Source: Chloroflexota bacterium (lineage in GTDB: Bacteria; Chloroflexota; UBA11872; VXOZ01). Taken from it: DNA of 64,000 nt. The notes beneath the pieces are model-generated. The model was not told the origin of the DNA. It worked only from the letters and a program-made list of their open reading frames with translations, and made no database searches. Positions 1 through 64,000 of this stretch are shown one piece after another (within the stretch, counting starts at the first letter, position 1; the number at the start of each line of letters is the position of its first letter). The position numbers were made by a program, and so were the translations under genes. The stretch lies in contig OZ244775.1 in the NCBI GenBank assembly GCA_965219505.1, forward strand, positions 2,558,815 through 2,622,814. Direction: 5' to 3'.

Positions 1-76
1 TCAGCACGAACGGAAATACTGCTCCCATCAACCCTTGTAAATCAGCATTCTTCACTACGGGAGGACATACAATCTC

Positions 77-709
77 ATGCCCATCTACACCGGCGGCGGT
101 GACGACGGCACCACGTCGCTCTTTGGCGGCGAGCGGGTTGCCAAACACGCCCTCCGCATGGAACTCATCGGCACCATCGACGAGCTCAGCGCCGCGCTGG
201 GCATGGCAGTCGTTCACGTGCGCGATGAAGAGACGGCTAATACAGCCGGCGGTCTTGCAAGAAGCAGTACGGGCTCCCCGGCTCAGAATAACCCATCCGC
301 CCTCGCCGCCCTTATCCAGCGTATCCAAAGCGAACTCTTCATCATGGGCGCGGACGTCGCCACACCGCACGAGCCCCGCGCGTACACCATCCCCCGCATC
401 ACGCCTACCCACGCATCGGCACTGGAAGCTGCCATCGACGCGGCTGACGCCAAGCTTCCGCCCCTCAAGGACTTCGTCCTCCCCGGCGGCACGGCCGCTT
501 CCGCCACGCTGCACTTCTCCCGCGCCGTCTGCCGCTGCGCTGAACGGGTCGCTGTTGCCTTGGCGCAAGAGGAAGAACTGTCGAAACCAATCCTGATCTA
601 CCTCAACCGCCTTTCCGACCTGCTCTTCACCCTCGCCCGCCTCGCCAACCACCAAGCCGGCACCGAAGACGTGCTCTCCAAAGACGCCCTTTCACCACAG
701 CAGGCATGA
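77..709 (+). CDS. ATP:cob(I)alamin adenosyltransferase, PduO-type
   Basis: N-terminal motif 'IYTGGGDDGTTSL' and the ~200-aa length match PduO/MMAB-type adenosyltransferases. Confidence 0.8.
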   Translation: MPIYTGGGDDGTTSLFGGERVAKHALRMELIGTIDELSAALGMAVVHVRDEETANTAGGLARSSTGSPAQNNPSALAALIQRIQSELFIMGADVATPHEPRAYTIPRITPTHASALEAAIDAADAKLPPLKDFVLPGGTAASATLHFSRAVCRCAERVAVALAQEEELSKPILIYLNRLSDLLFTLARLANHQAGTEDVLSKDALSPQQA

Positions 710-1092
710 CATTTGCCGCACTAGAGTTAGTCAATTGCGACCGAGTCGTGCGGTTCTGGTATAAGGCACTGAGTGCACCACGCCGTACAGTAGAGGTAGA
801 CACTATAGAGTGGCGCGGAGAGCGCGGGGCCGTAGAGTACTATCACCACGCCTTCTGTACTTCCTTCTCTGATGTTGCACAAAGCCTTTGGACCGTTACG
901 GTCTCTACGCGGTCTTCAACTGGTACCCGGTGGATCGCTGATTCTTTGTCTTCTCCACTTAGATACTGTTGATCAATACTTGATAGATATAACCCAACTA
1001 GCACTGACGCATTGACCTAGAGATACTACGTATGTTATAAACATATGAATGCACCTGATACATGTCGGGTGCGGACATATGTCACGTGACGG

Positions 1093-4000
1093 ATGCGTGT
1101 CTCGTTAACGGCATGTGTTTGGTTGCCTAAGCTGATTTGGCGAGAGCTAAGGAGACCCACCGTGACCCGTTTTCTCACGTTGCTCCATACGATTACGCAA
1201 CGAAGCTCAAGGCAGTCAGTCTTGCCGGGTGTGGGGCAGCCTGGTATTGGGTTCGTGCTCGTGGTGCTGTTCAGCATGGTCTTCGCCATGGCTGCGCACG
1301 CGCAAACAGACAATGGGGAGAGTAGTTCGAGTGAGGTGCCCACCCTGACGATCGCGTCGTCGCACACTATTGCAGTGAAGGGCGAGGAGGTCACGTTTAC
1401 GATAACGGCGGACAGTGCGCCGACGACGGACATTTTGGTATACGTGCAGGTACAGGTAACGGTGCGCGAGCAGTCGTTGTATCAAAGCAAGGTTATGACG
1501 GTGTCCTTGGGAGCGGGAGAGCGGACGCTTGAGTTGCTAGCGGATACGGGAAGTGGCGGGGTAGGTGCGGGGATTCTGACACTTGACGTGAGTATTCTGG
1601 GGGGCGCTGGGTATCGCTTGGGCGATTCCCCGGTCGTGGGCATACGGGTGACGGATCCGCCCGCGGAAGCGGCGACTGGTAGCGGTGGAGCCGGCCAGAC
1701 GCCGCCGCCTGCGCCTGTGGGGTTCACGGCGAGTGCGGCAGCTGAGGACAGCATCGCGGTGAGCTGGGACGAACTGGCAGGGGTGTCGCACTATCGGCTG
1801 GAGGAGCAACTTGGGTCATTTAGTGTGGTGATGTGGCGTGTGGTGGGAGGACAGGGCAGTATCGCGCAGTCGAGCGCCACGGTCGCGGGATTGGCCGCCG
1901 GCACGACGTATCGGTACCGGGTGCGGGCGTACGGCGATGGGGAGGGCAATGCGGCAGCGTGGGGCGCTGCATCGGTAAGCGCTAGCGCCACGACCCAGGG
2001 GACTCAAACGCGGGCGCAAACTGCCAGGTCGGCGGTAGTGCGAGACGCACTGCCAGCGCCCACTGGGTTCAGCGCCACTGCGCCGAATTACTACACCATC
2101 AACGCGAGTTGGAACACCGTGACTGGGGCCAACTGCTATCGGTTTGGCATCTGGCTGGGCAATCCTGGGGGCTGGATATTCGTCAACATGAAAGATACAA
2201 GCTATTCGCGGACTAACGGTATAGCACGGGGCACGACGTACCAAATCCGCGTAGCAGCGACCAGTGATGAATGCCCAAACAATTCCATGTCAACTGCGGA
2301 GTGGGGGCCAGACCGGTGGGGGCAAGTGACCACGCCCCGACCCGATCCGCCGGCGCCCTCTGGGTTCAGCGGCAGCGCCACCGGCACACGGAGTATCAGT
2401 GCAAGTTGGACCCATGTGGGTGATACCTCCAAGTATGAGTTTAGCATAGAAATTGACGATCTCGGTGGCTGGCAAACTAACGAGCTTGCACGCTCCACTA
2501 CGAGCACTACGTGGAGCAGGGGTCTTGCCCCAGACACAACGTACAAAATTAGAGTGAGGGCCTATGGTGACGGCGGTGTCTATGCTGCAGACTGGGGCGA
2601 CTATAGTGAGGGTACGGTAACGACCGATTCGACGGTATCGCCGACAGAGACCCCGACGCCCACGCCAACACCCACGCCCACGCCGACGCCCACGCCGACA
2701 CCTACACCGACACCTTCAGGAACACCAGCGCCAGCGCCGGCCAGCGTTACGGCGGTCTTAGGTCAGACAGGCATCACGGTGTCCTGGACGTGGGGCACAG
2801 GAGTTAGTGCAGATATCGTAGACCACAAGGTGGAGTGGGAGGATAGCGCTCAGACGCACTCTGGCAGCAAAGCAGGGATCTCGCGTAATCTTGGAACGTG
2901 GGTGGTGACAGGACTAAAGTGCAGCAGCACCTATACCTTCAAGGTCAGCGGCCGGGGCGATGGCGACCCCTATAGTACAACCTACGGCCATAAGAAAGCA
3001 GGCACCGCCAGCACCAAGCTCTGCGCGCCTGAGCTCGACGTCATTCCGCTGCCGCAAAATAGTTCGTTTCGCAAGGCGTTGTTGACCTGGGATCGTGACG
3101 ACCGCGCCACCGGTGGGTATATCGTGCAAGTTCGAATAAAGGATGCGTCCTCGTGGCAAGACCTAGACGTCGTTCACACCTGGAACTCATATCAAGATTC
3201 TCCAGATGAAGATCCGTCGGTTGAGATAGAATTGGACATCATCGTAGATCCAATCGCAGTGGGACGTAATGAAGGCTTAGCCTTTCACGAGGCCTTTGAA
3301 TTCCGAGTGCAAGCTAAGCACGCTGAAGACAGTGCATTGGATAGTGACTTCAGCCATGTGACGATTGTGGATAGTCCCATCACCTCGGTGGTCGGAGACA
3401 GCAGTATGCAATCCGATAACAGAGGCAAGATGGTAATCAAGTGGCCAATGGTTCACAGTGACGCTCGATACACGGTGAGTTGGTACAAACTCGCTGGCGA
3501 CCATTCGCAGCTTTCCTGGCGTCCTAGTTCTACTCCAGTACCAAGAGACGATTGGGAGAGCATTGCCACATCCACCACACGTCTAGATCATACAGTCTAC
3601 ACTTCCACTCCAGGTCCTGGGGGTGACGTCTACGCAGTGCAACTCAACTACACAATCGCTGGTGAGAAATACTTCTCCGCGCGTGCGGCCTACGGTTGGG
3701 TATCGGACAGTTCACCCGACGGCAGCGGCAGGCGCGTTGCTACCTTTCCTCTGAACGACCCATTGCCTAACGGCACCTATGCATACCGCATCTGCTTAGA
3801 CACGTTTCCCCCTGACATGAATGATCAGGCAGACTGGCAAGAAATGATAGTAGAAGCTCTTGACCAATGGGAATCGGCCGTGCCCGATTATGTCACCATG
3901 AGTTTGGTAACCCATGAAGCAGGCACCCCTGATGCGGGAAAGAGCAAACCGTGCGCCAACAATGAGCCGGTTGTCAGGGCGATAAAGGACAGAATCGACG

Positions 4001-4554
4001 CGGAATACGCCGCATCACTTGCCAACCAGATAGATACGGGCACGATCCGGAAGTACGTGGAAGGCCTCAGCATTCATACGCGCTTTGTTGATGCCGACAA
4101 TGAACTGAACGAAATTCTGTTGGTTGAGCTTGACGAAGCAAGTAGTGATGTACGAGTCTTAGCCTTTAACGAACTCAGCGACCTCGCCGGTCTTGATTGC
4201 TTCACTGGTGAAGATGATCCGGTAGCCTGCGCACACCAGCCGGACGGCGTGCCAACCATTGACATCCTTATTAACAGTTCTAGGGCAGTAGACGGCCCCT
4301 TCACGCAATCTGTAGTAATGTTCAATACTTGCATTGAAGGCACCGGTACTCAGCCACTTCTGTGGTCAACGCTAGTACACGAAGCCGGTCACGCGCTGGG
4401 AGTTGACGGTGGCACTGATGGTAAAGGCCAGGAACGCTATCACTCGAACCTCCAGATGTCTACAATGCGAGAAGGGGGTGCGGGGAGCAAGGGATGTTCT
4501 CCTCATCCGTTCGACATCATGGCGATCACCGCGCTCTATCAGTACATACCTTGA
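1093..4554 (+). CDS. Secreted multidomain protein with fibronectin-III repeats, a TPTPTP... linker and a C-terminal matrixin-like zinc metalloprotease domain (HEAGHALG; Met-turn 'STMRE'; C-terminal helix 'CSPHPFDIMAITALYQ')
   Basis: There is a hydrophobic signal-like segment 'VLVVLFSMVFAMAAHA', so the true start is probably an internal GTG/TTG near 1255. At least five fn3-like units follow the pattern 'PxGFxAxAxxxxSIxxSW...GTTYxYRVRAYGDG'. A (TP)n linker spans 2650-2710. The HExxH motif plus the 'xDIxxIxxLYQ' tail resembles the matrixin 'DDIxGIQxLYG' terminal helix. Confidence 0.75.
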   Translation: MRVSLTACVWLPKLIWRELRRPTVTRFLTLLHTITQRSSRQSVLPGVGQPGIGFVLVVLFSMVFAMAAHAQTDNGESSSSEVPTLTIASSHTIAVKGEEVTFTITADSAPTTDILVYVQVQVTVREQSLYQSKVMTVSLGAGERTLELLADTGSGGVGAGILTLDVSILGGAGYRLGDSPVVGIRVTDPPAEAATGSGGAGQTPPPAPVGFTASAAAEDSIAVSWDELAGVSHYRLEEQLGSFSVVMWRVVGGQGSIAQSSATVAGLAAGTTYRYRVRAYGDGEGNAAAWGAASVSASATTQGTQTRAQTARSAVVRDALPAPTGFSATAPNYYTINASWNTVTGANCYRFGIWLGNPGGWIFVNMKDTSYSRTNGIARGTTYQIRVAATSDECPNNSMSTAEWGPDRWGQVTTPRPDPPAPSGFSGSATGTRSISASWTHVGDTSKYEFSIEIDDLGGWQTNELARSTTSTTWSRGLAPDTTYKIRVRAYGDGGVYAADWGDYSEGTVTTDSTVSPTETPTPTPTPTPTPTPTPTPTPTPSGTPAPAPASVTAVLGQTGITVSWTWGTGVSADIVDHKVEWEDSAQTHSGSKAGISRNLGTWVVTGLKCSSTYTFKVSGRGDGDPYSTTYGHKKAGTASTKLCAPELDVIPLPQNSSFRKALLTWDRDDRATGGYIVQVRIKDASSWQDLDVVHTWNSYQDSPDEDPSVEIELDIIVDPIAVGRNEGLAFHEAFEFRVQAKHAEDSALDSDFSHVTIVDSPITSVVGDSSMQSDNRGKMVIKWPMVHSDARYTVSWYKLAGDHSQLSWRPSSTPVPRDDWESIATSTTRLDHTVYTSTPGPGGDVYAVQLNYTIAGEKYFSARAAYGWVSDSSPDGSGRRVATFPLNDPLPNGTYAYRICLDTFPPDMNDQADWQEMIVEALDQWESAVPDYVTMSLVTHEAGTPDAGKSKPCANNEPVVRAIKDRIDAEYAASLANQIDTGTIRKYVEGLSIHTRFVDADNELNEILLVELDEASSDVRVLAFNELSDLAGLDCFTGEDDPVACAHQPDGVPTIDILINSSRAVDGPFTQSVVMFNTCIEGTGTQPLLWSTLVHEAGHALGVDGGTDGKGQERYHSNLQMSTMREGGAGSKGCSPHPFDIMAITALYQYIP

Positions 4555-4567
4555 AGGAAACTCATTG

Positions 4568-5878
4568 ATGATGGCACGAACGTGGTTGGCGCAATTTGGC
4601 CTATTGGTGGTGCTGGCATTTTCACTGGTTGGCTGCCAACAGCAGGCTGGAGTGGGGTCAGCGACGCCGGTGGTAGTGATCAGTACGCCAACGGTCGCAC
4701 CCTCGCCGACACCTGAAGACGTTACACACGACGTTGGCAGCCGTCCCTGTGGTCCGTTGGGGTATTCGATCAACCTTGGTGAGGGTAAGATCTTTCTCGC
4801 CTGGACGCCGGATGGCGCGCACCTGGTATTCAACTACTTTGCAGGAAAAGATGAGAGAGACTGGAACATCCTCACCGGTATCTGGCTGGTGGACGCAGCA
4901 GGCAGCCGCTTGGAGATGCTGGTCGACGCTAATCCCAGTCGCGAGTCCCAGTACGGTCACTATGCCGACGTATCGCCGGACGGCACGCAGCTTGTCTATG
5001 CAAGCTGTGAGTATCCCTATCCAGGGCGGGTAGATTTCAACTTCGAGGTGGCCATCATCGGTATAGACGGCACAGGGCAGCAGCGGCTGACGAAGAATCT
5101 GTATTTGGACCTATATCCCGTCTGGTCGCCGGATGGCAGCCGTGTCGCCTTCCTCTCCACGCGGCAGTACTTCACACCAAAGAGAGTGGCGCTCTACACC
5201 ATGGCGGCAGACGGCTCGGACGTGCAGCGTGTGGCTCCGCCCGGCAAGCATGGGCTGACCCTGGCGCCGCCGGTCTGGTCGCCAGATGGGGAGCGCTTAG
5301 CCTTCCAAGTTAACACCGGCTTCTTCGAAAACTTCGTAAGGGACTTGCACTTGGTAAGAGCCGACGGCTCGGAGATGACCTTGCTTGCGGAGGAAGTGGC
5401 TAGTGTGCCCGCCTGGTCGCCGGACGGGCAACGGCTGGCGGTGGCGAAGATTGCCGGCGATGACGTAGGGCTTTACACCCTGGCGGCGGACGGTTCTGAC
5501 CTACAGCTCATCACTACCATATTCAAGTTGGAAGTGATTCAATGGTATTCGACCTACAATGATTCGTTACCTATCGTTTCGTGGTCACCGGAGGGGTCAC
5601 AGATACTCTACTCCTGCAAAAAAAATGGTGCATGTATCATCGACTTGGAGAGCGGAAAGGTAAGGTTGGTCGAATATGAAATCTCAGCTTTGCTCGCACC
5701 CCACGCTGCGGCGTGGTCCCCCGATGGTACCCGCATCGCCATCTATACTCCAGGTGGTGATAGGCGACCGCAACTCTACACCGTGGCCCCCGACGGCACC
5801 GACCGCCGCCATCTGATACGCGTGGACGACGACGGCAACCTGGCGCCTGCCAATCCGCCGGAGGATGGATCGCAATGA
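4568..5878 (+). CDS. PD40/TolB-like beta-propeller lipoprotein (cassette 1 partner)
   Basis: RBS 'aaggaaa' lies before ATG 4568. A lipoprotein signal ends in 'LVGC'. It contains multiple 'YPVWSPDGSRVAF'-type PD40 repeats. The conserved C-terminus is 'DDDGNLAPANPPEDG'. The stop overlaps the next ATG in an ATGA arrangement. Confidence 0.75.
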   Translation: MMARTWLAQFGLLVVLAFSLVGCQQQAGVGSATPVVVISTPTVAPSPTPEDVTHDVGSRPCGPLGYSINLGEGKIFLAWTPDGAHLVFNYFAGKDERDWNILTGIWLVDAAGSRLEMLVDANPSRESQYGHYADVSPDGTQLVYASCEYPYPGRVDFNFEVAIIGIDGTGQQRLTKNLYLDLYPVWSPDGSRVAFLSTRQYFTPKRVALYTMAADGSDVQRVAPPGKHGLTLAPPVWSPDGERLAFQVNTGFFENFVRDLHLVRADGSEMTLLAEEVASVPAWSPDGQRLAVAKIAGDDVGLYTLAADGSDLQLITTIFKLEVIQWYSTYNDSLPIVSWSPEGSQILYSCKKNGACIIDLESGKVRLVEYEISALLAPHAAAWSPDGTRIAIYTPGGDRRPQLYTVAPDGTDRRHLIRVDDDGNLAPANPPEDGSQ

Positions 5879-8479
5879 ATTACGTTGCAACTACATATGG
5901 CAGTGAGACGGAGGTAGCGGTGAGCACGCACGCTTGTCCCACACCTACACAGGTACCGACAGTGGCGCCTACACTAACAGTCAGAGCCGCCGTCAGCGCC
6001 AAGTGGGTTTAGCGCCAGCGCGCCCAATCACTTCACAATCAACGCGAGTTGGAACAGGGTGAGTGGGGCCATCTGCTATCGGTTCGGCATCTGGATTGGC
6101 AATCCTGGGGGGTGGAAGTACCAATTTACGCGGAATACAAGCGACACGCGGACTGCGGGTATAGCCCGGGGCACGACGTACCAAATCCGCGTAGCTGCGA
6201 CCTCCGATGAATGCCCCAAGTCGACCATGATGACTGCGGAGTGGGGGCCAGACCGGTGGGGGCAAGTGACCACGCCCCGACCCGATCCGCCAGCGCCCTC
6301 TGGGTTCAGCGGCAGCGCCACCGGCACACGGAGTATCAGCGCGAGTTGGACCCATGTGGGTGATACCACCAAGTATGAGTTTAGCATTGAAGTTGCCAGT
6401 CTCGGTGGCTGGCAAACTCAGGAAGTTGCGCGCTCCACGACGAGCACTACGTGGAGCAGGGGTCTTGCCCCAGGCACAACGTACAACATTAGAGTGAGGG
6501 CCTATGGTGACGGGGGTGTTTATGCTGCAGAGTGGGGGCCCTATAGCACGGAGACGGTAACGACCGAAATACCGACCGCGACTGCGACACCCACGCCCAC
6601 GCCGACACCTACACCGACACCTTCAGGAACACCAGCGCCAGCGCCGGCCAGCGTTTCGGCGGTGCTTGAAGGAGACACCAGTGTCCGCGTCTCCTGGACG
6701 TGGGGCACAGGGGTTAGTGCAAATATCGTAGCCCACAAGGTGGCGTGGGAAGATAGCGCTCAGACTCACTCTGGCAGCAAAGCAGGGATCTCGCGTAATC
6801 TTGGAACGTGGGTGGTGACAGGACTAAAGTGCAGCAGCACCTATACCTTCAAGGTTAGCGGACGGGGCGACGGCGACCCCTATAGCACAACCTACGGCGA
6901 TAATAAAGCAGCATCCGCCAGCACCAAGCTCTGCGCGCCTGAAGTTGACGTCATCCCGCTGCCGCACCGTCAGGCGTTATTGAAATGGGACGAAATACGC
7001 CTTGCAGATGAATACACCGTTGAAGCGCGAATGCTTCAAACAGGGAATCGTGGCTGGGCGACACCACATGCTTGGAACGTCGCCGACCCTGACAGGACTT
7101 CTCTTACAGTAAATTTGAAGACTATTGTCAATTACAGAGGGTTACAACACTCACCATACGCATACGAATTCCGTGTAAAGGCAGTGGATACCGGCACAGA
7201 TCCAATTCCTAGCAGTGAGTACAGCAACAGAGTCATACTCATAGATACACCCATCCTGTCAGTAAATGGCCATAGCCCCGGCTCAGGAAATAACGATGCC
7301 CAAGCGTTGCTCACGTGGAAGGAGATAGTTCAAGAGGACGTCTTGGGTAGTGAATGGAGAGACTTTGCAGGTGGAGCTTATTCTTTCCGCTATCGCAGGC
7401 TTAGCGACGCAAGCAATCCGCACACAGACCTAAACTGGAAACCGGACAAGCCTTCGGAACCCATTACAACCGTCAGCAACCCGATCACAGAATTGAGGCG
7501 TGAGGAAATCTACGCCATACAGCTGATCTATACCGTGACGAAGCCGGGGGAGACAACCCCAACAACCTTCTATTCTGCCCGAGATGCCTTCGTTTGGCCG
7601 TCAGCTGAAGGCGCAGACGGAGGGGAGAGAGTCGCAACTTTTCCGCTTAAGAACGGCGGCAGCGTTTATATGTACCGCATTTGTGAAGACGGATTCCCTG
7701 CTGCAGACATTGGTGACTGGAAAGCTACCATTCAGCATGCCTTTGGATTGTGGAAAGCCTTCACAGATCTTGTAACCATGACGTACTTAGGGTCTACTTG
7801 TGCGGACTACTCTGACGCTATCCAAGACATAGATAGCAATTATAACGACAAGACAGGGGTACCCTTGACCCCAAGTCAGCTTGGGATGTTGGGGCAGTAT
7901 TTGAAACAGCTTGATGTCCTTACCAACGCTCAAACCGACGATAAAGAGTACAACGAAGTAATCATGGTTGATGACACTACAGGTGTCTACGCAGAGTTCA
8001 AAGACATAGGAATCTTCCCGGAGTTTGCATCGGAATTGGGGTTTGCTGGGTGTGTTTTTGACGTCGATACTACGGCTTGCGCCATTTCCCGTCATGTGGA
8101 CGCGCAAACAGGTTACATTACGGACATTCTGTTGCGTAGGAGCAGAAACAAATTCGCTCCATCGGTTATGCCGGGCGGTGATATTACAGTGGAGAGAAGT
8201 GACGTGCAATTCAACATTTGCCCTACGGGCCCAGGCTTCAACACCTATGCGACCCTGATTCATAAATCCGGCCATGCCTTGGGAATTAGAGGTGGAGCCG
8301 AGGATCCTGATTGGATCCCTCAAATGAAAGGACATCCTACGATTTCGAATACTGTTATGAACTATGAAAACACAAACTTGAAGGCGCGAGGACCAATACA
8401 TATGTTGCCAACCGAACCGGATTGTTCCCCACATCCGTTGGACATTCTGGCAATCTACGCCATCTATCAGACTGATTGA
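5875..8479 (+). pseudogene. 5'-truncated, frameshifted paralog of the 1093..4554 metalloprotease, with HKSGH replacing HExxH
   Basis: An ATG at 5875 overlaps the TolB-like stop and opens a 45-codon frame (5875..6012) that terminates at TAG. Homology to 2040-4554 continues in another frame, open from 5978 with a GTG at 6059. This implies a 1-nt indel between about 5980 and 6010. The matching residues are PSGFSASAPNHFTINASW versus PTGFSATAPNYYTINASW. The catalytic motif reads 'IHKSGHALG' (Glu->Lys). The C-terminus is 'PDCSPHPLDILAIYAIYQTD'. Confidence 0.55.
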
Positions 8480-9852
8480 AGTGTAAGGACTCTCTTGCTA
8501 TGAAGTGGCTCAAGCATTCATTAGTAGTCGCACTTGCCATTGTGGTGTGTCTTGGCATGACCGCGTGTGCGCAAGAATTAGGTGAAGGTTCCGTCCAAGT
8601 TGCTCAGACTACCCCAAAGCCTTCCCCGCAGCCAACTGTCTCGCCGACCCCGGCTCCCAGAACCGAACCGACCGTATCGTGTGGGCCGCCATCTGGGGAA
8701 GAGCTTTATGAATTCTCTCCCTTCAGCGACATTTTCCTGGAATGGACGCCGGATGGCTCACAGCTAATGTTCTCATACAGCACTGACGTTTGGTTCGTTG
8801 ATGTTGCCGGTACCAATTTGCGCTTGTTGGTGGATGCCGATCCTCACAGCCACTACCACCGCTTCCTCTATGGCTTCCATGCAGAAATTTCGCCGACGGC
8901 TCACAGGTCGTCTTTTCGACCTGCGATTACCCCTGGGACGCTCAGAGCTCTGCCGCTAGGCATGGCAATGCGTTGCTCTCACTGCCTGTATACTCACCTG
9001 ACAAGTACGATATTGCCTTGATTGACATCGACGGTGGCGCGCCACAGCGACTCACTAAGAGTCGATACTTGGACCACTTTCCGGCATGGTCGCCCGATGG
9101 AAGTCGTATCGCTTACCTCCACTTCCTTGATAGTTCCCGCATGGGAATGCCCCCCCAGAACCATCCGAACGATGACGGCAAACGGCTCCGAGGTGCAGGA
9201 GGTTCAGAAGACACGCAGTTTGGCAATTGCTGCCGCGCCGCTGGCGTGGTCGCCAAATGGAGAGAAGTTGGCATTTCTCATATATGACTGGGAGAACTGG
9301 CCCCGTCAATACACCCTCTACACTGCCCTCGCCGGTGGCTCCGAGTTGCGAAAAGTCGCTGAGAACGTCGTAAGCGACGCGTCATGGTCGCCGGATGGAC
9401 AGCAATTCGCACTAGCAAGGCTCGTCGGTGAGGAAGTTGGGCTGTACACGCTGGCCGCTGACGGCTCCGACCCAAAGCTGATAGCCACAATTACCGATTT
9501 GGAGAAATATGTATTTTGGACCAGGGACGATCGGTCCTGGACGGGCACGGTGGCGTGGTCGCCGGATGGCACCAAACTACTCTATTCCTGCCATAAAGGC
9601 GCATGTTTGATCGATGTCAAGACTGGACAGAGCATTGGGTTGATATCCGGCATACCAAAATGGCTTCACTCCCACGTCGCGGCGTGGTCGCCGGATGGAA
9701 CCCGCATTGCGATCTACACGCCCGGGGATGAAATCAACGACATACCTTTGCGGCTGTTTTCGGTGGACCCACATGGCACCGACCCCCGCGACCTGGTGCG
9801 CCTAGGTGACGACGGCAACCTGGCGCCCGCAAATCCTCCTGAGGATGAATAG
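8476..9852 (+). pseudogene. PD40/TolB-like propeller lipoprotein, disrupted by at least two frameshifts
   Basis: Homology to the other propeller paralogs runs through three different frames (8476.., 8973.., 9022..9852). The signal peptide 'LAIVVCLGMTAC' and the conserved end 'GDDGNLAPANPPEDE' are both present. Confidence 0.6.
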
Positions 9853-9854
9853 TG

Positions 9855-9986
9855 ATGAACAATGCCAAAGCGTCTCCCGTCCAAATGACGAGTGAAGGCA
9901 GTTCCCGAAAGGTCAGCGAGCCGGACTGTTCGCCGCATCCGATGGACATCATGGCGATATACGCACTGTATCAGACAGTCGACTGA
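9855..9986 (+). CDS. Mini-ORF (43 aa), a metalloprotease C-terminal stub: MNNAKASPVQMTSEGSSRKVSEPDCSPHPMDIMAIYALYQTVD
   Basis: The start overlaps the upstream stop (TAGTGATG). It retains the Met-turn-like 'VQMTSEG' and the terminal-helix motif shared with the big protease (LQMSTMREGGAGSKGCSPHPFDIM...). Confidence 0.4.
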   Translation: MNNAKASPVQMTSEGSSRKVSEPDCSPHPMDIMAIYALYQTVD

Positions 9987-10001
9987 GCTAAGGGCATTGC
10001 T

Positions 10002-11330
10002 GTGCGCCGAATGTGGTTAGTGTTTCTAGCGTTCGCTTTGTGCACTGTCGCTTGCGCGGAGGAGCATGTGGAATATGTCGCGACTATAGAGTTCAACTAT
10101 CCGTGCGGTGTACACATGCATGTCGCCACCCCTGGCTCATATCACGATCACTTCCTGGCATGGACGCCGGACGGCGTTCATCTTATATTCGATGCAACAA
10201 CGCCAAGCGGCGCTTCTCGCGCATATTATCGCTGGCGCAGCGCTATGTGGAAGGTAAATGCTGAGGGACGCGCGGTGCGCATGCTCGTTGACGTGAATCC
10301 CGGGCATCCTGTCAAGTACGGTCTGTACGGAGACGTGTCCCCGGACGGTACCCGGATCGTCTATGCCACCTGCGAGTTTCCGACCGAAGGCAAAGTGACC
10401 CACTCTGAGCGAGAGAACTACCACTACGAGATCGCCGTATTGGACTTGGACAGCGGCAAGCGGCAGCGTCTCACGCACAACAAATACCTCGACCATTACC
10501 CAGTGTGGTCGCCGAACGGCAGCCGCATTGCCTTCGTCGCGAATCCTCCCAGAGAGGGTCACATCAATGAGGGTGGTCACGACGCGCGACTCTATTCGAT
10601 GTCGCCGGATGGAACGGACGTTCAGAACATGGTATCCATGCTGCCCATTCTTAGCTATTCGCAGGTAGAGGCTAGCCGGGATGATGCGGCAGTACCCAAG
10701 CTCAGAGGAGTTGCACTGTTTCCGCCAGCGTGGTCACCGGACAGTAAGAAGCTGGCGTTTTTGGTATATGAAGGGGAGTACGCTCCGCTTCGGAAGATAC
10801 TCTACACCGTGCGGGTAGATGGTTCGGAGTTGACGCGGATAGCGGAGAACGTAGTGAGCGTGGCGTCGTGGTCGCCGGACGGTCAACGGCTCGCGGTGGC
10901 CAAGTTTGCCGGCGATAACGTCGGGCTCTTCACTCTGGCAGCGGACGGTTCTGACGAAAAACTGATTACTACCATCACTGACAAAGCAAAGTTATTCCAA
11001 GATAGTCCGAAAAGCCGGCATCAGTTCAAAGTACGTACGTTGTCGTGGTCGCCGGATGGGTCGGCGTTTCTCGTTATCTCAGATGAGTTTGAGTTATTCG
11101 TCATTCAACCGGACGGCAAGGGCGTGCACAAAATGAGCCTGGGCTTTGAGCCTGAACACACCGGCCGAACCATCGCTGCCTGGTCGCCGGATGGCACGCG
11201 CGTCGCCCTCTACGATGGAAACAGTCGGCTCGTGACCATAAGTCGTGACGGCACAGACCGCCGCAACTTGATACACGTGGACGACGCCGGCAACCTCGTG
11301 CCAGCGATCCCGCGAGAGTTGGCACTATGA
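10002..11330 (+). CDS. PD40/TolB-like beta-propeller lipoprotein
   Basis: Signal 'LAFALCTVAC', the 'YPCG' N-terminal motif, PD40 repeats 'DHYPVWSPNGSRIAF', and the conserved C-terminus 'DDAGNLVPAIPRE'. Confidence 0.75.
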   Translation: MRRMWLVFLAFALCTVACAEEHVEYVATIEFNYPCGVHMHVATPGSYHDHFLAWTPDGVHLIFDATTPSGASRAYYRWRSAMWKVNAEGRAVRMLVDVNPGHPVKYGLYGDVSPDGTRIVYATCEFPTEGKVTHSERENYHYEIAVLDLDSGKRQRLTHNKYLDHYPVWSPNGSRIAFVANPPREGHINEGGHDARLYSMSPDGTDVQNMVSMLPILSYSQVEASRDDAAVPKLRGVALFPPAWSPDSKKLAFLVYEGEYAPLRKILYTVRVDGSELTRIAENVVSVASWSPDGQRLAVAKFAGDNVGLFTLAADGSDEKLITTITDKAKLFQDSPKSRHQFKVRTLSWSPDGSAFLVISDEFELFVIQPDGKGVHKMSLGFEPEHTGRTIAAWSPDGTRVALYDGNSRLVTISRDGTDRRNLIHVDDAGNLVPAIPRELAL

Positions 11331-11458
11331 TAAACCAAAGCGCATCATCTCCTGTTCACCTGGTCGTTGATGGCCGCCGTGACAGGTTCAGCAATCCGGA
11401 CTGTTCGCCGCACCCTCTTGACATCATGGTGATATTTGCAATTTATCAGACGTATTGA
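11327..11458 (+). CDS. Mini-ORF (43 aa): MINQSASSPVHLVVDGRRDRFSNPDCSPHPLDIMVIFAIYQTY
   Basis: ATGA overlap with the upstream propeller stop. Carries the same C-terminal motif as the other stubs. Confidence 0.4.
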   Translation: MINQSASSPVHLVVDGRRDRFSNPDCSPHPLDIMVIFAIYQTY

Positions 11459-11470
11459 TGGAGAGAGAAC

Positions 11471-12745
11471 ATGATTCCTTTGACACGACCTTGGTTGAGA
11501 TATTTGGCGCTATTGCTGGCCTTGGGCTTTGTCGGCTGCTCAAGTGTGGATCCACAACATAATGTCGTAGTCGATGCAGACTATCCGTGTGGGCCGTTTA
11601 TGTATAGAGACGGTCTATTCCTCAATGATCACGTTATTGCATGGACTCCTGACGGCTCTCAGCTCTTGTTCAACTATGGCACGTTGATTTGGGTCGTTGA
11701 TGCCCAAGGCACCCAGCTGCGCCCACTTGTTGACGTAAACCCAGCAGTGGCGTATTCGGGACATCTACTTCGGTTTGGTATTCATCTCGACATCTCTCCA
11801 GACGGTACACGCGTCGTCTTTACTACCTGCGAGTACGAAATTGAGCCCAAACCGGCACGACCACTTTTCAGTGAACGAGAAGCGTATCACTACGAAATCG
11901 CCGTTATCCATCTGGATGGCACCGGACAGCAGCGACTCACAGTAAACCCAGATCTCGATCACTATCCGGTATGGTCGCCGGATGGTAGCCGTATAGCCTA
12001 CATTGGGGAGAGGCCTGATGAAGACTCTCGTCGCCGGAAGAAAGGCCTCTACACGATGGCGGCGGATGGGTCGGACGTGCGGCAACCAGCGGTCCCATCC
12101 TCGATTGTGTTTGCTCTCAATTCGCCAGTGTGGTCACCAGACGGTGAGAGCTTAATGTTGGAGGGATACGAGGGTGGGACTAGTCCAGCGACTCATATTT
12201 ATTTGGTATCTACCGAGGGTTCGCAGTTGTCGCGGATACCGGTTCAGTCTCCGGACTATCGCAGTTTCATGGTGTGGTCGCCAACATTTGACCGGCTTGC
12301 CGCAGCAAAGCTTGAAGGCGAGGAGCTAACCCTCGTAATCCTGGCGGCGGACCCTTCAAACCCGATGTTGCTCACCAAGATTACTCATCGAAGTACGTTT
12401 GAGAGAAGAGATCACCCCTTTAGATATGGGATACGCACGATTTTATGGGCACCTGAAGGGACCCACATACTTTTCACTTGCGAGCCAATAATATGCGTGG
12501 TCAACGTAGAGGATGGACAGGTAATTGGGGTGGTAGAGGAAGCAAATGCTCGGGTTCGCGATTTCTACTATGCGGCCTGGGTGCCCGACGGCTCGCGGAT
12601 CACGATATATACGCCTGGAGATCCGCTTGAAGAGGTTCCCCCAGAACTCTACACGATCGCCCGAGATGGCACTGATCGCCGTGACCTGATCCGTCTGGAT
12701 GACGACGGCAACTTGGTGCCAGCCAATCCGCCAAAGGATGAATAG
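11471..12745 (+). CDS. PD40/TolB-like beta-propeller lipoprotein
   Basis: Signal 'LALGFVGC', the 'YPCGPFMY' N-terminal motif, PD40 repeats, and C-terminus 'DDDGNLVPANPPKDE'. Confidence 0.75.
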   Translation: MIPLTRPWLRYLALLLALGFVGCSSVDPQHNVVVDADYPCGPFMYRDGLFLNDHVIAWTPDGSQLLFNYGTLIWVVDAQGTQLRPLVDVNPAVAYSGHLLRFGIHLDISPDGTRVVFTTCEYEIEPKPARPLFSEREAYHYEIAVIHLDGTGQQRLTVNPDLDHYPVWSPDGSRIAYIGERPDEDSRRRKKGLYTMAADGSDVRQPAVPSSIVFALNSPVWSPDGESLMLEGYEGGTSPATHIYLVSTEGSQLSRIPVQSPDYRSFMVWSPTFDRLAAAKLEGEELTLVILAADPSNPMLLTKITHRSTFERRDHPFRYGIRTILWAPEGTHILFTCEPIICVVNVEDGQVIGVVEEANARVRDFYYAAWVPDGSRITIYTPGDPLEEVPPELYTIARDGTDRRDLIRLDDDGNLVPANPPKDE

Positions 12746-12747
12746 AA

Positions 12748-12846
12748 ATGAACTTTGACCGGAAACTGTAAGTCCCTGGCGATGCCCCCGACTGTTCGCC
12801 GCATCCGTTTGACATCTTGGCAATTTACGCACTCTATCAGACTTGA
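12748..12846 (+). pseudogene. Disrupted mini-ORF: MNFDRKL* followed in-frame by ..GDAPDCSPHPFDILAIYALYQT*
   Basis: It is homologous to the 14310..14411 copy, but TAT has become TAA at codon 8 ('ctgtaagtc' versus 'ctgtatgtc'). The conserved tail is still intact downstream. Confidence 0.35.
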
Positions 12847-12879
12847 TAGGCACTGCCGAACAAGAAAGTGTAGGGGAGC

Positions 12880-14310
12880 ATGCAACGGTTTTGGTCAGCA
12901 GCGCGATGGGTACTGCCGCTCGTCCTACTACTAGGAATTGCCAACTGCAACTCGCTGGACACTAAAGTTGACCAAAGCACGACCATAGCCGAGCTCCAAT
13001 ACCAGTGTGGGCCATTCTTCTCTGAATTTGGTCTCGGATACCAGGACCTCTTCCTTGAATGGACGCCGGACAGCACCCAGATCATATTCAATTATACGGT
13101 GGAAGGCCGACCGGACATCAATCGTCACTTCAGGGCAGCGGCTTGGGCTGTTGATAGTCAGGGTACTTGGGTGCGCATGCTTATTGACGCTAGTCATGGG
13201 AACGCTCCATTGTATGGTCTCCACGCTGACGTGTCGCCGGACGGCGCCCGTATCGTCTATGGCAGTTGCGAATTCCCAACGGAAAGTATATCCGTGAAAC
13301 CCTATGATTCGGAACGCAAAAGAATCCGCTACGAAATTGCCGTAATCAACTTGGACGGCACGGGGCAGCAGCGTCTCACGGAGAATGAGCATATTGACCA
13401 CTACCCGGTGTGGTCGCCTGACGGCAGCAGAATCGTCTTCATCGCGAATCCCCGCACCCCAGGCAATGAAGGCGGTATGGAACTCTTCATTATGGCGGCG
13501 GATGGCTCAGACGTACGTCGGGTTGCTTCCACGTTGATTAGGGAAAGCACAGATACAGAGGGATTTTACTACTGGCGCACAAACTGGTTCTACACGAACC
13601 GTGGAATAGAGGTCGGCGACTCTGAAGAGCCGTGGCTGGCAGCAGTGGCTATGGCGCCGCCGGTGTGGTCTCCGGACGGAGAGCGCTTGGCGTTTCTGGT
13701 GTACGCGGGGTCGTCGTCTCGGCGAATTCGCCACTTGCTATATACGGTGCGTGCTGACGGATCGGAAATGACGAAGATTGCAGAGACGGCGTATATGGCA
13801 GAGCTTAATGAAAACCCTGTATTGGTTTATATCGCGATGGGTGTGCCCTCGTGGTCGCCGGACGGCGAGTACCTCGCCTTTGTAGGGGTTGACGAGGCAG
13901 GCGAGGCGAGTGGTGTCTACACCGTTCGTCCTGACGGCACAGATCTAAAACAGGTGCTACAACCGCAGGGGCCAGATTGGAACGTGTTCCACGTGTCGTG
14001 GTCGCCGGATGGAACAGAGATACTGGTCGCCTCCCAGCAAGGGCTTCACTTCATCCAACCGGATGGCAGTGGTCTGCGAATGGTGGACGAGAAGGCTGCC
14101 TTCGATGCTTACGACATGACCTTAGGGATTGCTGTAGCGTGGTCGCCTGACGGTGGACGCATCGCCCTTTACATGCCGGGAAGCGCCTACCAAAACGTAT
14201 CGCCTCAGCTCTACACAATTGCCCGAGACGGCACCGATCGCCGCGACTTGATTCGACTGGATGACGGCGGCAACATCTCGCCAGCCAATCCGCCACAGGA
14301 TGAATCGTGA
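12880..14310 (+). CDS. PD40/TolB-like beta-propeller lipoprotein
   Basis: Signal 'LLLGIANC', the 'YQCGPFF' N-terminal motif, PD40 repeats, and C-terminus 'DDGGNISPANPPQDES'. Confidence 0.75.
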   Translation: MQRFWSAARWVLPLVLLLGIANCNSLDTKVDQSTTIAELQYQCGPFFSEFGLGYQDLFLEWTPDSTQIIFNYTVEGRPDINRHFRAAAWAVDSQGTWVRMLIDASHGNAPLYGLHADVSPDGARIVYGSCEFPTESISVKPYDSERKRIRYEIAVINLDGTGQQRLTENEHIDHYPVWSPDGSRIVFIANPRTPGNEGGMELFIMAADGSDVRRVASTLIRESTDTEGFYYWRTNWFYTNRGIEVGDSEEPWLAAVAMAPPVWSPDGERLAFLVYAGSSSRRIRHLLYTVRADGSEMTKIAETAYMAELNENPVLVYIAMGVPSWSPDGEYLAFVGVDEAGEASGVYTVRPDGTDLKQVLQPQGPDWNVFHVSWSPDGTEILVASQQGLHFIQPDGSGLRMVDEKAAFDAYDMTLGIAVAWSPDGGRIALYMPGSAYQNVSPQLYTIARDGTDRRDLIRLDDGGNISPANPPQDES

Positions 14311-14411
14311 TGAACCATAACCGGAAACTGTATGTCGCTGAAGGTGCTCCCGACCGTTCGCCGCACCCGTTCGACATCTTGGCGATATTTGCACTGTATC
14401 AGACGTACTAG
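14310..14411 (+). CDS. Mini-ORF (33 aa): MNHNRKLYVAEGAPDRSPHPFDILAIFALYQTY
   Basis: TGATG overlap with the upstream stop. The conserved tail carries a Cys->Arg substitution (cgt versus tgt). Confidence 0.4.
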   Translation: MNHNRKLYVAEGAPDRSPHPFDILAIFALYQTY

Positions 14412-14430
14412 ACACAAGGTGTGAGAGAAC

Positions 14431-17148
14431 GTGTTGATTGCTGGGTCGAAAGGTTTGACGAGAATAGCAGGGCTGCTGCTGCTTTTGTTGCTTCTTGGCG
14501 TGGTCGGTTGCGCCACCGCAGAAGAGGTTGACGACATCCGCACCGAAGAGGTCGACGACGCCCGCACTGAAGAGGTTGAGGATGACGGCCGTATCTACCC
14601 GTGTAGCCCGTATTTTCTCGGGGTCGACGAAGATGCAAAGCATTCTCCGGTCTTCAAACCTAGGTTTCAAGATTTCTTATTGGAGTGGACGCCCAATGGT
14701 GCTCAGATTCTATTTGGCGTCTTCGAATTCCGCAGGGCTCATGAGATCCGCGTGGTGAATGCGCAGGGCTCACGCTTGCGCACGCTCGTAGATCCTGCAA
14801 GGGGCAACCCCGCATATGGTTTTCATTTTGACGTATCGCCGGACAGTACCCAGGTTGTCTATTCCTCCTGCGAGTTCCAAATGGAAGGCTCCGCTGGTAT
14901 TGAATCACTTCCGGAACGGGGAAGGTATCACTATGAGATCGCCGTCATCAACCTCGACGGCACGGGACGGAAGCGGCTCACGGCGAACGCATACCTCGAC
15001 CACTACCCGGCTTGGTCGCCCGACGGCAGCCGCATCGCCTTCATCGCGGAACCAACTGGCGGGTTAGAAAAGCCTATTGAGCGCAACTTGGTGCTCTACA
15101 CGATGACGGCGGATGGATCGGACGTGCAACAGTTGGCGCCGCCGGCGGCGAGCAACTTGGCTTTCACGCCGCCGCTCTGGTCGCCGACTGGGGAGCACGT
15201 GGCATTCATCGTGAAGGAGAGAGGCGGACCGTTCTTTTACGCCCTTTACACTGTCCGGCTAGACGGATCGGAGTTGACGCGCATTGCGCGCATAGCGCAG
15301 GCGACCGTAGTCTTTCCGGTACCTCGTGATGCTCCTCCGTTGGTGGCCTTGCCGTCATGGTCGGCGGATGGAGCTTATCTCGCCTTCCTGGCGCAGGAGG
15401 ACGGAAGAAACTACAGCATCTCCACCGCCCGCGCCGACGGCACTGAACTGCGCCAGGCGCTGGTATTGCCGGAGCCGGAGTCGCTTCTGAAACCGCACCG
15501 CCTGCTGTGGTCGCCGGATGGCGAACATCTAGCTCTGGTCATGTTTGATGAACAGGTCGCAATCAGTAGCTTTTACCCAGACGTAAACGATCCGATCGCC
15601 TTAGATGAATCCGGCCGTATCTACATTGCACGGGTGGACGGCAAAGGCCAGACGCGGATACTGCCAGCGCATGGACCCTGGTGGAACCCTTCCCTGGTGT
15701 CTTGGTCGCCGGACGGCTCTGAGCTTCTTCTTGTCTCGCGGCGTCAAGTGTTTCTCATCCGGCCGGACGGCGGCGAGTTACGCCGCTTGGGCGTGGGGCC
15801 GCAACACTTATTTTCCGCTTTCGCAGGAAGTCAATGGCACAACGTTGCGTGGTCGCCGGACGGCGCGCGCATTGCGCTCTATGATGCCGGGCCGAGGAGC
15901 GTCGATTTCCTGGGCATTTTCACGGTCGTGCCGGATGGGTCCGATCCGCGCGGATTGATGTGGGCAGGTAGCGAAATCGGCGATTCACGGGACCTAGAGC
16001 CCTGGCATCTTCCCCAGCCGGTTACGCCTGTAGACCCGGCAGCGTGCACAACGGGGGTTGTCGTGCCACGGCCTGGGTCCAATCCCGGCTTGGTCGCGGA
16101 CTGCAAGACGTTGCTCGGTTTGCGAGATGCCCTGGCGGGGCGCGCGACGTTGAACTGGAGCGGCCAGACACCTATCGCCGAGTGGGAAGGCATTACTATC
16201 GACGACCGGCCCCGACGCGTGACCGCACTGTTGTTGAGAGATCGCGGCCTCACCGGCGTGCTCCCACCGGAACTCGGCCAGCTCACTGCATTACGGCGGT
16301 TAGAGCTGTCTTCAATGGTCGAACCATACCGCGGCGTGCCGAACAGGCTGCATGGCAGCATTCCGGCTGAACTGGGTAATCTCAGCAAACTTGAGTATCT
16401 GGCCCTCGGCGGGAACCACCTGAGCGGAGAGATTCCGCCGGAGTTGGGCAATCTGACGTACCTTCGGTACTTATTATTGGATAGGAACTATCTGCGCGGT
16501 GGCATTCCGCCTGAATTGGGCGGGCTCACCAATCTTAGTGGACTGCACCTCGACAACAATGCACTAAGTGGCTCGATTCCAACAGAGTTGGGCGGGCTCA
16601 CCTACCTTAGTGGACTGCACCTCGACAACAATGCGCTTAGTGGCTCGATTCCAACAGCGTTGAGCCGTCTCACAAAACTTGAGTATCTGCACCTCGACAA
16701 CAACGAACTGAGTGGCCCCATACCGATGGAGTTGGGCGGGAATACGGAGCTTTATTCGTTGAATCTTGCCTTCAATGATCTGAGTGGGACCATACCGCCG
16801 GAGTTGGGAAGACTTACGGAACTCGATTGGCTGGAACTTCGGAACAACAATTTGAGCGGGCCTATCCCGCCTGAGCTGGGAGGTCTTTCGAGCCTCCGTC
16901 TTCTAGATATTGGAAACAATAGTCTGAGCGGGCCTATTCCACCGGAGTTGGGCGGTCTTGGTTATCTCCTTTACCTAAATCTCTCCTTCACTGAGATAAC
17001 TGGAAGCCTGCCTCCCGAACTAGAGCAACTCCGAATTGGGAAGTATCTGCACTTGAGGCATACCAATCTCAGCGGCTGCGTGCCGAGAGAATTGCCGGAG
17101 ATTTGGGTAGAAGCAAGCGGTCTGGAACGGTGTAAAGCAAGTGAGTGA
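14431..17148 (+). CDS. PD40/TolB-like beta-propeller lipoprotein fused to a C-terminal plant-type leucine-rich-repeat domain
   Basis: Signal 'LLGVVGC' and an acidic 'EEVDDxRTEEV' repeat at the N-terminus. PD40 repeats occupy the N-terminal ~500 aa. About 13 tandem 24-residue LRRs of the form 'LxxLxLxxNxLSGxIPxELGxL' follow from aa ~600. Confidence 0.75.
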   Translation: MLIAGSKGLTRIAGLLLLLLLLGVVGCATAEEVDDIRTEEVDDARTEEVEDDGRIYPCSPYFLGVDEDAKHSPVFKPRFQDFLLEWTPNGAQILFGVFEFRRAHEIRVVNAQGSRLRTLVDPARGNPAYGFHFDVSPDSTQVVYSSCEFQMEGSAGIESLPERGRYHYEIAVINLDGTGRKRLTANAYLDHYPAWSPDGSRIAFIAEPTGGLEKPIERNLVLYTMTADGSDVQQLAPPAASNLAFTPPLWSPTGEHVAFIVKERGGPFFYALYTVRLDGSELTRIARIAQATVVFPVPRDAPPLVALPSWSADGAYLAFLAQEDGRNYSISTARADGTELRQALVLPEPESLLKPHRLLWSPDGEHLALVMFDEQVAISSFYPDVNDPIALDESGRIYIARVDGKGQTRILPAHGPWWNPSLVSWSPDGSELLLVSRRQVFLIRPDGGELRRLGVGPQHLFSAFAGSQWHNVAWSPDGARIALYDAGPRSVDFLGIFTVVPDGSDPRGLMWAGSEIGDSRDLEPWHLPQPVTPVDPAACTTGVVVPRPGSNPGLVADCKTLLGLRDALAGRATLNWSGQTPIAEWEGITIDDRPRRVTALLLRDRGLTGVLPPELGQLTALRRLELSSMVEPYRGVPNRLHGSIPAELGNLSKLEYLALGGNHLSGEIPPELGNLTYLRYLLLDRNYLRGGIPPELGGLTNLSGLHLDNNALSGSIPTELGGLTYLSGLHLDNNALSGSIPTALSRLTKLEYLHLDNNELSGPIPMELGGNTELYSLNLAFNDLSGTIPPELGRLTELDWLELRNNNLSGPIPPELGGLSSLRLLDIGNNSLSGPIPPELGGLGYLLYLNLSFTEITGSLPPELEQLRIGKYLHLRHTNLSGCVPRELPEIWVEASGLERCKASE

Positions 17149-17351
17149 TTGACACGCCGTAGCAAAGGGGCACGACAAGATTGCTCTTGGTTGTTGAGCC
17201 ACTTGCCAGCCGGATGGGTCCCTACGCCACCAACCACAAGGTATGCCTAATTCCGCTAAGGGCAGAGAGAAAACAATCCACTCTAGGTGTCATTGGAACA
17301 AGAGCAAGCCGCTACTTTCGAAGTGGTCTCTCCAGCCTGTCTCTCCCCCTA

Positions 17352-17930
17352 TCAGCCTCCGCTATCAGGCGTTGGCATCGAGTAAGGACAGGGAGTAATA
17401 CGGTCACCGACGGTGATGCCGTAGCGGGCGGCTGAACCAGCCGCTAGTTCCAGCACGTGCGTGATCGGTTCGGTCGGGTGGTAGCGCGGGAGTTGGTCGT
17501 CAGGTGTATCCTTCGGCGGGGGCAGGACCGCGGTATCTATTTGCACCACAGTGCCGTCGCGTATCCAGATGAGGTCGAGGGCAAACTTCATACCCGGCAT
17601 CCAGAATGAAGGCTGCCGAGGCTCGGGAAAGACGAACAGCATGCCGGCGTCCTCCGGCAGGCCGGGATACCCGCTCAGCCCTGCGGCCCGCTCCTGCGGC
17701 GTATCGGCGACTAGCACGTTGATGCGCGCCTCGTTGATGCAGAGCACCGCTTCATAGGCAAGAGGCGTCCCTTCTACCGGCGCGGATGGCGTCTCCGCAC
17801 CCTCGAGCGGCATCGTTCCAGGCGGGCCGCAGCCCAGCACGATGACGCTCGCGATCATCAGCACGGCGCCTGCCAGCGTTTTCTCTATGGTGCGATTTAG
17901 ACTCGTTTTGTTAGTGCACCAAACTATCAC
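17352..17930 (-). CDS. DUF192-family (COG1430-like) lipoprotein
   Basis: Lipobox 'VLGC' and a 'FWMPGMKFALDLIWI' segment resembling DUF192. Confidence 0.45.
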   Translation of the reverse strand: MIVWCTNKTSLNRTIEKTLAGAVLMIASVIVLGCGPPGTMPLEGAETPSAPVEGTPLAYEAVLCINEARINVLVADTPQERAAGLSGYPGLPEDAGMLFVFPEPRQPSFWMPGMKFALDLIWIRDGTVVQIDTAVLPPPKDTPDDQLPRYHPTEPITHVLELAAGSAARYGITVGDRITPCPYSMPTPDSGG

Positions 17931-18342
17931 CCATTCCTCCTATGCCTTTTATGTTCTAGGTGAACTGACGCTCGCACAGTTTGTGAACGACTACTACATT
18001 TGTCGTACGGGACTGTGCGTCACGGACCCCCGCACCTTTAGCCGTTCAACACTCGCTTCGTTTGCAATCTAGTTGGCACCGGCAAGACTACTCCAAGTAA
18101 GGATCACGTACGAATTGTCTTCAGGTCCTTCGCTGCTCCCGATATAACAGCCAGACAGAGCATGAGAATGGTGACAAATCGTAGCGCGGGGGCTTGCCCC
18201 CCGCTCCTCTGTGCACTGTCCAGAAGCCATGTCATGCATGCTTCTGTTGTCCGAAAAGCTAGTTTTCTCCTCCGAGTCAAGCACGGGGCTACGTCGCGCT
18301 CGAAATGACAATTGTACCCAGCACAATGGTGACTAGAACTCT

Positions 18343-18376
18343 TGAAATTCAATGAAGCCAATGCTTGACTTCATTG
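18343..18376 (-). terminator. Perfect 10-bp inverted repeat (ttcaatgaag...cttcattgaa) just 3' of the methyltransferase gene
   Basis: The stem-loop lies about 20 nt downstream of the 18397 stop on the minus strand. The trailing sequence is only moderately T-rich. Confidence 0.3.
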
Positions 18377-18396
18377 AATCCGTTTTCACTCATCCT

Positions 18397-19104
18397 TCAC
18401 CATAGTCGCGGCAGCCAGCCTGGCACGATCACTTTGTAGCTACGGAAAGCGTCCCCGTGCGTACATTCCAGGAAAGCGTCTTCTGACGCCGCCAGGCGCA
18501 CGTAGGCCGCCAGCAGCACCGGGAACATCAGCAGCGTGATGAGCGTCGGCCATTGGATGAGAAAACCCACCATGACCAGCAAGAAACCCACGTATTGCGG
18601 ATGGCGTACGTGACGATAGAGGCCGTCGGAAACCAGCGCGCCGCGAGCGCGGTATACGTGCCACCAGCCCCAGCCCATCAGCACTAGACCTGCGACAACT
18701 ACCGCGCTTCCACCCCACTTCAGCACGGGCACACCTACGCTCAATTGCAGCCAGCCCAACCGGTCCAGGGCCACCGCCCAGAGGTGCCCTTCGCTGCCGT
18801 CCAGCCCGATAGAGAAGCCGAAGACACTGCTCAACAAGTAGATGGTAAAGGGGATACCGAACATCTCGGTGAAGAGCGCAATGAGGAACGCCGGACCCAA
18901 CGCCGCCTGCCGCCAGTCGCGGCGCGGCAGCGCCACGAGAAACCCAACGACGAAGAGCGAAAAGAAAAGCGCCGATAGAATAACTGCCGGCCAGTTCCCG
19001 TACCACGGCCGCCCATCCAGGTAGAGAAACCGCACGAGCAGCGCCGTCGTCACCGCCAGCGTGAGCAGATAGAGTACGACGCCACCGCGCTTCACGGCGA
19101 ACAC
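18397..19104 (-). CDS. Isoprenylcysteine carboxyl / phospholipid methyltransferase-family membrane protein
   Basis: Multi-TM protein with the C-terminal 'DGLYRHVRHPQYVGFLL' motif typical of the ICMT/PEMT family. Confidence 0.65.
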   Translation of the reverse strand: MFAVKRGGVVLYLLTLAVTTALLVRFLYLDGRPWYGNWPAVILSALFFSLFVVGFLVALPRRDWRQAALGPAFLIALFTEMFGIPFTIYLLSSVFGFSIGLDGSEGHLWAVALDRLGWLQLSVGVPVLKWGGSAVVVAGLVLMGWGWWHVYRARGALVSDGLYRHVRHPQYVGFLLVMVGFLIQWPTLITLLMFPVLLAAYVRLAASEDAFLECTHGDAFRSYKVIVPGWLPRLW

Positions 19105-19595
19105 GTTGCGGCGTGCCGGCCTATTGTCGCTTTCGCCTAGCTGCCGATTCGCCAGGTTGTTCCTCCTTGTCGCAAGGCACGCACTGACACGCGCCGATCC
19201 TGCCAGTTATCATAGACGGTACCATAGGAGACTCTTGCAGAGCTCTGGCAATGCGGTAGGATGAGGAGAGACTGATTGGTGCGTACCCTGGCCCTCTCTC
19301 TCGGGGGACCTTTGCGTAACTCTACCAATCACTTGGAATAGGGCAGGATCGGCGGCGACTTCCCCTCACCCCGACCCTCTCCCCAGGGAGTGGGAGGTTT
19401 TCTCGCCTGCCGGCACCGGTTGTGCAATGATCTCCTCGGGGAGAGGAAATTTCTCGTCTCTTTCCCCATGAATTTCAAGGGTCTAATTTGGAGAAGACAG
19501 TCTGGTATTCGGTCCGGTCAATGGGTGCATATCCATAGGCTGACACCTATGGCGCCATCCATGGTTTTCTCTACCACATACAGAGGGAAGTTCTC

Positions 19596-20798
19596 GTGAA
19601 GATCACTGACGTTGAAGCCTTCATACCCCGCCTGCCGCCGGAGCCGCCCAGTTGGCTCTCGCACATTCGGGTGGCCAATCCCATGTCGCGCTATCCGGAG
19701 TATGGCGAGCGCCGGGCGCTGTGGATGGGGCCGCTGGGGCCAATCATCGTGCGCGTAAAGACGGATGACGGGCTGGAGGGCCTTGGGCTGGGCGGCGGCG
19801 GCAACCCAGGTTGTTTCATCGTGGAGCAGCACCTCAAGCGCTTGCTCGTGGGCCAAGACCCACGCGACACGGAGCGCCTCTGGGACCAGATGTTCCGCGC
19901 CTCGCTCCCATATGGGCGCAAAGGGCTGCCGCTCATGGCCATCAGCGGCATCGATAACGCCCTGTGGGATATCAAAGGCAAGGCCGCCGGTCAGCCTGTC
20001 TATAAGCTCTTAGGCGGCGCTACCAAGCCCGCAATTCCGGTCTACGCCACCGGCAACCAGTCGGCAGTCTATGCGTCGTTAGGCTTCGTGGGCAACAAAG
20101 TCGCCATGCCCTATGGCCCGTGGGACGGCGTAGAGGGCATGAAGCTGAACGAGAAGCACGTAGCGGACGCGCGCGAGGCGCTCGGCCCTGACATGCTGTT
20201 GATGCTCGATTGCTACATGGCCTGGGACGTCACCTACACGCTCCGAATGGCCGAGCGTCTCCGTCCGTACAACGTGTACTGGATCGAGGAAGCGCTTCCG
20301 CCCGATGATTACGACGGCTACGCCGAATTGCGCCGCCGCATCTCCTGGACGCGCATCACGACTGGTGAGCATGAATACACGCGCTTTGGCTTCCACGAGC
20401 TCATCCAACGCGGCTGCGCCGACATCCTGCAACCCGATCTCGCCTGGTGCGGCGGCATCACCGAGGCCCACCGCGCGGCGCAAATGGCGGAGACCCACGG
20501 CATCGACGTTATTCCTCACGTGGGCGCTACGGCCAGCTATCACTTTTGCCTCGCCCATGCCAATGCGCCTTTGGTTGAGTTCATCTTCCGCGCGGGCGAC
20601 GGCAGCGAACTCGTGCCGGTGCAGCCCTTCTTCAGCGGCGAGCCGCTGCCGAAAAACGGCCGCGTGCGCCCACCCGAAGCGCCCGGTTGGGGTTACGAGA
20701 TTGCACCGGAAGTCACGCTTGAACGCCCACACCCAACGTCCGAAAGCAATGCAGACGCTGCGCCCGGTTCGGCGGGCCTGGGAACGGGAGAGAAATGA
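19596..20798 (+). CDS. Enolase-superfamily dehydratase, L-rhamnonate dehydratase (RhmD)-like
   Basis: Colinear with E. coli RhmD: 'LMLDCYMAWDV', 'WIEE', 'YAELRRR', 'GEHEYT', 'QPDLAWCGG'. Confidence 0.75.
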   Translation: MKITDVEAFIPRLPPEPPSWLSHIRVANPMSRYPEYGERRALWMGPLGPIIVRVKTDDGLEGLGLGGGGNPGCFIVEQHLKRLLVGQDPRDTERLWDQMFRASLPYGRKGLPLMAISGIDNALWDIKGKAAGQPVYKLLGGATKPAIPVYATGNQSAVYASLGFVGNKVAMPYGPWDGVEGMKLNEKHVADAREALGPDMLLMLDCYMAWDVTYTLRMAERLRPYNVYWIEEALPPDDYDGYAELRRRISWTRITTGEHEYTRFGFHELIQRGCADILQPDLAWCGGITEAHRAAQMAETHGIDVIPHVGATASYHFCLAHANAPLVEFIFRAGDGSELVPVQPFFSGEPLPKNGRVRPPEAPGWGYEIAPEVTLERPHPTSESNADAAPGSAGLGTGEK

Positions 20799-21024
20799 CG
20801 GTAGGGTCGTGCAGGCTGCGACTGTGGGCGTAACTGGCGATTCTAAGGGCTCATGATGACTCCGGTGTAGAGTCCATTGCGAATCGCCATCCCTCTTGAT
20901 GGCGGGGAGGCCGCGATGGGGGGCGGTACACGCTATGTGGAATGGTGCCGCAAACCCCCTGGATTCCGGCTTTCGCCGGAATGACGCATTCATGCAAGGA
21001 TTCATGTGTAGCAAAGAGAGCGCC

Positions 21025-22185
21025 ATGAAAATCGTCGACATCGAAGCCCTCTTGCCGGAAGCCCCCAAGCGCCGTAGCTGGCTGGTGGAAGAGCGCATGG
21101 CCAGCCCCATGTCGCCCTACCCGGAGTACGCTGAGACGCGCAGCTCCTGGCAGGGCATGGTGCCGCGCACAATCGCCCGCGTCAGTACTGATGAGGGTGT
21201 CGTTGGCGTCGGCGTGGGAGGCGGCGGCGCGCCCAGTTGCCACATCATCGAACACCACCTCAAGCCGTTGCTCCTCGGCAGGGATCCCCGCGATACTGAA
21301 TTGCTCTGGGACCTCATGTACCGCGCCACACTCCCTTATGGGCGCAAGGGACTGCCCATCATGGCGATCAGCGCCATAGACAACGCGCTCTGGGACATCA
21401 AAGGCAAGGCCGCCGGAGTGCCGGTTTACGTGCTACTCGGAGGCAAGACTACGGGCTCTGGGACTCAGCCACCGCGCGTGGTGGTTTATGCCAGCGGCAA
21501 CCGCACGGAGGCCTACACGCGGCTGGGGTTTAATCGGAACAAAGTCTTCATGCGGTATGGGCCATGGGACGGCGCTGAGGGCATGCGGCAGAACGAAGCG
21601 CAGGTAGCAGCGGCCCGCGAGGCGCTTGGGCCGGACAGGCTTCTGATGGTCGACGCTTGGATGGGTTGGAACGTGACGTATGCCATGGCCATGGCTGAGC
21701 GCCTGCGCCAGTATGACATCTACTGGCTGGAGGAACCGCTGTTTCCCGATGACTATGACGGCTATGCCACGCTACGCAAGCGCTTGCCCTGGCTGCACAT
21801 CGCCTGCGGCGAGCATGAATATACCCGTTTCGGCTTCCACGACCTCATTCAGCGGGGTTGCGCGGACATTCTGCAGCCCGATCTCGCTTGGTGCGGCGGT
21901 ATCACTGAGGCGCGAAGAGTCGCAGCCATGGCCGAGACCCACGGCCTGCAAGTGATCCCTCATATCGGTGGGGTGATGAGCTATGCCTTCGTCACGGCGA
22001 ACGCGGTCTGTCCCATGGCCGAGTTCATATTTGGCAGCGGCGACGGCACGGCAGTCGCACCCATCCATCCATTCTTTGCAGGCGAGCCGCTCCCTGAGAA
22101 TGGTGAGGTTATTCTGACGGAAGCACCAGGCTGGGGGGTTGAACTGTCTCCCCACACTGCTTTCACGCGCCCGCATCCGACGTAG
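21025..22185 (+). CDS. Enolase-superfamily dehydratase, second RhmD-like tandem paralog
   Basis: Shares the same motifs ('MVDAWMGWNV', 'WLEE', 'GEHEYT'). Start taken at ATG 21025 (MKIVDIEAL..). Confidence 0.75.
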   Translation: MKIVDIEALLPEAPKRRSWLVEERMASPMSPYPEYAETRSSWQGMVPRTIARVSTDEGVVGVGVGGGGAPSCHIIEHHLKPLLLGRDPRDTELLWDLMYRATLPYGRKGLPIMAISAIDNALWDIKGKAAGVPVYVLLGGKTTGSGTQPPRVVVYASGNRTEAYTRLGFNRNKVFMRYGPWDGAEGMRQNEAQVAAAREALGPDRLLMVDAWMGWNVTYAMAMAERLRQYDIYWLEEPLFPDDYDGYATLRKRLPWLHIACGEHEYTRFGFHDLIQRGCADILQPDLAWCGGITEARRVAAMAETHGLQVIPHIGGVMSYAFVTANAVCPMAEFIFGSGDGTAVAPIHPFFAGEPLPENGEVILTEAPGWGVELSPHTAFTRPHPT

Positions 22186-22364
22186 CCACTGCTCGTCGAC
22201 ATTCCATCTGTGTCACGTGCAGGCAGGCGCTAAGAGTATGGCGTCAGGCCATGCCGGTTGTGAGCAGGCAGCGGGATTTGGTCAGAGTCCGCCGGGCGCC
22301 TCTCTAGTTGAGACCTATTCCAGTGCGAGCATGCGGTTGCAGGCAGAAACCCAAGGACCTTTAC

Positions 22365-23093
22365 TCAAAACCACTGCTCAGCGATCCACTCTTGGATCAG
22401 ACTGAAGAGCTGGCTTTCGCTAAGAATTAGGCTCACGACCAGCAAGCCGGTCCAGCCAATGAAACTGGCAAGGAATGCCTTGGCAATCGATCCTCTCAGC
22501 GCCGGGCGCAGCGCCAACACGCCGTATTCGATCAGTGCCAAGTAGGTGAGTGCGGCAAGCGTGACGCCGTATAGCGGAATTACCTGGAAAAACAAGAAAA
22601 TAGCAGGCACGTATGCATAGGCAAGGGTTCGAAACACCTGCAAAAAACCTGCCCGGCTGCGGAAAAGCACTTTACACAGCCCATACGCTACAAGCAGCCA
22701 AATGACCCAGGACACCATCGCGTCGCCCATCGCCCTGGCGACGAATCCGATAGAGCCAAAGAATCCGAACCAGAACAACCCTACGAGGAACAGGCTGATG
22801 TTCTGCACCACGGCGACGATCAAGACTACCGTGAGCGCTTGCAGGTTCGCCGAATCGTCCTCATGCACTTCTTTGAAGACATCGGTGTTCAACATCACCC
22901 CGTGCACCATGCGATCTACAAGCTCCGACCAGCGCACGTAGGGGTCGAGGCGGCGGATTGGGACCATCACCGCGCGGCCCCAAGCAGTCTCCTGCCAGGG
23001 CCGCCGCTTGCGCTCCGGTAGCGGCTTCGCTTTGTAATCTTTATCGAGCGGCTTCATCCACGCTCGCGGTACACGGCTCATGTATCCTCCCAA
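22365..23093 (-). CDS. Yip1-domain-like polytopic membrane protein
   Basis: About 5 TM segments and overall Yip1/DUF1282-like architecture. Confidence 0.4.
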   Translation of the reverse strand: MGGYMSRVPRAWMKPLDKDYKAKPLPERKRRPWQETAWGRAVMVPIRRLDPYVRWSELVDRMVHGVMLNTDVFKEVHEDDSANLQALTVVLIVAVVQNISLFLVGLFWFGFFGSIGFVARAMGDAMVSWVIWLLVAYGLCKVLFRSRAGFLQVFRTLAYAYVPAIFLFFQVIPLYGVTLAALTYLALIEYGVLALRPALRGSIAKAFLASFIGWTGLLVVSLILSESQLFSLIQEWIAEQWF

Positions 23094-23464
23094 GTCAGTT
23101 TCTGGCGTTGCTATATCTGTACGCCAACACCGTTCTTTGGGCAGCGGGTCATGGGACTTGCACGCAGCGCTCTCGTGCCAGCGCCCTACGGCACTCCTAA
23201 TGCCTAAGTCTCGTACAGCGCTCTGTGACCCAACTTCTCACTTGCGCGGCAATTGGGGTAGAGGGGGACGCAATCGGCAGCCCATGCCCCGGCGGCAAGC
23301 CGCGCCGCTTTCATCTGTGTGCAAGCGATAGGCCGTAGAGTGATCGCCTAATTCTGATTAAGTGTATTGCGCAGCGTTGTAACAGTGCATAACTTCCGTT
23401 AGCATAGAGGACGCCGCAATTAACACTGTACCAAATCTGAGCGATACCATAGCGAAACAGATCG

Positions 23465-24946
23465 ATGCAATTACGGCACACACGACTCCTTAGCTGTCTG
23501 ACGCTCCTCATTCTGGTGTGGTCCACTTCTGCGCTCGCCGTGCAGGCGCACGGAGATGAAGCCGACCATGCTCACGCGCCCAATGCGCCCGACTTTGCCA
23601 TTTCTAGTGGCTGGTACTATACCCAGACCGGTAGTAGCACCGGCAAGGGCTACGCTATCATCGACTACGGCGGCATTGCCTTTTGGAGCGGCTTTCAGCA
23701 ACTCGGCGGCATGCCGGCGCTGGGATACCCGGTGACCGGGCGTTTCATTCTGGACGGTTTCGTCTACCAAGCGACGCAGAAAGCCCTCTTGCAGTGGAAC
23801 CCGGTGACGAGCAGCGTCAACCTTGCGAACACGTTCGATCTGCTCTCCGCCGCCAACTATGACGACTGGCTCGTGGCCTACCGGCAGATTCCCCAGAGCT
23901 TCGACTGGTCGGCAGACGACCCCATCCATGACTGGGACGGTACGGTGCAGAGTCACCTCACGCGCATTTTCGAGGCACAGCCCGGCGACACTCCGGAAAT
24001 GAGCGCGGCCCGCGCCGCGCTGAAAGAGCGTTTTCTCAGCGATCCTGACTGGCTGCTCCGCTTCGGCCTGCCGTTGGCCATCCAAGACTTCGGATCGATG
24101 GTTGTCGTGCGCGCCCAACGCAGCGCTTTGCAATACTGGAAAGTCAAGATGCCCTGGGCAGACGTTGGGGATGTGACAGTAGTGCTTGGCGGTGACCTTG
24201 CCAAAGAGTCCGGCCTCATTCCGGCAGCGGCTACGTTTCCGCTGGATGCGGCTTCCGCCATCTTGAGCGCATTGAAACCTCCCAGCGCTGCGCTTCCTCC
24301 TGCCGGAGAACAAACCGCACCCCCAGCGCCGGCAGTTACGGCGTCTTCCCTTGACTTCGTGTCTATTCCCACTGGCGGACTTGCCGACCAATTGTCCACC
24401 GTAGGAGCACCGACAGTCATAGCATCGCCCCACGGCAACTACCGTATCTACTTACAACTGCGTAATGACTCCAGTTCGATCATTTCCACCGCTATCGAGG
24501 TGCATTTGCTTGATGCCAACGGCGCCGAGATGGCTCATGCCAGCGGCAGTTTCACAGCCTTGCTGCCAGGGTCAACGCGCGTCGTTCGTCTCTTATCCAC
24601 CGACCCATATGCTGCTGCTCCTGCAGCGGTAGAACTCGGCTTTACCGGTACTCTGGCCGGTGGCGAGAATCACGAGCACGAGATCAGCTTTAGTGGCGTA
24701 CACTACGAGCGGGAAGGGAACCTCCACGCCCTGCACGGGTCGGTCACGAACAACGGCGCGCGCCCCTACAGCCTCGACCTCGACGGCGCTCTCTTCGATG
24801 CCGCCGGTAGTGTGCTGGGCATGGCAATCGGCCAGGTGATCAACCTCCTGCCAGGCGAGACGCGAGAATTCATGCTTACTACTACGGAGAACGTGCTGGG
24901 AGTAGCATCCCACACGGTAGCAGTCAATGTGATTATCCCCAAGTAA
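23465..24946 (+). CDS. Secreted hypothetical protein
   Basis: Signal peptide 'LTLLILVWSTSALAVQAHG'. No recognisable catalytic motifs. Confidence 0.5.
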   Translation: MQLRHTRLLSCLTLLILVWSTSALAVQAHGDEADHAHAPNAPDFAISSGWYYTQTGSSTGKGYAIIDYGGIAFWSGFQQLGGMPALGYPVTGRFILDGFVYQATQKALLQWNPVTSSVNLANTFDLLSAANYDDWLVAYRQIPQSFDWSADDPIHDWDGTVQSHLTRIFEAQPGDTPEMSAARAALKERFLSDPDWLLRFGLPLAIQDFGSMVVVRAQRSALQYWKVKMPWADVGDVTVVLGGDLAKESGLIPAAATFPLDAASAILSALKPPSAALPPAGEQTAPPAPAVTASSLDFVSIPTGGLADQLSTVGAPTVIASPHGNYRIYLQLRNDSSSIISTAIEVHLLDANGAEMAHASGSFTALLPGSTRVVRLLSTDPYAAAPAAVELGFTGTLAGGENHEHEISFSGVHYEREGNLHALHGSVTNNGARPYSLDLDGALFDAAGSVLGMAIGQVINLLPGETREFMLTTTENVLGVASHTVAVNVIIPK

Positions 24947-25245
24947 CTCCCCCTTCTTCACGCGCTATCACTCTGCGGCAGGTAGAGCGATAGACCTTGC
25001 CTCACGCTGCCCAACCGCAGGCACTCCTCTCTGCTGCATAGGGTAGAGGCTCTTTCTTCTCTTCTCCTTGCGATGCTCCAGCTCGCTGCAGCCATTTGGC
25101 TGAACAGATCTCCACAGCAGCAGATCTGTCATTGAGCGGTAACTGCACAGTGAGCAACGGAAATGGCAAGGCGAGATTCGAAACGTAAGACCGCCTAGCG
25201 ATGCCTACGCAACGACAAATCTGAGTAACCCACACTGGAAAGATC

Positions 25246-27126
25246 ATGAGTCCTGTAATTCCTGCCTGGCTACGTGAACTCGCTGACCGCCTGCAGGCCA
25301 CAACCACTGGGATCGGCTACATCATCGGGCTTCTCTTCAAGGAAGTCCCGGTGGCCGGCACGCTCATTACGCTCCAGAGCTTTGCCGCCGGCGCCACCAC
25401 CCCGCTCATTGTGTTCGCCATCAGCGGCCTCATCGATGACGTACAGCGCTCTGCTGCCAGTCCGTCTGACGTCTGGCTTTCGATAATCCCTTGGCTAGCG
25501 ATTCTCTTGGTCGCCTTTATCATCCGCAGCCTCGACGGCGCGCTGGGGGATTATCTGAGTCAGTTATCCGGCTTGCGCCTTGGCGCAGCCATTCAGCACA
25601 TGGTGTGCGCGAAAGCCGTCTCGCTACCGCTCAGCGTCTTTGAGCGGGAAGAGTACTACACCAAGCTGGAGGTGGCCGGTAAAGAGGGCGGGGGCAATCT
25701 CAGCCATTTCCTGGAGGATGTCTCGTGGCTCGTAACGTCGCTGGTCGGCGCGGCCGGCCTGATGGTGCTTTACTTTCGCGCCCACTGGCTCATTGGGGTG
25801 GCGCTGGTAGCCGTGATGGGTTTGCGGGCAGTCGTACAATCGTTCACCGAACACCATCTCCTAGAGGTCTTCTACCAAAACTCGCCCCGCAGGCGCGAGA
25901 AGCAATACTGGTCGCGGCTGCTCACCGACCGGGAGGCTATTCCCGAAGTCCGGCTTGCCGGTCTCGCCGACTTCCTTCTCCTCCGCCGCCGCAAGGCTTT
26001 CATACGCTTTCTCGCGGAGATTGTTGCTGTCCAGCGCAAGATGGCGCTGCCGGGGCTGGGAAGCGTAGCCGCGCAAGAAGCGGTAGCGTTCATTATTGTA
26101 TTTGCCTTGCTGCTTGCTTTGATCGGAAATATCACCCTGGGCAGCTTGGTCGCTCTCCTCTATGGATTGACCCGGTTCCGCGACCTCGCAGACAACATCG
26201 CCAATGCCTTGCGCAATATCTACGAAGAATTGCAGTACTCCGAGTACTTGCGCGACTTCCTAGCCCTTGAGGCGGAAGCGCCTGTTACGCCGGAGAACGG
26301 GCAACCAATACAGCGGCCCCTCCGTGAAGGGATTCAGTTTCGCGACGTCAGCTTTACATACCCGGGCGCAGAAAGACCGGCGCTTTCCAACATTAACCTG
26401 GAGATCCGGCCCGGTGAGCGCATCGCGCTCGTGGGCGAGAACGGCGCGGGCAAGACGACGCTCGTGCGCCTGCTCCTGGGTCTCTACCGGCCCACCCAAG
26501 GGACTATCTCTGTGGACGGGATCGACCTGTCCACGCTAGACCCCGACGCGTGGCGGCGCGAGGCAACGGCAGTCTTTCAGGACTTTGTGCGCTATCCCAC
26601 GACGGTGTTCGAGAACATCGCCTATGGCGACACAGGTTTGCTGGCTGCGTCTCCGCAAGCCGCAGACGCAATCCATCCCCGCATCGCCGCGGCCGCGGCA
26701 CAGAGCGGAGCAGATGGTTTCGTCGCCGCTCTGCCACAGAGTTACGCGACACCTCTTGGCAAAGAGTGGCCGGGTGGGATGGAGCTTTCCTCGGGCCAGT
26801 GGCAGCGGCTAGCCCTCGCGCGGGCCTATTTGCGTGACGCCCAGATCGTCGCGCTCGATGAGCCCACCGCCGCCTTGGATCCGCGAGCGGAGGTGGAATT
26901 CTACAGACAGTTCACCCAGGTAGCCGCCGGGCGGACCGCAATCTTGGTCTCGCACCGGCTGGGGGCGGCCCGGCTGGGAGACCGGATCGTCGTGCTGGCG
27001 CAGGGTCGCATGGTCGAGGAGGGCGACCATGAAGCCCTGTTGCACAGAGACGGCACGTACGCTCACATGTACGGGCTCCAGGCGCGTTGGTATGCCGCGC
27101 CTATGCATGCGGAGGACGACTCATGA
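25246..27126 (+). CDS. ABC exporter, fused permease/ATPase (first of a heterodimeric pair)
   Basis: An N-terminal 6-TM domain, Walker A 'GENGAGKTT', a variant signature 'SSGQWQR', and Walker B 'IVALDEP'. Confidence 0.8.
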   Translation: MSPVIPAWLRELADRLQATTTGIGYIIGLLFKEVPVAGTLITLQSFAAGATTPLIVFAISGLIDDVQRSAASPSDVWLSIIPWLAILLVAFIIRSLDGALGDYLSQLSGLRLGAAIQHMVCAKAVSLPLSVFEREEYYTKLEVAGKEGGGNLSHFLEDVSWLVTSLVGAAGLMVLYFRAHWLIGVALVAVMGLRAVVQSFTEHHLLEVFYQNSPRRREKQYWSRLLTDREAIPEVRLAGLADFLLLRRRKAFIRFLAEIVAVQRKMALPGLGSVAAQEAVAFIIVFALLLALIGNITLGSLVALLYGLTRFRDLADNIANALRNIYEELQYSEYLRDFLALEAEAPVTPENGQPIQRPLREGIQFRDVSFTYPGAERPALSNINLEIRPGERIALVGENGAGKTTLVRLLLGLYRPTQGTISVDGIDLSTLDPDAWRREATAVFQDFVRYPTTVFENIAYGDTGLLAASPQAADAIHPRIAAAAAQSGADGFVAALPQSYATPLGKEWPGGMELSSGQWQRLALARAYLRDAQIVALDEPTAALDPRAEVEFYRQFTQVAAGRTAILVSHRLGAARLGDRIVVLAQGRMVEEGDHEALLHRDGTYAHMYGLQARWYAAPMHAEDDS

Positions 27127-28928
27127 GCACTGTAGCCACCAACACCCAACGGTCTTGGCAGCGCCTTAAGTATGTGCCACGTACGCTGGGCCTCCTGCTC
27201 GCGGCCGATGCCAGAGGGACAATCCTCCATTTCACACTAAGCGTTGGCATGGGTCTGTTTCCCCTGGCTGAAGTGCATGTCTTGCGCCGGCTCATCGAAA
27301 CGGCGGAAATTATAGTTGCGGGAAGTGCCCCCGTGGCAGACGGCCTTGCTTGGGGACTCGCACTTGCCCTGCTTGCGATCCTGCACGCTGCGGTGATGCA
27401 CGTCAGGGAGATTGTCGACCGCCATCATCAAGAATTGTTGGGAAATTACCTGGAGGAGCGCTGCCTGCGGCAGGCGCAGTCAATGCCGCTGGAGTGGTTC
27501 GAGCATGACCAGCACTACGACTTGCTGCATCTGGTGCGGCGCAGAACCGTCGGGCGGTTGGGAGCCACGACCAGTTTCCTCTCACGGAGCCTTGCAGACA
27601 TAGTGACAATGGCATCGTTCCTCATCTACTTGGGGCAATTCCACTGGGGACTGCCGCTCTTGCTGGCTATCGGGACGACGCCAGGCGCACTGTTGCGCGA
27701 GCGCATTCATCGACAGCGATATCTCATGGACCGCGCGCAAGCCCCGGCTGAACGCCGCTTTGGCGTGTATACTGACCTATTGACCAGCCGACAATCAGCG
27801 GCGGAGCTTCGGCTCTTCAGCCTGGGACAGTGGCTGCTCGATCAGGCCAGACAACTCCGCCGCCGACTCCATAAAGAACGACTGCACCTCGCGGCGCACG
27901 AGGCGCGGCTCACGGTGGTCTCTGATGGCATGAACGGCCTCGTACATGTTGCGGCCATCGGAGTGAGCGTCGGCCTCCTCGTAAACGGTCACATTAGTGT
28001 TGGCGCGGCGGCGGCCCTCTTCGCCGCTATCGAGAGCTTCCAAATCACGTACTTTGGGCTGATTTGGTGTGGGTCTATGCTCTACAACTCTCTCCGCTAC
28101 TTGGAAGACTACTTTGTGCTGATGGATAGCCCGCGTATTGATATGGAAACCGGCCGCAGTCTAGATCAGCCGCTGACGAAATCCATCGTTTTTGAGAATG
28201 TCTCCTTCACCTACCCGGGAGCCAAGCGACCGGCGCTCTCCGACCTCAACCTTTCGCTCCGGCCCGGCGAGCGCATCGCGCTTGTGGGCGAAAATGGCGC
28301 GGGCAAGACCACGCTCGTCAAGCTCCTGATGGGCCTGTATAGTCCGACGTCGGGCCGTATTCTCGTAGATGGAGTTGACCTTACTGAAATTGCACTTGCT
28401 GATTGGTACAAGAAGTTCGGGACTGTTTTTCAGGATTTCCTCCGCTACCAGACTTCTGTGCAGGAAAACATCACCTTCGGCTGGCTGGAAGGAGCCGAAG
28501 ATAGAGCACACCTAGAATCCGTCCTCGCCCGCAGTGGCGCGCAAGAGGTAGCGGCAGCACTGCCAGAAGGTCTCGATACACCGTTGGGCAAGGAGTTTCA
28601 CGCTGGCGCGGAACTATCGGTGGGGCAGTGGCAGAAGCTGGCAATCGCGCGGGCCTATTTCCGACCTGCTGAAATCCTTGTCCTGGACGAACCGGCTTCG
28701 GCCCTCGACGCCAAGGCGGAAGCAGCGGTTTACAGTCACTTTGCCGACATGGCCCAAGAGCGCACCGCCGTTCTCATATCCCATCGTTTGGCTTCATGCC
28801 AGATTGCGGACCGGATTCTGGTGCTGCGGGAGGGCCGCTTGGTCGAGCAGGGCACACATGGCGCGCTGCTGTCATCTGGTGGCGAGTATGCAGAGCTCTA
28901 CCGGCTCCAGGCAGCCGCATACCGCTAA
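27123..28928 (+). CDS. ABC exporter, fused permease/ATPase (second subunit)
   Basis: ATGA overlap with the upstream gene. Walker A 'GENGAGKTT', signature 'LSVGQWQK', Walker B 'ILVLDEP'. Confidence 0.8.
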   Translation: MSTVATNTQRSWQRLKYVPRTLGLLLAADARGTILHFTLSVGMGLFPLAEVHVLRRLIETAEIIVAGSAPVADGLAWGLALALLAILHAAVMHVREIVDRHHQELLGNYLEERCLRQAQSMPLEWFEHDQHYDLLHLVRRRTVGRLGATTSFLSRSLADIVTMASFLIYLGQFHWGLPLLLAIGTTPGALLRERIHRQRYLMDRAQAPAERRFGVYTDLLTSRQSAAELRLFSLGQWLLDQARQLRRRLHKERLHLAAHEARLTVVSDGMNGLVHVAAIGVSVGLLVNGHISVGAAAALFAAIESFQITYFGLIWCGSMLYNSLRYLEDYFVLMDSPRIDMETGRSLDQPLTKSIVFENVSFTYPGAKRPALSDLNLSLRPGERIALVGENGAGKTTLVKLLMGLYSPTSGRILVDGVDLTEIALADWYKKFGTVFQDFLRYQTSVQENITFGWLEGAEDRAHLESVLARSGAQEVAAALPEGLDTPLGKEFHAGAELSVGQWQKLAIARAYFRPAEILVLDEPASALDAKAEAAVYSHFADMAQERTAVLISHRLASCQIADRILVLREGRLVEQGTHGALLSSGGEYAELYRLQAAAYR

Positions 28929-28946
28929 GTTCTGTTGATGTTTCCG

Positions 28947-28972
28947 GTCATTCCGAGCACAGCGAGGAATTT
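28947..28972. repeat. REP-like element, family A (GTCATTCCGAGCRCAGCGAGGAAT)
   Basis: Also present at 38886-38910, 39023-39047 (degenerate) and 39143-39167. Confidence 0.6.
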
Positions 28973-29103
28973 CAAGCGTTTGTGCGGGATTCTCTGTCTA
29001 ATCTGTGCTCTTCAGAGTGATAAAGAAAGCGGTTGAGAAGATAATGCTTGCGTCTGTGGTCGCTCGCTATCCCGCGTGCAACACAAGCTGGCACCGTGAA
29101 GAT

Positions 29104-29127
29104 GGATTCCCGCTTGCGCGGGAATGA
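29104..29127. repeat. REP-like palindrome, family B (GATTCCCGCTTKCGCGGGAATGAC)
   Basis: A perfect inverted repeat, attcccgc/gcgggaat. Copies also occur at 31705-31728 and, as a variant, at 46584-46607. Confidence 0.6.
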
Positions 29128-29305
29128 CGGCGAATTGTCCACACAACCTAATATGCAATGTAAGAATCTCGACCGCTCAAAAAACCCATTCCTAACCTAA
29201 GGCCCAACACATCTAGAGACGTTGCATAGAGTTTGCACGGCCTGGGTAAATGTAGCATGATAGAGCATAAGCATTTGCGCCAATGGGCTAATGAGGAGGT
29301 CGGTT

Positions 29306-30271
29306 GTGGGAGAACCGTACGCATTTTTCGAAGGTAACGTGGTGCCGCTGAGTGCAGCCAAAGTAGGCATCATGACTCATGCGCTCAACTACGGTACCGG
29401 CTGCTTTGAGGGCATTCGGGGCTACTGGGTGCCTGAGGACGAGCAGGTCTATCTCTTCCGCGCGCGTGAGCACTTTGAGCGCTTGCATCGCTCGGCGCAC
29501 ATCCTGCGCATGAAGCTGCGCTTCAGCCCGGAAGAATTAACGCAACTTGCCTGCGACCTCATCGCCAAGTCCGGCTACCGCGAAGACGTGTACGTGCGCC
29601 CGCTCGTTTACAAGAGCGCCGAGCAAGTGGGGCTCTCGCTGGTGCGCAAGTCTGCCGACGGCAGCTTGGAAGACGTACCGGATGATTTCTTCATGTTCAC
29701 CGTGCCGTTTGGGGCGTACTTGGACCTGGATAAGCCGATCCGCGTCACCATCTCTCCCTGGCGGCGCATTGACGACAACGTGATTCCACCGCGGGCCAAA
29801 GTAACGGGGTTATACATCAATTCGGCCCTGGCTACTTCTCAAGCCAAGGAATTGGGTTTCGACGAAGCCATCATGCTGAACGGCGATGGCTCAGTATCGG
29901 AGGGCCCAGGCGAAAACATCTTCATGCTGCGCGACGGCAAGCTCATAACCACCGGGCCTGACTCCAATATCTTGGAGGGCATCACACGTCATGCGGTGAT
30001 GACACTTGCCCGTGAAGAATTCGGCATTGAAGTGGTGGAACGGCGCATTGCGCGCACCGAGCTCTACATTGCCGATGAACTTTTCTTTACCGGCACGGCC
30101 GCGCAGATTTCGGCCATTGGCGAGGTGGACGGCAGGACTATCGGCAGCGGCGAAATCGGCCCCGTAACGGCCCGCCTCCAAGAGGTCTTCTTCGCAGCGG
30201 TGCGCAACCGCAGTCCGAAATACGGCGACTGGTGCGCTGCCGTCTACCCCGTAGGCGCCGGCGTAGGGTAA
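29306..30271 (+). CDS. ilvE: Branched-chain amino acid aminotransferase
   Basis: Class IV aminotransferase motifs. An AGGAGG RBS at 29294-29299 points to the GTG at 29306 as the start (MGEPYAFFEGNVVPL). Confidence 0.8.
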   Translation: MGEPYAFFEGNVVPLSAAKVGIMTHALNYGTGCFEGIRGYWVPEDEQVYLFRAREHFERLHRSAHILRMKLRFSPEELTQLACDLIAKSGYREDVYVRPLVYKSAEQVGLSLVRKSADGSLEDVPDDFFMFTVPFGAYLDLDKPIRVTISPWRRIDDNVIPPRAKVTGLYINSALATSQAKELGFDEAIMLNGDGSVSEGPGENIFMLRDGKLITTGPDSNILEGITRHAVMTLAREEFGIEVVERRIARTELYIADELFFTGTAAQISAIGEVDGRTIGSGEIGPVTARLQEVFFAAVRNRSPKYGDWCAAVYPVGAGVG

Positions 30272-30424
30272 GAGCTGGCGTAGTCCACCAACTTTGTGCG
30301 GTAGTTGGGGTCCCGTGTTTCCACCGGCGCTATCGTTCAGTACTGCCCATTCCGCTGCATTCTCGGATTGCACGCTGAGACAAAGTGGCACGCGCGACTT
30401 GCGAGCCACCGCCGAGGAGGAAGG

Positions 30425-30802
30425 ATGGCAGAGCAAACACGCGGCAACCTAGAGACTGAGCTTGCCCCTACTTATCGGTTTTGGAAGGACAAGGCGTTCT
30501 ACCTCCTGCTAATTCTTGCCGTGCTTATCAATTTAGCCTTGCTCGGGGCCATTCTGACCATCTTCCCGCAACTCCCGGAACGGCTGCCCATTCTCTTCAA
30601 CGCTCAGGGACAAGCCGATCTGGTGGCCAACAAGGTCTACCTCTATCGTTTGCCGCTCGGTGTAACATTGCTGACGATCTTTAACGGCACGGTAACTGCC
30701 TTCCTCGTGAAGGACAGCGCCTTTGCCGCCCGCATGCTAATGCTGGCAACCTGTTGGATAGGGTTGCTTCTCATGGCCGGCCTATGGTTCATCATTCGCT
30801 AA
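30425..30802 (+). CDS. Small membrane protein (3-4 TM), function unknown
   Basis: Hydrophobic profile only. Start chosen at ATG 30425 (MAEQTRGN). Confidence 0.35.
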   Translation: MAEQTRGNLETELAPTYRFWKDKAFYLLLILAVLINLALLGAILTIFPQLPERLPILFNAQGQADLVANKVYLYRLPLGVTLLTIFNGTVTAFLVKDSAFAARMLMLATCWIGLLLMAGLWFIIR

Positions 30803-30815
30803 GGAGGACATATCG

Positions 30816-31559
30816 ATGCAGTTAGAGGGAAAGTGCGCTATCGTTACCGGCGGCGCAACCGGCATTGGCCGCGCTGTCTGCCTTTCGCTTGCCCGTGAAG
30901 GAGCATCTGTCGTAGTCAATTTCTCGAGGTCAGAGAAAGAGGCCGAACAGACCGCCCGTGACGCCACAGCAGCCGGCGGCCAGGGTGAAACCTTCAAGGC
31001 TGACGTAGCCGACGAAGAGAAGGTCAAAGAGATGGTGGCGTTTGCCCACGAATCTTTTGGGCGGGTGGACGTGCTGGTGAACAACGCGGGATACACGCAG
31101 TTCATCAAACATACCGAGCTCGACAAGCTGACGGATGAGCTTTGGGACCGCATCTTTGCCGTCAACGTGAAGGGCGCTTTCTACGGTATCCGCGCGGTCG
31201 CGCCCATCATGAAGGCACAGGGCAGCGGCCGCATTGTCAACATATCCTCGGTGGCCGGCTTAACCGGCGGCGGTAGTTCAGTGCCGTATGCCGCGTCCAA
31301 GGCCGCCATGATTGCTCTTACCAAGTCTATGGCCGCCGCCCTCGGACCGGAAATACTTGTGAATAGCGTAGCGCCCGGTCTCATTTATACGCGTTGGACG
31401 GAAGGTCACCCCGAGCGCAATGAGGAGATTCGCCAGTCCACCGTTACGCAGCGATTGGGCACGCCGGAGGATATCGCGGGGGCAACGCACTACCTCATTT
31501 GTAATGGTGAATGGGTAACCGGCCAAACACTTGTGATCGACGGCGGCAGAGGTGTCTGA
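30816..31559 (+). CDS. SDR-family oxidoreductase (3-oxoacyl-ACP reductase-like)
   Basis: RBS 'aaggagga'. 'TGGATGIGRA' Rossmann motif and a YxxxK active site ('YAASKAA'). Confidence 0.75.
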   Translation: MQLEGKCAIVTGGATGIGRAVCLSLAREGASVVVNFSRSEKEAEQTARDATAAGGQGETFKADVADEEKVKEMVAFAHESFGRVDVLVNNAGYTQFIKHTELDKLTDELWDRIFAVNVKGAFYGIRAVAPIMKAQGSGRIVNISSVAGLTGGGSSVPYAASKAAMIALTKSMAAALGPEILVNSVAPGLIYTRWTEGHPERNEEIRQSTVTQRLGTPEDIAGATHYLICNGEWVTGQTLVIDGGRGV

Positions 31560-31704
31560 TAGGCACGTGATCGCTTGAATGTCCGCAGGCGCTTCATACT
31601 GCGTCGTAGTCGCTTGATGTCAATTGTGATTTGATGGAGAAGTCTCCACTTGGTCGTGCGCGCTGCTTGAGAGAGTAGCAAGTCCAAGGAAGACAGAGCG
31701 GATA

Positions 31705-31728
31705 GATTCCCGCTTTCGCGGGAATGAC
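31705..31728. repeat. REP-like palindrome, family B copy, adjacent to the short tandem repeat 'gacggatggaacggRaat' x2.5
   Basis: Same palindrome as at 29104. The short repeat lies at 31726-31765. Confidence 0.55.
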
Positions 31729-31832
31729 GGATGGAACGGAATTGACGGATGGAACGGGAATGACATTTGGGATGACTCTTCCCATTGTTGGGCGGGGACC
31801 GGTCACCTGTTCGGCGCGGCTTCCCACTGTAG

Positions 31833-31855
31833 CGCGGGGGCTTGTCCCCCGCTCG
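31833..31855. repeat. REP-like hairpin, family C (GTAGCGCGGGGGCTTGTCCCCCGC)
   Basis: Stem GCGGGGG/CCCCCGC with loop CTTGT. Copies at 18183-18205, 32599-32619 (variant), 38967-38989 (reverse orientation) and 55387-55407 (reverse orientation). Confidence 0.6.
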
Positions 31856-32032
31856 GCATGGTTCAGCAAACTTTTCAACAAACCGGACATTGCCACGCAA
31901 AACAATGCACCTTGGGCGTCAGAGTATGTGGCGATGTCTTTACGAATCGCCACTGCAGCCGAGGCAGCGCGCTGCTTCAACCAGCGAGGGTCAAAAAGCC
32001 GAAGAAAACTAAGCACACTTGGACGGTGAGCA

Positions 32033-32545
32033 ATGCCAGTTGACGAGAAGTTCTTGAAGGAAATGAGCATACGCACGTATCAGCCGAAAGATGAGGCGCG
32101 GGTCAAGGATCTCACCATCGCCGCCTTCACGGGGGTGAGCATCGAGCACAACATAGAGAATTCCTGGCCCGGTCTCTTGCCGCTGCCTTGGGGCGAGCGC
32201 AAGTGGCCCATGGTAGCCGGTGACCTCACCGACCATCCGGAAGACTGCTTTGTGGCCGAGTACAAAGGTGAGGTAATTGCCTTCGCAACAACGCGCATCA
32301 ACCGCACCAACAGCGTCGGCCAAATTCCCGATATGGCGGTAGACGAGGAGTTTCGCGGCAAAGGCATCGGACGCAAGTTGCTGGAGCACTGCCTTCAGTA
32401 CTTTCGAGATCAGCGACTCACATTGGCGCGCATTGAAACCTTGGCGCAAAACCCAATCGGCCGTCACCTCTATCCCGATCTGGGATTCGAGGAAGTTGCG
32501 CAGCAAGTCTTCTACGCCATGCCGCTGGAGCCTGAGGATGCGTAG
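32033..32545 (+). CDS. GNAT-family N-acetyltransferase
   Basis: Acetyl-CoA binding motif 'VDEEFRGKGIGRKLLEH'. Confidence 0.65.
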   Translation: MPVDEKFLKEMSIRTYQPKDEARVKDLTIAAFTGVSIEHNIENSWPGLLPLPWGERKWPMVAGDLTDHPEDCFVAEYKGEVIAFATTRINRTNSVGQIPDMAVDEEFRGKGIGRKLLEHCLQYFRDQRLTLARIETLAQNPIGRHLYPDLGFEEVAQQVFYAMPLEPEDA

Positions 32546-32857
32546 TGTTGGTTGCAAGAGGGCTCGCCATTGGTGTAAAGATAAAGAACTGCAATAAAGC
32601 GCGGAGGCTTGTCCCTCGCAAAGCAGAATCACCAAAACCATCGTTCCCGCGTAGACCCTACCTCAGCCAAAGCCGGCATCTGAATCATGTGTCTGCAACC
32701 TACCTGGACTGCGGTCTACGCCGGGTTGACGGAAATTCCTGATTTAGGCTCTCGTGCGCTTACCCATCGCCCCATACGTACCTGTGCCGCAATTTGGTAT
32801 GCTTTAAGAGTAAGTATTCCCATGTCTTAAATCCCCACTTAGGAGCTGAATCGCAGC

Positions 32858-33388
32858 ATGGCTAACGCTAAACCCACTCTTGCATCCCGACTCGGAAGGT
32901 GGATTCGCGCAATCACACTGGCGCTTGCCGTGATAGGCGTCGCGACCGGAGTGGCGGCACTGGCGCTCGGTATCCTGCTCTGGCAGGACCGCCCCACGGT
33001 ACAGACTGCCGCCGACCGGGCGCAGAACGCCGCTCAGGTCACTAGCGCAATGGATACGCGCGTTTCCGGCGTCGAGCAGCAAGCAGAGACTCTGAGTCAA
33101 GAAGTGAATGTGCTGCAGTTTCAGAATCACTTGTTGCGCGCATCGGTACGCATTAGTCGTGCGCGGGTGCATCTGCGCGAACGCCAGAGCGGGCTTGCAG
33201 TGCGCGAACTGGCCGAAGCTGAGCGATCGCTCAACGCTGCGGCGAAGCTAGGATCTATAGGACAGCAGGAGCAGATCGAAGAAATTAAGACGCTCCTTGC
33301 CGACCTTAAGAACATCGTTGAAACGGGTACCTTCCCCATACAAACGTTGGAAGTCATCGGCGACCGCATCGATGCCATGATCCGGTGA
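32858..33388 (+). CDS. Hypothetical membrane-anchored coiled-coil protein
   Basis: Good RBS 'taggag', a single N-terminal TM segment, and a coiled-coil-like remainder. Confidence 0.35.
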   Translation: MANAKPTLASRLGRWIRAITLALAVIGVATGVAALALGILLWQDRPTVQTAADRAQNAAQVTSAMDTRVSGVEQQAETLSQEVNVLQFQNHLLRASVRISRARVHLRERQSGLAVRELAEAERSLNAAAKLGSIGQQEQIEEIKTLLADLKNIVETGTFPIQTLEVIGDRIDAMIR

Positions 33389-33487
33389 AAGCCACTTGCG
33401 TTCTTCCATCTTCTAGGCATGAATCTTGGCGATGCAGTTAGACCTATCCCCTTTCAGGCAGCGCATCGCTTACCAGGGTTGAGAACG

Positions 33488-34381
33488 ATGAGAATCGGCG
33501 TAATCGGGCCCGGGCGCGTAGGTACAGGGCTGGCACGACTCCTTGCCGACCGAGGATACGCCGTACGCGCAGTAGCCGGAAAGACCCCTGCTCATGCCGC
33601 AACGCTCGCCGCTGCCCTGCCGGCATGTGAATTTACCACGGGACAAGCTGTCGCGGACTCCTGTGATTTGGTTTTCATTACCACCCCTGACGACGCCATC
33701 AACGCGGTCGCGCACGCTATAGCCTGGCGTGGCGGACAGGGCGTCGTCCATTGCAGCGGCGCGTTACCGGCTTCCGCTCTCGGCGCAGTAGAAAGCAACG
33801 GCGCCTTGCCCGGCGCGTTCCATCCACTGCAAACGCTCCCGGACGCACAAGCGGCGTTCTCAAACCTGCCCGGCTCATTCGTGGCAATTGAAGCGGAAGA
33901 GCCGCTCCTTGGGCGGCTAGCGGCCATAGCTGCCGACCTTGGGTGCACGTGGGGCTACGTGCCTCCCGATGCGCGACCCGCCTATCACGCTGCTGCGGTG
34001 CTAGTTTCAAACTATACGGTGGCCCTGACTCATGCCGGTGTCGCGCTCTGGCGCGCGATAGGGAAGACAGAGGAAGAAGCACTCCAGGCCTTGATGCCGT
34101 TGCTGCAAGGCACCGTGCATAACCTCCGCCGACTCGGCCCCACAGACGCCCTCACCGGCCCCGTAGCACGTGGAGATTGGCCGACTGTGGAGAAAAACCT
34201 CCAAGCGGTCGCGGAAAGCGCGCCGCAGCATACGTTCACCTACGCTGCAATGGCACTCGCGATGATATACAATAATCTCGCGCCCACCGAGAGCAAGGAT
34301 GCTGCCCATGGCAAAGGCGTTGTCGATGAAAAGCTGCTGGCAGTCCTCAGAGAATCGTTGAGATTCCAAGGAAATCAATGA
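33488..34381 (+). CDS. Rossmann-fold NAD(P)-binding DUF2520-like protein, a putative PanG-type ketopantoate reductase
   Basis: 'MRIGVIGPGRVGTGLARLL' dinucleotide-binding motif. The stop overlaps the panB ATG (ATGA), placing it in an operon with panB and panC. Confidence 0.5.
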   Translation: MRIGVIGPGRVGTGLARLLADRGYAVRAVAGKTPAHAATLAAALPACEFTTGQAVADSCDLVFITTPDDAINAVAHAIAWRGGQGVVHCSGALPASALGAVESNGALPGAFHPLQTLPDAQAAFSNLPGSFVAIEAEEPLLGRLAAIAADLGCTWGYVPPDARPAYHAAAVLVSNYTVALTHAGVALWRAIGKTEEEALQALMPLLQGTVHNLRRLGPTDALTGPVARGDWPTVEKNLQAVAESAPQHTFTYAAMALAMIYNNLAPTESKDAAHGKGVVDEKLLAVLRESLRFQGNQ

Positions 34382-35250
34382 GCACCGCACGCGTTACCAT
34401 CGCCGACCTCAAGCAGATGAAAGCAGAGGGGCGTAAGATTGTGATGCTTACGGCGTACGACGCGCCGCTGGCGCACTTTGTAGAGTCTGCAGGAGTTCCT
34501 GCAATCTTGGTGGGCGACAGCGTGGGCAACACGGTGCTGGGCTACGAGAACACCCTGCCGGTCACAATGGACGATATCTTGCGCCATACGCAGGCAGTGA
34601 TGCGCGGCACGCGCCGGGCCATGGTGATCGCCGACATGCCCTTCCTCTCGTATCGCGTATCCAACGAGCAAGCGCTCCTGAATGCCGGACAATTGATTCA
34701 GGAGGGAGGCGCACAAGGGGTAAAGCTGGAAGGCGGCAAGCAGACCGTAACGGTAACGGCGCATTTGGTGGATGCCGGTATTCCGGTGATGGGCCACTTG
34801 GGTCTCACACCGCAGTCGGTGCACCAACTTGGCGGCTACCGCGCTCAGGGACGCACCTTGGCCGAGGCGGAGGAACTCCAGAGCGACGCACTCGCCCTCG
34901 AGCGCGCGGGCGCATTTGCCATCGTGCTGGAGAGCATTCCGGCAACACTTGCGCAGAAGATCACCGAGTCGCTTTCTATCCCCACTATTGGCATCGGCGC
35001 CGGTGTCCACTGCGATGGGCAGATCCAAGTTTTGCACGACCTGCTAGGTCTAAATCCCCGCACCGAACACCCACGCCACGCAAAGGCATACGCTAACCTG
35101 GGAGATGAAATTCGCGCCGCGGTGAGCCACTACGTGAAAGATGTCGAAAGCGGGACGTTTCCCACGCGTGAACACAGTTTCATGCTTCCCAACGAAGTCG
35201 CGCGAGCCTTGCGCAAAGAAACCCTGGTTTCGGCCTCTGACGAAGACTAA
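34378..35250 (+). CDS. panB: 3-methyl-2-oxobutanoate hydroxymethyltransferase
   Basis: 'LTAYDAPLAHFVESAGVPAILVGDSVGNTVLGYENTLPVTMDDIL' is canonical PanB. Confidence 0.9.
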   Translation: MSTARVTIADLKQMKAEGRKIVMLTAYDAPLAHFVESAGVPAILVGDSVGNTVLGYENTLPVTMDDILRHTQAVMRGTRRAMVIADMPFLSYRVSNEQALLNAGQLIQEGGAQGVKLEGGKQTVTVTAHLVDAGIPVMGHLGLTPQSVHQLGGYRAQGRTLAEAEELQSDALALERAGAFAIVLESIPATLAQKITESLSIPTIGIGAGVHCDGQIQVLHDLLGLNPRTEHPRHAKAYANLGDEIRAAVSHYVKDVESGTFPTREHSFMLPNEVARALRKETLVSASDED

Positions 35251-35380
35251 TGAGGTGCCCACTTTGCGCACGAGAATATAGAATCCCGTTCGTCCTGAGC
35301 CTGTCGAAGGGCGATAGATGCGCTCCGCGCACGAGAATAAGGGCGCGACACGTCGCCAAGCAACCACTAAGTACGCTCAC

Positions 35381-36229
35381 ATGGAGATTCTGCGCACGAT
35401 CCCAGCAGTACGCGCCGTCCGCCAGGAAGCTCAAGGCAGCGTCGGCCTTGTTCCGACCATGGGGTATCTGCACGCCGGCCACATGGCGAACGTTCACGCA
35501 GCTCGCGCTCATAACGATCACTGCTGGGCTACGCTATTCGTAAACTCTCTGCAATTCGGGTCGAATGAGGACTTTGCTACCTACCCCCGCGACCTGCCCC
35601 GCGACCTTGCCATGTTCGAAGAATGGGGCGTGGACGTCGTATTCGTGCCGGAAGCAGGGACGATGTACGCAGACGACTTCAGCACGTACGTTGACGTCGA
35701 GAATCTCACTGATCGCTTGGAGGGGGCAGCGCGGCCCGGACACTTCCGCGGCGTCACCACGGTTGTCTGCAAGCTGCTCAACATCGTGCGGCCTCACCGC
35801 GCCTACTTTGGTCGCAAAGACGCCCAGCAAATTCGCGTGGTACAGCGCATGGTGCGCGACCTCGACATCCCCACCACTATAGTGCCAGTCGAAACGGTGC
35901 GTGAGCCGGACGGTCTCGCCCAGGCAAGTCGCAACGTCCACTTGAATCCGGATGAGCGTGCAGCGGCAATAGTCGTTTATCGGTCATTGCAAGCAGCGGC
36001 AGAGCGTTTAGCCGCCGGAGAACGCGACGCTGACGCCCTGCGTTCCGCCATGCATGCGGTACTCGCACGCGAGCCGCTGGCGCAAGTGGACTACGTGAGC
36101 ATCGCCGACGACGAAACACTGGAAGAACTATCTGATATCGAGGGTCCGGCGCTCGCGTCGCTCGCCGTCCGCATCGGCGCCACGCGCCTCATCGATGCCA
36201 TGGAGCTAGGCAGCGACACCGCCCCTTGA
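35381..36229 (+). CDS. panC: Pantoate--beta-alanine ligase
   Basis: 'GLVPTMGYLHAGH' HIGH-type motif and full-length PanC similarity. Confidence 0.85.
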   Translation: MEILRTIPAVRAVRQEAQGSVGLVPTMGYLHAGHMANVHAARAHNDHCWATLFVNSLQFGSNEDFATYPRDLPRDLAMFEEWGVDVVFVPEAGTMYADDFSTYVDVENLTDRLEGAARPGHFRGVTTVVCKLLNIVRPHRAYFGRKDAQQIRVVQRMVRDLDIPTTIVPVETVREPDGLAQASRNVHLNPDERAAAIVVYRSLQAAAERLAAGERDADALRSAMHAVLAREPLAQVDYVSIADDETLEELSDIEGPALASLAVRIGATRLIDAMELGSDTAP

Positions 36230-36366
36230 GTGAGCCGGGAGACCGGACTTTCGGCGCCACATGGGGCGGCGCACAAAGGTATTGCACCAGATGCCTATTC
36301 TAGACTCGGCATGTGCCGGCAACTTCCACCCACAGCCGTGACTCATGACGTGGACGGCGTTATTTC

Positions 36367-37569
36367 CTATTTCTCTTCGACAAATCCGCCAACCGCTTGC
36401 TCAAATTCAATGCGTTCAAGAACTCCACCGAGGTCACCCAATGGAACAACGTCACCATTGGTGCGCGATTGACGATCGATGCCGCCGTAGACGACGTACT
36501 TAGAAATAATCTGTGGAATTCGCTTTGCAACGCGATTGAGGGAACTAAAGTAATCTGACGCAATCGTAGCGCCGGACTTGATCTCGACGGCGCCAATGCC
36601 TTGGCCGGTCTCGTAGAACAGGTCACATTCCAGACCACGCACGTCGCGGAAGAAAGAGAGATTGGATTGCAGGCCCCGATTGAAGCGGTGCTTGAGTGCC
36701 TCGATGACCACCGTATTCTCAAATAGAGACCCGCGTAAGGGGTGAGTGGCCACCTGCTTGGCGTTTTCAATGCCAATGAGATAGCTCGCCAAACCAACGT
36801 CGTAAAAGTAAAGCTTGGGCGACTTGATCAAGCGTTTCTGAAGATTGGTGTGAAAGGGCTCGAGCTGGAAGACGATGTAGCTTGCCTCCAAGACTTTAAG
36901 CCACTCTCTGGCCGTGGTATGTGAAACGCCCGCGTCAGCGCCCAGCGAAGAGAGATTGACTAACTGTCCAACGCGCCCGGCGCAAAGCCGCACGAAACGA
37001 CGAAAGCTCGACAGGTTGCGGATCTCGCCTATTTGCCGGACGTCACGCTCCACGTATGTTTCAAAGTAATCGCCGAGCGCTTGTCGCGGATCGAGCCCTT
37101 GATCGTGAATGCGCGGATAGAAACCAGAGTAGAGGATATCGTCCACCGCGGTGCTTGCACCGGTCAATTGCCGCTCTGCTAGAGAGAATGGCAAGAGACG
37201 GAGCAGTGCCGTTCGCCCTGCCAGCGACTGGCCAATGGCGTCAGAAAGCCGGAACTGCTCGCTGCCCGTAAGCACAAAGAGGCTGTTGCGCCCCTTTTCG
37301 TCGGCTAGAACCTGCAGGTACGACAAGAGGCTCGGTACGCGTTGGATCTCATCGAGAATGGCGCCGTCATCGAGACGTGCAAGAAAGGCCCTCGGATCGG
37401 ATTCTGCAAACTCCCTCTGGTCAGGCGCTTCGAGATTCACATATTCCAAAATAGGAAACACATTGCGGCACAACGTCGTCTTACCGGATTGCCGCGGCCC
37501 GGTCACAGTCACAAAAGGATATTGCTTGAACAAGGCGACAAGACGGGGAGTAATTTCGCGCTCAATCAT
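36367..37569 (-). CDS. AAA+ ATPase (COG1373/DUF4143 family)
   Basis: Walker A 'GPRQSGKTT' and overall architecture. Start taken at ATG 37569 (MIEREI). Confidence 0.7.
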   Translation of the reverse strand: MIEREITPRLVALFKQYPFVTVTGPRQSGKTTLCRNVFPILEYVNLEAPDQREFAESDPRAFLARLDDGAILDEIQRVPSLLSYLQVLADEKGRNSLFVLTGSEQFRLSDAIGQSLAGRTALLRLLPFSLAERQLTGASTAVDDILYSGFYPRIHDQGLDPRQALGDYFETYVERDVRQIGEIRNLSSFRRFVRLCAGRVGQLVNLSSLGADAGVSHTTAREWLKVLEASYIVFQLEPFHTNLQKRLIKSPKLYFYDVGLASYLIGIENAKQVATHPLRGSLFENTVVIEALKHRFNRGLQSNLSFFRDVRGLECDLFYETGQGIGAVEIKSGATIASDYFSSLNRVAKRIPQIISKYVVYGGIDRQSRTNGDVVPLGDLGGVLERIEFEQAVGGFVEEK

Positions 37570-37874
37570 ACCGTCAGTATATAAGAGAATGTGTAATACT
37601 GCAAGTAGTACCTGCAATATTACACAAAACAACAGGGTTCTGGATTTGCCTGAATATTGGAAATCCGAGTCTCTACTCATGTAGTAGCGTTGACGTGCGC
37701 ACCCGATCAGTTCGATGTGACGCTCATGCTGCTATTGCGCTACTATGGATACGTTTGCGAGCGCAACTCTTCTTTTCCCGCAGCGGGAAATCGGCACCGG
37801 AGCACCGGTGCCTTAACTATGTGGCGTGCGCTGACACTAAACCCTGACTAAACCCTAGACTGACGAAGGACGCC

Positions 37875-38870
37875 TTGATGTTCGGAACTTTGAACTCGCC
37901 CGTGCTCTGGATTGGATTCACCGCCGCCGTCGTGACCTTGCTCATACTGGACTTGATGGTATTCCATCGCGGCGCGCACGTAATCAAGCCGCGTGAGTCA
38001 GCGACCTGGGTGGGCATTTGGGTAAGTCTTGCCCTTGTTTTCGCCGCCGGCATGTTCATCTTTGCCGGGCCCGAACGCGGTACCGAGTTCATCACGGGAT
38101 ACCTCATCGAGTGGACGCTCAGCGTCGATAACCTCTTCGTCTTTCTGATCATCTTCACGTATTTCGCGGTTCCCAACGAGTACCGCTACAACGTGCTCTT
38201 CTGGGGTATTCTCGCCGCCATCATCCTGCGGGGCGCGTTCATACTTATCGGCGCCGCGCTTCTGAGCACATTCCATTGGATGATCTTCGTCTTCGGCGGC
38301 TTCCTGATCTACACCGGCATTCGCATTCTGCTCAAGGGCGACGAAGATACCGATCCCGAGCGTAACTTCGCCGTTCGGGTCTTTCGCAAGATTCTGCCAA
38401 GCACTGCCAACTATCACGGCGGGAGCTATATTGTGAAGCTCGACGGCCGCTGGCTGGCGACGCCTCTATTGCTCGTGCTGCTTGTCGTAAACGTCACTGA
38501 CGTGGTGTTCGCCTTGGATTCCGTACCGGCAATCTTCGCCATTACGCGTGAACCGTTTATCGTCTACTCCGCGAACATCTTTGCCATTCTCGGTCTACGC
38601 GCCCTCTACTTCTTGCTCGCGAACCTGATGGACCGGTTTCACTACCTCGGTGTGGGCCTCGGCCTCGTGCTCATCTTTGTGGGCATCAAGATGGTCGTAG
38701 GCGATTTCCACGGCGTGCCGAAAGGAGACCACTTCTTTACCCCCGTGCTTGAGAGAATCGAAGTGATAGCCACGGCATTCCACGAGCAACCGGCCTACTC
38801 TCTGGCCGTGGTTGGCGTACTGTTAGGCGGATCGGTAGTCGCGTCGCTGCTGCGTCCACCACAAGACTGA
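37875..38870 (+). CDS. TerC-family integral membrane protein
   Basis: 'TGYLIEWTLSVDNLFVFLIIF' TerC signature, with a duplicated TM repeat structure. Confidence 0.75.
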   Translation: MMFGTLNSPVLWIGFTAAVVTLLILDLMVFHRGAHVIKPRESATWVGIWVSLALVFAAGMFIFAGPERGTEFITGYLIEWTLSVDNLFVFLIIFTYFAVPNEYRYNVLFWGILAAIILRGAFILIGAALLSTFHWMIFVFGGFLIYTGIRILLKGDEDTDPERNFAVRVFRKILPSTANYHGGSYIVKLDGRWLATPLLLVLLVVNVTDVVFALDSVPAIFAITREPFIVYSANIFAILGLRALYFLLANLMDRFHYLGVGLGLVLIFVGIKMVVGDFHGVPKGDHFFTPVLERIEVIATAFHEQPAYSLAVVGVLLGGSVVASLLRPPQD

Positions 38871-38885
38871 TACCGCCACCACACT

Positions 38886-38910
38886 GTCATTCCGAGCGCA
38901 GCGAGGAATC
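38886..38910. repeat. REP-like element, family A copy
   Basis: gtcattccgagcgcagcgaggaatc. This intergenic region (38871-39300) also holds family A copies at 39023 and 39143 and a family C copy at 38967. Confidence 0.6.
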
Positions 38911-39301
38911 TAGGTCCCCGCCAGCAAGAGAGCACAAGAATCAGTGTTCGGCATACGCGTTAATCAGCGGAGAACAAGCCCCCGCGCTACGCCTGGCTGA
39001 CTTCTGTTTGCCGCGATAGGCAGTCATTCCAAGCGAAGCTAGGTATCTAGAACTCGGGTCCTGGATTCCGACTAAGGCTTCCGCGGCACGTAGGGGCACG
39101 ACATGTCGTGCCCCTACCAGGTCGTCGTTGCGGCAGAACGCCTGCTCCGAGCGCAGCGAGGAATCCAGTTTGTGCGCTCGGCTATGAAGATTTGCGGTTG
39201 AAAGCAAAGCGACTCGCAATTCCTTCCGGGCAAGAATCGACAACCTAAACGCGAAGCCGGAGGGGCGCGCCACTCACCGCAGATTACGCTCAAATCCGTC
39301 C

Positions 39302-39910
39302 TCAGGACGCGCGCAGCCAGCCGGGCCGCTGTTCTTCGAAAGCCGCAATGGCGTCTGCCTGCTGCAAGGTCAAGCCAACCGCGTCTAGGCCGTTAAGTAG
39401 GCGGTGTTGAACGGTAGCATCAACCGAGAACGAGGCCGTGAAACCATGGTCGTCTTGGACTGTTGTCTTTACCAAGTCCACGGCTATGCGGTAGTTGGCA
39501 ATAGTCTGTGCGCGCTCCGTGAGGGTGGCCACGTCTTCCGGCGGCAAGACCACCGTGAGCATGCCATTCTCCACGGCGTTGTTGGCAAAGATGTCGGCAA
39601 AGCTGGGGGCGATGATGGCTAGGAAGCCATACTCTTTGAGCGCCCAAGCGGCGTGCTCCCGCGAAGAGCCGCAGCCGAAATTCCTGCCGGTGACGAGGAT
39701 CGTCGCGCCCGCATAGCGCGCGTCGTTGAGTTCGAACGCCGGGTTTGGGGTCGTGCCGTCCTCGAAGTACCGCCAGTCGAAGAACGCAAACGGGCCGTAG
39801 CCCGTACGTTCGATCCGCTTGAGAAACTGCTTCGGAATGACCTGGTCGGTGTCAACGTTGGCGCGGTCAAGCGCCGCTACTTTGCCGGTGTGTTCTACAA
39901 AGGGTTCCAT
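39302..39910 (-). CDS. leuD: 3-isopropylmalate dehydratase small subunit
   Basis: Canonical LeuD sequence. RBS 'aaggaaa' lies before ATG 39910 (MEPFVEH). Confidence 0.9.
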   Translation of the reverse strand: MEPFVEHTGKVAALDRANVDTDQVIPKQFLKRIERTGYGPFAFFDWRYFEDGTTPNPAFELNDARYAGATILVTGRNFGCGSSREHAAWALKEYGFLAIIAPSFADIFANNAVENGMLTVVLPPEDVATLTERAQTIANYRIAVDLVKTTVQDDHGFTASFSVDATVQHRLLNGLDAVGLTLQQADAIAAFEEQRPGWLRAS

Positions 39911-40296
39911 CGCTTTTTCCTTTTGCAATTTCGCCTACCCGCGTTGTGGGGCGAGTGGTTCCTAGTCTTACAACATTGTATTGATGGGTAGGCGCAGGCG
40001 ATGGCACGGAAAGACAGCGCAGGTTACCCGCACGTCCCGTGCGAACCTACGTTACCCATCGATGCAAACGTGTTGAACTACTAGCGCGCTAGCAACATCA
40101 AGAAGATTGTAACCATTACTACCTGGTAGATAGTAGCGGCGAGTAGCATCAACCCCCAGCGTATGGTCATGCGCCGCACCATCTCGTCCAAGTAGTCTCT
40201 ATTGTCGTTCACCGCAATTTCTTCCGGTCGGTTTGGGTTGCCGACGCTTCTCAATTAAGGGCATGCCGCAAGGCTTGACACGTGCGCCTATGCCTC

Positions 40297-41697
40297 TCAC
40301 CACTCCCGCACGTCCACGAACCGCCCCGCAATCGCGGCGGCGGCGGCCATCTGCGGACTGACGAGATGGGTGCGTCCGCCCTTGCCCTGGCGGCCCTCAA
40401 AGTTGCGGTTGGATGTTGAAGCACACCGCTCGCCGGGAGCCAAAATATCCGGGTTCATCCCCAAACACATAGAGCAACCGGCCTCACGCCACTCGAACCC
40501 CGCAGCCTGAAAGACCTCGTTAAGTCCTTCTGATTCCGCCTTCTGTTTGAGCATCGTTGAGCCCGGTACCACCATCGCCCTGACATTGGGGTGCACCCGC
40601 TTGCCGCGTACAATGCCCGCTGCCGCCCGCAGGTCTTCCAGCCGCGCGTTGGTGCACGAACCCAGAAAAACACGGTCAATAGGAATGTCCTGAATGGGCG
40701 TGCCTCCCTCCAGACCCATATATGTCAGAGCGCGCTCGGCAGTGGCTTGCTCATCAGGGGTTGCCATCTCACCGGGACTGGGCACGGAGCCGGTGATGGG
40801 AACCACCTGGCCGGGGTTCGTACCCCAGGTTACGTGGGGCACGAGCGTGGCTGCATCAATCACTATGACGCTATCGTAGGTAGCGTCGGCATCGGTGGAC
40901 AGCGTCCGCCAATGCGCGAGCGCCTCATCCCAGTCACTGCCTTGCGGCGCATACTTGCGCCCCTTAAGGTATGCAAACGTCTTCTCATCGGGCGCGATCA
41001 TCCCGGCGCGCGCGCCGCCTTCGATTGACATGTTGCAAATCGTCATGCGCCCTTCCATGGAGAGCGAGCGTATCACCTCACCCGTGTACTCGATTACGTG
41101 TCCGACGCCACCTTCCACGCCGATGTGCCCAATGATGCCGAGAATAACGTCCTTGGCCGTGACGCCCTGGGGCAGCGTACCGTCCACCCGCACTTCCATC
41201 GTCTTTGGCTTTTTCTGAATTAGGCACTGGGTGGCCAGCACGTGCTCCACCTCAGACGTGCCGATGCCGAGGGCAAACGCCCCAAACGCGCCGTGCGTAG
41301 AGGTATGGCTGTCACCACAGACGATTACCTTGCCGGGCTGCGTGTAGCCCAGTTCCGGCCCAATGATGTGCACGATGCCCTGATTCGGGCTGCGGTATCC
41401 ATAGAACGTGAGGCCGAATTCCGCCGCATTTTGCTCCATGGTCTCGATTTGACGGCGGGAAATATCGTCGGCAATCGACTCTGTGCGGCTCGTCGTAGGG
41501 ACGTTGTGGTCTACCGTCGCTACGGTCAGGGCAGGCCGCCGCACGGAACGACCGCTCAGCCGCAGCCCCTCGAATGCCTGCGCCGAGGTAACTTCATGCA
41601 CAAGGTGCAAGTCAACGTAGAGCAGCGCCGGTGCGCCCGGCTCCTCATGCACCAGGTGACTCTCCCAAACCTTCTCGAACAGCGTCTTTCCAGCCAT
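40297..41697 (-). CDS. leuC: 3-isopropylmalate dehydratase large subunit
   Basis: Aconitase-family motifs and the three Fe-S cysteines (C..C..C in 'GSCTNAR', 'GCSMCLG'). Confidence 0.9.
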
Positions 41698-41942
41698 ACG
41701 TGTCTCTCACTTTATAGCGACCAAGTGTACACAGAGCCGAGCCAACATCGGGCCCCGCTTTTCATCTATTCTAACTTACCTGCCGCTAACTATTGAAGCG
41801 ATAGAACGTACGCAATCCATTGAAAAGGAGAACTGAAGCTAGCAGGTAGACGGTATCCAGCGCTCTCGCGGTAATTGCTTAGGTACAAAACGTAGTGCGC
41901 ATTGAGATTCCAGGTGGCCGGTAACGCAGGTTTGCAGCCCGC

Positions 41943-42630
41943 GCCAAATCGCCGTAGAGGGCACTCCTCGTGACTCCCCTCCTCTTTCCGCCGTAGGGGC
42001 AGTCCTTGTGACTGCCCTCTTCTTTCCGTTGTAGGCGCAGTCCTTGTGACTGCCCTCTTCTTTCCGTTGTAGGCGCAGTCCTAGTGACTGCCCTCTTCTT
42101 TCCGCCGTAGGCGCAGTCCTAGTGACTGCCCTCTTCTTTCCGCCGTAGGCGCAGTCCTTGTGACTGCCCTCTTCTTTCCGCCGTAGGCGCAGTCCTTGTG
42201 ACTGCCCTCTTCTTTCCGTTGTAGGGGCAGTCCTTGTGACTGCCCTCTTCTTTCCGTTGTAGGCGCAGTCCTTGTGACTGCCCTCTTCTTTCCGTTGTAG
42301 GCGCAGTCCTCGTGGCTGCCCTCTTCTTTCCGCCGTAGGCGCAGTCCTTGTGGCTGCCCTCTTCTTTCCGCCGTAGGCGCAGTCCTCGTGGCTGCCCTCT
42401 TCTTTTCGCCGTAGGCGCAGTCCTCGTGGCTGCCCTCTTCTTTTCGCCGTAGGCGCAGTCCTCGTGGCTGCCCTCTTCTTTTCGCCGTAGGCGCAGTCCT
42501 CGTGGCTGCCCTCTTCTTTTCGCCGTAGGCGCAGTCCTCGTGGCTGCCCTCTTCTTTTCGCCGTAGGCGCAGTCCTCGTGGCTGCCCTCTTCTTTTCGCC
42601 GTAGGCGCAGTCCTTGTGACTGCCCTCTTC
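41943..42630. repeat. Tandem array of ~18 copies of a 38-bp unit (GTAGGCGCAGTCCTTGTGACTGCCCTCTTCTTTCCGYY), each containing a 7-bp-stem hairpin (GGCAGTC-N5-GACTGCC)
   Basis: Direct head-to-tail repeats with no unique spacers. Variants differ in the hairpin (cttgtgac / ctagtgac / ctcgtggc). The array sits immediately upstream of the leuC start on the same strand. Confidence 0.85.
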
Positions 42631-42720
42631 CAGTAAGTCGAGAGCAGTGCGGCTCACGCGCTAGATTCCACAGCCAAGCAAGCGATTGGCAGTACAATCT
42701 GCTTTGCCAAGTCCCTCATT

Positions 42721-44565
42721 TCAATACCCACCCTCACCATCACTGGATTCGGCGTACACCGCCTCACCCCTGTGAAGGCGGCGGGCGATCGTGTAGGTTT
42801 GCGTGGTGGCGCGGCGCGTGGGAGCGTGGGCCGCCTGCCAGCGGGCAATCGCAACGAGCGTCTGGTATGAGGCATCAGCGTGACCTGTCTCGGCAAAGTC
42901 TTGGGCCAGGCGCACCCCTTCCTCCAGCATTTGAAAGTCGTGGAAGCCGGGGTCCTCGCGAAGCACTGACCTGCCAAGTGTAGCGATCAACGCCGCCGGA
43001 TCATGGCCGAGTGTCAGATACCGATACGTAATCGCGCCAGCCTCATCTTCGCCACCCTGCCGCTCGCAGCACGCCAGAAGTTGCTCCTGCAAAGTGGCGG
43101 GGTCGTTTGGCAGTTCCGCCAGCGCACGTGCACCTGGCAGGCGCGCGGCGGGCATATTGAGGAAGCGGGCCTGATACACCACCATCGCGCCGTGGAGCAC
43201 GCCACGAGCTAGCTCCACAGACGGCGCGCGTTTGGCGACTTGGGCCAGCGACGCGCAGTAGGTGAAGTGGTGGAGGGCCGTATCCCAATCGCCAAACTCG
43301 TTGCTGATCGGAAACCTCGTTATACGCAGGGCTGAGGCAAACGCCAGCGCCTGCGCCCCGTCCGCCAAGGAAAGGCCGCCCCGGAAGGCCGCCAGCAACG
43401 TCTCGACACTGTCTTGCGGATCGTCGCCGAGCAGTGCCTCGACAAGATCATCGTTCCAAGCGCCTGTAGGCTGCGCCGTGAGGTCAACGGCAGTATCCAA
43501 CTCCGGCACTGCCGCCTCTACCAGCGCCACGAGGTCTTCGGGGCGATGCCATGCATTCCGTTCCTCTTCGCGTGTCGCCTGCGCCCACTGGCTGGTCAGC
43601 GCCGGCAGCACCTCTGCAGCGTTTTCCCAGCCGATGATGTCCAAGAGTTCCGCCGCCTTGGCCAGCGTATCCATGACGTGGGAAAAGTCGCGATAGTAGT
43701 GGTCGGTAGCGGCGGCGGCCAGCATGTCGAGCAACTGCTCCTGCGACCAGCCCGCTGCTATCGCCGTGCGCAGTGTGCGCTCAGCCGCATCGGCGTCGCG
43801 CACCTCGACGTACTCCCGGAACCAACGCTTCAGACGCGCATCGGGAACCGCCGCCGTGGGCAGCGGATCGAGCATGATCCGCTCCTGACGATTCATGGCA
43901 TCACCCCCTACGCGGCGCGTCCCGTGGTAGAGGGAGAGCGGCCGATCTTCGGCAAAAAGGTGCGGCTGCAGGTTCGCCATGGCCGTGAGAATGGTAAGCC
44001 CGTCACCCCAACCGCCCGGATTGCGGCTGGAACCCCGCCGTAGACCGTACTCAGCGGTAGTTGCGACAATCTTCTTCGTCGCGTCCGCGGGCTTCAGGTC
44101 GCGCAAGGCCAGCACGGCCTTGGCTTGATTGAGCGCAATGCCCTGCTCCAGCGCTTTTTCCAGGCGAGTAGCCTCCTGCGCATACTGCTCGTCTGCGCTC
44201 TGCATCTCGCGCAAGTCCACCCAAACGACTTCATCCTGCACAGTCACCGGATAGGTGCGCACGTCGCCGGCCCAGATGTCGAACGCGCCGCCGGAATCAA
44301 GGTCGAAACGCGCGTAATGCCAGTAGCAGGTCAGCACACCGTCCTCACAAATGCCGCGCGCCAGCGGAAAACCCATGTGCGGACAGCGGTTGTCCACGGC
44401 GTACGCGCGCTCGTTGTGCCAAAACACGCAAATCGTATGCCCCTGCCCCGTCGCCGTCACAACCCCTTGCTGCTGCAAGTCCGCGAGCGTAGACACACGG
44501 AGCAATCCGTTCTCTCCTATGGAATCGTGCGTGGTCGGAGCACTCCGCGGTGTAGTTGTAGCCAT
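42721..44565 (-). CDS. Rieske [2Fe-2S] domain protein fused to a large uncharacterised C-terminal domain
   Basis: 'CPHMG...CYWH' Rieske ligand boxes in the N-terminal ~110 aa. The ~500-aa C-terminal region has no recognisable motif. Confidence 0.6.
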   Translation of the reverse strand: MATTTPRSAPTTHDSIGENGLLRVSTLADLQQQGVVTATGQGHTICVFWHNERAYAVDNRCPHMGFPLARGICEDGVLTCYWHYARFDLDSGGAFDIWAGDVRTYPVTVQDEVVWVDLREMQSADEQYAQEATRLEKALEQGIALNQAKAVLALRDLKPADATKKIVATTAEYGLRRGSSRNPGGWGDGLTILTAMANLQPHLFAEDRPLSLYHGTRRVGGDAMNRQERIMLDPLPTAAVPDARLKRWFREYVEVRDADAAERTLRTAIAAGWSQEQLLDMLAAAATDHYYRDFSHVMDTLAKAAELLDIIGWENAAEVLPALTSQWAQATREEERNAWHRPEDLVALVEAAVPELDTAVDLTAQPTGAWNDDLVEALLGDDPQDSVETLLAAFRGGLSLADGAQALAFASALRITRFPISNEFGDWDTALHHFTYCASLAQVAKRAPSVELARGVLHGAMVVYQARFLNMPAARLPGARALAELPNDPATLQEQLLACCERQGGEDEAGAITYRYLTLGHDPAALIATLGRSVLREDPGFHDFQMLEEGVRLAQDFAETGHADASYQTLVAIARWQAAHAPTRRATTQTYTIARRLHRGEAVYAESSDGEGGY

Positions 44566-44662
44566 CGTCAGTCCTTTCAGATAAACTGAAGGAATTTTGC
44601 GGCGATAACCCGCATCATCTTTTGCTCGTTAATTTCCTTGGAAAATTCTACTCGCAATACCT

Positions 44663-45217
44663 CTAGACTGCAGCCTCGAGACGACGGGCAAGGCAGTCGA
44701 AATCCTCTGGACACTTCCGTCGAATCTTTCCGATGCGACGCGCAGCCTCATCACCTAGTTGCTTGCGCCCGCCGCCAGGCGCATCGGACAAGCCTCGCTC
44801 GGCAACGAGAAGTTCAAAGTACCGTTCCTTGACTTGGACTTCCTTGCGTACTTCCTTCCAATTCCAATTAGAAGGCAGCCTTAACCCGGCGAGCAGCCAG
44901 GTCTCAATCTCTTCCCAAGCATTCTCAGCAATAAAGGCGTCACCGAACTCGGCTTCGATCTCGTCAAGCCTTTGACGCCTCCCCACTTCGCCATCGCGGT
45001 CTACGCAAAGAATGAAGATGTTTACCGTCGGGTATTGCTGAACTACATCTCTTAGTCGTTCCGATTTCAATGCTTCTTGAACACCGCCAAGCAAAGGTTC
45101 TAAGCAAACCTCAACACGTAGGGAAGACTTGCCGAGAGACCCAAAGAGCCGCTCAAAGATGGGCTTCAATATGTACTGGTCGTTGCGAAAGTCTTCAGGG
45201 ATCAGGAGAACCTTCAT
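44663..45217 (-). CDS. Small uncharacterised protein coupled to the upstream ATPase (DUF4276-like partner)
   Basis: ATGA overlap with the 45214..46560 gene. 184 aa. Assignment to the family rests on context and length only. Confidence 0.4.
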   Translation of the reverse strand: MKVLLIPEDFRNDQYILKPIFERLFGSLGKSSLRVEVCLEPLLGGVQEALKSERLRDVVQQYPTVNIFILCVDRDGEVGRRQRLDEIEAEFGDAFIAENAWEEIETWLLAGLRLPSNWNWKEVRKEVQVKERYFELLVAERGLSDAPGGGRKQLGDEAARRIGKIRRKCPEDFDCLARRLEAAV

Positions 45218-46560
45218 TCTCCGCCCTTCTCATCTTCTTTTTCCGCCTCCTCGAAGGACAGTATGTTCTCCATCCAACCGGAAGTGTGGAGACGCCCCAA
45301 GCCCTGAGACTTTCGCAATTCTCTGGCATTGGGTAGCTCCGCCACCCGCCGGATAGTGGCATCTGCGGATTGCTCGTCACGATATACGACAACGGAATTC
45401 TCAAATGTCGTGTCATTGATGAGATTCAGCACGTCAGGCGAATGCGTGGTGGCGATCACCCGAATCTTTCCCTTTGCGGTCTGCCGTTCGATGAGATCAA
45501 GCAAGAGGTGCAGCCGTGCTGGATGAATGCCGTTGTCAATCTCTTCAAAGAAGTAGAAGCCAGCTTTGTCTTCGCTCAACAGCACAGCCAGCATACCGAG
45601 AAAGCGCAGCGTGCCATCGGACGCGCTGTAAGCCGATATCTTTCGCCCGTTCGCCTCTACGATTCTGAGATTAACCCTGCCGTTGAGGTCGACCGGAAAC
45701 TCCAAGTCGCTAACGTCCATTGGCGTAAGTTCATGCAACCACGATAAGAGAACCGCCTTGCGCTGGGGATTATCGCAGATTGCCTCAAGCACTGTGGCCA
45801 AATTGCTGCCTGATTCGTCCAATCTAGTAGCACCAGGGATGGCAGCCCTCCGCATGCTTTCCGGCGACAACTCCAGAAAGTGCATCCTCAAGAGTTCTCC
45901 CCTGATATACAACTTTATCAGGTAGATAGTCAACTTAGCGATAAGGTCCCTAGCCTGTTCGTCATCAGTGTCTTCAGGCCCGTTAATATTGATGAAATCA
46001 CTAAGGAAATCATCAATCTGACTGAGGCCGGGTTGATCTGAGGCGACTTCTATTGGTTCGCCGGCCGGCGGCAGGTAGAGACGCAGCCTGGAATCCTCTA
46101 GCTCTGCTCCCCCGCTGCAATTCAGGGGCGGATCACTTGTATACAAGATTTCAGGAGCTCGCGAATCCGGCGTCCTTACACCAGTTCTTAGTGACTCGGC
46201 TACGACTTGAAATTGACCTCCAGCCTGATCACGTCGGATTCGGATAAAATAGCGTATGCTCTTTACGCCTGACTTGAGCAACTCAGTCGATTCCATCTCG
46301 ACTTCAAGAGCGAATTCATCCTGTCCAAAGCGAATTACCTCATTGGCAGCACCACGGACAGGCTGTTGTTCAGCGTCAAATCTTCCACCAAGAATTTCCG
46401 CCAAGGTGTAGTTATCGCAAATACCCTCAAGGAACCGGAAAGCATCGCGGATGTTGCTCTTGCCGCTGGCGTTGGCGCCCACGATAAGGGTGAACGGACC
46501 GATGTGCAGCGTCTCATCGGCAAAGTTCTTAAAGTTGACCAGGCGGAGCGAGGTAATCAC
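45214..46560 (-). CDS. AAA_21/AAA_15 (ABC-like, RecF/SMC-type) ATPase
   Basis: Walker A 'GANASGKSN' at the N-terminus, 'SLRLVNFKNF' start, and a C-terminal 'VIATTHSPDVL' D-loop/H-loop. Confidence 0.7.
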   Translation of the reverse strand: MITSLRLVNFKNFADETLHIGPFTLIVGANASGKSNIRDAFRFLEGICDNYTLAEILGGRFDAEQQPVRGAANEVIRFGQDEFALEVEMESTELLKSGVKSIRYFIRIRRDQAGGQFQVVAESLRTGVRTPDSRAPEILYTSDPPLNCSGGAELEDSRLRLYLPPAGEPIEVASDQPGLSQIDDFLSDFININGPEDTDDEQARDLIAKLTIYLIKLYIRGELLRMHFLELSPESMRRAAIPGATRLDESGSNLATVLEAICDNPQRKAVLLSWLHELTPMDVSDLEFPVDLNGRVNLRIVEANGRKISAYSASDGTLRFLGMLAVLLSEDKAGFYFFEEIDNGIHPARLHLLLDLIERQTAKGKIRVIATTHSPDVLNLINDTTFENSVVVYRDEQSADATIRRVAELPNARELRKSQGLGRLHTSGWMENILSFEEAEKEDEKGGE

Positions 46561-46983
46561 GACAATTCCCTATTGTGAAGGGATGGCTTCCCGCTTACGT
46601 GGGAAAGCAATCTAGTATTCAGTGGCTTGTAGTTTGGGAGATCCCTGTCTTTAGTTCGAGCACTTTAGCGAGCTAAAGCTACACTAATCTCCAACACTCT
46701 TACTAATCAATGGTACCAGAGCAAGCGCGGCCTGCGGGAACTCACTGAGCAGTGAATGACCATGGTCTGGTGGTCCATTCACGAAAGACACATCACGCTA
46801 TCGCCAGAATTCCCACGAATTGATGAGTTCACTCTCTAGCTAAGGATTGCCTTATACTACGGCGTAGGTGGGACATTCTACGAGCGGCGCTACTTTGTGC
46901 TTGGAAGAAAGGTCCTCCTGCAATTGCCAATCTCTTGTCAGCTTGCAATTTGCTATTACTTCCTAGCAGAAGGAGCAGTGCTT

Positions 46984-48153
46984 ATGGACATCCGGTCCTT
47001 TTCAATCGCCACCGAAATTCACCTTGGCGACGGCGCCTTAGACGTATTGCCGTCGCTCTGTGGCAAGCGGGTGATGGTGGTGGCGGATCCCGCGATGACG
47101 GAATTGGGATTCACCGAGCGCATCTGCGGCTTGGCGCGCCAGGCGGGCGCAGCGACGACCATATTCGACGCCGTCGAGCCCGACCCATCGCAGGAGACCT
47201 GCGCCGCGGGCGTGGAACTGGCCGAGGACTTTGCGCCGGATACGATCGTCGGCCTAGGCGGGGGCTCCACGCTGGACGTCACCAAGACTATCCGGGCCGC
47301 CTGCGAAACGCCAAACACATCCGTGCCGGAGCTCGTGGCCGCGGGTTTCAATCCGCCGCCGCGCAAGACCGGCCAGATCGCTTGCATCGCCATTCCCTCC
47401 ACCAGCGGCACGGGCTCGGAAGTCAGCCGGGGAGCAGTGATAACGGAGAGCGCCGCTCAGACCCCGGTCAAGCGTATCCTCTTCACCGGTCCGCCCGAAG
47501 CCGCCATTCTCGATCCGGCCGTGCCGGCCACCATGCCGCCGCACGTGGCGGCAGACAGCGGTTACGATGCGCTGGCGCACGCAGTAGAGTCCTTCGCCTG
47601 TGTGGAATCCCATCGCCTGACGCAAGCGCTGGCAAGCGCGGCGATTGCCGCAGTCATGGCGCACCTGCCCGCTTCCGTACAGCAGTCTGGAATTACGACG
47701 GCTCGCACCGAGATGCACGTGGCCGCGACCATGGCCGGCGCTACCATGCGCGCCGGACTGGGACTCTGCCACGCACTCTCGCACCAGATCACGCCGGCCT
47801 TCGGCATCTCTCACGGCCGCGCCAATGCGCTGCTCTTACCCCACGTCGTAGCTTACAATGCTCACGTTGCCAGGGAGCAATACACTGATTTGGCAGCGCG
47901 CCTTGGACTAGACGGCAGTAATCCCGTGGCCTCCCTCGTCGGCGCCCTCGCTACATTGCGCGCCCAGGCCGGCTTGCCCGCTTCCCTGCAAGAGGCCGGC
48001 GTAACCAGAGAGCAATTGGCGCAAGCGCTCCCACAGCTAATTGCCAACGGCTCCCAAGACCCCAACGTTGCCAGCAACCCCCGCCAACCAACGCACGAAG
48101 AGATTGAGACGCTCTACTGGCATGCCTGGGAAGACCGGCGCGCGGACGTGTAG
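46984..48153 (+). CDS. Iron-containing (group III) alcohol dehydrogenase
   Basis: RBS 'gaaggag'. 'GGGSTLD' NAD motif and His-rich metal site 'HALSHQITP...HG'. Confidence 0.75.
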   Translation: MDIRSFSIATEIHLGDGALDVLPSLCGKRVMVVADPAMTELGFTERICGLARQAGAATTIFDAVEPDPSQETCAAGVELAEDFAPDTIVGLGGGSTLDVTKTIRAACETPNTSVPELVAAGFNPPPRKTGQIACIAIPSTSGTGSEVSRGAVITESAAQTPVKRILFTGPPEAAILDPAVPATMPPHVAADSGYDALAHAVESFACVESHRLTQALASAAIAAVMAHLPASVQQSGITTARTEMHVAATMAGATMRAGLGLCHALSHQITPAFGISHGRANALLLPHVVAYNAHVAREQYTDLAARLGLDGSNPVASLVGALATLRAQAGLPASLQEAGVTREQLAQALPQLIANGSQDPNVASNPRQPTHEEIETLYWHAWEDRRADV

Positions 48154-48267
48154 ACCGCGTTGGAAAGTCCGGGGTATCGAGATCAAGGGCATGGTGAAGG
48201 CGCTTCAGGTTGTTCAGACTGCGGTCAAGATGAGAGAGAGACGAGCTCTAGTGTGAGTCTCCCCTAC

Positions 48268-48678
48268 CTAAGAGGTCAGCAATCGATTCAAGTAGTATCG
48301 CTCCTGCTCTGACAGAAGCAGCCAAATTCTGTTCAATGCCTCTAGTCGATAGTCCGCAGAACTATCCACTACGAAGGTTACGCAGAAGTCCAAAGGATCC
48401 CGAATGGCGCGACCACTTGGCGATGGCGGAAACTCATAACCTTCCTCTTGGAAAACCATCGCGGTAAACACAGCGGCCCGCGTACGCCCTCCGTATTTCT
48501 GGGCTACAATTCTCTCCGCCTGCTGAGGGACCATACCAGACTTAGTGGCTGTTCGCACAAACTCATAGAATAAGCTATCCAGCGTACAAGCGCGTCCCGG
48601 AGGTGCAGGCGTAGGGATAGGAGTTGGCTCATCTATAGCAGTAACTGTGCAACTGGGGATAAGTGCGAGAATAATCAA
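48268..48678 (-). CDS. Hypothetical lipoprotein (start uncertain, probably upstream TTG/GTG)
   Basis: Signal-like 'LILIILALIPSC' and a PT-rich linker 'EPTPIPTPAPP'. Confidence 0.3.
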   Translation of the reverse strand: MIILALIPSCTVTAIDEPTPIPTPAPPGRACTLDSLFYEFVRTATKSGMVPQQAERIVAQKYGGRTRAAVFTAMVFQEEGYEFPPSPSGRAIRDPLDFCVTFVVDSSADYRLEALNRIWLLLSEQERYYLNRLLTS

Positions 48679-49068
48679 GATTAGAGTAAATGAGAAACGT
48701 TTAACAAAAGGCCTACCTGTAACACGTGTGCGTTCGTTTGGAGAAATTACTTTAGCCCACCAATTGCAGGGGGACGGCTAACCGAAACGTTCCCGTGCAC
48801 TCTAGGGCGGGTAGCCACCTCCTTGAAAGTGTCTGACAGTCTAATTTGAATTTAGTTGGCAAAGGTGCAAGCCGAGTTTTGCCTCTTGCAAGAACCAAAC
48901 GCGCGCTATGGTCACAGCGCTCTACAGTGAGAAAGCCCTCGCCCCACTTCCTGCCCAAATATAAGAGGGGCATTCAATCCCCTGAGTCCTCAGGAGGAAC
49001 TGAATGCCCCTCTAATTCCGATCCTAACCTTGTTGAAAGCCTACACGGGCTTTCTATTCACCGCCGCC

Positions 49069-49410
49069 TCAGCCGGCGGTTTCCACACCGCTTATCGTGA
49101 AACCGCGGCGTGCACCCTCATTCACAAACTCCACCGATGCGCCATCCAGCGCCGCGAACGCCTGCGGATCCATCACCACACCGACCCCGGCAGCATCTAC
49201 TACCTGATCGTTATCTTCAACTTGCTGGTCGAAGCCCATGCCGAAATTCACCTTGCCGCAGCCGCACTCGCTCTGCACAAAGATGCGCAGCTTGGCATCA
49301 TCCATGTCGTTATCCGTCATAAGCCGCTGCAACTCAGTCGCCGCTGTGTCCGTAACCGTAATCACGTTATTGCTCTCTTTCTTCCAACCTATCGCGAAAT
49401 GCTCTTGCAT
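49069..49410 (-). CDS. HesB/IscA-family Fe-S cluster assembly accessory protein-like
   Basis: Colinear with IscA ('ITVTDTAA..L', 'SECGCG', 'FVNEGARRGF'). It lacks the usual C-terminal CGC. Confidence 0.5.
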   Translation of the reverse strand: MQEHFAIGWKKESNNVITVTDTAATELQRLMTDNDMDDAKLRIFVQSECGCGKVNFGMGFDQQVEDNDQVVDAAGVGVVMDPQAFAALDGASVEFVNEGARRGFTISGVETAG

Positions 49411-49615
49411 CAGCTCCTCGCAACGGCATTATAGCATAACAACCCTGGGGCTAACGTTTCTTGCCGCGTAGAGAAGCACTTTAGATGTCCGGCCAATAGC
49501 GCCCAGCGTCTCCGCCTAGAGGTAGGCATGACGCGACGTAGACAGCCTCGTCATGCCTGGGTAAAACAGCCACGCGCCAGTAATCTGCTGGGCGGTCCTG
49601 CAATTGATTGTCTCT

Positions 49616-49976
49616 TTGGTGGAGATGGGGGAGGGTCGAACTCCCCGTCCAAAGCTGTTCTTCCTGCAACCTCTACGAGCGTAGTCAGCTTTTGTGTTTC
49701 ATTCCCAGAGCACGAGCGGACGAAAACCCCTGAGAACTAGCCCCCGTTTGTCTTTCGCAGTCCCCGAAGGCTGGTGGACCGCGGCACCCCGGCTGTTAGG
49801 TCGCCCAAGCTGCGCTCACCGGAGTAAGAGCAGATGGACGTCACAGCTTTATTTAGGCTGCGAGAGCAAAATTGTGCTTGTTGGCACTTAAAAAAGTTGC
49901 TACCTGTTTAACGAGGGTGATAGCACCTCGGCTCGCAGTTACAAGCCTCCCAACCCTGTCGAATCCACTCATCCCC
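49616..49976 (-). ncRNA. ssrA: tmRNA (SsrA), encoded tag ANKHNFALAA
   Basis: The reverse complement starts 'GGGGATGAGTGGATTCGACAGGG' and ends 'GGACGGGGAGTTCGACCCTCCCCCATCTCCACCA', a tRNA-Ala-like acceptor with a G3-U pair. The internal frame is 'GCC AAC AAG CAC AAT TTT GCT CTC GCA GCC TAA ATAA'. Confidence 0.8.
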
Positions 49977-50163
49977 GCATATATTTTCAGTATATCATGC
50001 CCAGCCCCCGATTCCTCTACCGAAAACCGGAATTGTCATGGCAAGGAGTGCTGGACACAGAGAGTGAAGAGTCCTGCCGACGCCATTATCTAAGCGAGGT
50101 CAGGTTGGGCGCCTGCTGAAGAACCGAATTGGATCTCAATTGCAAATTGAATGCAAGGGTTGG

Positions 50164-51426
50164 TCAAGCGCTCTGAGGTTGGTGGAGCAGTCCGGCCTCT
50201 ACCAGATTGCCCGCAGCGTCGAAATCCCACTCGTAAGGCACGTCGAGGATTTCCAAGGTGGGATTCTCCTGCGCCGCCGGAATGAGCGCCTCGGAGAAGA
50301 GGAGGTACTCCAAGTGAAGCGTGCTGTAGATGCGAACGACTCGCGGTGCCGGCACGTCGGTGCAGGCAGACTTGAAGGCCGTCTCAATGGCAACCTTATC
50401 GTTTTCCAGCGTTATGGGAATCTTAGCTACCGCTGGGTTGTTAGCCGTGAGGGCGTTCATGTAGAGGTCGTAGTAGTTGATCTTGTCGGCCAGGCGTTTC
50501 GTCACGAAGTCGGCATGGCCGATGCCCACCGCATTGCCGTGTGATTCCGGCGTCAGGTCGCGTACCAGTACGCGCTTGTAGTTGGGATGGCGGTCCAGCG
50601 TCATGCCGCGGTTGAGTCCAATGACATTTGGATCCATGCCTGCACCGGAGATGTTCTTCCCCATCACGTCCACAATGAGGAGATCAAGCTCATCGAACGG
50701 CACGCGCGGCAAGAGTGTCCTTGAGAGGGTTTGCAGTTCCCTATCAGTCTCGTATATGTCCTCTGCCAGGGCAGCCCTAATCGTGTGAGGTTGGTCGTAG
50801 CCATTTTCGACGACGCCAAGACCGAGGACGATATTTGACTCTTGAATTGCAAGGGCAGCAGCCTGCGGAATGGTCTCCCCCAAGCCGTGGGCGTGCATCT
50901 GCTCCGCGCCCTTCTGCTTGCCGAGGCCCACCGTTACCATCTTGCAAAGGCCGCTCTCCACCGGGCCGCGGAAGCTGGTGTGAGGTTTGACGCGAGCCAC
51001 CACAATCACGGCGTCGGCGTTGTAGGCATTGCGATCGAAGTAGACGGTAGCACCATTGGCCGTTGTACCGAGATTTGCTACGTCCATCGTGGCGCGAATG
51101 GGGGCGCCGGTAGACTCCTCCGTAATGCCGTAATCGCGCAAGACGGCAGCCTGGCCCTCCGCAATAGCACCGCCGTGGCTGCCCATAGCCGGGACGATGA
51201 AGGGATTGGCGCCAGCCGCGCGTACCGCCTCTGACACTGTACGAATGATCTCCGGAATGCGCGTGATGCCCCGGCTGCCGGCCGTGATGGCGACTTCCAT
51301 GCCGGGGTTAATGACCCTTTCCAGGCCCACCCGCGTTAGCTCGGCGCGAATGGTACCCGTGAGGTCTTCAATCTGGGACGTAGAAAAGCGCTGACGCACG
51401 TGAACCATACCGGGCAAGTTTGCCAT
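50164..51426 (-). CDS. LarA-like / DUF2088-family protein (putative nickel-pincer-dependent racemase/epimerase)
   Basis: About 420 aa with a 'PAMGSHGG' segment and overall similarity to the lactate-racemase family. The assignment is tentative. Confidence 0.4.
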   Translation of the reverse strand: MANLPGMVHVRQRFSTSQIEDLTGTIRAELTRVGLERVINPGMEVAITAGSRGITRIPEIIRTVSEAVRAAGANPFIVPAMGSHGGAIAEGQAAVLRDYGITEESTGAPIRATMDVANLGTTANGATVYFDRNAYNADAVIVVARVKPHTSFRGPVESGLCKMVTVGLGKQKGAEQMHAHGLGETIPQAAALAIQESNIVLGLGVVENGYDQPHTIRAALAEDIYETDRELQTLSRTLLPRVPFDELDLLIVDVMGKNISGAGMDPNVIGLNRGMTLDRHPNYKRVLVRDLTPESHGNAVGIGHADFVTKRLADKINYYDLYMNALTANNPAVAKIPITLENDKVAIETAFKSACTDVPAPRVVRIYSTLHLEYLLFSEALIPAAQENPTLEILDVPYEWDFDAAGNLVEAGLLHQPQSA

Positions 51427-51595
51427 GAACTCTCCTCAAAACACCTGCGTGCTGTGCCTCTACCGCTCGCGAATTTTCCAGTCGTAGAGCAATGGCTCCC
51501 AGTCTGTGGCAACCTTAGTTTTGCTCTCCATAACGCCACGGCAGCAGCGCGCTAGATCGTAATCTCCTCACCCAATCACCCTGCAACTTGCAAGC

Positions 51596-52525
51596 CTAGA
51601 TCGTCTCCCAGAACGGTGTTTCGCTGTCCAACCTGAAGATGACCAACCGATCGTTTGGCGCCCTCACGTCCGTGAGATTCTCGGCGGTAATGAGCAAGCG
51701 ATTGTACTGCCGCATGCCCTTGGTTTCGGGCGGAGTCGGCATGACTATCTGGGAATCGCCGTTCGGCGTCACTGTGAGCCACGAGCCGTTGTACGTCAGG
51801 GGGTCTTCGCTCAGCGTATCCAACACCCAAAGGATAAGGAACTTATCACCGTACTCACGCGGCTGCTTGAGCCCGGCAAATGTAATCGAGACGCCCCCAT
51901 TAACTCCGATCCTCACGATTGAATTGACGTCTCCGCCAAGCTCAGTTGCCTGCAGTTGGAATAGCCTGCCCGGACGCATGATCATCGGCCGCGACAAGAT
52001 GAGCCGCAGCGGCGCTTCTTCAAAGGAGACTGAAGGCTGCGCAACCAACGCATGCTCTTCCGCAGTCACATAAATCGCCTTGACCGCGTCGAAGGTCGTA
52101 TACGTCCACAGAGTGGCGACACGGGAGACATCGGATATAAGTGTTCCGCCATTCTCGTACTCAATGGTACCGTTGCGCTCGTGACCGATCCAGACCACAA
52201 ACGTATTGCCTCCAAACGTCGTGGGCTGCGGCATACGGCGACCGTTCACGAAGATGGAGCCTTTGTAGGAGTTGAGTGCCACACCAACCTCGGCATTGCC
52301 GGCAGTAGACTCATCGACTTCCATGCGCAGCGGCAAGTCGCGTCGGCTCTCTTCCGCCTCGGCAATCGCGCGCGCCTGTGCTGTGGCCACCAGGCTTGGG
52401 TTGGCGCTAATTGGCGTCTCACTTATTTCAAGATCTTCTTCTACGCCACAGGCTGCCCCGGCAATAAGCAGAGCAAAACTTAGGATTGCAACCCGGTAAA
52501 TGAATGGTATCTTCAGCCGTCTCAT
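51596..52525 (-). CDS. Hypothetical lipoprotein
   Basis: Signal 'ALLIAGAACGVEE'. No other motifs. Confidence 0.4.
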   Translation of the reverse strand: MRRLKIPFIYRVAILSFALLIAGAACGVEEDLEISETPISANPSLVATAQARAIAEAEESRRDLPLRMEVDESTAGNAEVGVALNSYKGSIFVNGRRMPQPTTFGGNTFVVWIGHERNGTIEYENGGTLISDVSRVATLWTYTTFDAVKAIYVTAEEHALVAQPSVSFEEAPLRLILSRPMIMRPGRLFQLQATELGGDVNSIVRIGVNGGVSITFAGLKQPREYGDKFLILWVLDTLSEDPLTYNGSWLTVTPNGDSQIVMPTPPETKGMRQYNRLLITAENLTDVRAPNDRLVIFRLDSETPFWETI

Positions 52526-52887
52526 GGTCCCTCCTGAATTCTCGAGTGCAGCGCCGTCGGCATGATGGGCTACGTCACGCGCTTCAATATCTGCAATTAT
52601 TAGGCTTCGTATTCCAATGGTATGCCAACAATAGGATTATCACAAGTCGCCAACCTACTCACGCAGCAGGGCAGCAATACCACCCTCGGACTAATGAACA
52701 CCCGTCGTTAGTGCCGTCCAAGTCTTGTTTGGCTTGCCGTTTTTCTGCGGTTCGCCACCCATACTGCCGTGTTTCGAATTGCCTTAGCAGCTATGCCCAA
52801 TCTACTGCAAGAGAGCATAGCACACTCCAAGGGGGATGAGAATTGTATAATGGCGGGAGAGCCGTTTTTCTGCAAAGGATCGGCGTA

Positions 52888-53598
52888 ATGCCTGTATTTG
52901 CTTTTGAAAGCTTACAGATTCTACAAGAGATCGATCTTCAGTTGGATGCTTTCCGCGCTGAGGTCAATCAGATCGAAGCCGCTCTCGCCGATCATGGTGA
53001 AATTGAAGCGGCGCGCCGCAAACTGACGGCGCAGGCAAAGACCCAAGAGCAGACCAGCGCCGCCCTGCGGGACGCCGAACTGGCACTGGCGTCCATTACC
53101 GCCGCGGTCGAGGAAAAGTCGAAACGCCTCTACAGTGGTAGTGTGGTAAGTTCACGGGAATTGGAGGCCTTGCAGGCGGACATCTCGCAACTCATGCAGC
53201 AGCGCTCCGTGCGCGAAGAACACGCCCTACAAGCTATGGTTGTTGCTGAAGAAGCTGAAGCCGCGCGGGATGAGCAGCAAGCGCACCTTGATTCGCTTGA
53301 AGCGACGTTTGCCACCAAAGAGAGAGAATTCGGCGCGCGTCTGCAAGAGCTAAAGGTGGAAATTCCGGCGCGCGATAGAGAACGCGCCGCTCTGCTGGGC
53401 CAAAACGACCCCGTCCTTGTAATAACCTACGAATCGCTGCGGTCACGCGTCGGCGGCCATGTCCTGGTACCTGTATCCCAGGGTCGGTGTACGTTCTGCC
53501 ACATCACGCTCCCTGACACGCAACTGCGCCGCACCCAGCAGAACCAAGAGGTCGTCTACTGCGATAGCTGCGGCCGCATGCTCTACACGGTGCGCTAG
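52888..53598 (+). CDS. Zinc-ribbon coiled-coil protein (COG1579/DUF164 family)
   Basis: A long coiled-coil followed by a C-terminal 'CTFCH...CDSCGR' C4 zinc ribbon. Confidence 0.6.
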   Translation: MPVFAFESLQILQEIDLQLDAFRAEVNQIEAALADHGEIEAARRKLTAQAKTQEQTSAALRDAELALASITAAVEEKSKRLYSGSVVSSRELEALQADISQLMQQRSVREEHALQAMVVAEEAEAARDEQQAHLDSLEATFATKEREFGARLQELKVEIPARDRERAALLGQNDPVLVITYESLRSRVGGHVLVPVSQGRCTFCHITLPDTQLRRTQQNQEVVYCDSCGRMLYTVR

Positions 53599-53887
53599 CC
53601 CAAACTGCGCAGTGGTGCAATCCAAGCGGAACCTTCCCATATCCCATGCTTGGAGCCTGACGGCGAACTAAAGCGTCCGCCCTGGTTTCATCAAGCGCAA
53701 GCCCCGCAAATCACATACTCTGCGCAGAGCGAACACTGTTTTCTGCAGCAAGGACATTAACCTATAGTGTCTCCGTTGGCTAACCGGATCCTTCACTTGG
53801 CCGGCTCGTCAAACGGACGGAAGACTGCAGCGCCGACACGCGCACCTGGGCCCTGAACGTCAGATTGAGGCAAGACTGCTGTTAAAA

Positions 53888-53916
53888 TAAGAAGCCACGG
53901 ATGTGGCTCCTTTCTT
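53888..53916 (-). terminator. Rho-independent terminator downstream of tRNA-Leu
   Basis: On the minus strand the hairpin AGCCACATCCGTGGCT is followed by TCTTATTTT. Confidence 0.5.
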
Positions 53917-53925
53917 TGAGACATT

Positions 53926-54013
53926 TGGTGCCGAAGAAGGGACTCGAACCCTTACGAGCATAAAGCCCACTAGCCCCTCAAGCTAGCGCGTCTTCCAATT
54001 CCGCCACTTCGGC
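53926..54013 (-). tRNA. tRNA-Leu (anticodon GAG)
   Basis: The reverse complement reads GCCGAAGTGGCGGAATTGG...CTTGAGG...GGGTTCGAGTCCCTTCTTCGGCACCA. It has a long variable arm and encodes CCA. Confidence 0.8.
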
Positions 54014-54181
54014 ATGCACTAATTTCCCACTCTAATTATATGTAAGCGGTAAAACTTCCGTCAATGCGCAATCCGATTCCAGGTTCTTCTCACAGTGACT
54101 GCGCTCCTGAGACATCAGAGAGCCCATTGCAAGAATTCGGGTAGAGATGCAGAAATTCCCCCTCTTCCTGGCGATAATTAC

Positions 54182-54216
54182 TCCCTCTCCCTGGGGAGAG
54201 GGTCAGGGCGAGGGGA
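54182..54216. repeat. REP-like element, family D (CCCTCTCCCTGGGGAGAGGGTCRGGGYGAGGGG)
   Basis: Palindrome CCCTCTCCC/GGGAGAGGG. A second copy sits in reverse orientation at 19362-19397. Confidence 0.55.
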
Positions 54217-54484
54217 ATCCTTGCTTATCCAGATTCTATTCCCTAGGAAAAAACTGTGCGCAACTGTGCGAAAGCGGTGAAAGTGGACTAGAACTCGGAA
54301 ATTCACCTTCACCCCGTACTTGATACAGGGCAGACTCTAGCCCTCTCCTGGCAGGAGAAGCAACTTTACCGCTTTGGCGAGAGTTATGTAAAGCTCTCCT
54401 CAATGGAGTAGACTACTGCCCCAACAAAACTGCGCGCCCTCATCAGTCCCCCTCTCGTCGATGGCGCATACACGCTGCGCGGCC

Positions 54485-55330
54485 TCAAATCGACTGCACC
54501 GAAAACCCACCGTCAACCACAAGAGCAAGCCCGGTCGTAAAAGCGCTGGCCTTGGATGCAAGATAGACCGCCGCACCGCCAAGCTCGGCAGGCTCACCAA
54601 AGCGGCCCATGGGGGTGTGGGCGACGATTTGTTCCCCTCTTTCGCTGAGGCTTCCGTCAGGATTGCGGAGCAACGAGCGGTTCTGCGTAGTCTCGAAGAA
54701 GCCGGGGACGATCATGTTGACCCGGACAATGCCCTGCCACTCCCGCGCTAAGAAGCTTGTAAGCGTCGCCACCCCCGACTTGGCAATGGCGTAGACCGGC
54801 ACCCGCGAGAGCGGGCGCTCGCCGCCTGCCATGGAGCCGATATTAATAACGCTGCCTCGTCCGTTTGCCAGCATTGCCGGTCCGAATTCTTGACAGGCCA
54901 GCCACGCCGACGTGAGATTGAGATCAAGGTTGTCGCGCACGGCAGCCAAACTGAGATCCTCGAAAGCTTGGTCCGAGTTGACGATGGCTGACGGGTGGTT
55001 GCCGCCCACTGCATTTACCGCTACCGTAACCGCGCCAAACGCGTCTCGCACTTGCGCATGCGCTTGTGCAACGGATTCGGCCTCAGTAGCGACATACGGC
55101 ACGAAGACTGCCTCGCCTCCAGCGGCCTCAATAGCCTCCACCCGGCGTTGGCCTTGTTCCTGGTTGCGACCCAGCACGGCGACCTTGGCACCCGACGCGC
55201 CGAGATACTCCGCGATCACGCCGCCCAAAATGCCCGTGCCGCCCCCCACAACCGCCACTTCCCCAGTAAGGCCGAATAGCTCATCGAGAAATGCGGCGCG
55301 CTCTTGATTACCCACGCTGCTTACGGTCAT
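54485..55330 (-). CDS. SDR-family oxidoreductase
   Basis: RBS 'gaggaga' before ATG 55330. 'VVGGGTGILG' Rossmann motif and a 'YAIAKSG' YxxxK site. Confidence 0.7.
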   Translation of the reverse strand: MTVSSVGNQERAAFLDELFGLTGEVAVVGGGTGILGGVIAEYLGASGAKVAVLGRNQEQGQRRVEAIEAAGGEAVFVPYVATEAESVAQAHAQVRDAFGAVTVAVNAVGGNHPSAIVNSDQAFEDLSLAAVRDNLDLNLTSAWLACQEFGPAMLANGRGSVINIGSMAGGERPLSRVPVYAIAKSGVATLTSFLAREWQGIVRVNMIVPGFFETTQNRSLLRNPDGSLSERGEQIVAHTPMGRFGEPAELGGAAVYLASKASAFTTGLALVVDGGFSVQSI

Positions 55331-55525
55331 ATGTTGCGTTCTCCTCAATTGTCCGTTCATGCCACTGAAGTGCCAATTTATAGGAAGCGGGGGACAAGCC
55401 CCCGCGCTACAGCGTGAACCCTGAGAGTAGGAAGGGAATAGTTAGACGGTGTTAACTAACGCCTTCAATGGGAACGCCAAGCGGGCCAGTGTCGACCTCA
55501 GACGCTCACAGCCCATCTCGTCCCG

Positions 55526-56845
55526 TTAGCCACGAGTGCTCACACTCAGGTCCGCTACCAAGATTGGCGGGGCATAGAAGCTGCCTCTCACCCACTCCGG
55601 GTTGCTGCCGATGGCTGCTATATTCTTGAGCGCCTCGTAGGCATTGCCGGCCACCATCGTGTCTTTCACGCGGCCCGCGAGCTTGCCGTTTTCAATCTTG
55701 TAGCCTAAGTGCACGTTGCCCGAGAAGTCACCTGAAAAGAGATTTCCCATCGACGCGCCCATGGTGTATTCAACCAATATGCCTTCGTCTACGCCGCCAA
55801 TGAGGTCTTCAACACTGCCGCCATCACCAGGAGAGACAACCACGTTGTGATAGCCCGGTGCCGGCAACGAGTCCGGCGAACGCTCGCCGTTGCCGGTCGG
55901 CTCAGCGCCGGCTAAACCCGCTGTCTGTAGGTCATAGATGAACGTGCGCACGTAGCCGTCTTCCACGAGCGCGGTGCGCTGTAGCGGAATGCCCTCATCA
56001 TCGGTGGGAGAGGAGCCGACGGCGTGATCGATCGTACCATCGTCGTAGATGCTCAACTTCTCGTCGAACACCTGCTCTCCCAGCTTATCGCTTAGGGGAG
56101 ACGCGCCTTGTAGCACGGTCTTGCCACTGAACGCCTGCCTCAGCGGCTGCATGAGCGTATTACCGAGTCCTTGAGGTGTGAAGAGCACCGGCATGTGCTT
56201 GGTAGTCACGGCCGCCTGGCTACGTGCGGCCTCGACCCGCTGAATGATGCGCTGCGCCACAGACTGTGGGTCCACGTCAGCCCGGCATGATAGGGAGAAG
56301 TGCCAGACATCCAAGATGTCTTCACCCCGTGTCAAATTGATACTGGCCCCCAAGGACACTACCGACTTTCGGTAGTCCGTACCGCCGCCATGAGAATTCA
56401 GCAACCGGACGTGGGTAATGCGTTTCGACGTGCCCACGTCACACAGAAACTCTTCGTCGTGGTTGCGCAGCAGGTCAAGCGCCTCCGTGCCAAGCGTCAC
56501 AAGATTGTCCAGCGAAAGGGCCTCCACCGCCGGATCGAAGATAGTGACGCCGTTCGTCGTGTAGGTGCTTGGCAGCGTGAACTGCGCTTGGGCGCCAAAC
56601 TGCGCGGACTCGACCGCGCTCTCCACGAGGGCGTCCAGATCGCCCGGCTCGCTCAACTTGGTTGAATAGCCCAGGCCGATGCGCCCATCCTTGATGATGC
56701 GCAACGCCATGCCGCTTGACTCACGAGCATTTATGGACTTCATACGGTTGGCTTCAAAGGAGATGGGTAGCTCTGTAGATTCGTAAAAGAGCACCTCCGC
56801 CACCTCAGCCGATTTCTTGGCTTTTTCCAGCAATGCCTCAAGCAT
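55526..56845 (-). CDS. pmbA: PmbA/TldE-family metalloprotease modulator
   Basis: TldD/PmbA-family similarity throughout. It sits 4 nt downstream of tldD. Confidence 0.8.
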   Translation of the reverse strand: MLEALLEKAKKSAEVAEVLFYESTELPISFEANRMKSINARESSGMALRIIKDGRIGLGYSTKLSEPGDLDALVESAVESAQFGAQAQFTLPSTYTTNGVTIFDPAVEALSLDNLVTLGTEALDLLRNHDEEFLCDVGTSKRITHVRLLNSHGGGTDYRKSVVSLGASINLTRGEDILDVWHFSLSCRADVDPQSVAQRIIQRVEAARSQAAVTTKHMPVLFTPQGLGNTLMQPLRQAFSGKTVLQGASPLSDKLGEQVFDEKLSIYDDGTIDHAVGSSPTDDEGIPLQRTALVEDGYVRTFIYDLQTAGLAGAEPTGNGERSPDSLPAPGYHNVVVSPGDGGSVEDLIGGVDEGILVEYTMGASMGNLFSGDFSGNVHLGYKIENGKLAGRVKDTMVAGNAYEALKNIAAIGSNPEWVRGSFYAPPILVADLSVSTRG

Positions 56846-56849
56846 ACGA

Positions 56850-58208
56850 CTATTGACCTCCCACCAAGCACTTGCTAATGAGCACGTGGGGGCTGCCATC
56901 GCCCACCGGCGCCGACTGCCCGCCCTTGCCGCACGTCCCACCCGCCGGGTCCCACGCAAAGTCATTGCCGACGGCAACGATGTTTTCCAAGGTGGTAAAG
57001 ACGTTTCCCGAGAGATTCACGCCGCGCAGCGGCTCGGCCAGCTTTCCGTCCCGGATGGCATAGGCCTCCATGCACGAGAACGTGAACATCTCCATGCTCG
57101 TCTGGCCCCCGTACCAATTCTTGCAGTAGACGCCGTCCTTTACCTCCGCCAGCATCTCCTCAAGAGGCGTTTCGCCGGGTTCGATGGCGGTATTGCGCAT
57201 ACGGACCAGCGGCGGCACCCGGTAGCTCTGGGCGCGCGCATTGCCCGTGGGCGCTTCGTTCATCTTGCCCGCCGTCTCCCGTGAGTGCAGCCGCCCCACC
57301 AGATCGCCTTCGCGGATCAGGTACTGCATGCCCGTGGGCACCCCTTCGTCATCATAGGCAAAGGAGCCGGTGAGGCCCTGCACCTGGCCGCTGTCTATGA
57401 TGTTGAGGTACTTGCCGCCAAACGTGCGACCTAAGACCATGATCTCTTTGAGCTTGTCATTCTCATACACGTGATCGGCTTCCGAAAGGTGCCCGAACGC
57501 CTCGTGCGCAAAGACACCGGCCAGCGTAGAGTCGAGAATCACCATAAATTCCCCGCCCTTTGGCGGTGTGGCATCGAGCATCCCCACGGCTTTCTCGGCA
57601 GTCTCACGCACCTCGTCATGATGTCCTTCCACGACGCTATAGTCCTCGCTGCTGGCAAAGCCCGCCCGTGCTTGCTGCACGTTACCGTTTTCGCGCGCGA
57701 CGACGCCGAAGTGAGCAGTTACCCGCCCCCGCTCTTGCTCAATGTACGTTCCAGTGGAGTTTCCGTAGTACTGCTTGCGGTAGCCGTCGCCATAGCGCAC
57801 CGTGGAAGTCTGAATCTTGGGCGTCCGCCAGATTTCTTCTACATACGAGTCCATGAGGTGCTTTTTCTCCGCCAGCGGGACCTCCCGTGGATCACGCTGC
57901 ATGGAAACCCGCACCACGTCCTGTACCGGCGATACGTCCGCCAACTCCGTCTTTTCGTTGCCTACCAGACGTGCCTGGCTGACGGCTTGTGCCACTTTCT
58001 CCCGCAAATCAATAATCCGATTGAAGGAGACGAAACCCCAGCCGCCGTTCACCGCAGCGCGCACAGACCCACCAAGCTGCGTGGTCGTGCCCACCTCCTC
58101 CAAGTCCTTGCCCCGGTACGTGATGTTAGTAGACTGCGTTTCCTCGATGCGAACTTCCACGTAGTCCGCTGTATGCTGCTTTAGCGCGTCTTCAATGCGT
58201 TCGCGCAT
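56850..58208 (-). CDS. tldD: TldD-family metalloprotease
   Basis: 'HEAFGHLSEAD' HExxxH motif and conserved C-terminal 'GxC' region. Confidence 0.85.
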   Translation of the reverse strand: MRERIEDALKQHTADYVEVRIEETQSTNITYRGKDLEEVGTTTQLGGSVRAAVNGGWGFVSFNRIIDLREKVAQAVSQARLVGNEKTELADVSPVQDVVRVSMQRDPREVPLAEKKHLMDSYVEEIWRTPKIQTSTVRYGDGYRKQYYGNSTGTYIEQERGRVTAHFGVVARENGNVQQARAGFASSEDYSVVEGHHDEVRETAEKAVGMLDATPPKGGEFMVILDSTLAGVFAHEAFGHLSEADHVYENDKLKEIMVLGRTFGGKYLNIIDSGQVQGLTGSFAYDDEGVPTGMQYLIREGDLVGRLHSRETAGKMNEAPTGNARAQSYRVPPLVRMRNTAIEPGETPLEEMLAEVKDGVYCKNWYGGQTSMEMFTFSCMEAYAIRDGKLAEPLRGVNLSGNVFTTLENIVAVGNDFAWDPAGGTCGKGGQSAPVGDGSPHVLISKCLVGGQ

Positions 58209-58217
58209 GGATGCGAC

Positions 58218-59075
58218 TTACTCCTTATGAAATGATATGCCTACAGCTCCCGGCCCCGCGTGCGTGCCGATGGCCGGTCCGATTGAGCCATTCATGACGC
58301 TTTGTGCAGAGACGCGGCTCAAGATCGCCTCTTGCAGTTCGGCCGCGAATCCTGGATCATTTGCGTGCATCACGCCTAGGTGCGTGAGCGTACCTTCAGG
58401 GCCGGCAACGGACTCAACATAGCGCACCATGCGCTCGACGACGCGCGAGCGCGTGCGCACCTTATCTAGAGCTTCAATTGCTCCATCCTTGAGAATGAGC
58501 ACCGGCTTAATGCGAAGCAGCGAACCAAGCAAGTGAGAGGCCGCGCCGAGGCGGCCGCCGCGCCGCAGGTATTCCAACGTATTGGGGGTAAAGGCGAGGT
58601 GCATAAGGTCTGCGACGTACTTGATGTGACTGACTATGCGATCGGCTGCAGCATCCTCTGCGGCCAGGCGCGCCGCCTCCCGTGCCATGTATGCCACACC
58701 TAGCGTAGCCGATTTCGTATCAACGACGTGTATATTGCAGGACGATTCCTCCTGCAACTGTTGCGCTGCTGTCAAAGCGGACTGCACTGTGCCGCTCAGC
58801 TTGCCGGATACGTGAAGCGATACGATGTGATCGTGGTCCGTCGCCAAACGTTGGTAGACCTCGGCAAACTCACCTACCGAGGGTTGCGATGTCTGAGGCA
58901 GGTCCTGGGCCTCGGTGAGCATTGCATAGAATTGCTCGCCCGTGATGTCCACGCCATCCTTATAATCTATGTCTCCGAAACGCACGTGCGCCGGCACAAT
59001 GGTTATGTGTTGCTCGGCGGCAATCGCGGGATCGAGGTCGCTCGTGCTATCTGTAACGATGGCAATCGCACTCAT
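58218..59075 (-). CDS. DegV-family fatty-acid-binding protein
   Basis: 'IAIVTDSTSDL' N-terminus. A GGAGGAG RBS lies before ATG 59075. Confidence 0.8.
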   Translation of the reverse strand: MSAIAIVTDSTSDLDPAIAAEQHITIVPAHVRFGDIDYKDGVDITGEQFYAMLTEAQDLPQTSQPSVGEFAEVYQRLATDHDHIVSLHVSGKLSGTVQSALTAAQQLQEESSCNIHVVDTKSATLGVAYMAREAARLAAEDAAADRIVSHIKYVADLMHLAFTPNTLEYLRRGGRLGAASHLLGSLLRIKPVLILKDGAIEALDKVRTRSRVVERMVRYVESVAGPEGTLTHLGVMHANDPGFAAELQEAILSRVSAQSVMNGSIGPAIGTHAGPGAVGISFHKE

Positions 59076-59561
59076 ACCCTCTCCTCCTTCTTTCTTGAAT
59101 GAGACGCCCTTGTCACTTGGGCCAAGAAACTGCCCCACCTGGTATTGCGTCCGTTGCAATACCAAGTGCCACACTCCCAAGACACCCACTATCGTATCTC
59201 AAGCTATACTAACGTGCACGTGACAGTCAACCGCCTGCGGCAAATGGAAGGGGATGGCTAACACCTCATTCCATAGAGTAGCATGTGTCTCCAGGCCGGT
59301 TCCTTAAGTACAGTGTGAATTCCTGTCCATCCTCACAGGAAAATGCTGTTGGCTTACTTCTCAGTGCTTAGACAGTCAATAGAGGTATACATGCCGATTT
59401 CAATAATCGCTGGCAGGCGCTCGGCCTAACGTGCGAATGCTTATAATGGTAAGAGCGGTTTGTAGGAACGCAACTGCGCACAGCGATCTGCACATCGTGG
59501 AGTGCGGGCGAGACTCAAGCCAAAGCGAGCACTTTACCTGCCCACCGGGAGGACAACCCCC

Positions 59562-60410
59562 ATGAAAGTAGTTGTAACAGGCGGCAGCGGCAACATTGGG
59601 CAGTACGTGGTAAGAGAACTCGTGCGGCACGGGCACGAGATCGTCTCCTTTGATCGGGTGGCGCCTCCGGAGCCTGAACCGGGCGTCCACTACCGACTCG
59701 GCGATCATGAGGACGAGGGTACGATTTTCGAGCTTCTTGCCCCTGCCGAGGCCGTTGTGCACCTTTCGGCTATTCCCTCTCCGGGCACCCACGCCAATGC
59801 CTTCGTCTTTCGCACGAACGTCATGGGCACCTACAACGTGTGCGAGGCCGCTGCCACGCTTGGACTCCGAAAGATCGTTGCGACGAGCAGCATCAACGTG
59901 CTTGGCATGGGGTTCCGCTACCGCGACTTTGCCCCCCACTACCTGCCAGTGGAAGAGAACCACCCCGATCTGCCGCAAGACCCGTACGGCCTCTCCAAAG
60001 TAGTCGGGGAAGACATCGTGGACATGGTGCATCGGCGCACTGGCATTCCCGCCGTTTCCATCCGTCCGTCGCACGTCGTCATGCCGGAGACGTGGCCGGA
60101 ACGACTGGCAGCGATGAAGGCGAATTTCAACGTCTACTATAGTGGCATTTGGGGCTACGCGGACGTACGCGACCTGGCGGTGGGGTTTCGCCTGGCGCTG
60201 GAGACGGATGACGCCGTGCAAGGCGCGTATTACATCGTGGCCGACGACGCCTTCTGTCCGATGCCGCTCGCCGAAGCAGCGCCTCTTATCTTTCCCGGCG
60301 CCGCGCAGATGGCCGCTCACCTCACCGGCACGGAATCGGGCATCACGAACGCCAAAGCTAAACGCGACCTCGGTTTCCAAGCGCAGTATTCGTGGCGCGA
60401 CTTTGCTTGA
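59562..60410 (+). CDS. NAD-dependent epimerase/dehydratase (extended SDR)
   Basis: 'VVVTGGSGNIGQYVV' Rossmann motif and 'YGLSK' catalytic YxxxK. Confidence 0.7.
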   Translation: MKVVVTGGSGNIGQYVVRELVRHGHEIVSFDRVAPPEPEPGVHYRLGDHEDEGTIFELLAPAEAVVHLSAIPSPGTHANAFVFRTNVMGTYNVCEAAATLGLRKIVATSSINVLGMGFRYRDFAPHYLPVEENHPDLPQDPYGLSKVVGEDIVDMVHRRTGIPAVSIRPSHVVMPETWPERLAAMKANFNVYYSGIWGYADVRDLAVGFRLALETDDAVQGAYYIVADDAFCPMPLAEAAPLIFPGAAQMAAHLTGTESGITNAKAKRDLGFQAQYSWRDFA

Positions 60411-60813
60411 GCTTGGCCATTGGCTGCGCATTGGCTTGTTGCGGGTCCGGGTAGCCGCAGTTTACTCAATTGCAAGTCGAGTGTCTCGCAGCGCCTTCCT
60501 TTGAATCGCTGACGCACACTTGCAATCGCTATGACTCTCCGTCACTAACCCTAGCATGTAGGCAAAATTGCTATACTTAGAGGGTGTTTCCGACGTTTGC
60601 GACAAGTTCATCAACCGTTCGTGCTGAGCTTGTCGAAGCATGGATGGCTGTAAGGTCAGGACTGCAGCTTGTTTTACTTCTACGCTCCGTTGCGGCCTTC
60701 GACAAGCTCAGTCCGAACGGGGATAGTGCTCAAATAGGAAGAAGGATTGCGACCAGTGACAAAGTCGCAATTGCCCCATTAGACCGTCCTCAGAAAGCAC
60801 GAGGGAGACTATC

Positions 60814-61857
60814 ATGTCAACACCCGTAAAGTTGACCAGCCTGGCCGCTTGCGCAGGCTGAGCGGGCAAACTCGGCCCCGCCGAGCTCGCGCAGGTGCTG
60901 CGCGCCTTCCCCTCACAAGCCAATAGCAATTTGCTGGTAGGTCTGACCGCGCCCGACGATGCCGCCGTGTATCGTATGAGTGATGATCAAGCCATCATCA
61001 GTACGGCGGACTTCTTCCCGCCGGTCGTAGACGATCCCTACGCCTTCGGCCAGATTGCTGCTGCCAATGCCCTGAGCGACGTGTACGCTATGGGGGGCGA
61101 GCCGCTCTTTGCCCTGAACCTCGCAGGCTTTCCGGACAACCTCGACCTGGACATCCTGAGCCGCATCTTCCAGGGCGGCGCGGACAAGGTACTGGAGGCC
61201 GGCGCGGTGATCGCCGGCGGCCATACGGTGACCGACGAGGAACCGAAGTACGGCTTGGCGGTCACGGGCCAGGTACACCCCGAGCGCATCTTCACCAAGT
61301 CCGGCGCGCAGCCGGGGGACATGCTCGTCCTAACGAAACCCATCGGCACCGGCGTGATAACCACGGCCCACAAGCACGACTGCGTCGAGCCCGGACATCT
61401 AGAAGAGGCTGTCGCCAGTATGTGTCGTCTCAATGGCGGCGCCGCGCGGTTATTCCAACAATTCACCATCCACGCCTGCACCGACGTAACCGGTTACGGT
61501 TTGCTCGGACATGCCATGGAGATGGCGCGCCACGGCAACGCGCGCTTTGAATTTGCAGCACAAGCAATTCCACTGCTCAACGGCGCGCTGGCCTACGCCC
61601 GCGACGACGTGGTGCCCGGCGGATTGGACCGCAATCGCTCGCACCTGGAAGACGAAGGGCTGCTTACGCTGGACGCGGACATTCCTCCCGCACTCGCCGT
61701 GCTCCTCTTCGATCCCCAGACCAGCGGCGGCCTGCTCGCCGCCGTGCCCCCGCAAGATCAGGCCCAACTCGAAGCGGCTTTCCGCGCCGCCAACGAGCCG
61801 CTCTGGATCATTGGCAAGGTAAGCGAGGGAACCGGCATTGGAGTTACTGCGGCGTAG
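60814..61857 (+). CDS. selD: Selenide, water dikinase (selenophosphate synthetase), with an in-frame UGA at 60859-60861 encoding selenocysteine
   Basis: RBS 'gagggag'. The N-terminus 'MSTPVKLTSLAACAG[U]AGKLGPAELAQVL' aligns with E. coli '[24 protein letters not shown]', placing the Sec at the Cys17 position. A GC-rich hairpin (gcgggcaaactcggccccgc) lies immediately 3' of the TGA. The ORF track breaks only at this TGA. Confidence 0.8.
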
Positions 61858-61932
61858 CAGGAGAGCTAGCGCGGGTCCAAGCCGATCTCTTGACTCGAGG
61901 CTCACGCGCTGCACGAGTGGTCTCTGCAGCAA

Positions 61933-62547
61933 TCACTCGCGCGCACCGGCAGTCTCGTATTCAGTCCGCCACACGACCAAATCGGCATTTGCCCTTCCGT
62001 CCGGCTCCTGAGTGCGGGCGTGGCACGTAAACCCGTTCTTCTGAAAAGCGCGCTGGGAACGCCGATTTTCTGCTGCGACAAGAGCGAATATAGCATCGGC
62101 TCTCTCCTTCTGAAAGCCGAATTCTACGAGGAGCCCTATCACCTCCGTCCCATAGCCGCGTCCCCACAACTCCTTCTCGCCGATCATGAGGTCAATGCGA
62201 CGCAGGTCCTTATCGGGAAACTGAGCGACGATCCGCTGCAGATTCATGCGTTGCAGCCAACACTCGCCGATGGGATTGCCCCCTACTTCCATGATGAAAC
62301 AGTAGGCATGGGTTGAAATCCAGCGATAGATGGTCTGCAAATCTTCCAGCATGGTCTCTTCAAACGGGTTGTGGTCCGCGAGTTCCATCACGGCGGGATC
62401 GTTGTTCCACTTGAGGAGAACGTCCCAATCGCCTTCACCCATAGGCCGCAGAGTTACGGCTGCTCCTTGCAGGGTGACGTCGTGAGTCAGCAGCACGGGG
62501 GATCGGCGTTCTGGCGTGGGTTGAAGTTCAGGGATTATGACGTTCAT
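61933..62547 (-). CDS. GNAT-family N-acetyltransferase (RimJ/RimL-like)
   Basis: 'GECWLQRM...GRGYGTEVIGLLVEFGF' GNAT core. Confidence 0.6.
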   Translation of the reverse strand: MNVIIPELQPTPERRSPVLLTHDVTLQGAAVTLRPMGEGDWDVLLKWNNDPAVMELADHNPFEETMLEDLQTIYRWISTHAYCFIMEVGGNPIGECWLQRMNLQRIVAQFPDKDLRRIDLMIGEKELWGRGYGTEVIGLLVEFGFQKERADAIFALVAAENRRSQRAFQKNGFTCHARTQEPDGRANADLVVWRTEYETAGARE

Positions 62548-62655
62548 AGGAGTAGTATACTAGCAGAGTGGGACGCAAGAGCATGGAAAAGCTGTGAGAC
62601 AAGACTAAGTCTAGCGCGCCGCGTGTGCAGTAGCTCAAGATAGGGAGTATTCACG

Positions 62656-63357
62656 ATGAGTCAGGTGCAAGAGAGAGTCGCCACCACTGATATCGACGAG
62701 CGTTGGCTGCCGCCTTCGCCGCACCGTGAGAAGATTCTGGAAAAGATCGCGCTGGGCCGCGCGCACATCGAGGAGGCGGGTCACAACCAACCGCCGCTGG
62801 TCTACTTCGAGGACGGCGGCATGATGGAGCTGCCGCGCGTGCGCTGGACCGGAGCCAACCAGTTCGTGCCGGACATGTCGGAGGGAGGCGCTGCGCGCCA
62901 GACTCACTACACCGACGTCTGCGGCAGTATCGATGAATTGAAGCGCATCGAGGAAGAAGAGCCGGCACGCGTGCAGACCGAGGCTGAGCACATCACCGCG
63001 CTCTTGGACGACATCCAGCACATGATGGAGCGCATGCAGCGCCGCTGGGACGTGTACAAAGAAGCCGCCGACGCGCTCTTGGAAGCGGCACAGCGGATGC
63101 AGGCGATTACCGGGCCGGACGTGCCCGGCGGCCTAGCCAAGCTGGAAGAGATGCGCCGCTTCTTACTCGAGCGTCCGGAGGAAGTCGCCGATAATGTGCC
63201 GTGGCTGCATCAGACCGCTGAAGAGGTGCGCACCGTTGCCGGTCGGAACGAGCAAACCCTGTACGCCTACCGCGAAGCCTGGATCGAAGCCGGCGCCAGC
63301 TACCTGCACGTCAAAGGCAGCCGCGCCTGGAATTCCGACAACGGCGAAGCTTCCTGA
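62656..63357 (+). CDS. Hypothetical protein
   Basis: ORF with a plausible RBS. No recognisable motifs. Confidence 0.35.
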   Translation: MSQVQERVATTDIDERWLPPSPHREKILEKIALGRAHIEEAGHNQPPLVYFEDGGMMELPRVRWTGANQFVPDMSEGGAARQTHYTDVCGSIDELKRIEEEEPARVQTEAEHITALLDDIQHMMERMQRRWDVYKEAADALLEAAQRMQAITGPDVPGGLAKLEEMRRFLLERPEEVADNVPWLHQTAEEVRTVAGRNEQTLYAYREAWIEAGASYLHVKGSRAWNSDNGEAS

Positions 63358-63435
63358 CCGGACTATGGACATGCCGTCGCCCTCTATATCGCGAATCGTA
63401 CTACATAGCAGGCATGTTCAAGAGAAGGGTAGTCG

Positions 63436-63780
63436 GTGAAGCTGCCCAACGCCCGCCGGGCCCTTGTCGACAAGGAGAAGATCACAGAGTACTTGCTCTC
63501 AACGACCAGTCCGCGAGGACGTACCAAAGCTCGCTTTTTCCTTCGGTTCGGATTTGAAGCTAAGCGTTGGCGAGAATTTGCAGATGCACTTCGGGCCCAT
63601 GGCGCTGTCTACGAAGTTATAAGAGCTGTTGAAACCGTCCACGGTTTTCGACACTACGTGGAAGGTGCCATCAGGACGCCGGACGGGCGCGATCCAGGCG
63701 TGGTGACCGTCTGGCAAGTCGATCAAGGTAGCGACTACCCAAGACTCATTACGGCATACCCCCGCAGGAGGAAGAGATAG
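63436..63780 (+). CDS. Small basic protein (DUF6883-like), first gene of a two-gene cassette
   Basis: 114 aa. Its stop abuts the GTG start of the next small ORF. Confidence 0.35.
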   Translation: MKLPNARRALVDKEKITEYLLSTTSPRGRTKARFFLRFGFEAKRWREFADALRAHGAVYEVIRAVETVHGFRHYVEGAIRTPDGRDPGVVTVWQVDQGSDYPRLITAYPRRRKR

Positions 63781-64000
63781 TGTTCAAAGAACACGAGCAA
63801 GTCGTGCTAACGGCCGCTGTTTCCGGCGATGACAAAGAAGATCTGCAACCAGGGGACGTAGGCACCATTGTACACGTACATCCAGGTGACCTGGCCTTTG
63901 TGGCGGAATTCCTTGCTTTGGACGGCGAGACCGTAGCCATTGCTACGGTACTTTCGTCGCAGGCGCGCCCTGTTACCAGTGCAGATCTCACCCATGCCCG
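63781..64000 (+). CDS. DUF4926-like small protein (partial, runs off the window end)
   Basis: 'EHEQVVLTAAVSGDDKEDLQPGDVGTIVHVHPGDLAFVAEFLALDGETVAIATV' resembles the DUF4926 consensus. Confidence 0.4.

What the first reader, a model, noticed from the sequence alone, without database searches (positions are those of the whole stretch)
1093..17148. A 16-kb tandem array of [matrixin-like metalloprotease -> PD40 beta-propeller lipoprotein] cassettes in progressive decay
Six consecutive cassettes lie on one strand, with start/stop overlaps (ATGA, TGATG) linking every gene. Cassette 1 has an intact 1153-aa fn3 / PT-linker / HExxH protease. Cassette 2 has a 5'-truncated, frameshifted protease with HKSGH. 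Cassettes 3-6 retain only a 33-43-codon protease stub. All six propellers share a lipoprotein signal, a conserved 'YPCGP' N-terminal motif, PD40 repeats and a conserved 'DDGNLxPANPPxDE' tail. One propeller is pseudogenised and one is LRR-fused. This looks like a paralog expansion of a secreted protease / surface-propeller pair in which the propellers are kept while the proteases are eroded. That pattern would suggest the propellers have protease-independent roles (adhesins or receptors), or that the single active protease serves several propellers. I do not know of this pairing being described as a system.
Basis: partly seen in the sequence, partly recalled or inferred. Interest (0 to 1): 0.85.

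Follow-up and report, generated by a model that had tools for sequence, protein, structure and literature searches.

The report
Metalloprotease plus surface-propeller cassette array
This is a real array of six gene cassettes, each pairing a secreted zinc protease (or its leftover tail) with a membrane-anchored beta-propeller protein. The pairing is conserved and uncharacterised, was found only in Chloroflexota, and its arrays are reshaped by recombination inside a short conserved block at the protease gene's end.

Summary
Window 1093-17148 carries six same-strand cassettes. Cassette 1 has an intact fn3-rich HExxH protease. Cassette 2 is a dead pair: an N-truncated, frameshifted HKSGH protease and a propeller with two frameshifts. 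Cassettes 3-6 each have a 24-44-codon protease tail followed by an intact lipoprotein PD40 propeller; the last is LRR-fused.

The pairing is not a local accident. In 75 loci from Chloroflexota/Dehalococcoidia MAGs, 74 of 87 full proteases are followed directly by such a propeller. Others are followed by RCC1-propeller or DUF6174 lipoproteins. Most arrays end with a third conserved, unnamed lipoprotein domain that this window lacks.

"Progressive decay" is only partly right. Orthologous cassettes elsewhere keep full proteases, so proteases were lost. But the tails share discrete boundaries and are nucleotide mosaics, which points to recombination within the conserved 57-nt protease 3' block rather than gradual erosion.

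Function is inferred. The propellers are most likely surface ligand-binding partners of the protease. Inhibitor/immunity and shed-substrate roles remain open.

No description of this pairing was found. I rate it a new variant of a known kind, of moderate-to-high interest.

The parts
1093..4554 (+). prot1: an intact secreted multi-fn3 metalloprotease. It has a signal peptide ending AHA/Q, a PT linker, a C-terminal metzincin-fold catalytic domain with HEAGH, and the conserved C-terminal helix CSPHPFDIMAITALYQ.
4568..5878 (+). prop1: a lipoprotein PD40 beta-propeller with lipobox LVGC, a PT-rich stalk, RPCGP and a DDDGNLAPANPP ending. Its start lies 13 nt after the prot1 stop, preceded by AGGAAA.
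   Evidence: It is 72% identical to the L002 propeller that follows the prot1 orthologue.
5875..8479 (+). prot2: a degenerate protease. A 45-aa ORF overlaps the prop1 stop (ATGA), followed by a frameshift and an 806-aa ORF. It has no signal peptide, and the catalytic Glu is replaced (HKSGH). Its fn3 part is 85-87% nt identical to that of prot1.
   Evidence: It is the only non-Glu motif among 114 homologues, and the L003 orthologue is intact.
8500..9852 (+). prop2: a pseudogenised propeller in three reading-frame pieces (two frameshifts). The same frameshifts are present in the independent contig L001.
   Evidence: Its L003 orthologue is 75% identical and intact.
9852..9986 (+). Protease 3' tail 3 (44 codons). 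It starts at the Met-turn position (V)MN and ends EPDCSPHPMDIMAIYALYQTVD. It overlaps the prop2 stop by 1 nt. Public annotation calls it as a 43-aa gene.
10002..11330 (+). prop3: an intact lipoprotein PD40 propeller.
   Evidence: Its closest relative, in L018, follows a full protease.
11327..11458 (+). Protease 3' tail 4 (43 codons), with an ATGA overlap on the prop3 stop.
11471..12745 (+). prop4: an intact lipoprotein PD40 propeller, modelled as roughly seven blades. The conserved C-terminal 'tail' forms strands of the last blade.
   Evidence: AF2 pLDDT 84. Foldseek to TolB at 3e-13.
12748..12846 (+). Protease 3' tail 5. It is interrupted by an in-frame TAA at 12769-12771 in this strain, but the motif itself is intact.
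   Evidence: It is 80-88% nt identical to tail 6 across the upstream propeller's 3' end plus the tail itself, then 33-50% downstream.
12880..14310 (+). prop5: an intact lipoprotein PD40 propeller.
   Evidence: Its relatives follow a 104-aa zinc-motif fragment in L072 and a full 1665-aa protease ORF in L008.
14307..14411 (+). Protease 3' tail 6 (34 codons), with a GTGA overlap on the prop5 stop. The conserved Cys is replaced by Arg.
14431..17148 (+). prop6: a lipoprotein PD40 propeller fused to a plant-type LRR domain. The LRR part resembles the LRR part of the family's third-gene proteins.
   Evidence: It is 45-49% identical to the L008 and L063 C3-LRR proteins.
4496..4542 (+). Copy 1 of the conserved protease 3' block. 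The other copies are at 8424-8470, 9928-9974, 11403-11449, 12794-12840 and 14356-14402. It is the inferred recombination substrate.
   Evidence: Mosaic breakpoints lie inside it.

Best explanation
What is shown.
- The region is a birth-and-death array of a gene module found here only in Chloroflexota. The module has a Sec-secreted, multi-fn3 zinc protease with a metzincin-fold catalytic domain at its C-terminus. A lipoprotein follows it 12-33 nt downstream, usually a roughly seven-bladed PD40 beta-propeller.
- In relatives, the array usually ends with a third lipoprotein. It carries a conserved, unnamed domain of about 140 aa and often LRR, fn3 or cadherin repeats. This window lacks that gene.
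- In the window only cassette 1 has a working protease. Cassette 2 is a dead pair. Cassettes 3-6 keep the last 24-44 codons of a protease gene.

What is inferred about evolution.
- The tails are by-products of homologous recombination within the conserved 57-nt block that encodes the protease's C-terminal helix. Recombination between copies of the block removes or replaces the protease body in one step and places an existing tail in front of another propeller.
- This explains the shared 5' boundary, the mosaic sequences and the well-kept motif.

What is inferred about function.
- The propellers are cell-surface, lipid-anchored ligand-binding partners of the secreted protease. They would hold it at the cell surface and/or select targets such as host matrix.
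- Multiplying and diversifying propellers would widen binding specificity while one protease suffices.
For: Anatomy and domains.

Propeller. pLDDT is 84 and the fold is TolB/DPP4-like. A Cys after the hydrophobic segment is conserved in at least 90% of 45 homologues.

Conserved adjacency. 74 of 87 full proteases are followed by this propeller, and 4 more by protease-protease-propeller.

Partner slot. It is also filled by RCC1 propellers or DUF6174 proteins, and all of these carry lipoboxes.

Third gene. It follows 61 of 74 array ends and often carries LRR, fn3 or cadherin. Propeller-C3 and propeller-LRR fusions also exist.

Negative control. There were 0 protease hits in 378 kb around 80 generic PD40 genes.

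Protease loss. Orthologous cassettes elsewhere have full or longer proteases, and HKSGH is unique to this lineage.

Recombination.
- The L076 tail is about 100% nt identical to the L004 tail class for about 120 nt. It then switches, inside the motif, to the L034 full-protease tail and propeller.
- Window tails 5 and 6 are 80-88% identical up to the motif end and 33-50% after it.
- Tails have lost invariant C, P or D residues at 6 of 87 positions, against 0 of 222 in full genes (p = 4e-4). This fits non-functional remnants.
Against: No direct evidence shows that protease and propeller interact, or says what the propeller binds. No multimer model, expression data or proteomics were available.

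The protease model has modest confidence (mean pLDDT 55; core 70-90).

The tail motif shows strong codon-position periodicity and pN/pS of about 0.25. Its amino-acid divergence (pN 0.13) is also lower than in any propeller segment (0.21-0.54). Selection on a translated micro-ORF could explain this as well as repeated renewal from functional genes could.

The recombination evidence rests on a few clear mosaics, not on a formal breakpoint test across all loci.

Sponge or coral association of the relatives is inferred from MAG names, and is not known for the window's own genome.
Confidence: 0.45

Rival explanations
1. Protease plus cognate inhibitor or immunity lipoprotein. The propeller neutralises the protease at the producer's surface. 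Propeller-only cassettes would be orphan immunity genes kept to resist related proteases from neighbouring Chloroflexota, as in the orphan arrays of polymorphic toxin systems.
For: - The gene order and tight linkage fit protease followed by a downstream partner.
- Both partners are strongly diverged between paralogues (proteases 25-35% identical; propellers 36-48%).
- Arrays consist of intact partners behind 5'-truncated protease fragments.
- The partner's fold is replaceable.
- Literature search returned two pairs. One is the Listeria Mtz/TIM-like lipoprotein (PMC8235301, abstract read). The other is Mep72 (PMC4334185, title and abstract start only); that it is co-transcribed with an inhibitor, BamI, is from my memory.
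- The serralysin AprA/AprI pair is from my own knowledge.
- Weak sub-threshold Pfam Inh hits occur in two propellers.
Against: - The partners are large (420 to over 2000 aa) and often fused to LRR or C3-LRR-cadherin modules. This is unusual for inhibitors or immunity proteins.
- The Inh hits fall below the Pfam cutoff (18.7-20.6 bits against 25).
- There is no delivery system or toxin-type context in the window.
- The proteases carry many fn3 domains, which suits matrix or surface binding.
Confidence: 0.22
2. Protease plus substrate. The propeller is a surface adhesin or effector that the adjacent protease cleaves from its lipid anchor to release it. One protease could then serve many propellers through a shared N-terminal site near xPCGP.
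For: - There is an experimental precedent. In the Listeria pair the secreted metzincin cleaves the adjacent lipoprotein and releases it (PMC8235301 abstract).
- All window propellers have a variable, sometimes PT-rich stalk followed by a conserved (Y/R)PCGP-like motif.
- One intact protease sits beside five intact propellers.
Against: - The xPCGP motif occurs in only 28 of 64 near-full propellers in relatives and is absent from the RCC1 and DUF6174 partners.
- The motif's Cys is more simply read as a disulfide partner of the invariant Cys120.
- No cleavage data exist.
Confidence: 0.18
3. The 34-44-codon tails are maintained, translated micro-ORFs. They could be translational-coupling relays that pass ribosomes from one propeller gene to the next, or small peptides with their own role.
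For: - Three of the four window tails are open, and the fourth is open in strain L001.
- Their starts overlap or lie within 3 nt of the upstream propeller stop.
- The same ORF class, starting at the Met-turn Met, recurs in other genomes.
- The motif has pN/pS of 0.25 and codon-position differences of 0.225 / 0.093 / 0.451.
- The motif's amino-acid divergence (pN 0.13) is lower than in any propeller segment.
Against: - About a third of tails in relatives lack a start, or are cut to 19-32 codons with no overlap.
- Some propeller-propeller junctions have no tail at all (L057, L046, L009).
- Invariant residues are lost significantly more often than in full genes.
- The propellers have their own Shine-Dalgarno-like sequences in the spacer.
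- The tails lack signal peptides, so they could not meet the exported propeller.
- The selection-like signature is also expected if the motif is repeatedly re-derived from functional proteases by recombination.
Confidence: 0.12
4. The array is an assembly artefact or a chance arrangement of unrelated ORFs.
For: The region is repetitive and comes from a metagenome-derived genome.
Against: - An independent contig from another sample gives the same order at 99.3-99.6% identity.
- The cassettes are too divergent to collapse.
- The same architecture is found in dozens of other genomes.
Confidence: 0.01

Closest known systems
Matrixins and serralysins (MEROPS M10; metzincin clan)
   Same: - The HExxHxxG zinc motif, and a Met-turn in the serralysin/astacin-like context S-V-M-N-Y.
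- A C-terminal helix, (P)xDIxAIxALYQ, that parallels the matrixin DDxxGIQxLYG.
- The best predicted-fold matches are MMP-9, -2, -12 and -20 and Pseudomonas alkaline protease.
   Different: - It fails the Pfam M10 gathering score (13 bits against 24).
- The canonical third His at +6 from the second His is absent. An invariant His lies 12-20 residues further on.
- There is no cysteine-switch propeptide (0 of 89).
- The catalytic domain sits at the C-terminus of a very long fn3-rich protein.
- There is no RTX or hemopexin domain.
Metzincin plus adjacent partner operons: Listeria Mtz/TIM-like lipoprotein, P. aeruginosa Mep72/BamI, AprA/AprI, Acinetobacter CpaA/CpaB
   Same: A secreted metzincin is encoded immediately upstream of a dedicated exported or membrane-anchored partner. 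In Listeria the partner is a lipoprotein that the protease cleaves (PMC8235301). CpaA also appears among the fold hits (6o38).
   Different: - Here the partner is a 420-900 aa beta-propeller (PD40, sometimes RCC1), not a small inhibitor or chaperone fold.
- It is multiplied into arrays with protease remnants.
- A third conserved lipoprotein usually completes the module.
- The inhibitor and chaperone roles of BamI, AprI and CpaB are quoted from my memory, apart from what the abstracts show.
TolB and the propeller domains of DPP-IV / S9 peptidases / tricorn
   Same: The PD40 repeat propeller fold (Pfam PF07676; Foldseek 3e-13 to TolB; precomputed Tricorn_N hits). In those proteins the propellers bind peptides (the TolB box) or gate substrates for a protease.
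   Different: - It is not a TolB orthologue (54-76 bits against the 343-bit TIGR02800 cutoff).
- It is lipid-anchored, has no Tol-Pal context and has no fused peptidase domain.
- It works, if at all, in trans with a metzincin.
Orphan modules of CDI/Rhs polymorphic toxin loci (from my own knowledge)
   Same: A full-length gene with its downstream partner is followed by 5'-truncated fragments, each with its own intact partner. A short conserved block is shared between the full gene and the fragments and can mediate recombination.
   Different: - Here the retained fragment is the conserved end of the enzyme, not a variable toxin tip.
- The variable element is the downstream gene.
- No toxin/immunity activity or delivery machinery is evident.
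Eukaryote-like repeat and adhesion proteins of sponge symbionts (LRR, fn3, cadherin, WD40)
   Same: fn3, LRR and cadherin domains occur in the module's proteins. fn3 genes are reported as enriched in sponge MAGs and especially abundant in Chloroflexota (PMC8163846). Several related MAG names suggest sponge or coral sources.
   Different: That literature counts domains. It does not describe this gene module, its protease or the arrays. The same paper found WD40 repeats not to be enriched.

Membership tests
Metzincin clan | Zinc-binding HExxHxxGxxH/D with the third ligand 6 residues after the second His | tested here: not met
   HExxHxxG is present in 112 of 114 homologues. Position +6 is Gly or variable, and an invariant His lies 12-20 residues downstream (HP.I). 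The spacing is therefore non-canonical.
Metzincin clan | Conserved Met-turn below the zinc site | tested here: met
   Met is at least 90% conserved in the S-V-M-N-Y context. prot1 has STM.
Metzincin clan | Metzincin catalytic fold | tested here: met
Peptidase M10 (matrixin, Pfam PF00413) | Score at or above the Pfam gathering threshold | tested here: not met
   13.6 and 13.0 bits against a cutoff of 24. There is no PDB sequence hit and no NCBIfam hit.
Peptidase M10 (matrixin) | Cysteine-switch propeptide PRCGxPD | tested here: not met
   The pattern P.CG.P occurs in 0 of 89 full-length protease ORFs. A PCGP-like motif occurs on the propellers instead.
PD40 / TolB-like beta-propeller | PD40 repeats and propeller fold | tested here: met
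   PF07676 E 6e-11 to 2e-26 in all six. AF2 pLDDT 84 with roughly seven four-stranded blades. Foldseek gives TolB and DPP-IV propellers.
TolB (Tol-Pal system) | Equivalog-level similarity (TIGR02800) | tested here: not met
   54-76 bits against a cutoff of 343. There are no tol-pal genes nearby.
Bacterial lipoprotein | Signal peptide ending in a lipobox Cys | tested here: met
   LVGC, MTAC, TVAC, FVGC, IANC and VVGC follow a hydrophobic segment. The Cys is at least 90% conserved in 45 homologues, and the RCC1, DUF6174 and C3 partners have one too. Lipidation itself cannot be tested here.
Serralysin inhibitor (Inh/AprI, PF02974) | Pfam Inh domain at threshold | tested here: not met
   18.7 and 20.6 bits against a cutoff of 25, and short partial matches only.
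Orphan-module arrays (CDI/Rhs-like architecture) | A full gene plus partner, followed by 5'-truncated fragments each with an intact partner, sharing a conserved recombinogenic block | tested here: met
   The architecture is seen, and mosaic breakpoints lie in the shared block.
Orphan-module arrays (CDI/Rhs-like architecture) | Toxin activity of the enzyme and specific protection by the partner | not testable with these tools
   This needs competition or inhibition assays.
Canonical three-gene module of this Chloroflexota family (protease, propeller lipoprotein, C3-domain lipoprotein) | A C3-domain gene after the last propeller | tested here: not met
   It is present at 61 of 74 array ends in relatives. 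There is no C3 hit anywhere in the window or in L001.

The most novel reading that the evidence does not exclude
The arrays are a cassette-exchange system. The conserved 57-nt end of the protease gene would be a recombination handle that lets a cell change which surface propeller is coupled to the one active protease. Alternatively, it would let cells hoard orphan partners against neighbours' proteases. Either way this would be a polymorphic, recombining protease/partner system analogous to CDI/Rhs orphan arrays. It would be built from a metzincin and beta-propeller lipoproteins and would operate in the dense communities where many of the related Chloroflexota MAGs appear to come from.
Probability: 0.15. 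Interest if true: 0.8.

Novelty: new variant of a known kind. Interest (0 to 1): 0.6.

Why it matters
The work defines an uncharacterised surface module that is multi-copy in at least some genomes. Its parts are a new metzincin subfamily with no Pfam or NCBIfam model, a large family of lipoprotein propellers (over 2800 database relatives at E below 1e-10), and a conserved unnamed third domain (396 relatives). Every locus found lies in Chloroflexota, and several MAG names suggest sponge or coral sources.

How such symbionts attach to, feed on or remodel host matrix is an open question. Work so far has mostly counted "eukaryote-like" domains. A concrete, testable protease/partner module gives that question an experimental handle.

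The recombination-shaped arrays are also a clean natural example of how enzyme/partner families undergo birth and death, and of how pseudogene-like remnants can look selected.

Tried and rejected
- Promoter and terminator scan of 700-17600. Counts were at chance level, with no site recurring in the tails. The conserved block is therefore not explained as a promoter or terminator.
- Rfam on 1-18000: no hits.
- NCBIfam: nothing at cutoff.
- PDB sequence search with the catalytic domain and with the third-gene protein: nothing.
- Pfam on the third-gene domain: nothing at E up to 1.
- Tails made by one ancestral duplication junction. I rejected this as the sole explanation, because orthologous propellers elsewhere follow full or longer proteases and the tail endings track the downstream propeller's orthogroup.
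- Read-through or frameshift fusion of a propeller to the following tail. I rejected this because the tail frame has a stop 2-3 codons before its Met.
- Apparent similarity between tail N-terminal halves (ASPVH...) and the third-gene domain. A profile search did not support it, even at E up to 10 with filters off.
- A JGI metagenome scan with the propeller profile returned only generic PD40 proteins (22-36% identity) with no protease nearby. It was useful only as a negative control.
- The first word-indexed protein search found only 23 protease homologues. The genome scan showed the family is much larger.
- The weak Pfam Inh hits are below threshold and were not used as evidence.
Full report

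Yes. ORF listing and translation give, all on the + strand:
- prot1, 1093-4554: 1153 aa, with a signal peptide, several fn3 domains, a PT linker and HEAGH near the C-terminus.
- prop1, 4568-5878.
- A degenerate prot2, 5875-8479: a 45-aa ORF overlapping the prop1 stop, then a frameshift, then an 806-aa ORF with HKSGH.
- prop2, 8500-9852, split over three frames.
- Four units of [short ORF + propeller]: 9852-9986 / 10002-11330; 11327-11458 / 11471-12745; 12748-12846 / 12880-14310; 14307-14411 / 14431-17148.

Pfam confirms PD40 in every propeller (E 6e-11 to 2e-26), fn3 in both proteases and LRR in the last propeller.

The conserved peptide CSPHPxDIxAIxAxYQ occurs exactly six times in the 64-kb window. 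Two copies are the ends of the two protease ORFs and four are the ends of the short ORFs. Each lies just upstream of a propeller.

An independent contig from another sample (L001) reproduces 11.9 kb of the array at 99.3-99.6% identity, including the two prop2 frameshifts. The propellers are only 36-48% identical to one another. A collapsed-repeat misassembly is therefore excluded.

- Overlapping stops and starts occur only at propeller-to-next-ORF junctions. Protease- or tail-to-propeller junctions have 12-33 nt spacers with purine-rich Shine-Dalgarno-like sequences.
- Tail 5 carries an in-frame TAA in this strain, which reads TAT in L001.
- prop6 has no DDGNLxPANPP ending.

**2. What the proteins are**

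*Protease.* The catalytic region gives only sub-threshold Pfam M10 matches (13 bits against a cutoff of 24). It gives no PDB sequence hit and no NCBIfam hit.

An alignment of 17 homologues shows the family signature LVHEAGHALGI - 12-20 residues - HPxIxxSVMNY - 10-25 residues - EPDCSPHPFDIMAIYALYQ. It has invariant H, G, H and H and a near-invariant Met.

So it is a metzincin-fold protease, closest to M10. The third His is displaced, and there is no cysteine-switch propeptide (0 of 89). The conserved C-terminal peptide corresponds to the metzincin C-terminal helix.

*Propeller.* The model is confident (pLDDT 84). It has about seven blades and is TolB/DPP-IV-like, but it is not a TolB orthologue.

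A Cys at the end of the N-terminal hydrophobic segment is conserved in at least 90% of 45 homologues, which marks it as a lipoprotein. Cys40 (the xPCGP motif) and Cys120 are also conserved.

The "conserved tail" forms high-confidence strands of the last blade. It is structural rather than a free peptide.

**3. Relatives**

A scan of one genome per species (GTDB) with the protease profile gave 126 confirmed matches. The 75 loci kept are all from Chloroflexota, Dehalococcoidia or Tepidiformaceae MAGs, and several have names suggesting sponge or coral sources.

I ran profile searches over all six-frame ORFs of these loci:
- 74 of 87 full-length catalytic domains are followed directly by a propeller of this family.
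- Four more have a protease-protease-propeller arrangement.
- In most of the rest, the downstream gene is a different lipoprotein: RCC1-repeat propellers in L024 and L039, and DUF6174 proteins in L011 and L050. All of these have lipoboxes.

As a negative control, 80 loci (378 kb) around generic PD40 genes from JGI metagenomes contain no protease of this family.

The pairing "secreted fn3-metzincin followed by a lipoprotein" is thus a conserved, lineage-specific module.

While checking neighbours I found a third member. It is a conserved domain of about 140 aa with no Pfam or PDB match. It follows the last propeller at 61 of 74 array ends. It is itself lipoprotein-borne and is often the N-terminus of 700-1800-aa proteins with LRR, fn3 and cadherin-like repeats. 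It has 396 unnamed homologues.

The window and L001 lack this domain entirely. The LRR part of prop6 is 45-49% identical to the LRR part of such proteins. That suggests a fusion with loss of the third domain.

**4. Decay or recombination?**

Proteases have indeed been lost.
- The closest relatives of window propellers 1, 2, 3 and 5 in other genomes are preceded by full-length proteases or longer zinc-motif fragments.
- HKSGH is the only non-Glu zinc motif among 114 homologues, and its L003 orthologue has HESGH and a signal peptide.

The remnants, however, are not a graded erosion series.
- In the window all four start at the Met-turn codon. The protease Met-turn reads VMNY, and the tails start (V)MNN, MIN, MNF and (V)MNH.
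- Across relatives, 66 truncated pieces fall into a few boundary classes that neighbouring cassettes share.

Within the 19-codon motif:
- The four window tails differ at pN 0.13 and pS 0.41. The flanking propellers show pN 0.21-0.54 and pS about 0.55-0.87.
- Over 29 unique tails from relatives, pN/pS is 0.25, with codon-position differences of 0.225 / 0.093 / 0.451. This resembles the 74 unique full-length gene sequences.

That rules out long neutral decay. It does not prove selection on the tails, for two reasons.
- First, the tail endings track the orthogroup of the downstream propeller while the tail beginnings track a "tail class". The L076 tail is about 100% nt identical to the L004 class for about 120 nt. 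It then switches, inside the motif, to the sequence of the L034 full protease and its propeller. Window tails 5 and 6 are 80-88% identical through the upstream propeller end plus the tail, and 33-50% identical beyond it.
- Second, tails have lost otherwise invariant Cys, Pro or Asp residues at 6 of 87 positions, against 0 of 222 in full genes (Fisher p = 4e-4). About a third lack a usable start. Some propeller-propeller junctions have no tail at all.

The simplest account is homologous recombination between copies of the conserved 3' block. This deletes or replaces a protease body in one step and leaves a tail whose 3' part is freshly derived from a functional gene. Chimeras between the third gene's 5' end and truncated proteases (L010 9236-10993; L002 13974-14504) show that other deletions also occur.

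**5. How it most likely works**

Shown:
- A secreted metzincin, a downstream lipoprotein partner and (elsewhere) a third lipoprotein are co-conserved and tightly spaced.
- No internal terminators are predicted above chance.

Inferred, at about 0.45 confidence: the propellers are surface-displayed ligand-binding partners that retain the protease at the cell surface and/or select its targets. Arrays would diversify binding while one protease suffices. The arguments are:
- The partner slot accepts different propeller families.
- Propellers are fused to LRR or to C3-LRR-cadherin proteins.
- PD40 propellers elsewhere bind peptides or gate protease substrates.
- fn3, LRR and cadherin proteins are the classic candidates for adhesion and host interaction in sponge symbionts (PMC8163846).

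Rivals:
- Cognate inhibitor or immunity protein with orphan arrays (0.22). It is supported by the architecture and by metzincin-partner operon precedents. The size and fusions of the partners weaken it.
- Substrate shed by the protease (0.18). The Listeria Mtz/Tim pair is a direct precedent (PMC8235301).
- Functional micro-ORFs (0.12).

**6. Comparison, novelty and verdict**

The closest known kinds are M10 metzincins (same fold, but membership tests failed), metzincin-partner operons, TolB/DPP-IV propellers, and, architecturally, CDI/Rhs orphan arrays.

No paper describing this module was found in four full-text searches. Public records give the proteins no names.

I rate it a new variant of a known kind, with interest 0.6. 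It is a well-defined, testable, lineage-specific surface module with unusual array dynamics, but its function is still inferred.

Noticed in passing
L003 1026-1739 and 6194-6907; L004 14007-14720; L008 12387-14624; L014 13039-16974; absent from the window: A third conserved component of the module. It is a domain of about 140 aa (VEEVLEKGLRLAEASPVHLAxRG...CDWRGIART...FLTCYADF) with no Pfam or PDB match. It sits on lipoproteins that often continue into LRR, fn3 and cadherin repeats, and it follows 61 of 74 array ends. It is 50-70% identical across loci whose proteases are only 25-35% identical.
   Followed up: partly
L024 10744-12117, L039 10852-11949, L011 10949-12661, L050 6192-7097: In some relatives the gene after the protease is not a PD40 propeller. 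It is an RCC1-repeat propeller or a DUF6174 protein, in each case with a lipobox.
   Followed up: partly
L010 9236-10993; L002 13974-14504: Chimeric ORFs in which the N-terminus of the third-gene protein, including its signal peptide, is fused to a 5'-truncated protease. This shows deletions that span gene boundaries.
   Followed up: partly
L036 10893-17375; L027 10886-17032; L055 9806-12055: Single stop-to-stop ORFs that contain both a propeller and the third-gene domain (L036, L027), or both a protease part and a propeller (L055). They may be natural fusions that support a functional link.
   Followed up: no
window 5994-6966 versus 2054-3056: The fn3 region of the dead prot2 is 85-87% nt identical to that of prot1, whereas the L003 orthologue of prot2 has a different N-terminal region. 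This suggests a recent internal duplication or conversion between the two protease genes.
   Followed up: partly
L001 about 6092-6263, versus window 7647-7732: The near-identical strain contig appears to carry an 86-nt tandem duplication inside prot2, plus extra frameshifts. The contig has only 5x coverage, so these may be errors.
   Followed up: no
window 9855-9986: The 43-aa protease tail 3 is already called as a protein-coding gene in public annotation (P0144, NCBI and ENA), without a name.
   Followed up: yes
window 4403-5878 (aa 333-364) and 9022-9852 (aa 213-233): Sub-threshold Pfam matches to the serralysin inhibitor family Inh (18.7 and 20.6 bits; cutoff 25) in two propellers. They are probably repeat-driven noise, but curious given the inhibitor hypothesis.
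   Followed up: no
window 77-709, 17352-17930 (-), 19596-22185, 25246-28928: The flanking genes are ordinary chromosomal ones: a PduO-type cobalamin adenosyltransferase, DUF192, two adjacent MR/MLE enolase-superfamily genes and two ABC-transporter ATPase fusion genes. There are no mobile-element genes next to the array.
   Followed up: partly
L002 7402-11125; L003 and L004 7108-11221: Tandem protease-protease-propeller arrangement. A ~950-aa fn3 protease is followed by a 374-406-aa protease with its own signal peptide. The window's prot1 combines an fn3 body with a catalytic domain 72% identical to the short one.
   Followed up: no

Follow-up and report, generated by a model that had tools for sequence, protein, structure and literature searches.

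The four short open reading frames (ORFs; stubs m1 to m4) that lie between beta-propeller genes in the window, a stretch of 64,000 nt from a Chloroflexota bacterium (GCA_965219505.1, OZ244775.1:2558815-2622814), are the 3′ ends of matrixin-like metzincin protease genes. They are probably relics left among tandem propeller genes, owing their coding appearance to frequent recombination rather than to a function of the encoded peptides.

Truncated protease ends in a tandem propeller array

Genes in the window follow the order P1-pr1-(P2-pr2)-m1-pr3-m2-pr4-m3-pr5-m4-pr6 (Table 1). The 45-codon ORF at the pr1 stop has homologues in relatives, where short ‘M(K/N)Y(S/V)A(A/T)T..’ ORFs come after propeller stops, and it enters P2 out of frame. 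P2 is probably a pseudogene, because its catalytic motif (HKSGH) has lost the Glu. Pfam Inh was matched by pr1 at sub-threshold level only (18.7 bits against a cutoff of 25), which gives no evidence for an inhibitor role. Related arrays likewise close with a propeller and leucine-rich-repeat gene of the pr6 kind, and the layout of the window recurs in several other genomes.

Table 1. Genes, stubs and 57-nt cores of the array, in window positions
Feature	Position	Strand	57-nt core	Description
P1	1093..4554	+	4489-4545	Full-length secreted protease; hydrophobic N-terminus, FN3 repeats, C-terminal matrixin-like domain with HEAGH
pr1	4568..5878	+		PD40 beta-propeller lipoprotein gene; partner of P1
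45-codon ORF	5875..6012	+		ATG overlaps pr1 stop; MNYVATTYGSE...
P2	6059..8479	+	8417-8473	Protease copy truncated at 5′ end; homology to P1 from 5994
pr2	8476..9852	+		Propeller pseudogene; in-frame stop and frameshifts
m1	9855-9986	+	9921-9977	43 codons, intact; MNNAKASPVQMTSEGSSRKVSEPDCSPHPMDIMAIYALYQTVD
pr3	10002..11330	+		Propeller lipoprotein gene
m2	11327-11458	+	11396-11452	43 codons, intact; MINQSASSPVHLVVDGRRDRFSNPDCSPHPLDIMVIFAIYQTY
pr4	11471..12745	+		Propeller lipoprotein gene
m3	12748-12846	+	12787-12843	MNFDRKL, stop, VPGDAPDCSPHPFDILAIYALYQT; in-frame TAA at 12769-12771
pr5	12880..14310	+		Propeller lipoprotein gene; 68%-identical alternative in sister strain
m4	14310-14411	+	14349-14405	33 codons, frame intact; MNHNRKLYVAEGAPDRSPHPFDILAIFALYQTY
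pr6	14431..17148	+		Propeller and leucine-rich-repeat lipoprotein; last gene of array

A first-pass annotation had described four mini-ORFs of 33 to 43 codons, one of them disrupted, that matched both large proteases colinearly over their last ∼40 residues. Coordinates, translations and colinearity were confirmed, and a PD40 propeller gene precedes each stub; as described, three stubs (m1, m2 and m4) have an open frame and m3 carries an in-frame stop. The same annotation had every stub ATG overlapping the upstream stop codon, which holds for m2 (ATGA) and m4 (TGATG) but not for m1 and m3, where the ATG lies 2 nt past the stop. Codon variation was also as listed there (Ile atc/att/ata; Ala gcg/gca/gcc; Thr act/aca/acg; D, Y and Q invariant). 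The otherwise invariant Cys is absent from m4 (TGT to CGT, Cys to Arg). All stubs share a DNA core of 57 nt that encodes ‘PDCSPHPxDIxAIYALYQT’, the helix with which the catalytic domain ends; it occurs four times in the stubs (0 expected by chance), and each large protease carries it once, at its end.

What a stub retains is the Met-turn, the loop that comes after it and the helix that ends the domain, with the zinc site absent. Each stub opens with the ATG that is the Met-turn codon of intact genes (GTGATGAAY), adjoining the propeller stop. In six arrays, almost all propeller stops are followed by (G)TGATGAAY, regardless of the element that comes next. At least two loop lineages are present: the short type (m3 and m4) matches loops present in longer protease ORFs (‘MNYNRK(L/V)..’), and the long type (m1 and m2) has a loop unlike it. 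The proposal that in-frame internal deletion, either a single event later copied or a recurrent one, removed the protease body is upheld in substance by these boundaries, and we infer a microhomology-mediated origin.

Three other candidate explanations were rejected. A promoter and terminator scan of positions 4400-17400 showed neither enrichment nor any site within a core; a TTGACA does occur within the ‘F/L-D-I’ portion of the core, with a 20-nt spacer to TATCAG. An Rfam E-value scan returned nothing relevant. Programmed frameshifting from propeller into stub was discarded, the m1 and m4 frames being open just 1 to 2 codons upstream of the propeller stop, with no slippery site.

The source family and its relation to matrixins

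The protease family comprises about 1,000 clusters at 50% identity, and most of its members, P1 and P2 included, go unrecognized by Pfam; neither P1 nor P2 matched Peptidase_M10 at E ≤ 0.01. The Matrixin cutoff (PF00413; 24) was passed by two homologues, P0060 (27.3 bits, spanning profile positions 112 to 158 of 159) and P0087 (32.2 bits). A PDB sequence search with P1 directly gave no matches, and the family profile matched only MMPs, serralysin and myroilysin (E = 0.012-0.3). An AF2 model (pLDDT 83.3, pTM 0.83) agrees with the expected fold (mixed sheet, active-site helix and C-terminal helix) and places the last helix at DIMAITALYQ. Foldseek with this model returned MMP/karilysin catalytic domains as the top ∼30 matches (probability ≤0.98, TM by target 0.58-0.62), with an E-value of only 0.065.

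Like matrixins (MEROPS M10A), the family has an HExxHxxG helix, invariant or nearly so (H197, E198, H201 and G204 in alignments A2/A3), an invariant or near-invariant His (H218) followed eight residues later by the near-invariant Met-turn Met (M226, within ‘HPxIxDSVMNY’), and a terminal amphipathic helix ‘DIxAIYALYQ’. The corresponding helix of MMPs reads ‘DDIxGIQxLYG’. Unlike in matrixins, the third His does not occupy the canonical ligand position of HExxHxxGxxH/D, which is Gly or variable here, but lies 17 residues past the second (H218 after H201, alignment A2); an invariant ‘CSPHP’ stands ahead of the helix, and the domain is always C-terminal and paired with a PD40 lipoprotein gene.

Decay and exchange of the stubs

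A genome scan located the core in 73 loci, nearly all of them in Dehalococcoidia or other Chloroflexota and including both full-length genes and stubs; a propeller gene follows directly after 82 of 90 testable cores. The first-pass annotation had named loss of the reading frame in relatives as what would speak against retained peptides, and the frame is lost in roughly half of the copies, which therefore speak against it. An ATG-through-core frame was readable at 18 of 35 short inter-propeller junctions (nine arrays); at the other 17, stops, frameshifts, a missing ATG or a degenerate or absent core were responsible. Fourteen of 51 stubs are missing a usable in-frame start, and their cores score equal to those of the others. 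Stubs also differ in their frame with respect to the propeller (16 at +2, 6 at +1, 1 at 0), remnants fall into length classes of 0, 13, 22, about 70 and 150 to 260 codons, and intact stubs of relatives carry changes at invariant residues (Pro to Ser, His to Arg, Tyr to Cys). Against decay, at least seven stubs of 42 to 43 codons form a family of constant length in which the loop is nearly saturated (pN about 0.47), and genome L075 has three intact 43-codon copies in succession. Across the related arrays, clean orthologues of the window propellers were limited to those of pr1 (75%) and pr5 (62%), both in OZ219802, and there the element upstream is of a different class.

A second strain, L074, is 99.4% identical to the window, and its three recoverable stubs are all intact. 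Stub differences between the strains come to only two points: the m3 stop (TAA in the window) is TAT in L074, a nonsense/sense difference, and the codon for the invariant His of m2 (11411-11413) encodes Gln in L074, a radical change. Colinearity of the two strains stops at 12821, core position +34 of m3. Past this break, L074 is 95.7% identical to the module of another species and only 68% identical to the window, so that two propeller alleles of only 68% identity are joined inside the core within one species.

Exchange at the core is also evident across arrays. Among 32 ends of blocks of ≥90% identity shared between arrays, 11 lie in or at the core (random expectation 0.77, maximum 6 in 2,000 random trials) and 7 at the propeller stop (0.47 at random). 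Loop and core histories are discordant: m1 differs from L075b less in the loop than in the core (pS 0.25 and 0.92, respectively), and from L075a more (0.59 and 0.16). Cores have demonstrably been swapped by recombination, with those of full-length genes among the partners, as in a 96% block that links a full-length protease core (OZ244145_B 3363) to a stub core (OZ244145_A 8137). Recent gene conversion from P1 or P2 inside the window was rejected, as the stub cores resemble one another more than they do P1 or P2 and share TCG-CCG codons, absent from both; core exchange with cores elsewhere is seen in relatives, though no within-window donor is indicated.

Pairs of cores in the window had dN/dS of 0.06-0.42, over 18 codons. 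Weighing against the relic reading, stub cores in the window are better conserved than the adjacent propeller C-termini: between stub cores, pN was 0.05-0.13 and pS 0.25-0.61; pN of the propeller ends was 0.15-0.35. Of the 9 differences between the m3 and m4 cores, 6 are synonymous (P = 0.005-0.025), and the nonsynonymous rate is lower in the core than in the loop (Fisher P = 0.013). Recent stub pairs showed 10 synonymous and 10 nonsynonymous differences plus 3 indels (synonymous excess, P = 0.014-0.048). A broader set gave 27 synonymous and 43 nonsynonymous differences plus 9 gaps. All of these comparisons are confounded by loop/core recombination. The synonymous excess inside the window is real but weak, and protease ancestry plus core swapping with protease genes can explain it. 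We infer that recombination and ancestry, rather than peptide function, lie behind the low dN/dS: stub cores would keep codon-like conservation without translation because they are exchanged with other cores, including those of intact protease genes under selection. By a rough estimate, a neutral 40-codon ORF is half-disrupted after about 4 to 6% divergence, which implies that many stubs are young, that they are repeatedly renewed, or that ORF integrity is weakly selected; some residual selection on integrity, for instance for translational coupling, may exist.

The history that we favor would begin with protease-propeller modules in a tandem array, of which the stubs are what is left of the protease genes. 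The protease body would have been lost between the propeller stop and the Met-turn codon, GTGATGAAY(TAY), leaving a remnant of Met-turn ATG, variable loop and 57-nt core that abuts the ribosome-binding site of the next propeller. The unit of core plus propeller would then have been copied and shuffled by homologous recombination, with the conserved core and the junction at the propeller stop as crossover sites, while single stubs acquired in-frame stops and frameshifts, lost their starts or took on radical substitutions.

Alternative readings and comparable arrays

There is a lesser, though not negligible, chance that core and junction act as homology arms through which these Chloroflexota, across strains and species, exchange, gain and lose highly divergent PD40 lipoproteins of the cell surface, the protease and propeller perhaps forming a cognate enzyme-partner (inhibitor- or immunity-like) pair, or that the stub ORFs are kept for coupling or as peptides. 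These components can be weighed separately. As spacer ORFs, the stubs would be translated so as to hand ribosomes to the next propeller start, with selection on openness and not on the peptide; core conservation would still stem from ancestry and recombination. The layout suits such coupling: the ATG stands at or next to the stop and 12 to 33 nt separate the stub stop from the next propeller start at all four stubs, a Shine-Dalgarno-like GAGGA lies within the final propeller codons ahead of the stub ATG, and a single operon is plausible because no terminators or promoters were found between the genes of the array. The recurrence of (G)TGATGAAY after propeller stops points the same way, as does the constant length of the intact 42-to-43-codon family despite its almost free loop. 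However, the ORF is lost at half of the junctions with the downstream propeller still intact, the propellers all have GGAG-type ribosome-binding sites of their own, and TGATGA supplies tandem stops in the propeller frame (TAG TGA TGA), which could alone explain its conservation. We consider coupling unlikely, judging from the sequence.

We would give no better chance to the proposal that cores and junctions are selected as recombination anchors, kept for the swapping, gain and loss of propeller cassettes and thus for diversification of surface lipoproteins, comparable to silent-cassette and orphan-module systems. It would fit the concentration of break points in cores and junctions and the divergent L074 and window alleles joined within the m3 core. 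It would also fit propeller paralogues that are 29-49% identical between flanks that remain conserved, and the 12 synonymous and 15 nonsynonymous differences in pr3 between strains whose preceding 2.5 kb is otherwise identical. Yet any repeated array should cross over at its most conserved segments without selection, degenerate or missing cores are tolerated, no recombinase gene lies near the array, and second-order selection for evolvability is weak in general.

That the stubs are functional microproteins, which the first-pass annotation had offered as one of two alternatives, with a docking helix for the propeller as a possibility, is very unlikely. Peptides of 33 to 43 residues would be made and the helix would act in trans, by propeller docking or by complementing or regulating the protease. 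Low core dN/dS in the window, the intact stubs of both strains and of L075, and similar ORFs of 42 to 47 residues predicted by gene callers in other assemblies could be read this way. The residues kept (C, S, P, H, P, D, I, A, I, Y and Q), however, are exactly those that do not vary in the enzyme, a pattern that inheritance fits better than a new function. About half of the homologous stubs are disrupted, 17 of the 35 junctions being untranslatable through the core, and core quality is independent of a start codon. Otherwise intact stubs bear radical changes at invariant residues, the strains differ by a nonsense/sense and a radical His change, cores recombine, and a Pfam/NCBIfam search with the stub peptides matched no family.

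The stubs are probably unimportant as peptides; their value is as markers of a large unannotated family in rapidly recombining modules, a secreted matrixin-like protease with a PD40 lipoprotein, in Dehalococcoidia and related Chloroflexota. They also call for caution, as recombination with functional copies can give low dN/dS on a short repeated fragment, which is no proof of a microprotein.

By analogy, the closest known architecture is that of orphan-immunity and Rhs arrays, in which 3′ ends of genes lie displaced. Type VI secretion system (T6SS) clusters of Vibrio cholerae contain orphan immunity gene arrays in which the 3′ ends of effector genes are displaced (Kirchberger et al. 2017, PMC5361080), and these arrays are mosaics that arose through recombination between strains, either homologous or homology-facilitated (PMC5361080). 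In both cases, a full-length gene and its partner (here P1-pr1) precede further partners, among which 3′ pieces of the upstream gene lie displaced (here the stub-propeller units), and modules are replaced at strain level. In contrast to the T6SS arrays, there is no secretion-system context here, the hosts are Chloroflexota, the protease and the PD40 lipoprotein are tied by genetic linkage, with any effector-immunity relationship between them hypothetical, and the fragment kept comes from where the upstream gene is most conserved, with the same junction in many genomes. In Rhs/CdiA C-terminal displacement and polymorphic toxin orphan modules (Jackson 2009 and Koskiniemi 2014, as cited in PMC5361080; Zhang et al. 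2012, PMC3482391), orphaned 3′ regions likewise lie in strings downstream of the main gene and a short conserved stretch is the recombination point. According to the same accounts, however, the orphan there is a complete variable toxin domain after a conserved motif; the orphan here is the last 20 to 40 codons of a conserved catalytic domain, which cannot restore a different enzyme, and the variable element is the entire downstream propeller gene.

Ordinary truncated pseudogene fragments share the variable lengths, independent stops and frameshifts, missing copies and relaxed invariant sites of the stubs. Unlike such fragments, the stubs recur across many genomes with the same junction and a well-preserved 57-nt core, and their copies are renewed by recombination and not simply decaying. 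The array has the organization of orphan-module arrays, in that a full-length gene and its partner are followed by repeated units of 3′ fragment plus partner, with break points in the shared conserved segment.

Stub geometry and protease family

The four mini-frames reported by the first-pass annotation (stubs m1 to m4) are present exactly where it placed them, and its codon details for the DIxAIxAxYQT segment are correct. Each is directly preceded by a PD40 beta-propeller gene and ends 12 to 33 nt before the start of the next, with the GGAG-type ribosome-binding site of that next propeller inside the gap. The overlap of start codon and upstream stop that had been described is literal for m2 and m4, whereas in m1 and m3 the ATG comes 2 nt past the stop. 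A 27-nt degenerate pattern of the core (the conserved segment encoding the protease terminal helix) matched all four stubs vs 0 matches expected by chance, and the same terminal segment closes the two large protease genes of the window, P1 and P2.

Coordinates of the protease genes, propeller genes (pr), stubs (m), junctions and remnants discussed here (window positions unless another locus is named)
Feature	Position	Remark
P1	1093-4554	large protease gene
pr1	4403-5878	propeller gene, position as listed
45-codon ORF	5875-6012	
P2	6059-8479	large protease gene
pr2	8476-9852	propeller gene
m1	9855-9986	43 codons
pr3	10002-11330	propeller gene
m2	11327-11458	43 codons
m3	12748-12846	33-codon layout as m4, TAA at codon 8
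m4	14310-14411	33 codons
pr6	14431-17148	terminal gene of the array
Junction sites	9846-9857, 11325-11333, 12740-12750, 14305-14315	stop runs with stub ATG
Remnants of 87-90 codons		L065+L066 (OZ219802.1), L034 (OZ244145.1), L010, L038
Truncated core, L076	1555-1599	
Terminal gene, OZ244145_B	10929-13049	
Terminal gene, L075	16050-18188	

P1 begins with a hydrophobic segment, carries FN3 repeats and ends in a domain with the HEAGH motif. Pfam did not detect this domain in either P1 or P2, but several kinds of evidence assign it to the matrixins. The Matrixin (PF00413) cut-off was passed by two homologues; in one of them, named a matrixin family metalloprotease by NCBI, the match takes in the terminal helix and reaches position 158 of the 159 in the profile. 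When 14 catalytic domains were combined into a profile, the PDB matches were weak and were to MMPs, serralysin and myroilysin only, and an AlphaFold model from 69 sequences (pLDDT 83, pTM 0.83; final helix DIMAITALYQ) had MMP or karilysin catalytic domains as its top ~30 Foldseek matches. Invariant in the family are HExxHxxG, a His ~17 residues on, a Met eight residues past that His, and 'C-S-P-H-P-x-D-I-x-A-I-x-A-x-Y-Q'. Given these residues and the matrixin evidence, the original label 'Met-turn ... helix' was right. In the catalytic-domain alignments A1-A3, referenced to P1 residues 3790-4551, the His ~17 residues past the second His presumably serves as third zinc ligand in place of the canonical xxH/D, and several Cys are also invariant. 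The family counts about 1000 (1006) clusters at 50% identity, and in the 150 listed representatives with the best scores the domain almost always ends at the protein C-terminus. It has the look of a matrixin-like subfamily not yet described, whose members are always paired with a PD40 lipoprotein gene.

Junctions, shared blocks and the origin of the stubs

We lean towards reading the stubs as protease-gene relics in a birth-and-death array of protease-propeller modules. In the window and five related arrays, almost every propeller stop is followed by (G)TGATGAAY(TAY), whatever comes next. In the propeller frame this junction reads as tandem stops (TAG TGA TGA or TGA TGA), with the stub ATG within them; in the +2 frame it spells V-M-N-Y, and intact genes, too, usually have GTGATGAACTAC as their Met-turn DNA. 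Downstream lies either the post-Met-turn loop plus core (the short stubs), or a segment from ~22 residues before HExxH (remnants of ~90 residues, four in a row in OZ219802.1), or a 13-23-codon ORF, 'M(K/N)Y(S/V)AATP..', preceding a longer protease gene or remnant, a kind to which the 45-codon ORF of the window belongs. With Met-turn DNA at the junction and varying parts downstream of it, the stubs are protease genes minus the body from propeller stop to Met-turn. The loop of m3 and m4, 'MN(F/H)(D/N)RKLYV', matches those of longer protease ORFs ('MNYNRKVYVP', 'MNYNRKLML') and the 22-codon loop of m1 and m2 is of a different lineage, so this junction is shared by two loop lineages or more. Either a deletion between two GTGATGAAYTAY copies or the spread of one junction by recombination would give this shared sequence. 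The ~90-residue remnants, a second class made up of ORFs of 87-90 codons beginning at the propeller stop ('MNYSSFNPCPNTNDDYNYPKSSLVHEAGH...'), keep HExxH, Met-turn and terminal helix, without the N-terminal half of the catalytic domain. In the related locus L076 a core truncated mid-way ('TDILAITALYQYIP', P1-type tail) lies directly upstream of a pr1-type propeller, evidence that the core, too, receives end points of deletions or crossovers.

Among 32 mapped ends of 17 blocks of ≥90% identity between arrays, 11 lay in or at a core, where 0.77 were expected and 2000 randomisations never gave more than 6; another 7 lay at a propeller stop (0.47 expected). One 96% block starts at a full-length protease core in one locus and at a stub core in another of the same genome, and stub cores are thus exchanged with functional ones. 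If the stubs are relics, stub and downstream propeller would be copied and reshuffled together by homologous recombination, with crossovers at two places, the conserved core and the propeller-stop junction. That the stubs, at whose cores these ends collect, are selected recombination anchors we regard as unlikely. Loop and core divergences are discordant in the 42-43-codon stub family (m1 vs the L075b copy of a related locus: loop pS 0.25, core pS 0.92; m1 vs L075a: loop pS 0.59, core pS 0.16). Recent stub pairs showed 10 synonymous to 10 non-synonymous substitutions and three indels, and the wider stub set 27 to 43 and nine gap events, a pattern far looser than that of intact genes, though not fully neutral.

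The protein database includes m1 itself and similar called ORFs, and the look-up with m1 led to a 13.8-kb contig of a sister strain from another sample (L074), 99.3-99.5% identical to the window. Two differences fall in stubs: m3 has TAA in the window and TAT in L074, and where m2 has its invariant His, L074 has Gln. Clustered in pr3, at 10221-11293, are 28 mismatches (12 synonymous and 15 non-synonymous codons), preceded by 2.5 kb of complete identity, and the cluster reflects either import by recombination or a propeller under diversifying selection; pr4 has four synonymous codon differences. Colinearity ends at 12821, 34 nt into the m3 core, past which L074 continues with the latter half of another core and with another propeller, a stretch 95.7% identical to an OZ219802.1 module and only 68% to pr5 of the window.

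Coding signal and decay

Stub-stub comparisons of the core within the window (18 codons) gave pN 0.05-0.13, pS 0.25-0.61 and dN/dS 0.06-0.42; the adjacent 36 C-terminal propeller codons gave pN 0.15-0.35 and pS 0.46-0.70. Between the m3 and m4 cores 6 of 9 differences were synonymous (P = 0.005-0.025), and the non-synonymous rate was lower in the core than in the loop (P = 0.013); codon-position skew over all four stubs was marginal only (P = 0.06-0.14). Taken alone, these figures would favour constraint on the encoded residues. When 185,579 species genomes were searched once for the degenerate core pattern, it turned up at 73 loci, nearly all of them in MAGs of Dehalococcoidia or other Chloroflexota, and a protein-HMM census counted 51 stubs, 18 mid-length remnants and 32 full-length ends, with a propeller gene next after the core in 82 of 90 testable cores. 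The three-base periodicity of intact genes persists in the stubs, whose entropies at the three codon positions are 0.65/0.38/1.29 vs 0.45/0.30/1.43 for full-length ends; positions 1 and 2 are somewhat relaxed, in a census biased towards well-kept cores. Such codon-like conservation is probably explained by descent from intact protease genes and ongoing exchange with their cores.

No in-frame ATG, GTG or TTG able to cover the core exists in 14 of the 51 stubs; cores of startless stubs score no worse, and four of the five best are startless. At 35 short inter-propeller junctions from nine arrays, the frame can be followed from the junction ATG through the core in 18; in the other 17 it fails because of a premature stop, a frameshift, loss of the ATG, or a core that is degenerate or lacking (15 vs 16 after removal of four near-duplicates). 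In OZ244145.1, the array most syntenic with the window, one stub has lost its stop, three have early stops (two of these also with eroded cores), and the one intact stub ORF has Tyr to Cys in its core. So many independent lesions show the stub peptide to be, to all appearances, dispensable. Pure neutrality leaves unexplained that many stub ORFs are intact although loop divergence is saturated, and that L075 holds three consecutive intact 43-codon copies; by a rough estimate, a neutral 40-codon ORF is half-disrupted after 4-6% divergence. This persistence could reflect frequent recombinational renewal, or it could reflect weak selection for an open frame, as in translational coupling. Coupling by way of the stop-adjacent ATG, which a Shine-Dalgarno-like GAGGA within 'E-D-E' precedes, seems to us an improbable account of the stubs. 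A functional peptide, towards which the within-window substitutions lean and against which the lesions speak, is very improbable.

Known systems and neighbouring modules

As protease relics the stubs themselves are ordinary. In layout their array resembles the orphan immunity arrays of Vibrio cholerae T6SS clusters, where displaced 3' gene ends are known, and the 'strings of orphaned 3' regions' of Rhs loci discussed in the same paper (PMC5361080), as well as the recombining cassettes of polymorphic toxin systems (PMC3482391); the likeness is one of layout, the enzyme-partner relationship of protease and propeller here being putative. Unlike in those systems, what is retained in the window is a fragment that is conserved and non-functional, in place of an alternative toxin domain; variation resides in a complete downstream lipoprotein gene, and the array has no secretion-system context. 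Modular matrixin-PD40 arrays of Chloroflexota appear to be previously undescribed, since a literature search found no description of them and database entries of the protease family are almost all unnamed.

The propellers are lipoproteins with a lipobox Cys and a mutual identity of only 29-49%. P2 is a 5'-truncated duplicate of P1 (85% DNA homology from 5994, equivalent to P1 position 2054) without a signal peptide; entry into it from the 45-codon ORF is out of frame, its catalytic Glu is Lys (HKSGH; HESGH in a relative's copy), and in L074 its segment 7647-7732 (86 nt) is doubled in tandem, breaking the frame. P2 is probably a pseudogene. Its partner pr2 has an in-frame stop at 9019-9021 and a shifted-frame stretch at ~8894-9122, lesions identical in L074, and the entire P2-pr2 module looks dead. 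Residues 333-364 of pr1 gave a sub-threshold Pfam match (18.7 bits, cut-off 25) to Inh, the serralysin (metzincin) inhibitor family; the match is probably spurious, and a protease-inhibitor relationship between the paired genes is a possibility. The array is closed by pr6, which joins a propeller to leucine-rich repeats and has a conserved tail ('..EIWVEASGLERC..'), and the same terminal gene type closes the related arrays OZ244145_B and L075, which suggests a conserved array boundary.

Follow-up and report, generated by a model that had tools for sequence, protein, structure and literature searches.

The window, that is, the whole 64,000-nt stretch of DNA that was analysed, comes from a member of the Chloroflexota that is probably sponge-associated. 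On its minus strand it encodes a 614-aa protein with an N-terminal Rieske [2Fe-2S] domain (42721..44565; Pfam PF00355 and PF13806), followed by leuC (40297..41697; Pfam Aconitase, E 9e-184) and leuD (39302..39928; Pfam Aconitase_C), which encode the large and small subunits of 3-isopropylmalate dehydratase, respectively. Only residues ~23–116 of the Rieske gene product match Rieske domains, and the remaining ~500 residues are without a Pfam match. Upstream of the Rieske gene, and on the same strand, are an AAA_21/AAA_15 ATPase gene (45214–46560), the product of which matches the PADLOC candidate defence protein PDC-M07A (E 5e-71), and a 184-aa ORF without a family match (44663–45217), the start of which is overlapped by the ATPase gene; this pair also precedes the Rieske gene in three related contigs (L021–L023).

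Between the Rieske gene and leuC, as ORFs and the Pfam Rieske and Aconitase matches confirm, is the tandem array of hairpin repeats to which the initial annotation had drawn attention. The array is extragenic and lies between two genes of the same direction, ~90 nt past the Rieske stop codon and about 245–250 nt from the leuC start.

Organization of the array and its flanks

TRF reports a tandem array at 41950–42630 with a period of 38 bp, 17.9 copies, 96% matches, 0% indels and a score of 1073, by far the strongest repeat in the 64-kb window. The 17-nt hairpin core GCAGTCCTTGTGACTGC, searched with up to three mismatches, gives 18 matches at exact 38-bp spacing (0.14 expected by chance) and none outside the array in the 64 kb, which confirms the estimate of ~18 tandem 38-bp hairpin repeats. 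By TRF, core search and unit table, the 18-unit head-to-tail array extends over 41954..42631, with its GTAG strand on the plus strand of the window and, thus, antisense to both flanking genes. A separate 72-bp tandem repeat (16516–16740; 3.1 copies, 81% matching) lies inside a long ORF (14431–17148), and it may be the source of the LRR_1 (leucine-rich repeat) match given by one of the scanned window ORFs.

Each unit comprises GTAG, an 8-position stem enclosing a CTYGT loop, and a CTCTTCTTTCCGYY linker of 13 nt that is pyrimidine-rich on the plus strand; the plus-strand consensus reads GTAG, G, (C/G)GCAGTC, CT(T/C/A)GT, G(A/G)CTGCC, C, CTCTTCTT(T/C)CCG(CC/TT). The GTAG is present in 18/18 units at a fixed distance to the hairpin, and unit 1, at the array boundary, is degenerate and 39 bp long. 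The whole 38 bp repeats and the units abut, so that the array is head-to-tail without spacers, as first described, with a unit length within the 10–100 bp of minisatellites. A CRISPR array, which the initial annotation had also discounted, is rejected for the same features, namely, abutting units and the lack of unique spacers.

Every copy had been credited with a GGCAGTC/GACTGCC stem and a CTTGT loop. A hairpin is indeed common to the units, but the perfect stem (GGGGCAGTC/GACTGCCC) is found only in two of them (u2 and u8), and 15 read GGCGCAGTC, which places a C:C mismatch at the second stem pair; the loop is CTTGT in 8 units, CTCGT in another 8, and CTAGT in 2. Nor is the variation mostly within the hairpin: three variable positions are there (stem 18, loop 27, and stem 31), and three are in the linker (8, 11, and 12).

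The 11 distinct unit types are arranged in ordered blocks, including five identical units side by side, which is the pattern that stepwise local duplication, and not an assembler artefact, would be expected to leave. Short-read assemblers have difficulty with arrays of 38-bp units; it is nevertheless very improbable that one REP copy was expanded in assembly, given the ordered pattern of 11 unit variants with a degenerate boundary unit, and given that arrays of 3 to 11 units recur at this position in independent assemblies of related genomes. A repeat protein encoded by the array is scarcely conceivable. The unit can be read through in each of the three minus-strand frames, which yields a 272-aa minus-strand ORF (42657..41839), and similar ORFs are predicted by gene callers in four related contigs; however, the unit length of 38 bp is not divisible by 3, the 272-aa ORF has no Pfam match, and two single-unit relatives are without such an ORF. 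The only database relatives are the four singleton ORFs over the orthologous array (155 to 203 aa), the length of which tracks copy number, and these spurious calls in four related assemblies stand as a warning to annotators.

On the leuC side, the array is abutted by a tagged palindrome (41920..41945, plus strand; GGTAACGCAGGTTTGCAGCCCGCGCC in the window and GTAGCGCAGGTTTGCAACCTGCGC in relatives), which appears in the alignment as a conserved 11-bp hairpin and forms, together with the array, a same-orientation REP cluster. In consensus folds of both unique flanks only this hairpin stands out, and there is no covariation-supported leader. On the other side, the ~90-nt spacer from the Rieske stop codon to the first hairpin (42632..42720, minus strand) is 77–97% conserved among close relatives, and neither a convincing conserved structure nor a terminator is found in it (consensus fold -9.6 kcal/mol; minus-strand terminator scan). 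Thus, the REP hairpins would be the first stable structure available to the Rieske transcript.

Copy number at orthologous loci

The Rieske–spacer–leuC–leuD locus was recovered from eight related Chloroflexota genomes (LeuC 91–97% amino acid identity). A hairpin-pattern scan provided four Chloroflexota MAG chromosomes with the same flanks and gene order, and a protein search with the spurious ORF of the array provided four more loci, on long-read metagenome contigs. There is one unit in L006 and in L011, three in L013, ~5 in L002, five in L023, ~7 in L024, ~10 in L022 and ~11 in L021, vs. 18 in the window. The array span between conserved anchors is 41 bp in L006, ~41 bp in L011, 117 bp in L013, 192 bp in L002, 201 bp in L023, ~262 bp in L024, 374 bp in L022, and 431 bp in L021, and it reaches 688 bp in the window. 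Copy number at the same locus therefore differs between related genomes (1 to 18 units, nine genomes), and of the three options originally offered for the array (a binding sponge, a VNTR, or an unusual attenuator), it is the VNTR that is borne out.

All relatives in this series are ≤92% identical to the window in leuC nucleotide sequence, and the comparison is, therefore, one between species. Nucleotide identity between the window and the relatives is 91–92% for leuC and 86–87% for the Rieske gene, and the source of the window is a sister species of the relatives, which are 92–95% identical among themselves where compared, apart from the more distant L011. The one-unit L006 groups by identity with L013 (three units) and L002 (~5 units); thus, losses of units occur as well as gains. 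With 1 to ~11 units in the eight relatives vs. 18 in the window, the locus is a hypervariable minisatellite grown from one hairpin, and its copy number is seemingly under no visible constraint.

In the relatives, the perfect stem is mostly kept, and the single-copy orthologues are free of the C:C mismatch; the expansion in the window has propagated a mismatch-bearing unit variant. The single-copy relatives have GAAG and GTTG where the array has GTAG. A truncated terminal unit is common to L022 and L024. In all four ENA long-read contigs (L021–L024; 6x–38x coverage), leuC is split by frameshifts, so these assemblies carry indel errors and the odd truncated units in them need caution; further deletions within units, in L021 and L022, may also be errors of assembly.

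Hairpin pairing and transcription signals

The 8-position stem and 5-nt loop form a hairpin with a predicted fold energy of -11.5 to -15.8 kcal/mol per unit, equal on both strands. The initial annotation had noted compensatory or GU-compatible variants among the copies. No stem pair within the array is altered on both sides, so there is no compensatory change; the A31G variant, in 8 units, gives T:G on the plus strand, which is the strand antisense to Rieske and leuC, and A.C on the gene-sense strand. As it is the only wobble-compatible variant, and as most units have the C:C mismatch, the variants do not support a transcribed string of hairpins. Among the 21 family members compared, 90.5% of stem cells are paired and three pairs are changed on both sides; the observed score was reached by 0/500 shuffles, and slid registers are 32–54% paired. 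The strand signal among the same 21 members is divided, with U:G at one pair in 8/21 favouring the GTAG strand and three A.C cells favouring the other. The fold of the whole array has a z of about -7.5 on each strand, and because the units pair promiscuously with one another, this whole-array minimum free energy says nothing on strand or function.

A consensus scan identifies 16 terminator-like sites in the array vs. 1.5 expected. All 16 are on the plus strand and none is on the minus (gene) strand, so that the array does not qualify as an intrinsic terminator for the flanking genes. The excess of sites would suit an ordinary intrinsic terminator hairpin, unrelated to REPs, that was duplicated here and in which GTAG is coincidental; the lack of an exact GTAG in the single-copy relatives would suit it as well, as would the related hairpins of Poribacteria and of L012, which are located between convergent genes just after the stop codons. 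We nevertheless regard this origin as unlikely, because the strand with all of the sites is antisense to both flanks and no plus-strand gene ends there. In gene sense, what follows the stem is CUACGGCGG and not a U run. Furthermore, GTAG recurs at the same offset in six lineages, and inverted pairs and several copies per contig fit a repeat family.

Alignments reveal a conserved promoter-like block between the array and leuC (41766..41798, minus strand; gene sense CTTCAATAGTTAGCGGCAGGTAAGTTAGAATAG, also given as CAATAGTnnGCnGCAnGTAnGTTAGAAT), with a -10-like TAGAAT at 41768–41773 and a weak -35-like TTCAAT at 41792–41797. The block CAATAGTnnGCnGCAnGTAnGTTAGAAT is the best-conserved non-coding block and is kept even in L011, in which the rest of the spacer is ~55% identical; a conserved ribosome-binding region is found further downstream, toward leuC. 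A sigma-70 consensus scan of the spacer called no site, so it is conservation that carries the proposal of a promoter, in which TAGAAT would be the -10 element of a putative leuC promoter. If the block is the leuC promoter, then the array lies upstream of it. The conserved block with TAGAAT between the array and leuC makes it more likely that the array is Rieske 3′ UTR or intergenic DNA than that it is a leuC leader. A position upstream of the leuC promoter also fits that published for REPs, near the 3′ end of the upstream ORF (PMC3733652).

The initial annotation had allowed for a string of hairpins in the leuC leader acting as an attenuator, or for a sponge. In such a functional RNA, the 18 hairpins would be transcribed with Rieske or leuC, and would serve as a protein or RNA sponge or as a leuCD attenuator. 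The location between two same-strand genes agrees with this, as does a related array inside an operon, between nifD and nifK (see below). In addition, when the units are read in gene sense, the top of each hairpin contains GGA (ACAAGGAC / ACGAGGAC) and the linker, GGAAAGAAGAGGG, is rich in purines, features that we take to be loosely like those of multi-site binding RNAs. Against it, no array size is conserved: between the same flanking genes, two relatives have one unit each, and the other six range from 3 to 11. The stem mismatch of 15/18 units is lacking from the single-copy orthologues, eight units would have an A.C mismatch in the gene-sense RNA, and the promoter-like block separates the array from leuC.

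The spacer also lacks known regulators of this kind. There is no leader, riboswitch or sRNA in it at the Rfam gathering threshold, and a permissive Rfam scan returns only ncS025, a generic hairpin plus U tail, at 28.8 bits vs. 46 for gathering. No T-box or leucine-rich leader peptide is found in the spacer; read from the sequence, the only short ORF in the putative leader contains two Leu codons and is absent in L011. A functional RNA is therefore improbable, the leader or attenuator proposal being unsupported in view of the single hairpin of two relatives, the absence of a known leader or riboswitch, and the intervening conserved block, and nothing speaking for the sponge proposal.

Related palindromes and the GTAG-tagged REP interpretation

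The window contains a second GTAG family, GTAGCGCGGGGGCTTGYCCCCCGC, that has the same GTAG-to-loop distance and CTTGT loop as the array unit. Sequence search locates four copies in the 64 kb (0 expected by chance), at 18181–18204 (+), 31829–31852 (+), 38967–38990 (-) and 55387–55410 (-). Those at 31829 and 55387 have GTAGCGCGGGGGCTTGTCCCCCGC with a CTTGT loop, in agreement with the initial annotation, which held this loop to be common to another REP family. At 31778–31857, the family forms a 42-bp head-to-tail pair with a diverged copy, and one copy is also present in L006. A perfect 28-bp palindrome, GTAGGGGCACGACATGTCGTGCCCCTAC (39090–39117), is located ~185 nt downstream of leuD and is kept at the same place in L002 and L006; like the array unit, it begins with GTAGGGGCA. 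A third hairpin family, ATTCC(C/G)GC-TTKC-GC(G/C)GGAAT then GACG, is represented at 20963–20982, 29106–29125 and 31706–31725, and its copy at 31706 runs into a 17–18-bp tandem repeat, GGAATGACGGATGGAAC (31721–31764).

Genome and metagenome scans used a pattern of hairpin core and tail from which GTAG was left out. They returned non-orthologous copies of the hairpin in other Chloroflexota, Poribacteria, an alphaproteobacterium and unassigned contigs, with GTAG at the same offset in six independent lineages. The hairpin type is multi-copy in L008, L014, and L018, with inverted-pair copies in L008 and L018. In L014, an unrelated metagenome contig, a 5-unit, 31-bp head-to-tail array is situated between nifD and nifK (3794–3950), and a solitary copy is situated between nifE and nifN (7304–7337), 3.4 kb from the array; at both sites, GTAG is on the strand opposite to the coding one, which is also the arrangement in the window. 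In Poribacteria, the 31-nt element TTGTAGGGGCAGTCCTTGTGGCTGCCCTCTT matches the array unit at 30/31 positions, the exception being G for A at the stem wobble site, and it occupies one conserved locus between convergent genes in three genomes (L003 4775–4805, L007 3022–3052, and L009 1263–1293). This sharing across phyla hints at horizontal spread of the REP type, or at strong convergence; a further reading, which we consider unlikely, is that a REP/RAYT system is spreading horizontally and that the near-identical 31-nt element, shared with Poribacteria and other phyla, is its mark.

Within the lineage of the window, the array sequence type is confined to its locus: there are 0 copies outside the array in the 64 kb, and in four related genomes, all deposited as single chromosomes, the exact 22-mer occurs at the array locus only, that is, at one locus per chromosome. 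No RAYT/Y1_Tnp family is present among the 25 of 52 Pfam families listed for 48 window ORFs; scanning 10 small ORFs and the six ORFs that surround the array separately revealed none either, and no RAYT was found around the related elements in L014 and L018.

The features taken to define a REP were a G+C-rich palindrome of 20–40 bp with a 5–13 bp stem, a 2–20 nt loop and an unpaired GTAG (or GYAG/GTRG) at one end; an extragenic location downstream of an ORF, between same-direction or convergent genes; many genomic copies; and a cognate RAYT (IS200/IS605-type Y1 transposase). GTAG-tagged REP clusters were described by Di Nocera, De Gregorio and Rocco 2013 (PMC3733652). GTAG REPs are present in Chloroflexi, tandem reiteration of singletons takes in some of the DNA that flanks them, and between same-direction genes REPs are near the 3′ end of the upstream ORF (PMC3733652). 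The classification admits families clustered at few loci: Thermomicrobium roseum has GTAG-23 blocks at a few loci that are not dispersed, and Thauera sp. MZ1T has GTAG-1 arrays (PMC3733652). Head-tail REP dimers are under-represented (PMC3733652).

The array resembles these clusters in its unpaired GTAG at the palindrome end, in stem and loop sizes within the reported ranges, in being extragenic near the 3′ end of the upstream ORF, in tandem reiteration with flanking DNA, and in its occurrence in Chloroflexi. It is also like T. roseum GTAG-23 in its confinement to few loci. It differs in that 18 strictly head-to-tail copies are present at one locus, where head-tail dimers are reported to be rare, and in that its sequence type was found nowhere else, either in the window or on the related chromosomes. 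That GTAG REPs can be reiterated in tandem and can cluster at restricted loci has been described before, also for Chloroflexi (PMC3733652). What is new is that 18 copies stand strictly head-to-tail, that copy number at one locus can be followed through nine genomes, and that the hairpin is nearly identical across phyla. For the array sequence itself, or for repeats of sponge Chloroflexi, nothing specific was found in the literature.

Three other systems share part of this organization. In Escherichia coli, REP/BIME elements have roles in mRNA 3′ protection, transcription attenuation and gyrase/IHF binding; they are likewise intergenic palindromic units clustered between same-direction genes, although the REPs of a BIME alternate in orientation with defined linker motifs, whereas the array has one orientation and one linker. 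The MIRU-VNTR loci of Mycobacterium tuberculosis have units of 40–100 bp that are not known to be GTAG-tagged hairpins and in which small, translationally coupled ORFs may be present, and their copy number differs between related genomes, which makes them strain markers. The array is like them in its tandem units of tens of bp, intergenic position between same-direction genes and variable copy number, and unlike them in that its 38-bp unit is a palindrome and is not a multiple of 3. The boxB module of Streptococcus pneumoniae is hairpin-forming, ~45 bp long and present in variable tandem number within an intergenic repeat, as is the array unit in its own spacer; however, BOX elements have a composite A-B(n)-C architecture with >100 dispersed copies, are not known to bear a GTAG tag and have no sequence relation to the array unit.

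Taken together, the array is probably a tandem cluster of a GTAG-tagged, REP-type palindromic element that forms a minisatellite of rapidly changing length. The REP label, to which the initial annotation had also leaned and which is borne out, is given because GTAG-tagged REPs are defined by GTAG followed by a short palindrome rich in G+C (PMC3733652), because the dispersed GTAGCGCGGGGGCTTGYCCCCCGC family and the palindromes GTAGGGGCACGACATGTCGTGCCCCTAC and 41920–41945 are in the same window, and because GTAG is found at the same offset in six independent lineages despite its absence from the search pattern. Four points count against this account: the array sequence type is not dispersed in this lineage; no RAYT is seen among the window ORF families listed; the single-copy relatives read GAAG and GTTG instead of GTAG; and head-to-tail order is under-represented among REP dimers (PMC3733652).

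Under the REP-type minisatellite account, this Chloroflexota lineage has a single hairpin ~90 nt past the Rieske-domain gene, and in several members of the lineage this hairpin and its 13-nt linker have been reiterated head-to-tail, giving 1 to 18 units. Amplification may have proceeded by slipped-strand mispairing or by unequal recombination between identical 38-bp units, and may have been aided by hairpin formation on single-stranded DNA; a possible alternative driver is cleavage and rejoining at GTAG by a REP-associated tyrosine transposase (RAYT). The function would be at most a generic REP role, by which the hairpins could act as a 3′ barrier, terminator or insulator of the Rieske transcript, and this barrier would sit upstream of the separate, putative leuCD promoter. 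Counted against such a role are the fold energies, which do not discriminate between strands, and a promoter that consists of the conserved TAGAAT block only.

We consider it unlikely that this is a contingency locus, at which rapid gain and loss of REP units, possibly catalysed by RAYT at GTAG, would tune Rieske-to-leuCD transcription or supercoiling, or Rieske mRNA stability. If it were, uncultured Chloroflexota would have heritable yet reversible expression variants. With amplification in place of a REP-type palindrome, a striking 18-hairpin array beside a biosynthetic operon needs no new mechanism, and the nine genomes, with their 1 to 18 units, illustrate cleanly how REP clusters grow and shrink in nature. 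The array also has a practical use, of modest value, as a length marker to separate closely related uncultured Chloroflexota populations in long-read metagenomes.

Elsewhere in the window, and also on the minus strand, are a tmRNA gene (49617–49976; 176.6 bits) and a tRNA gene (53929–54013).
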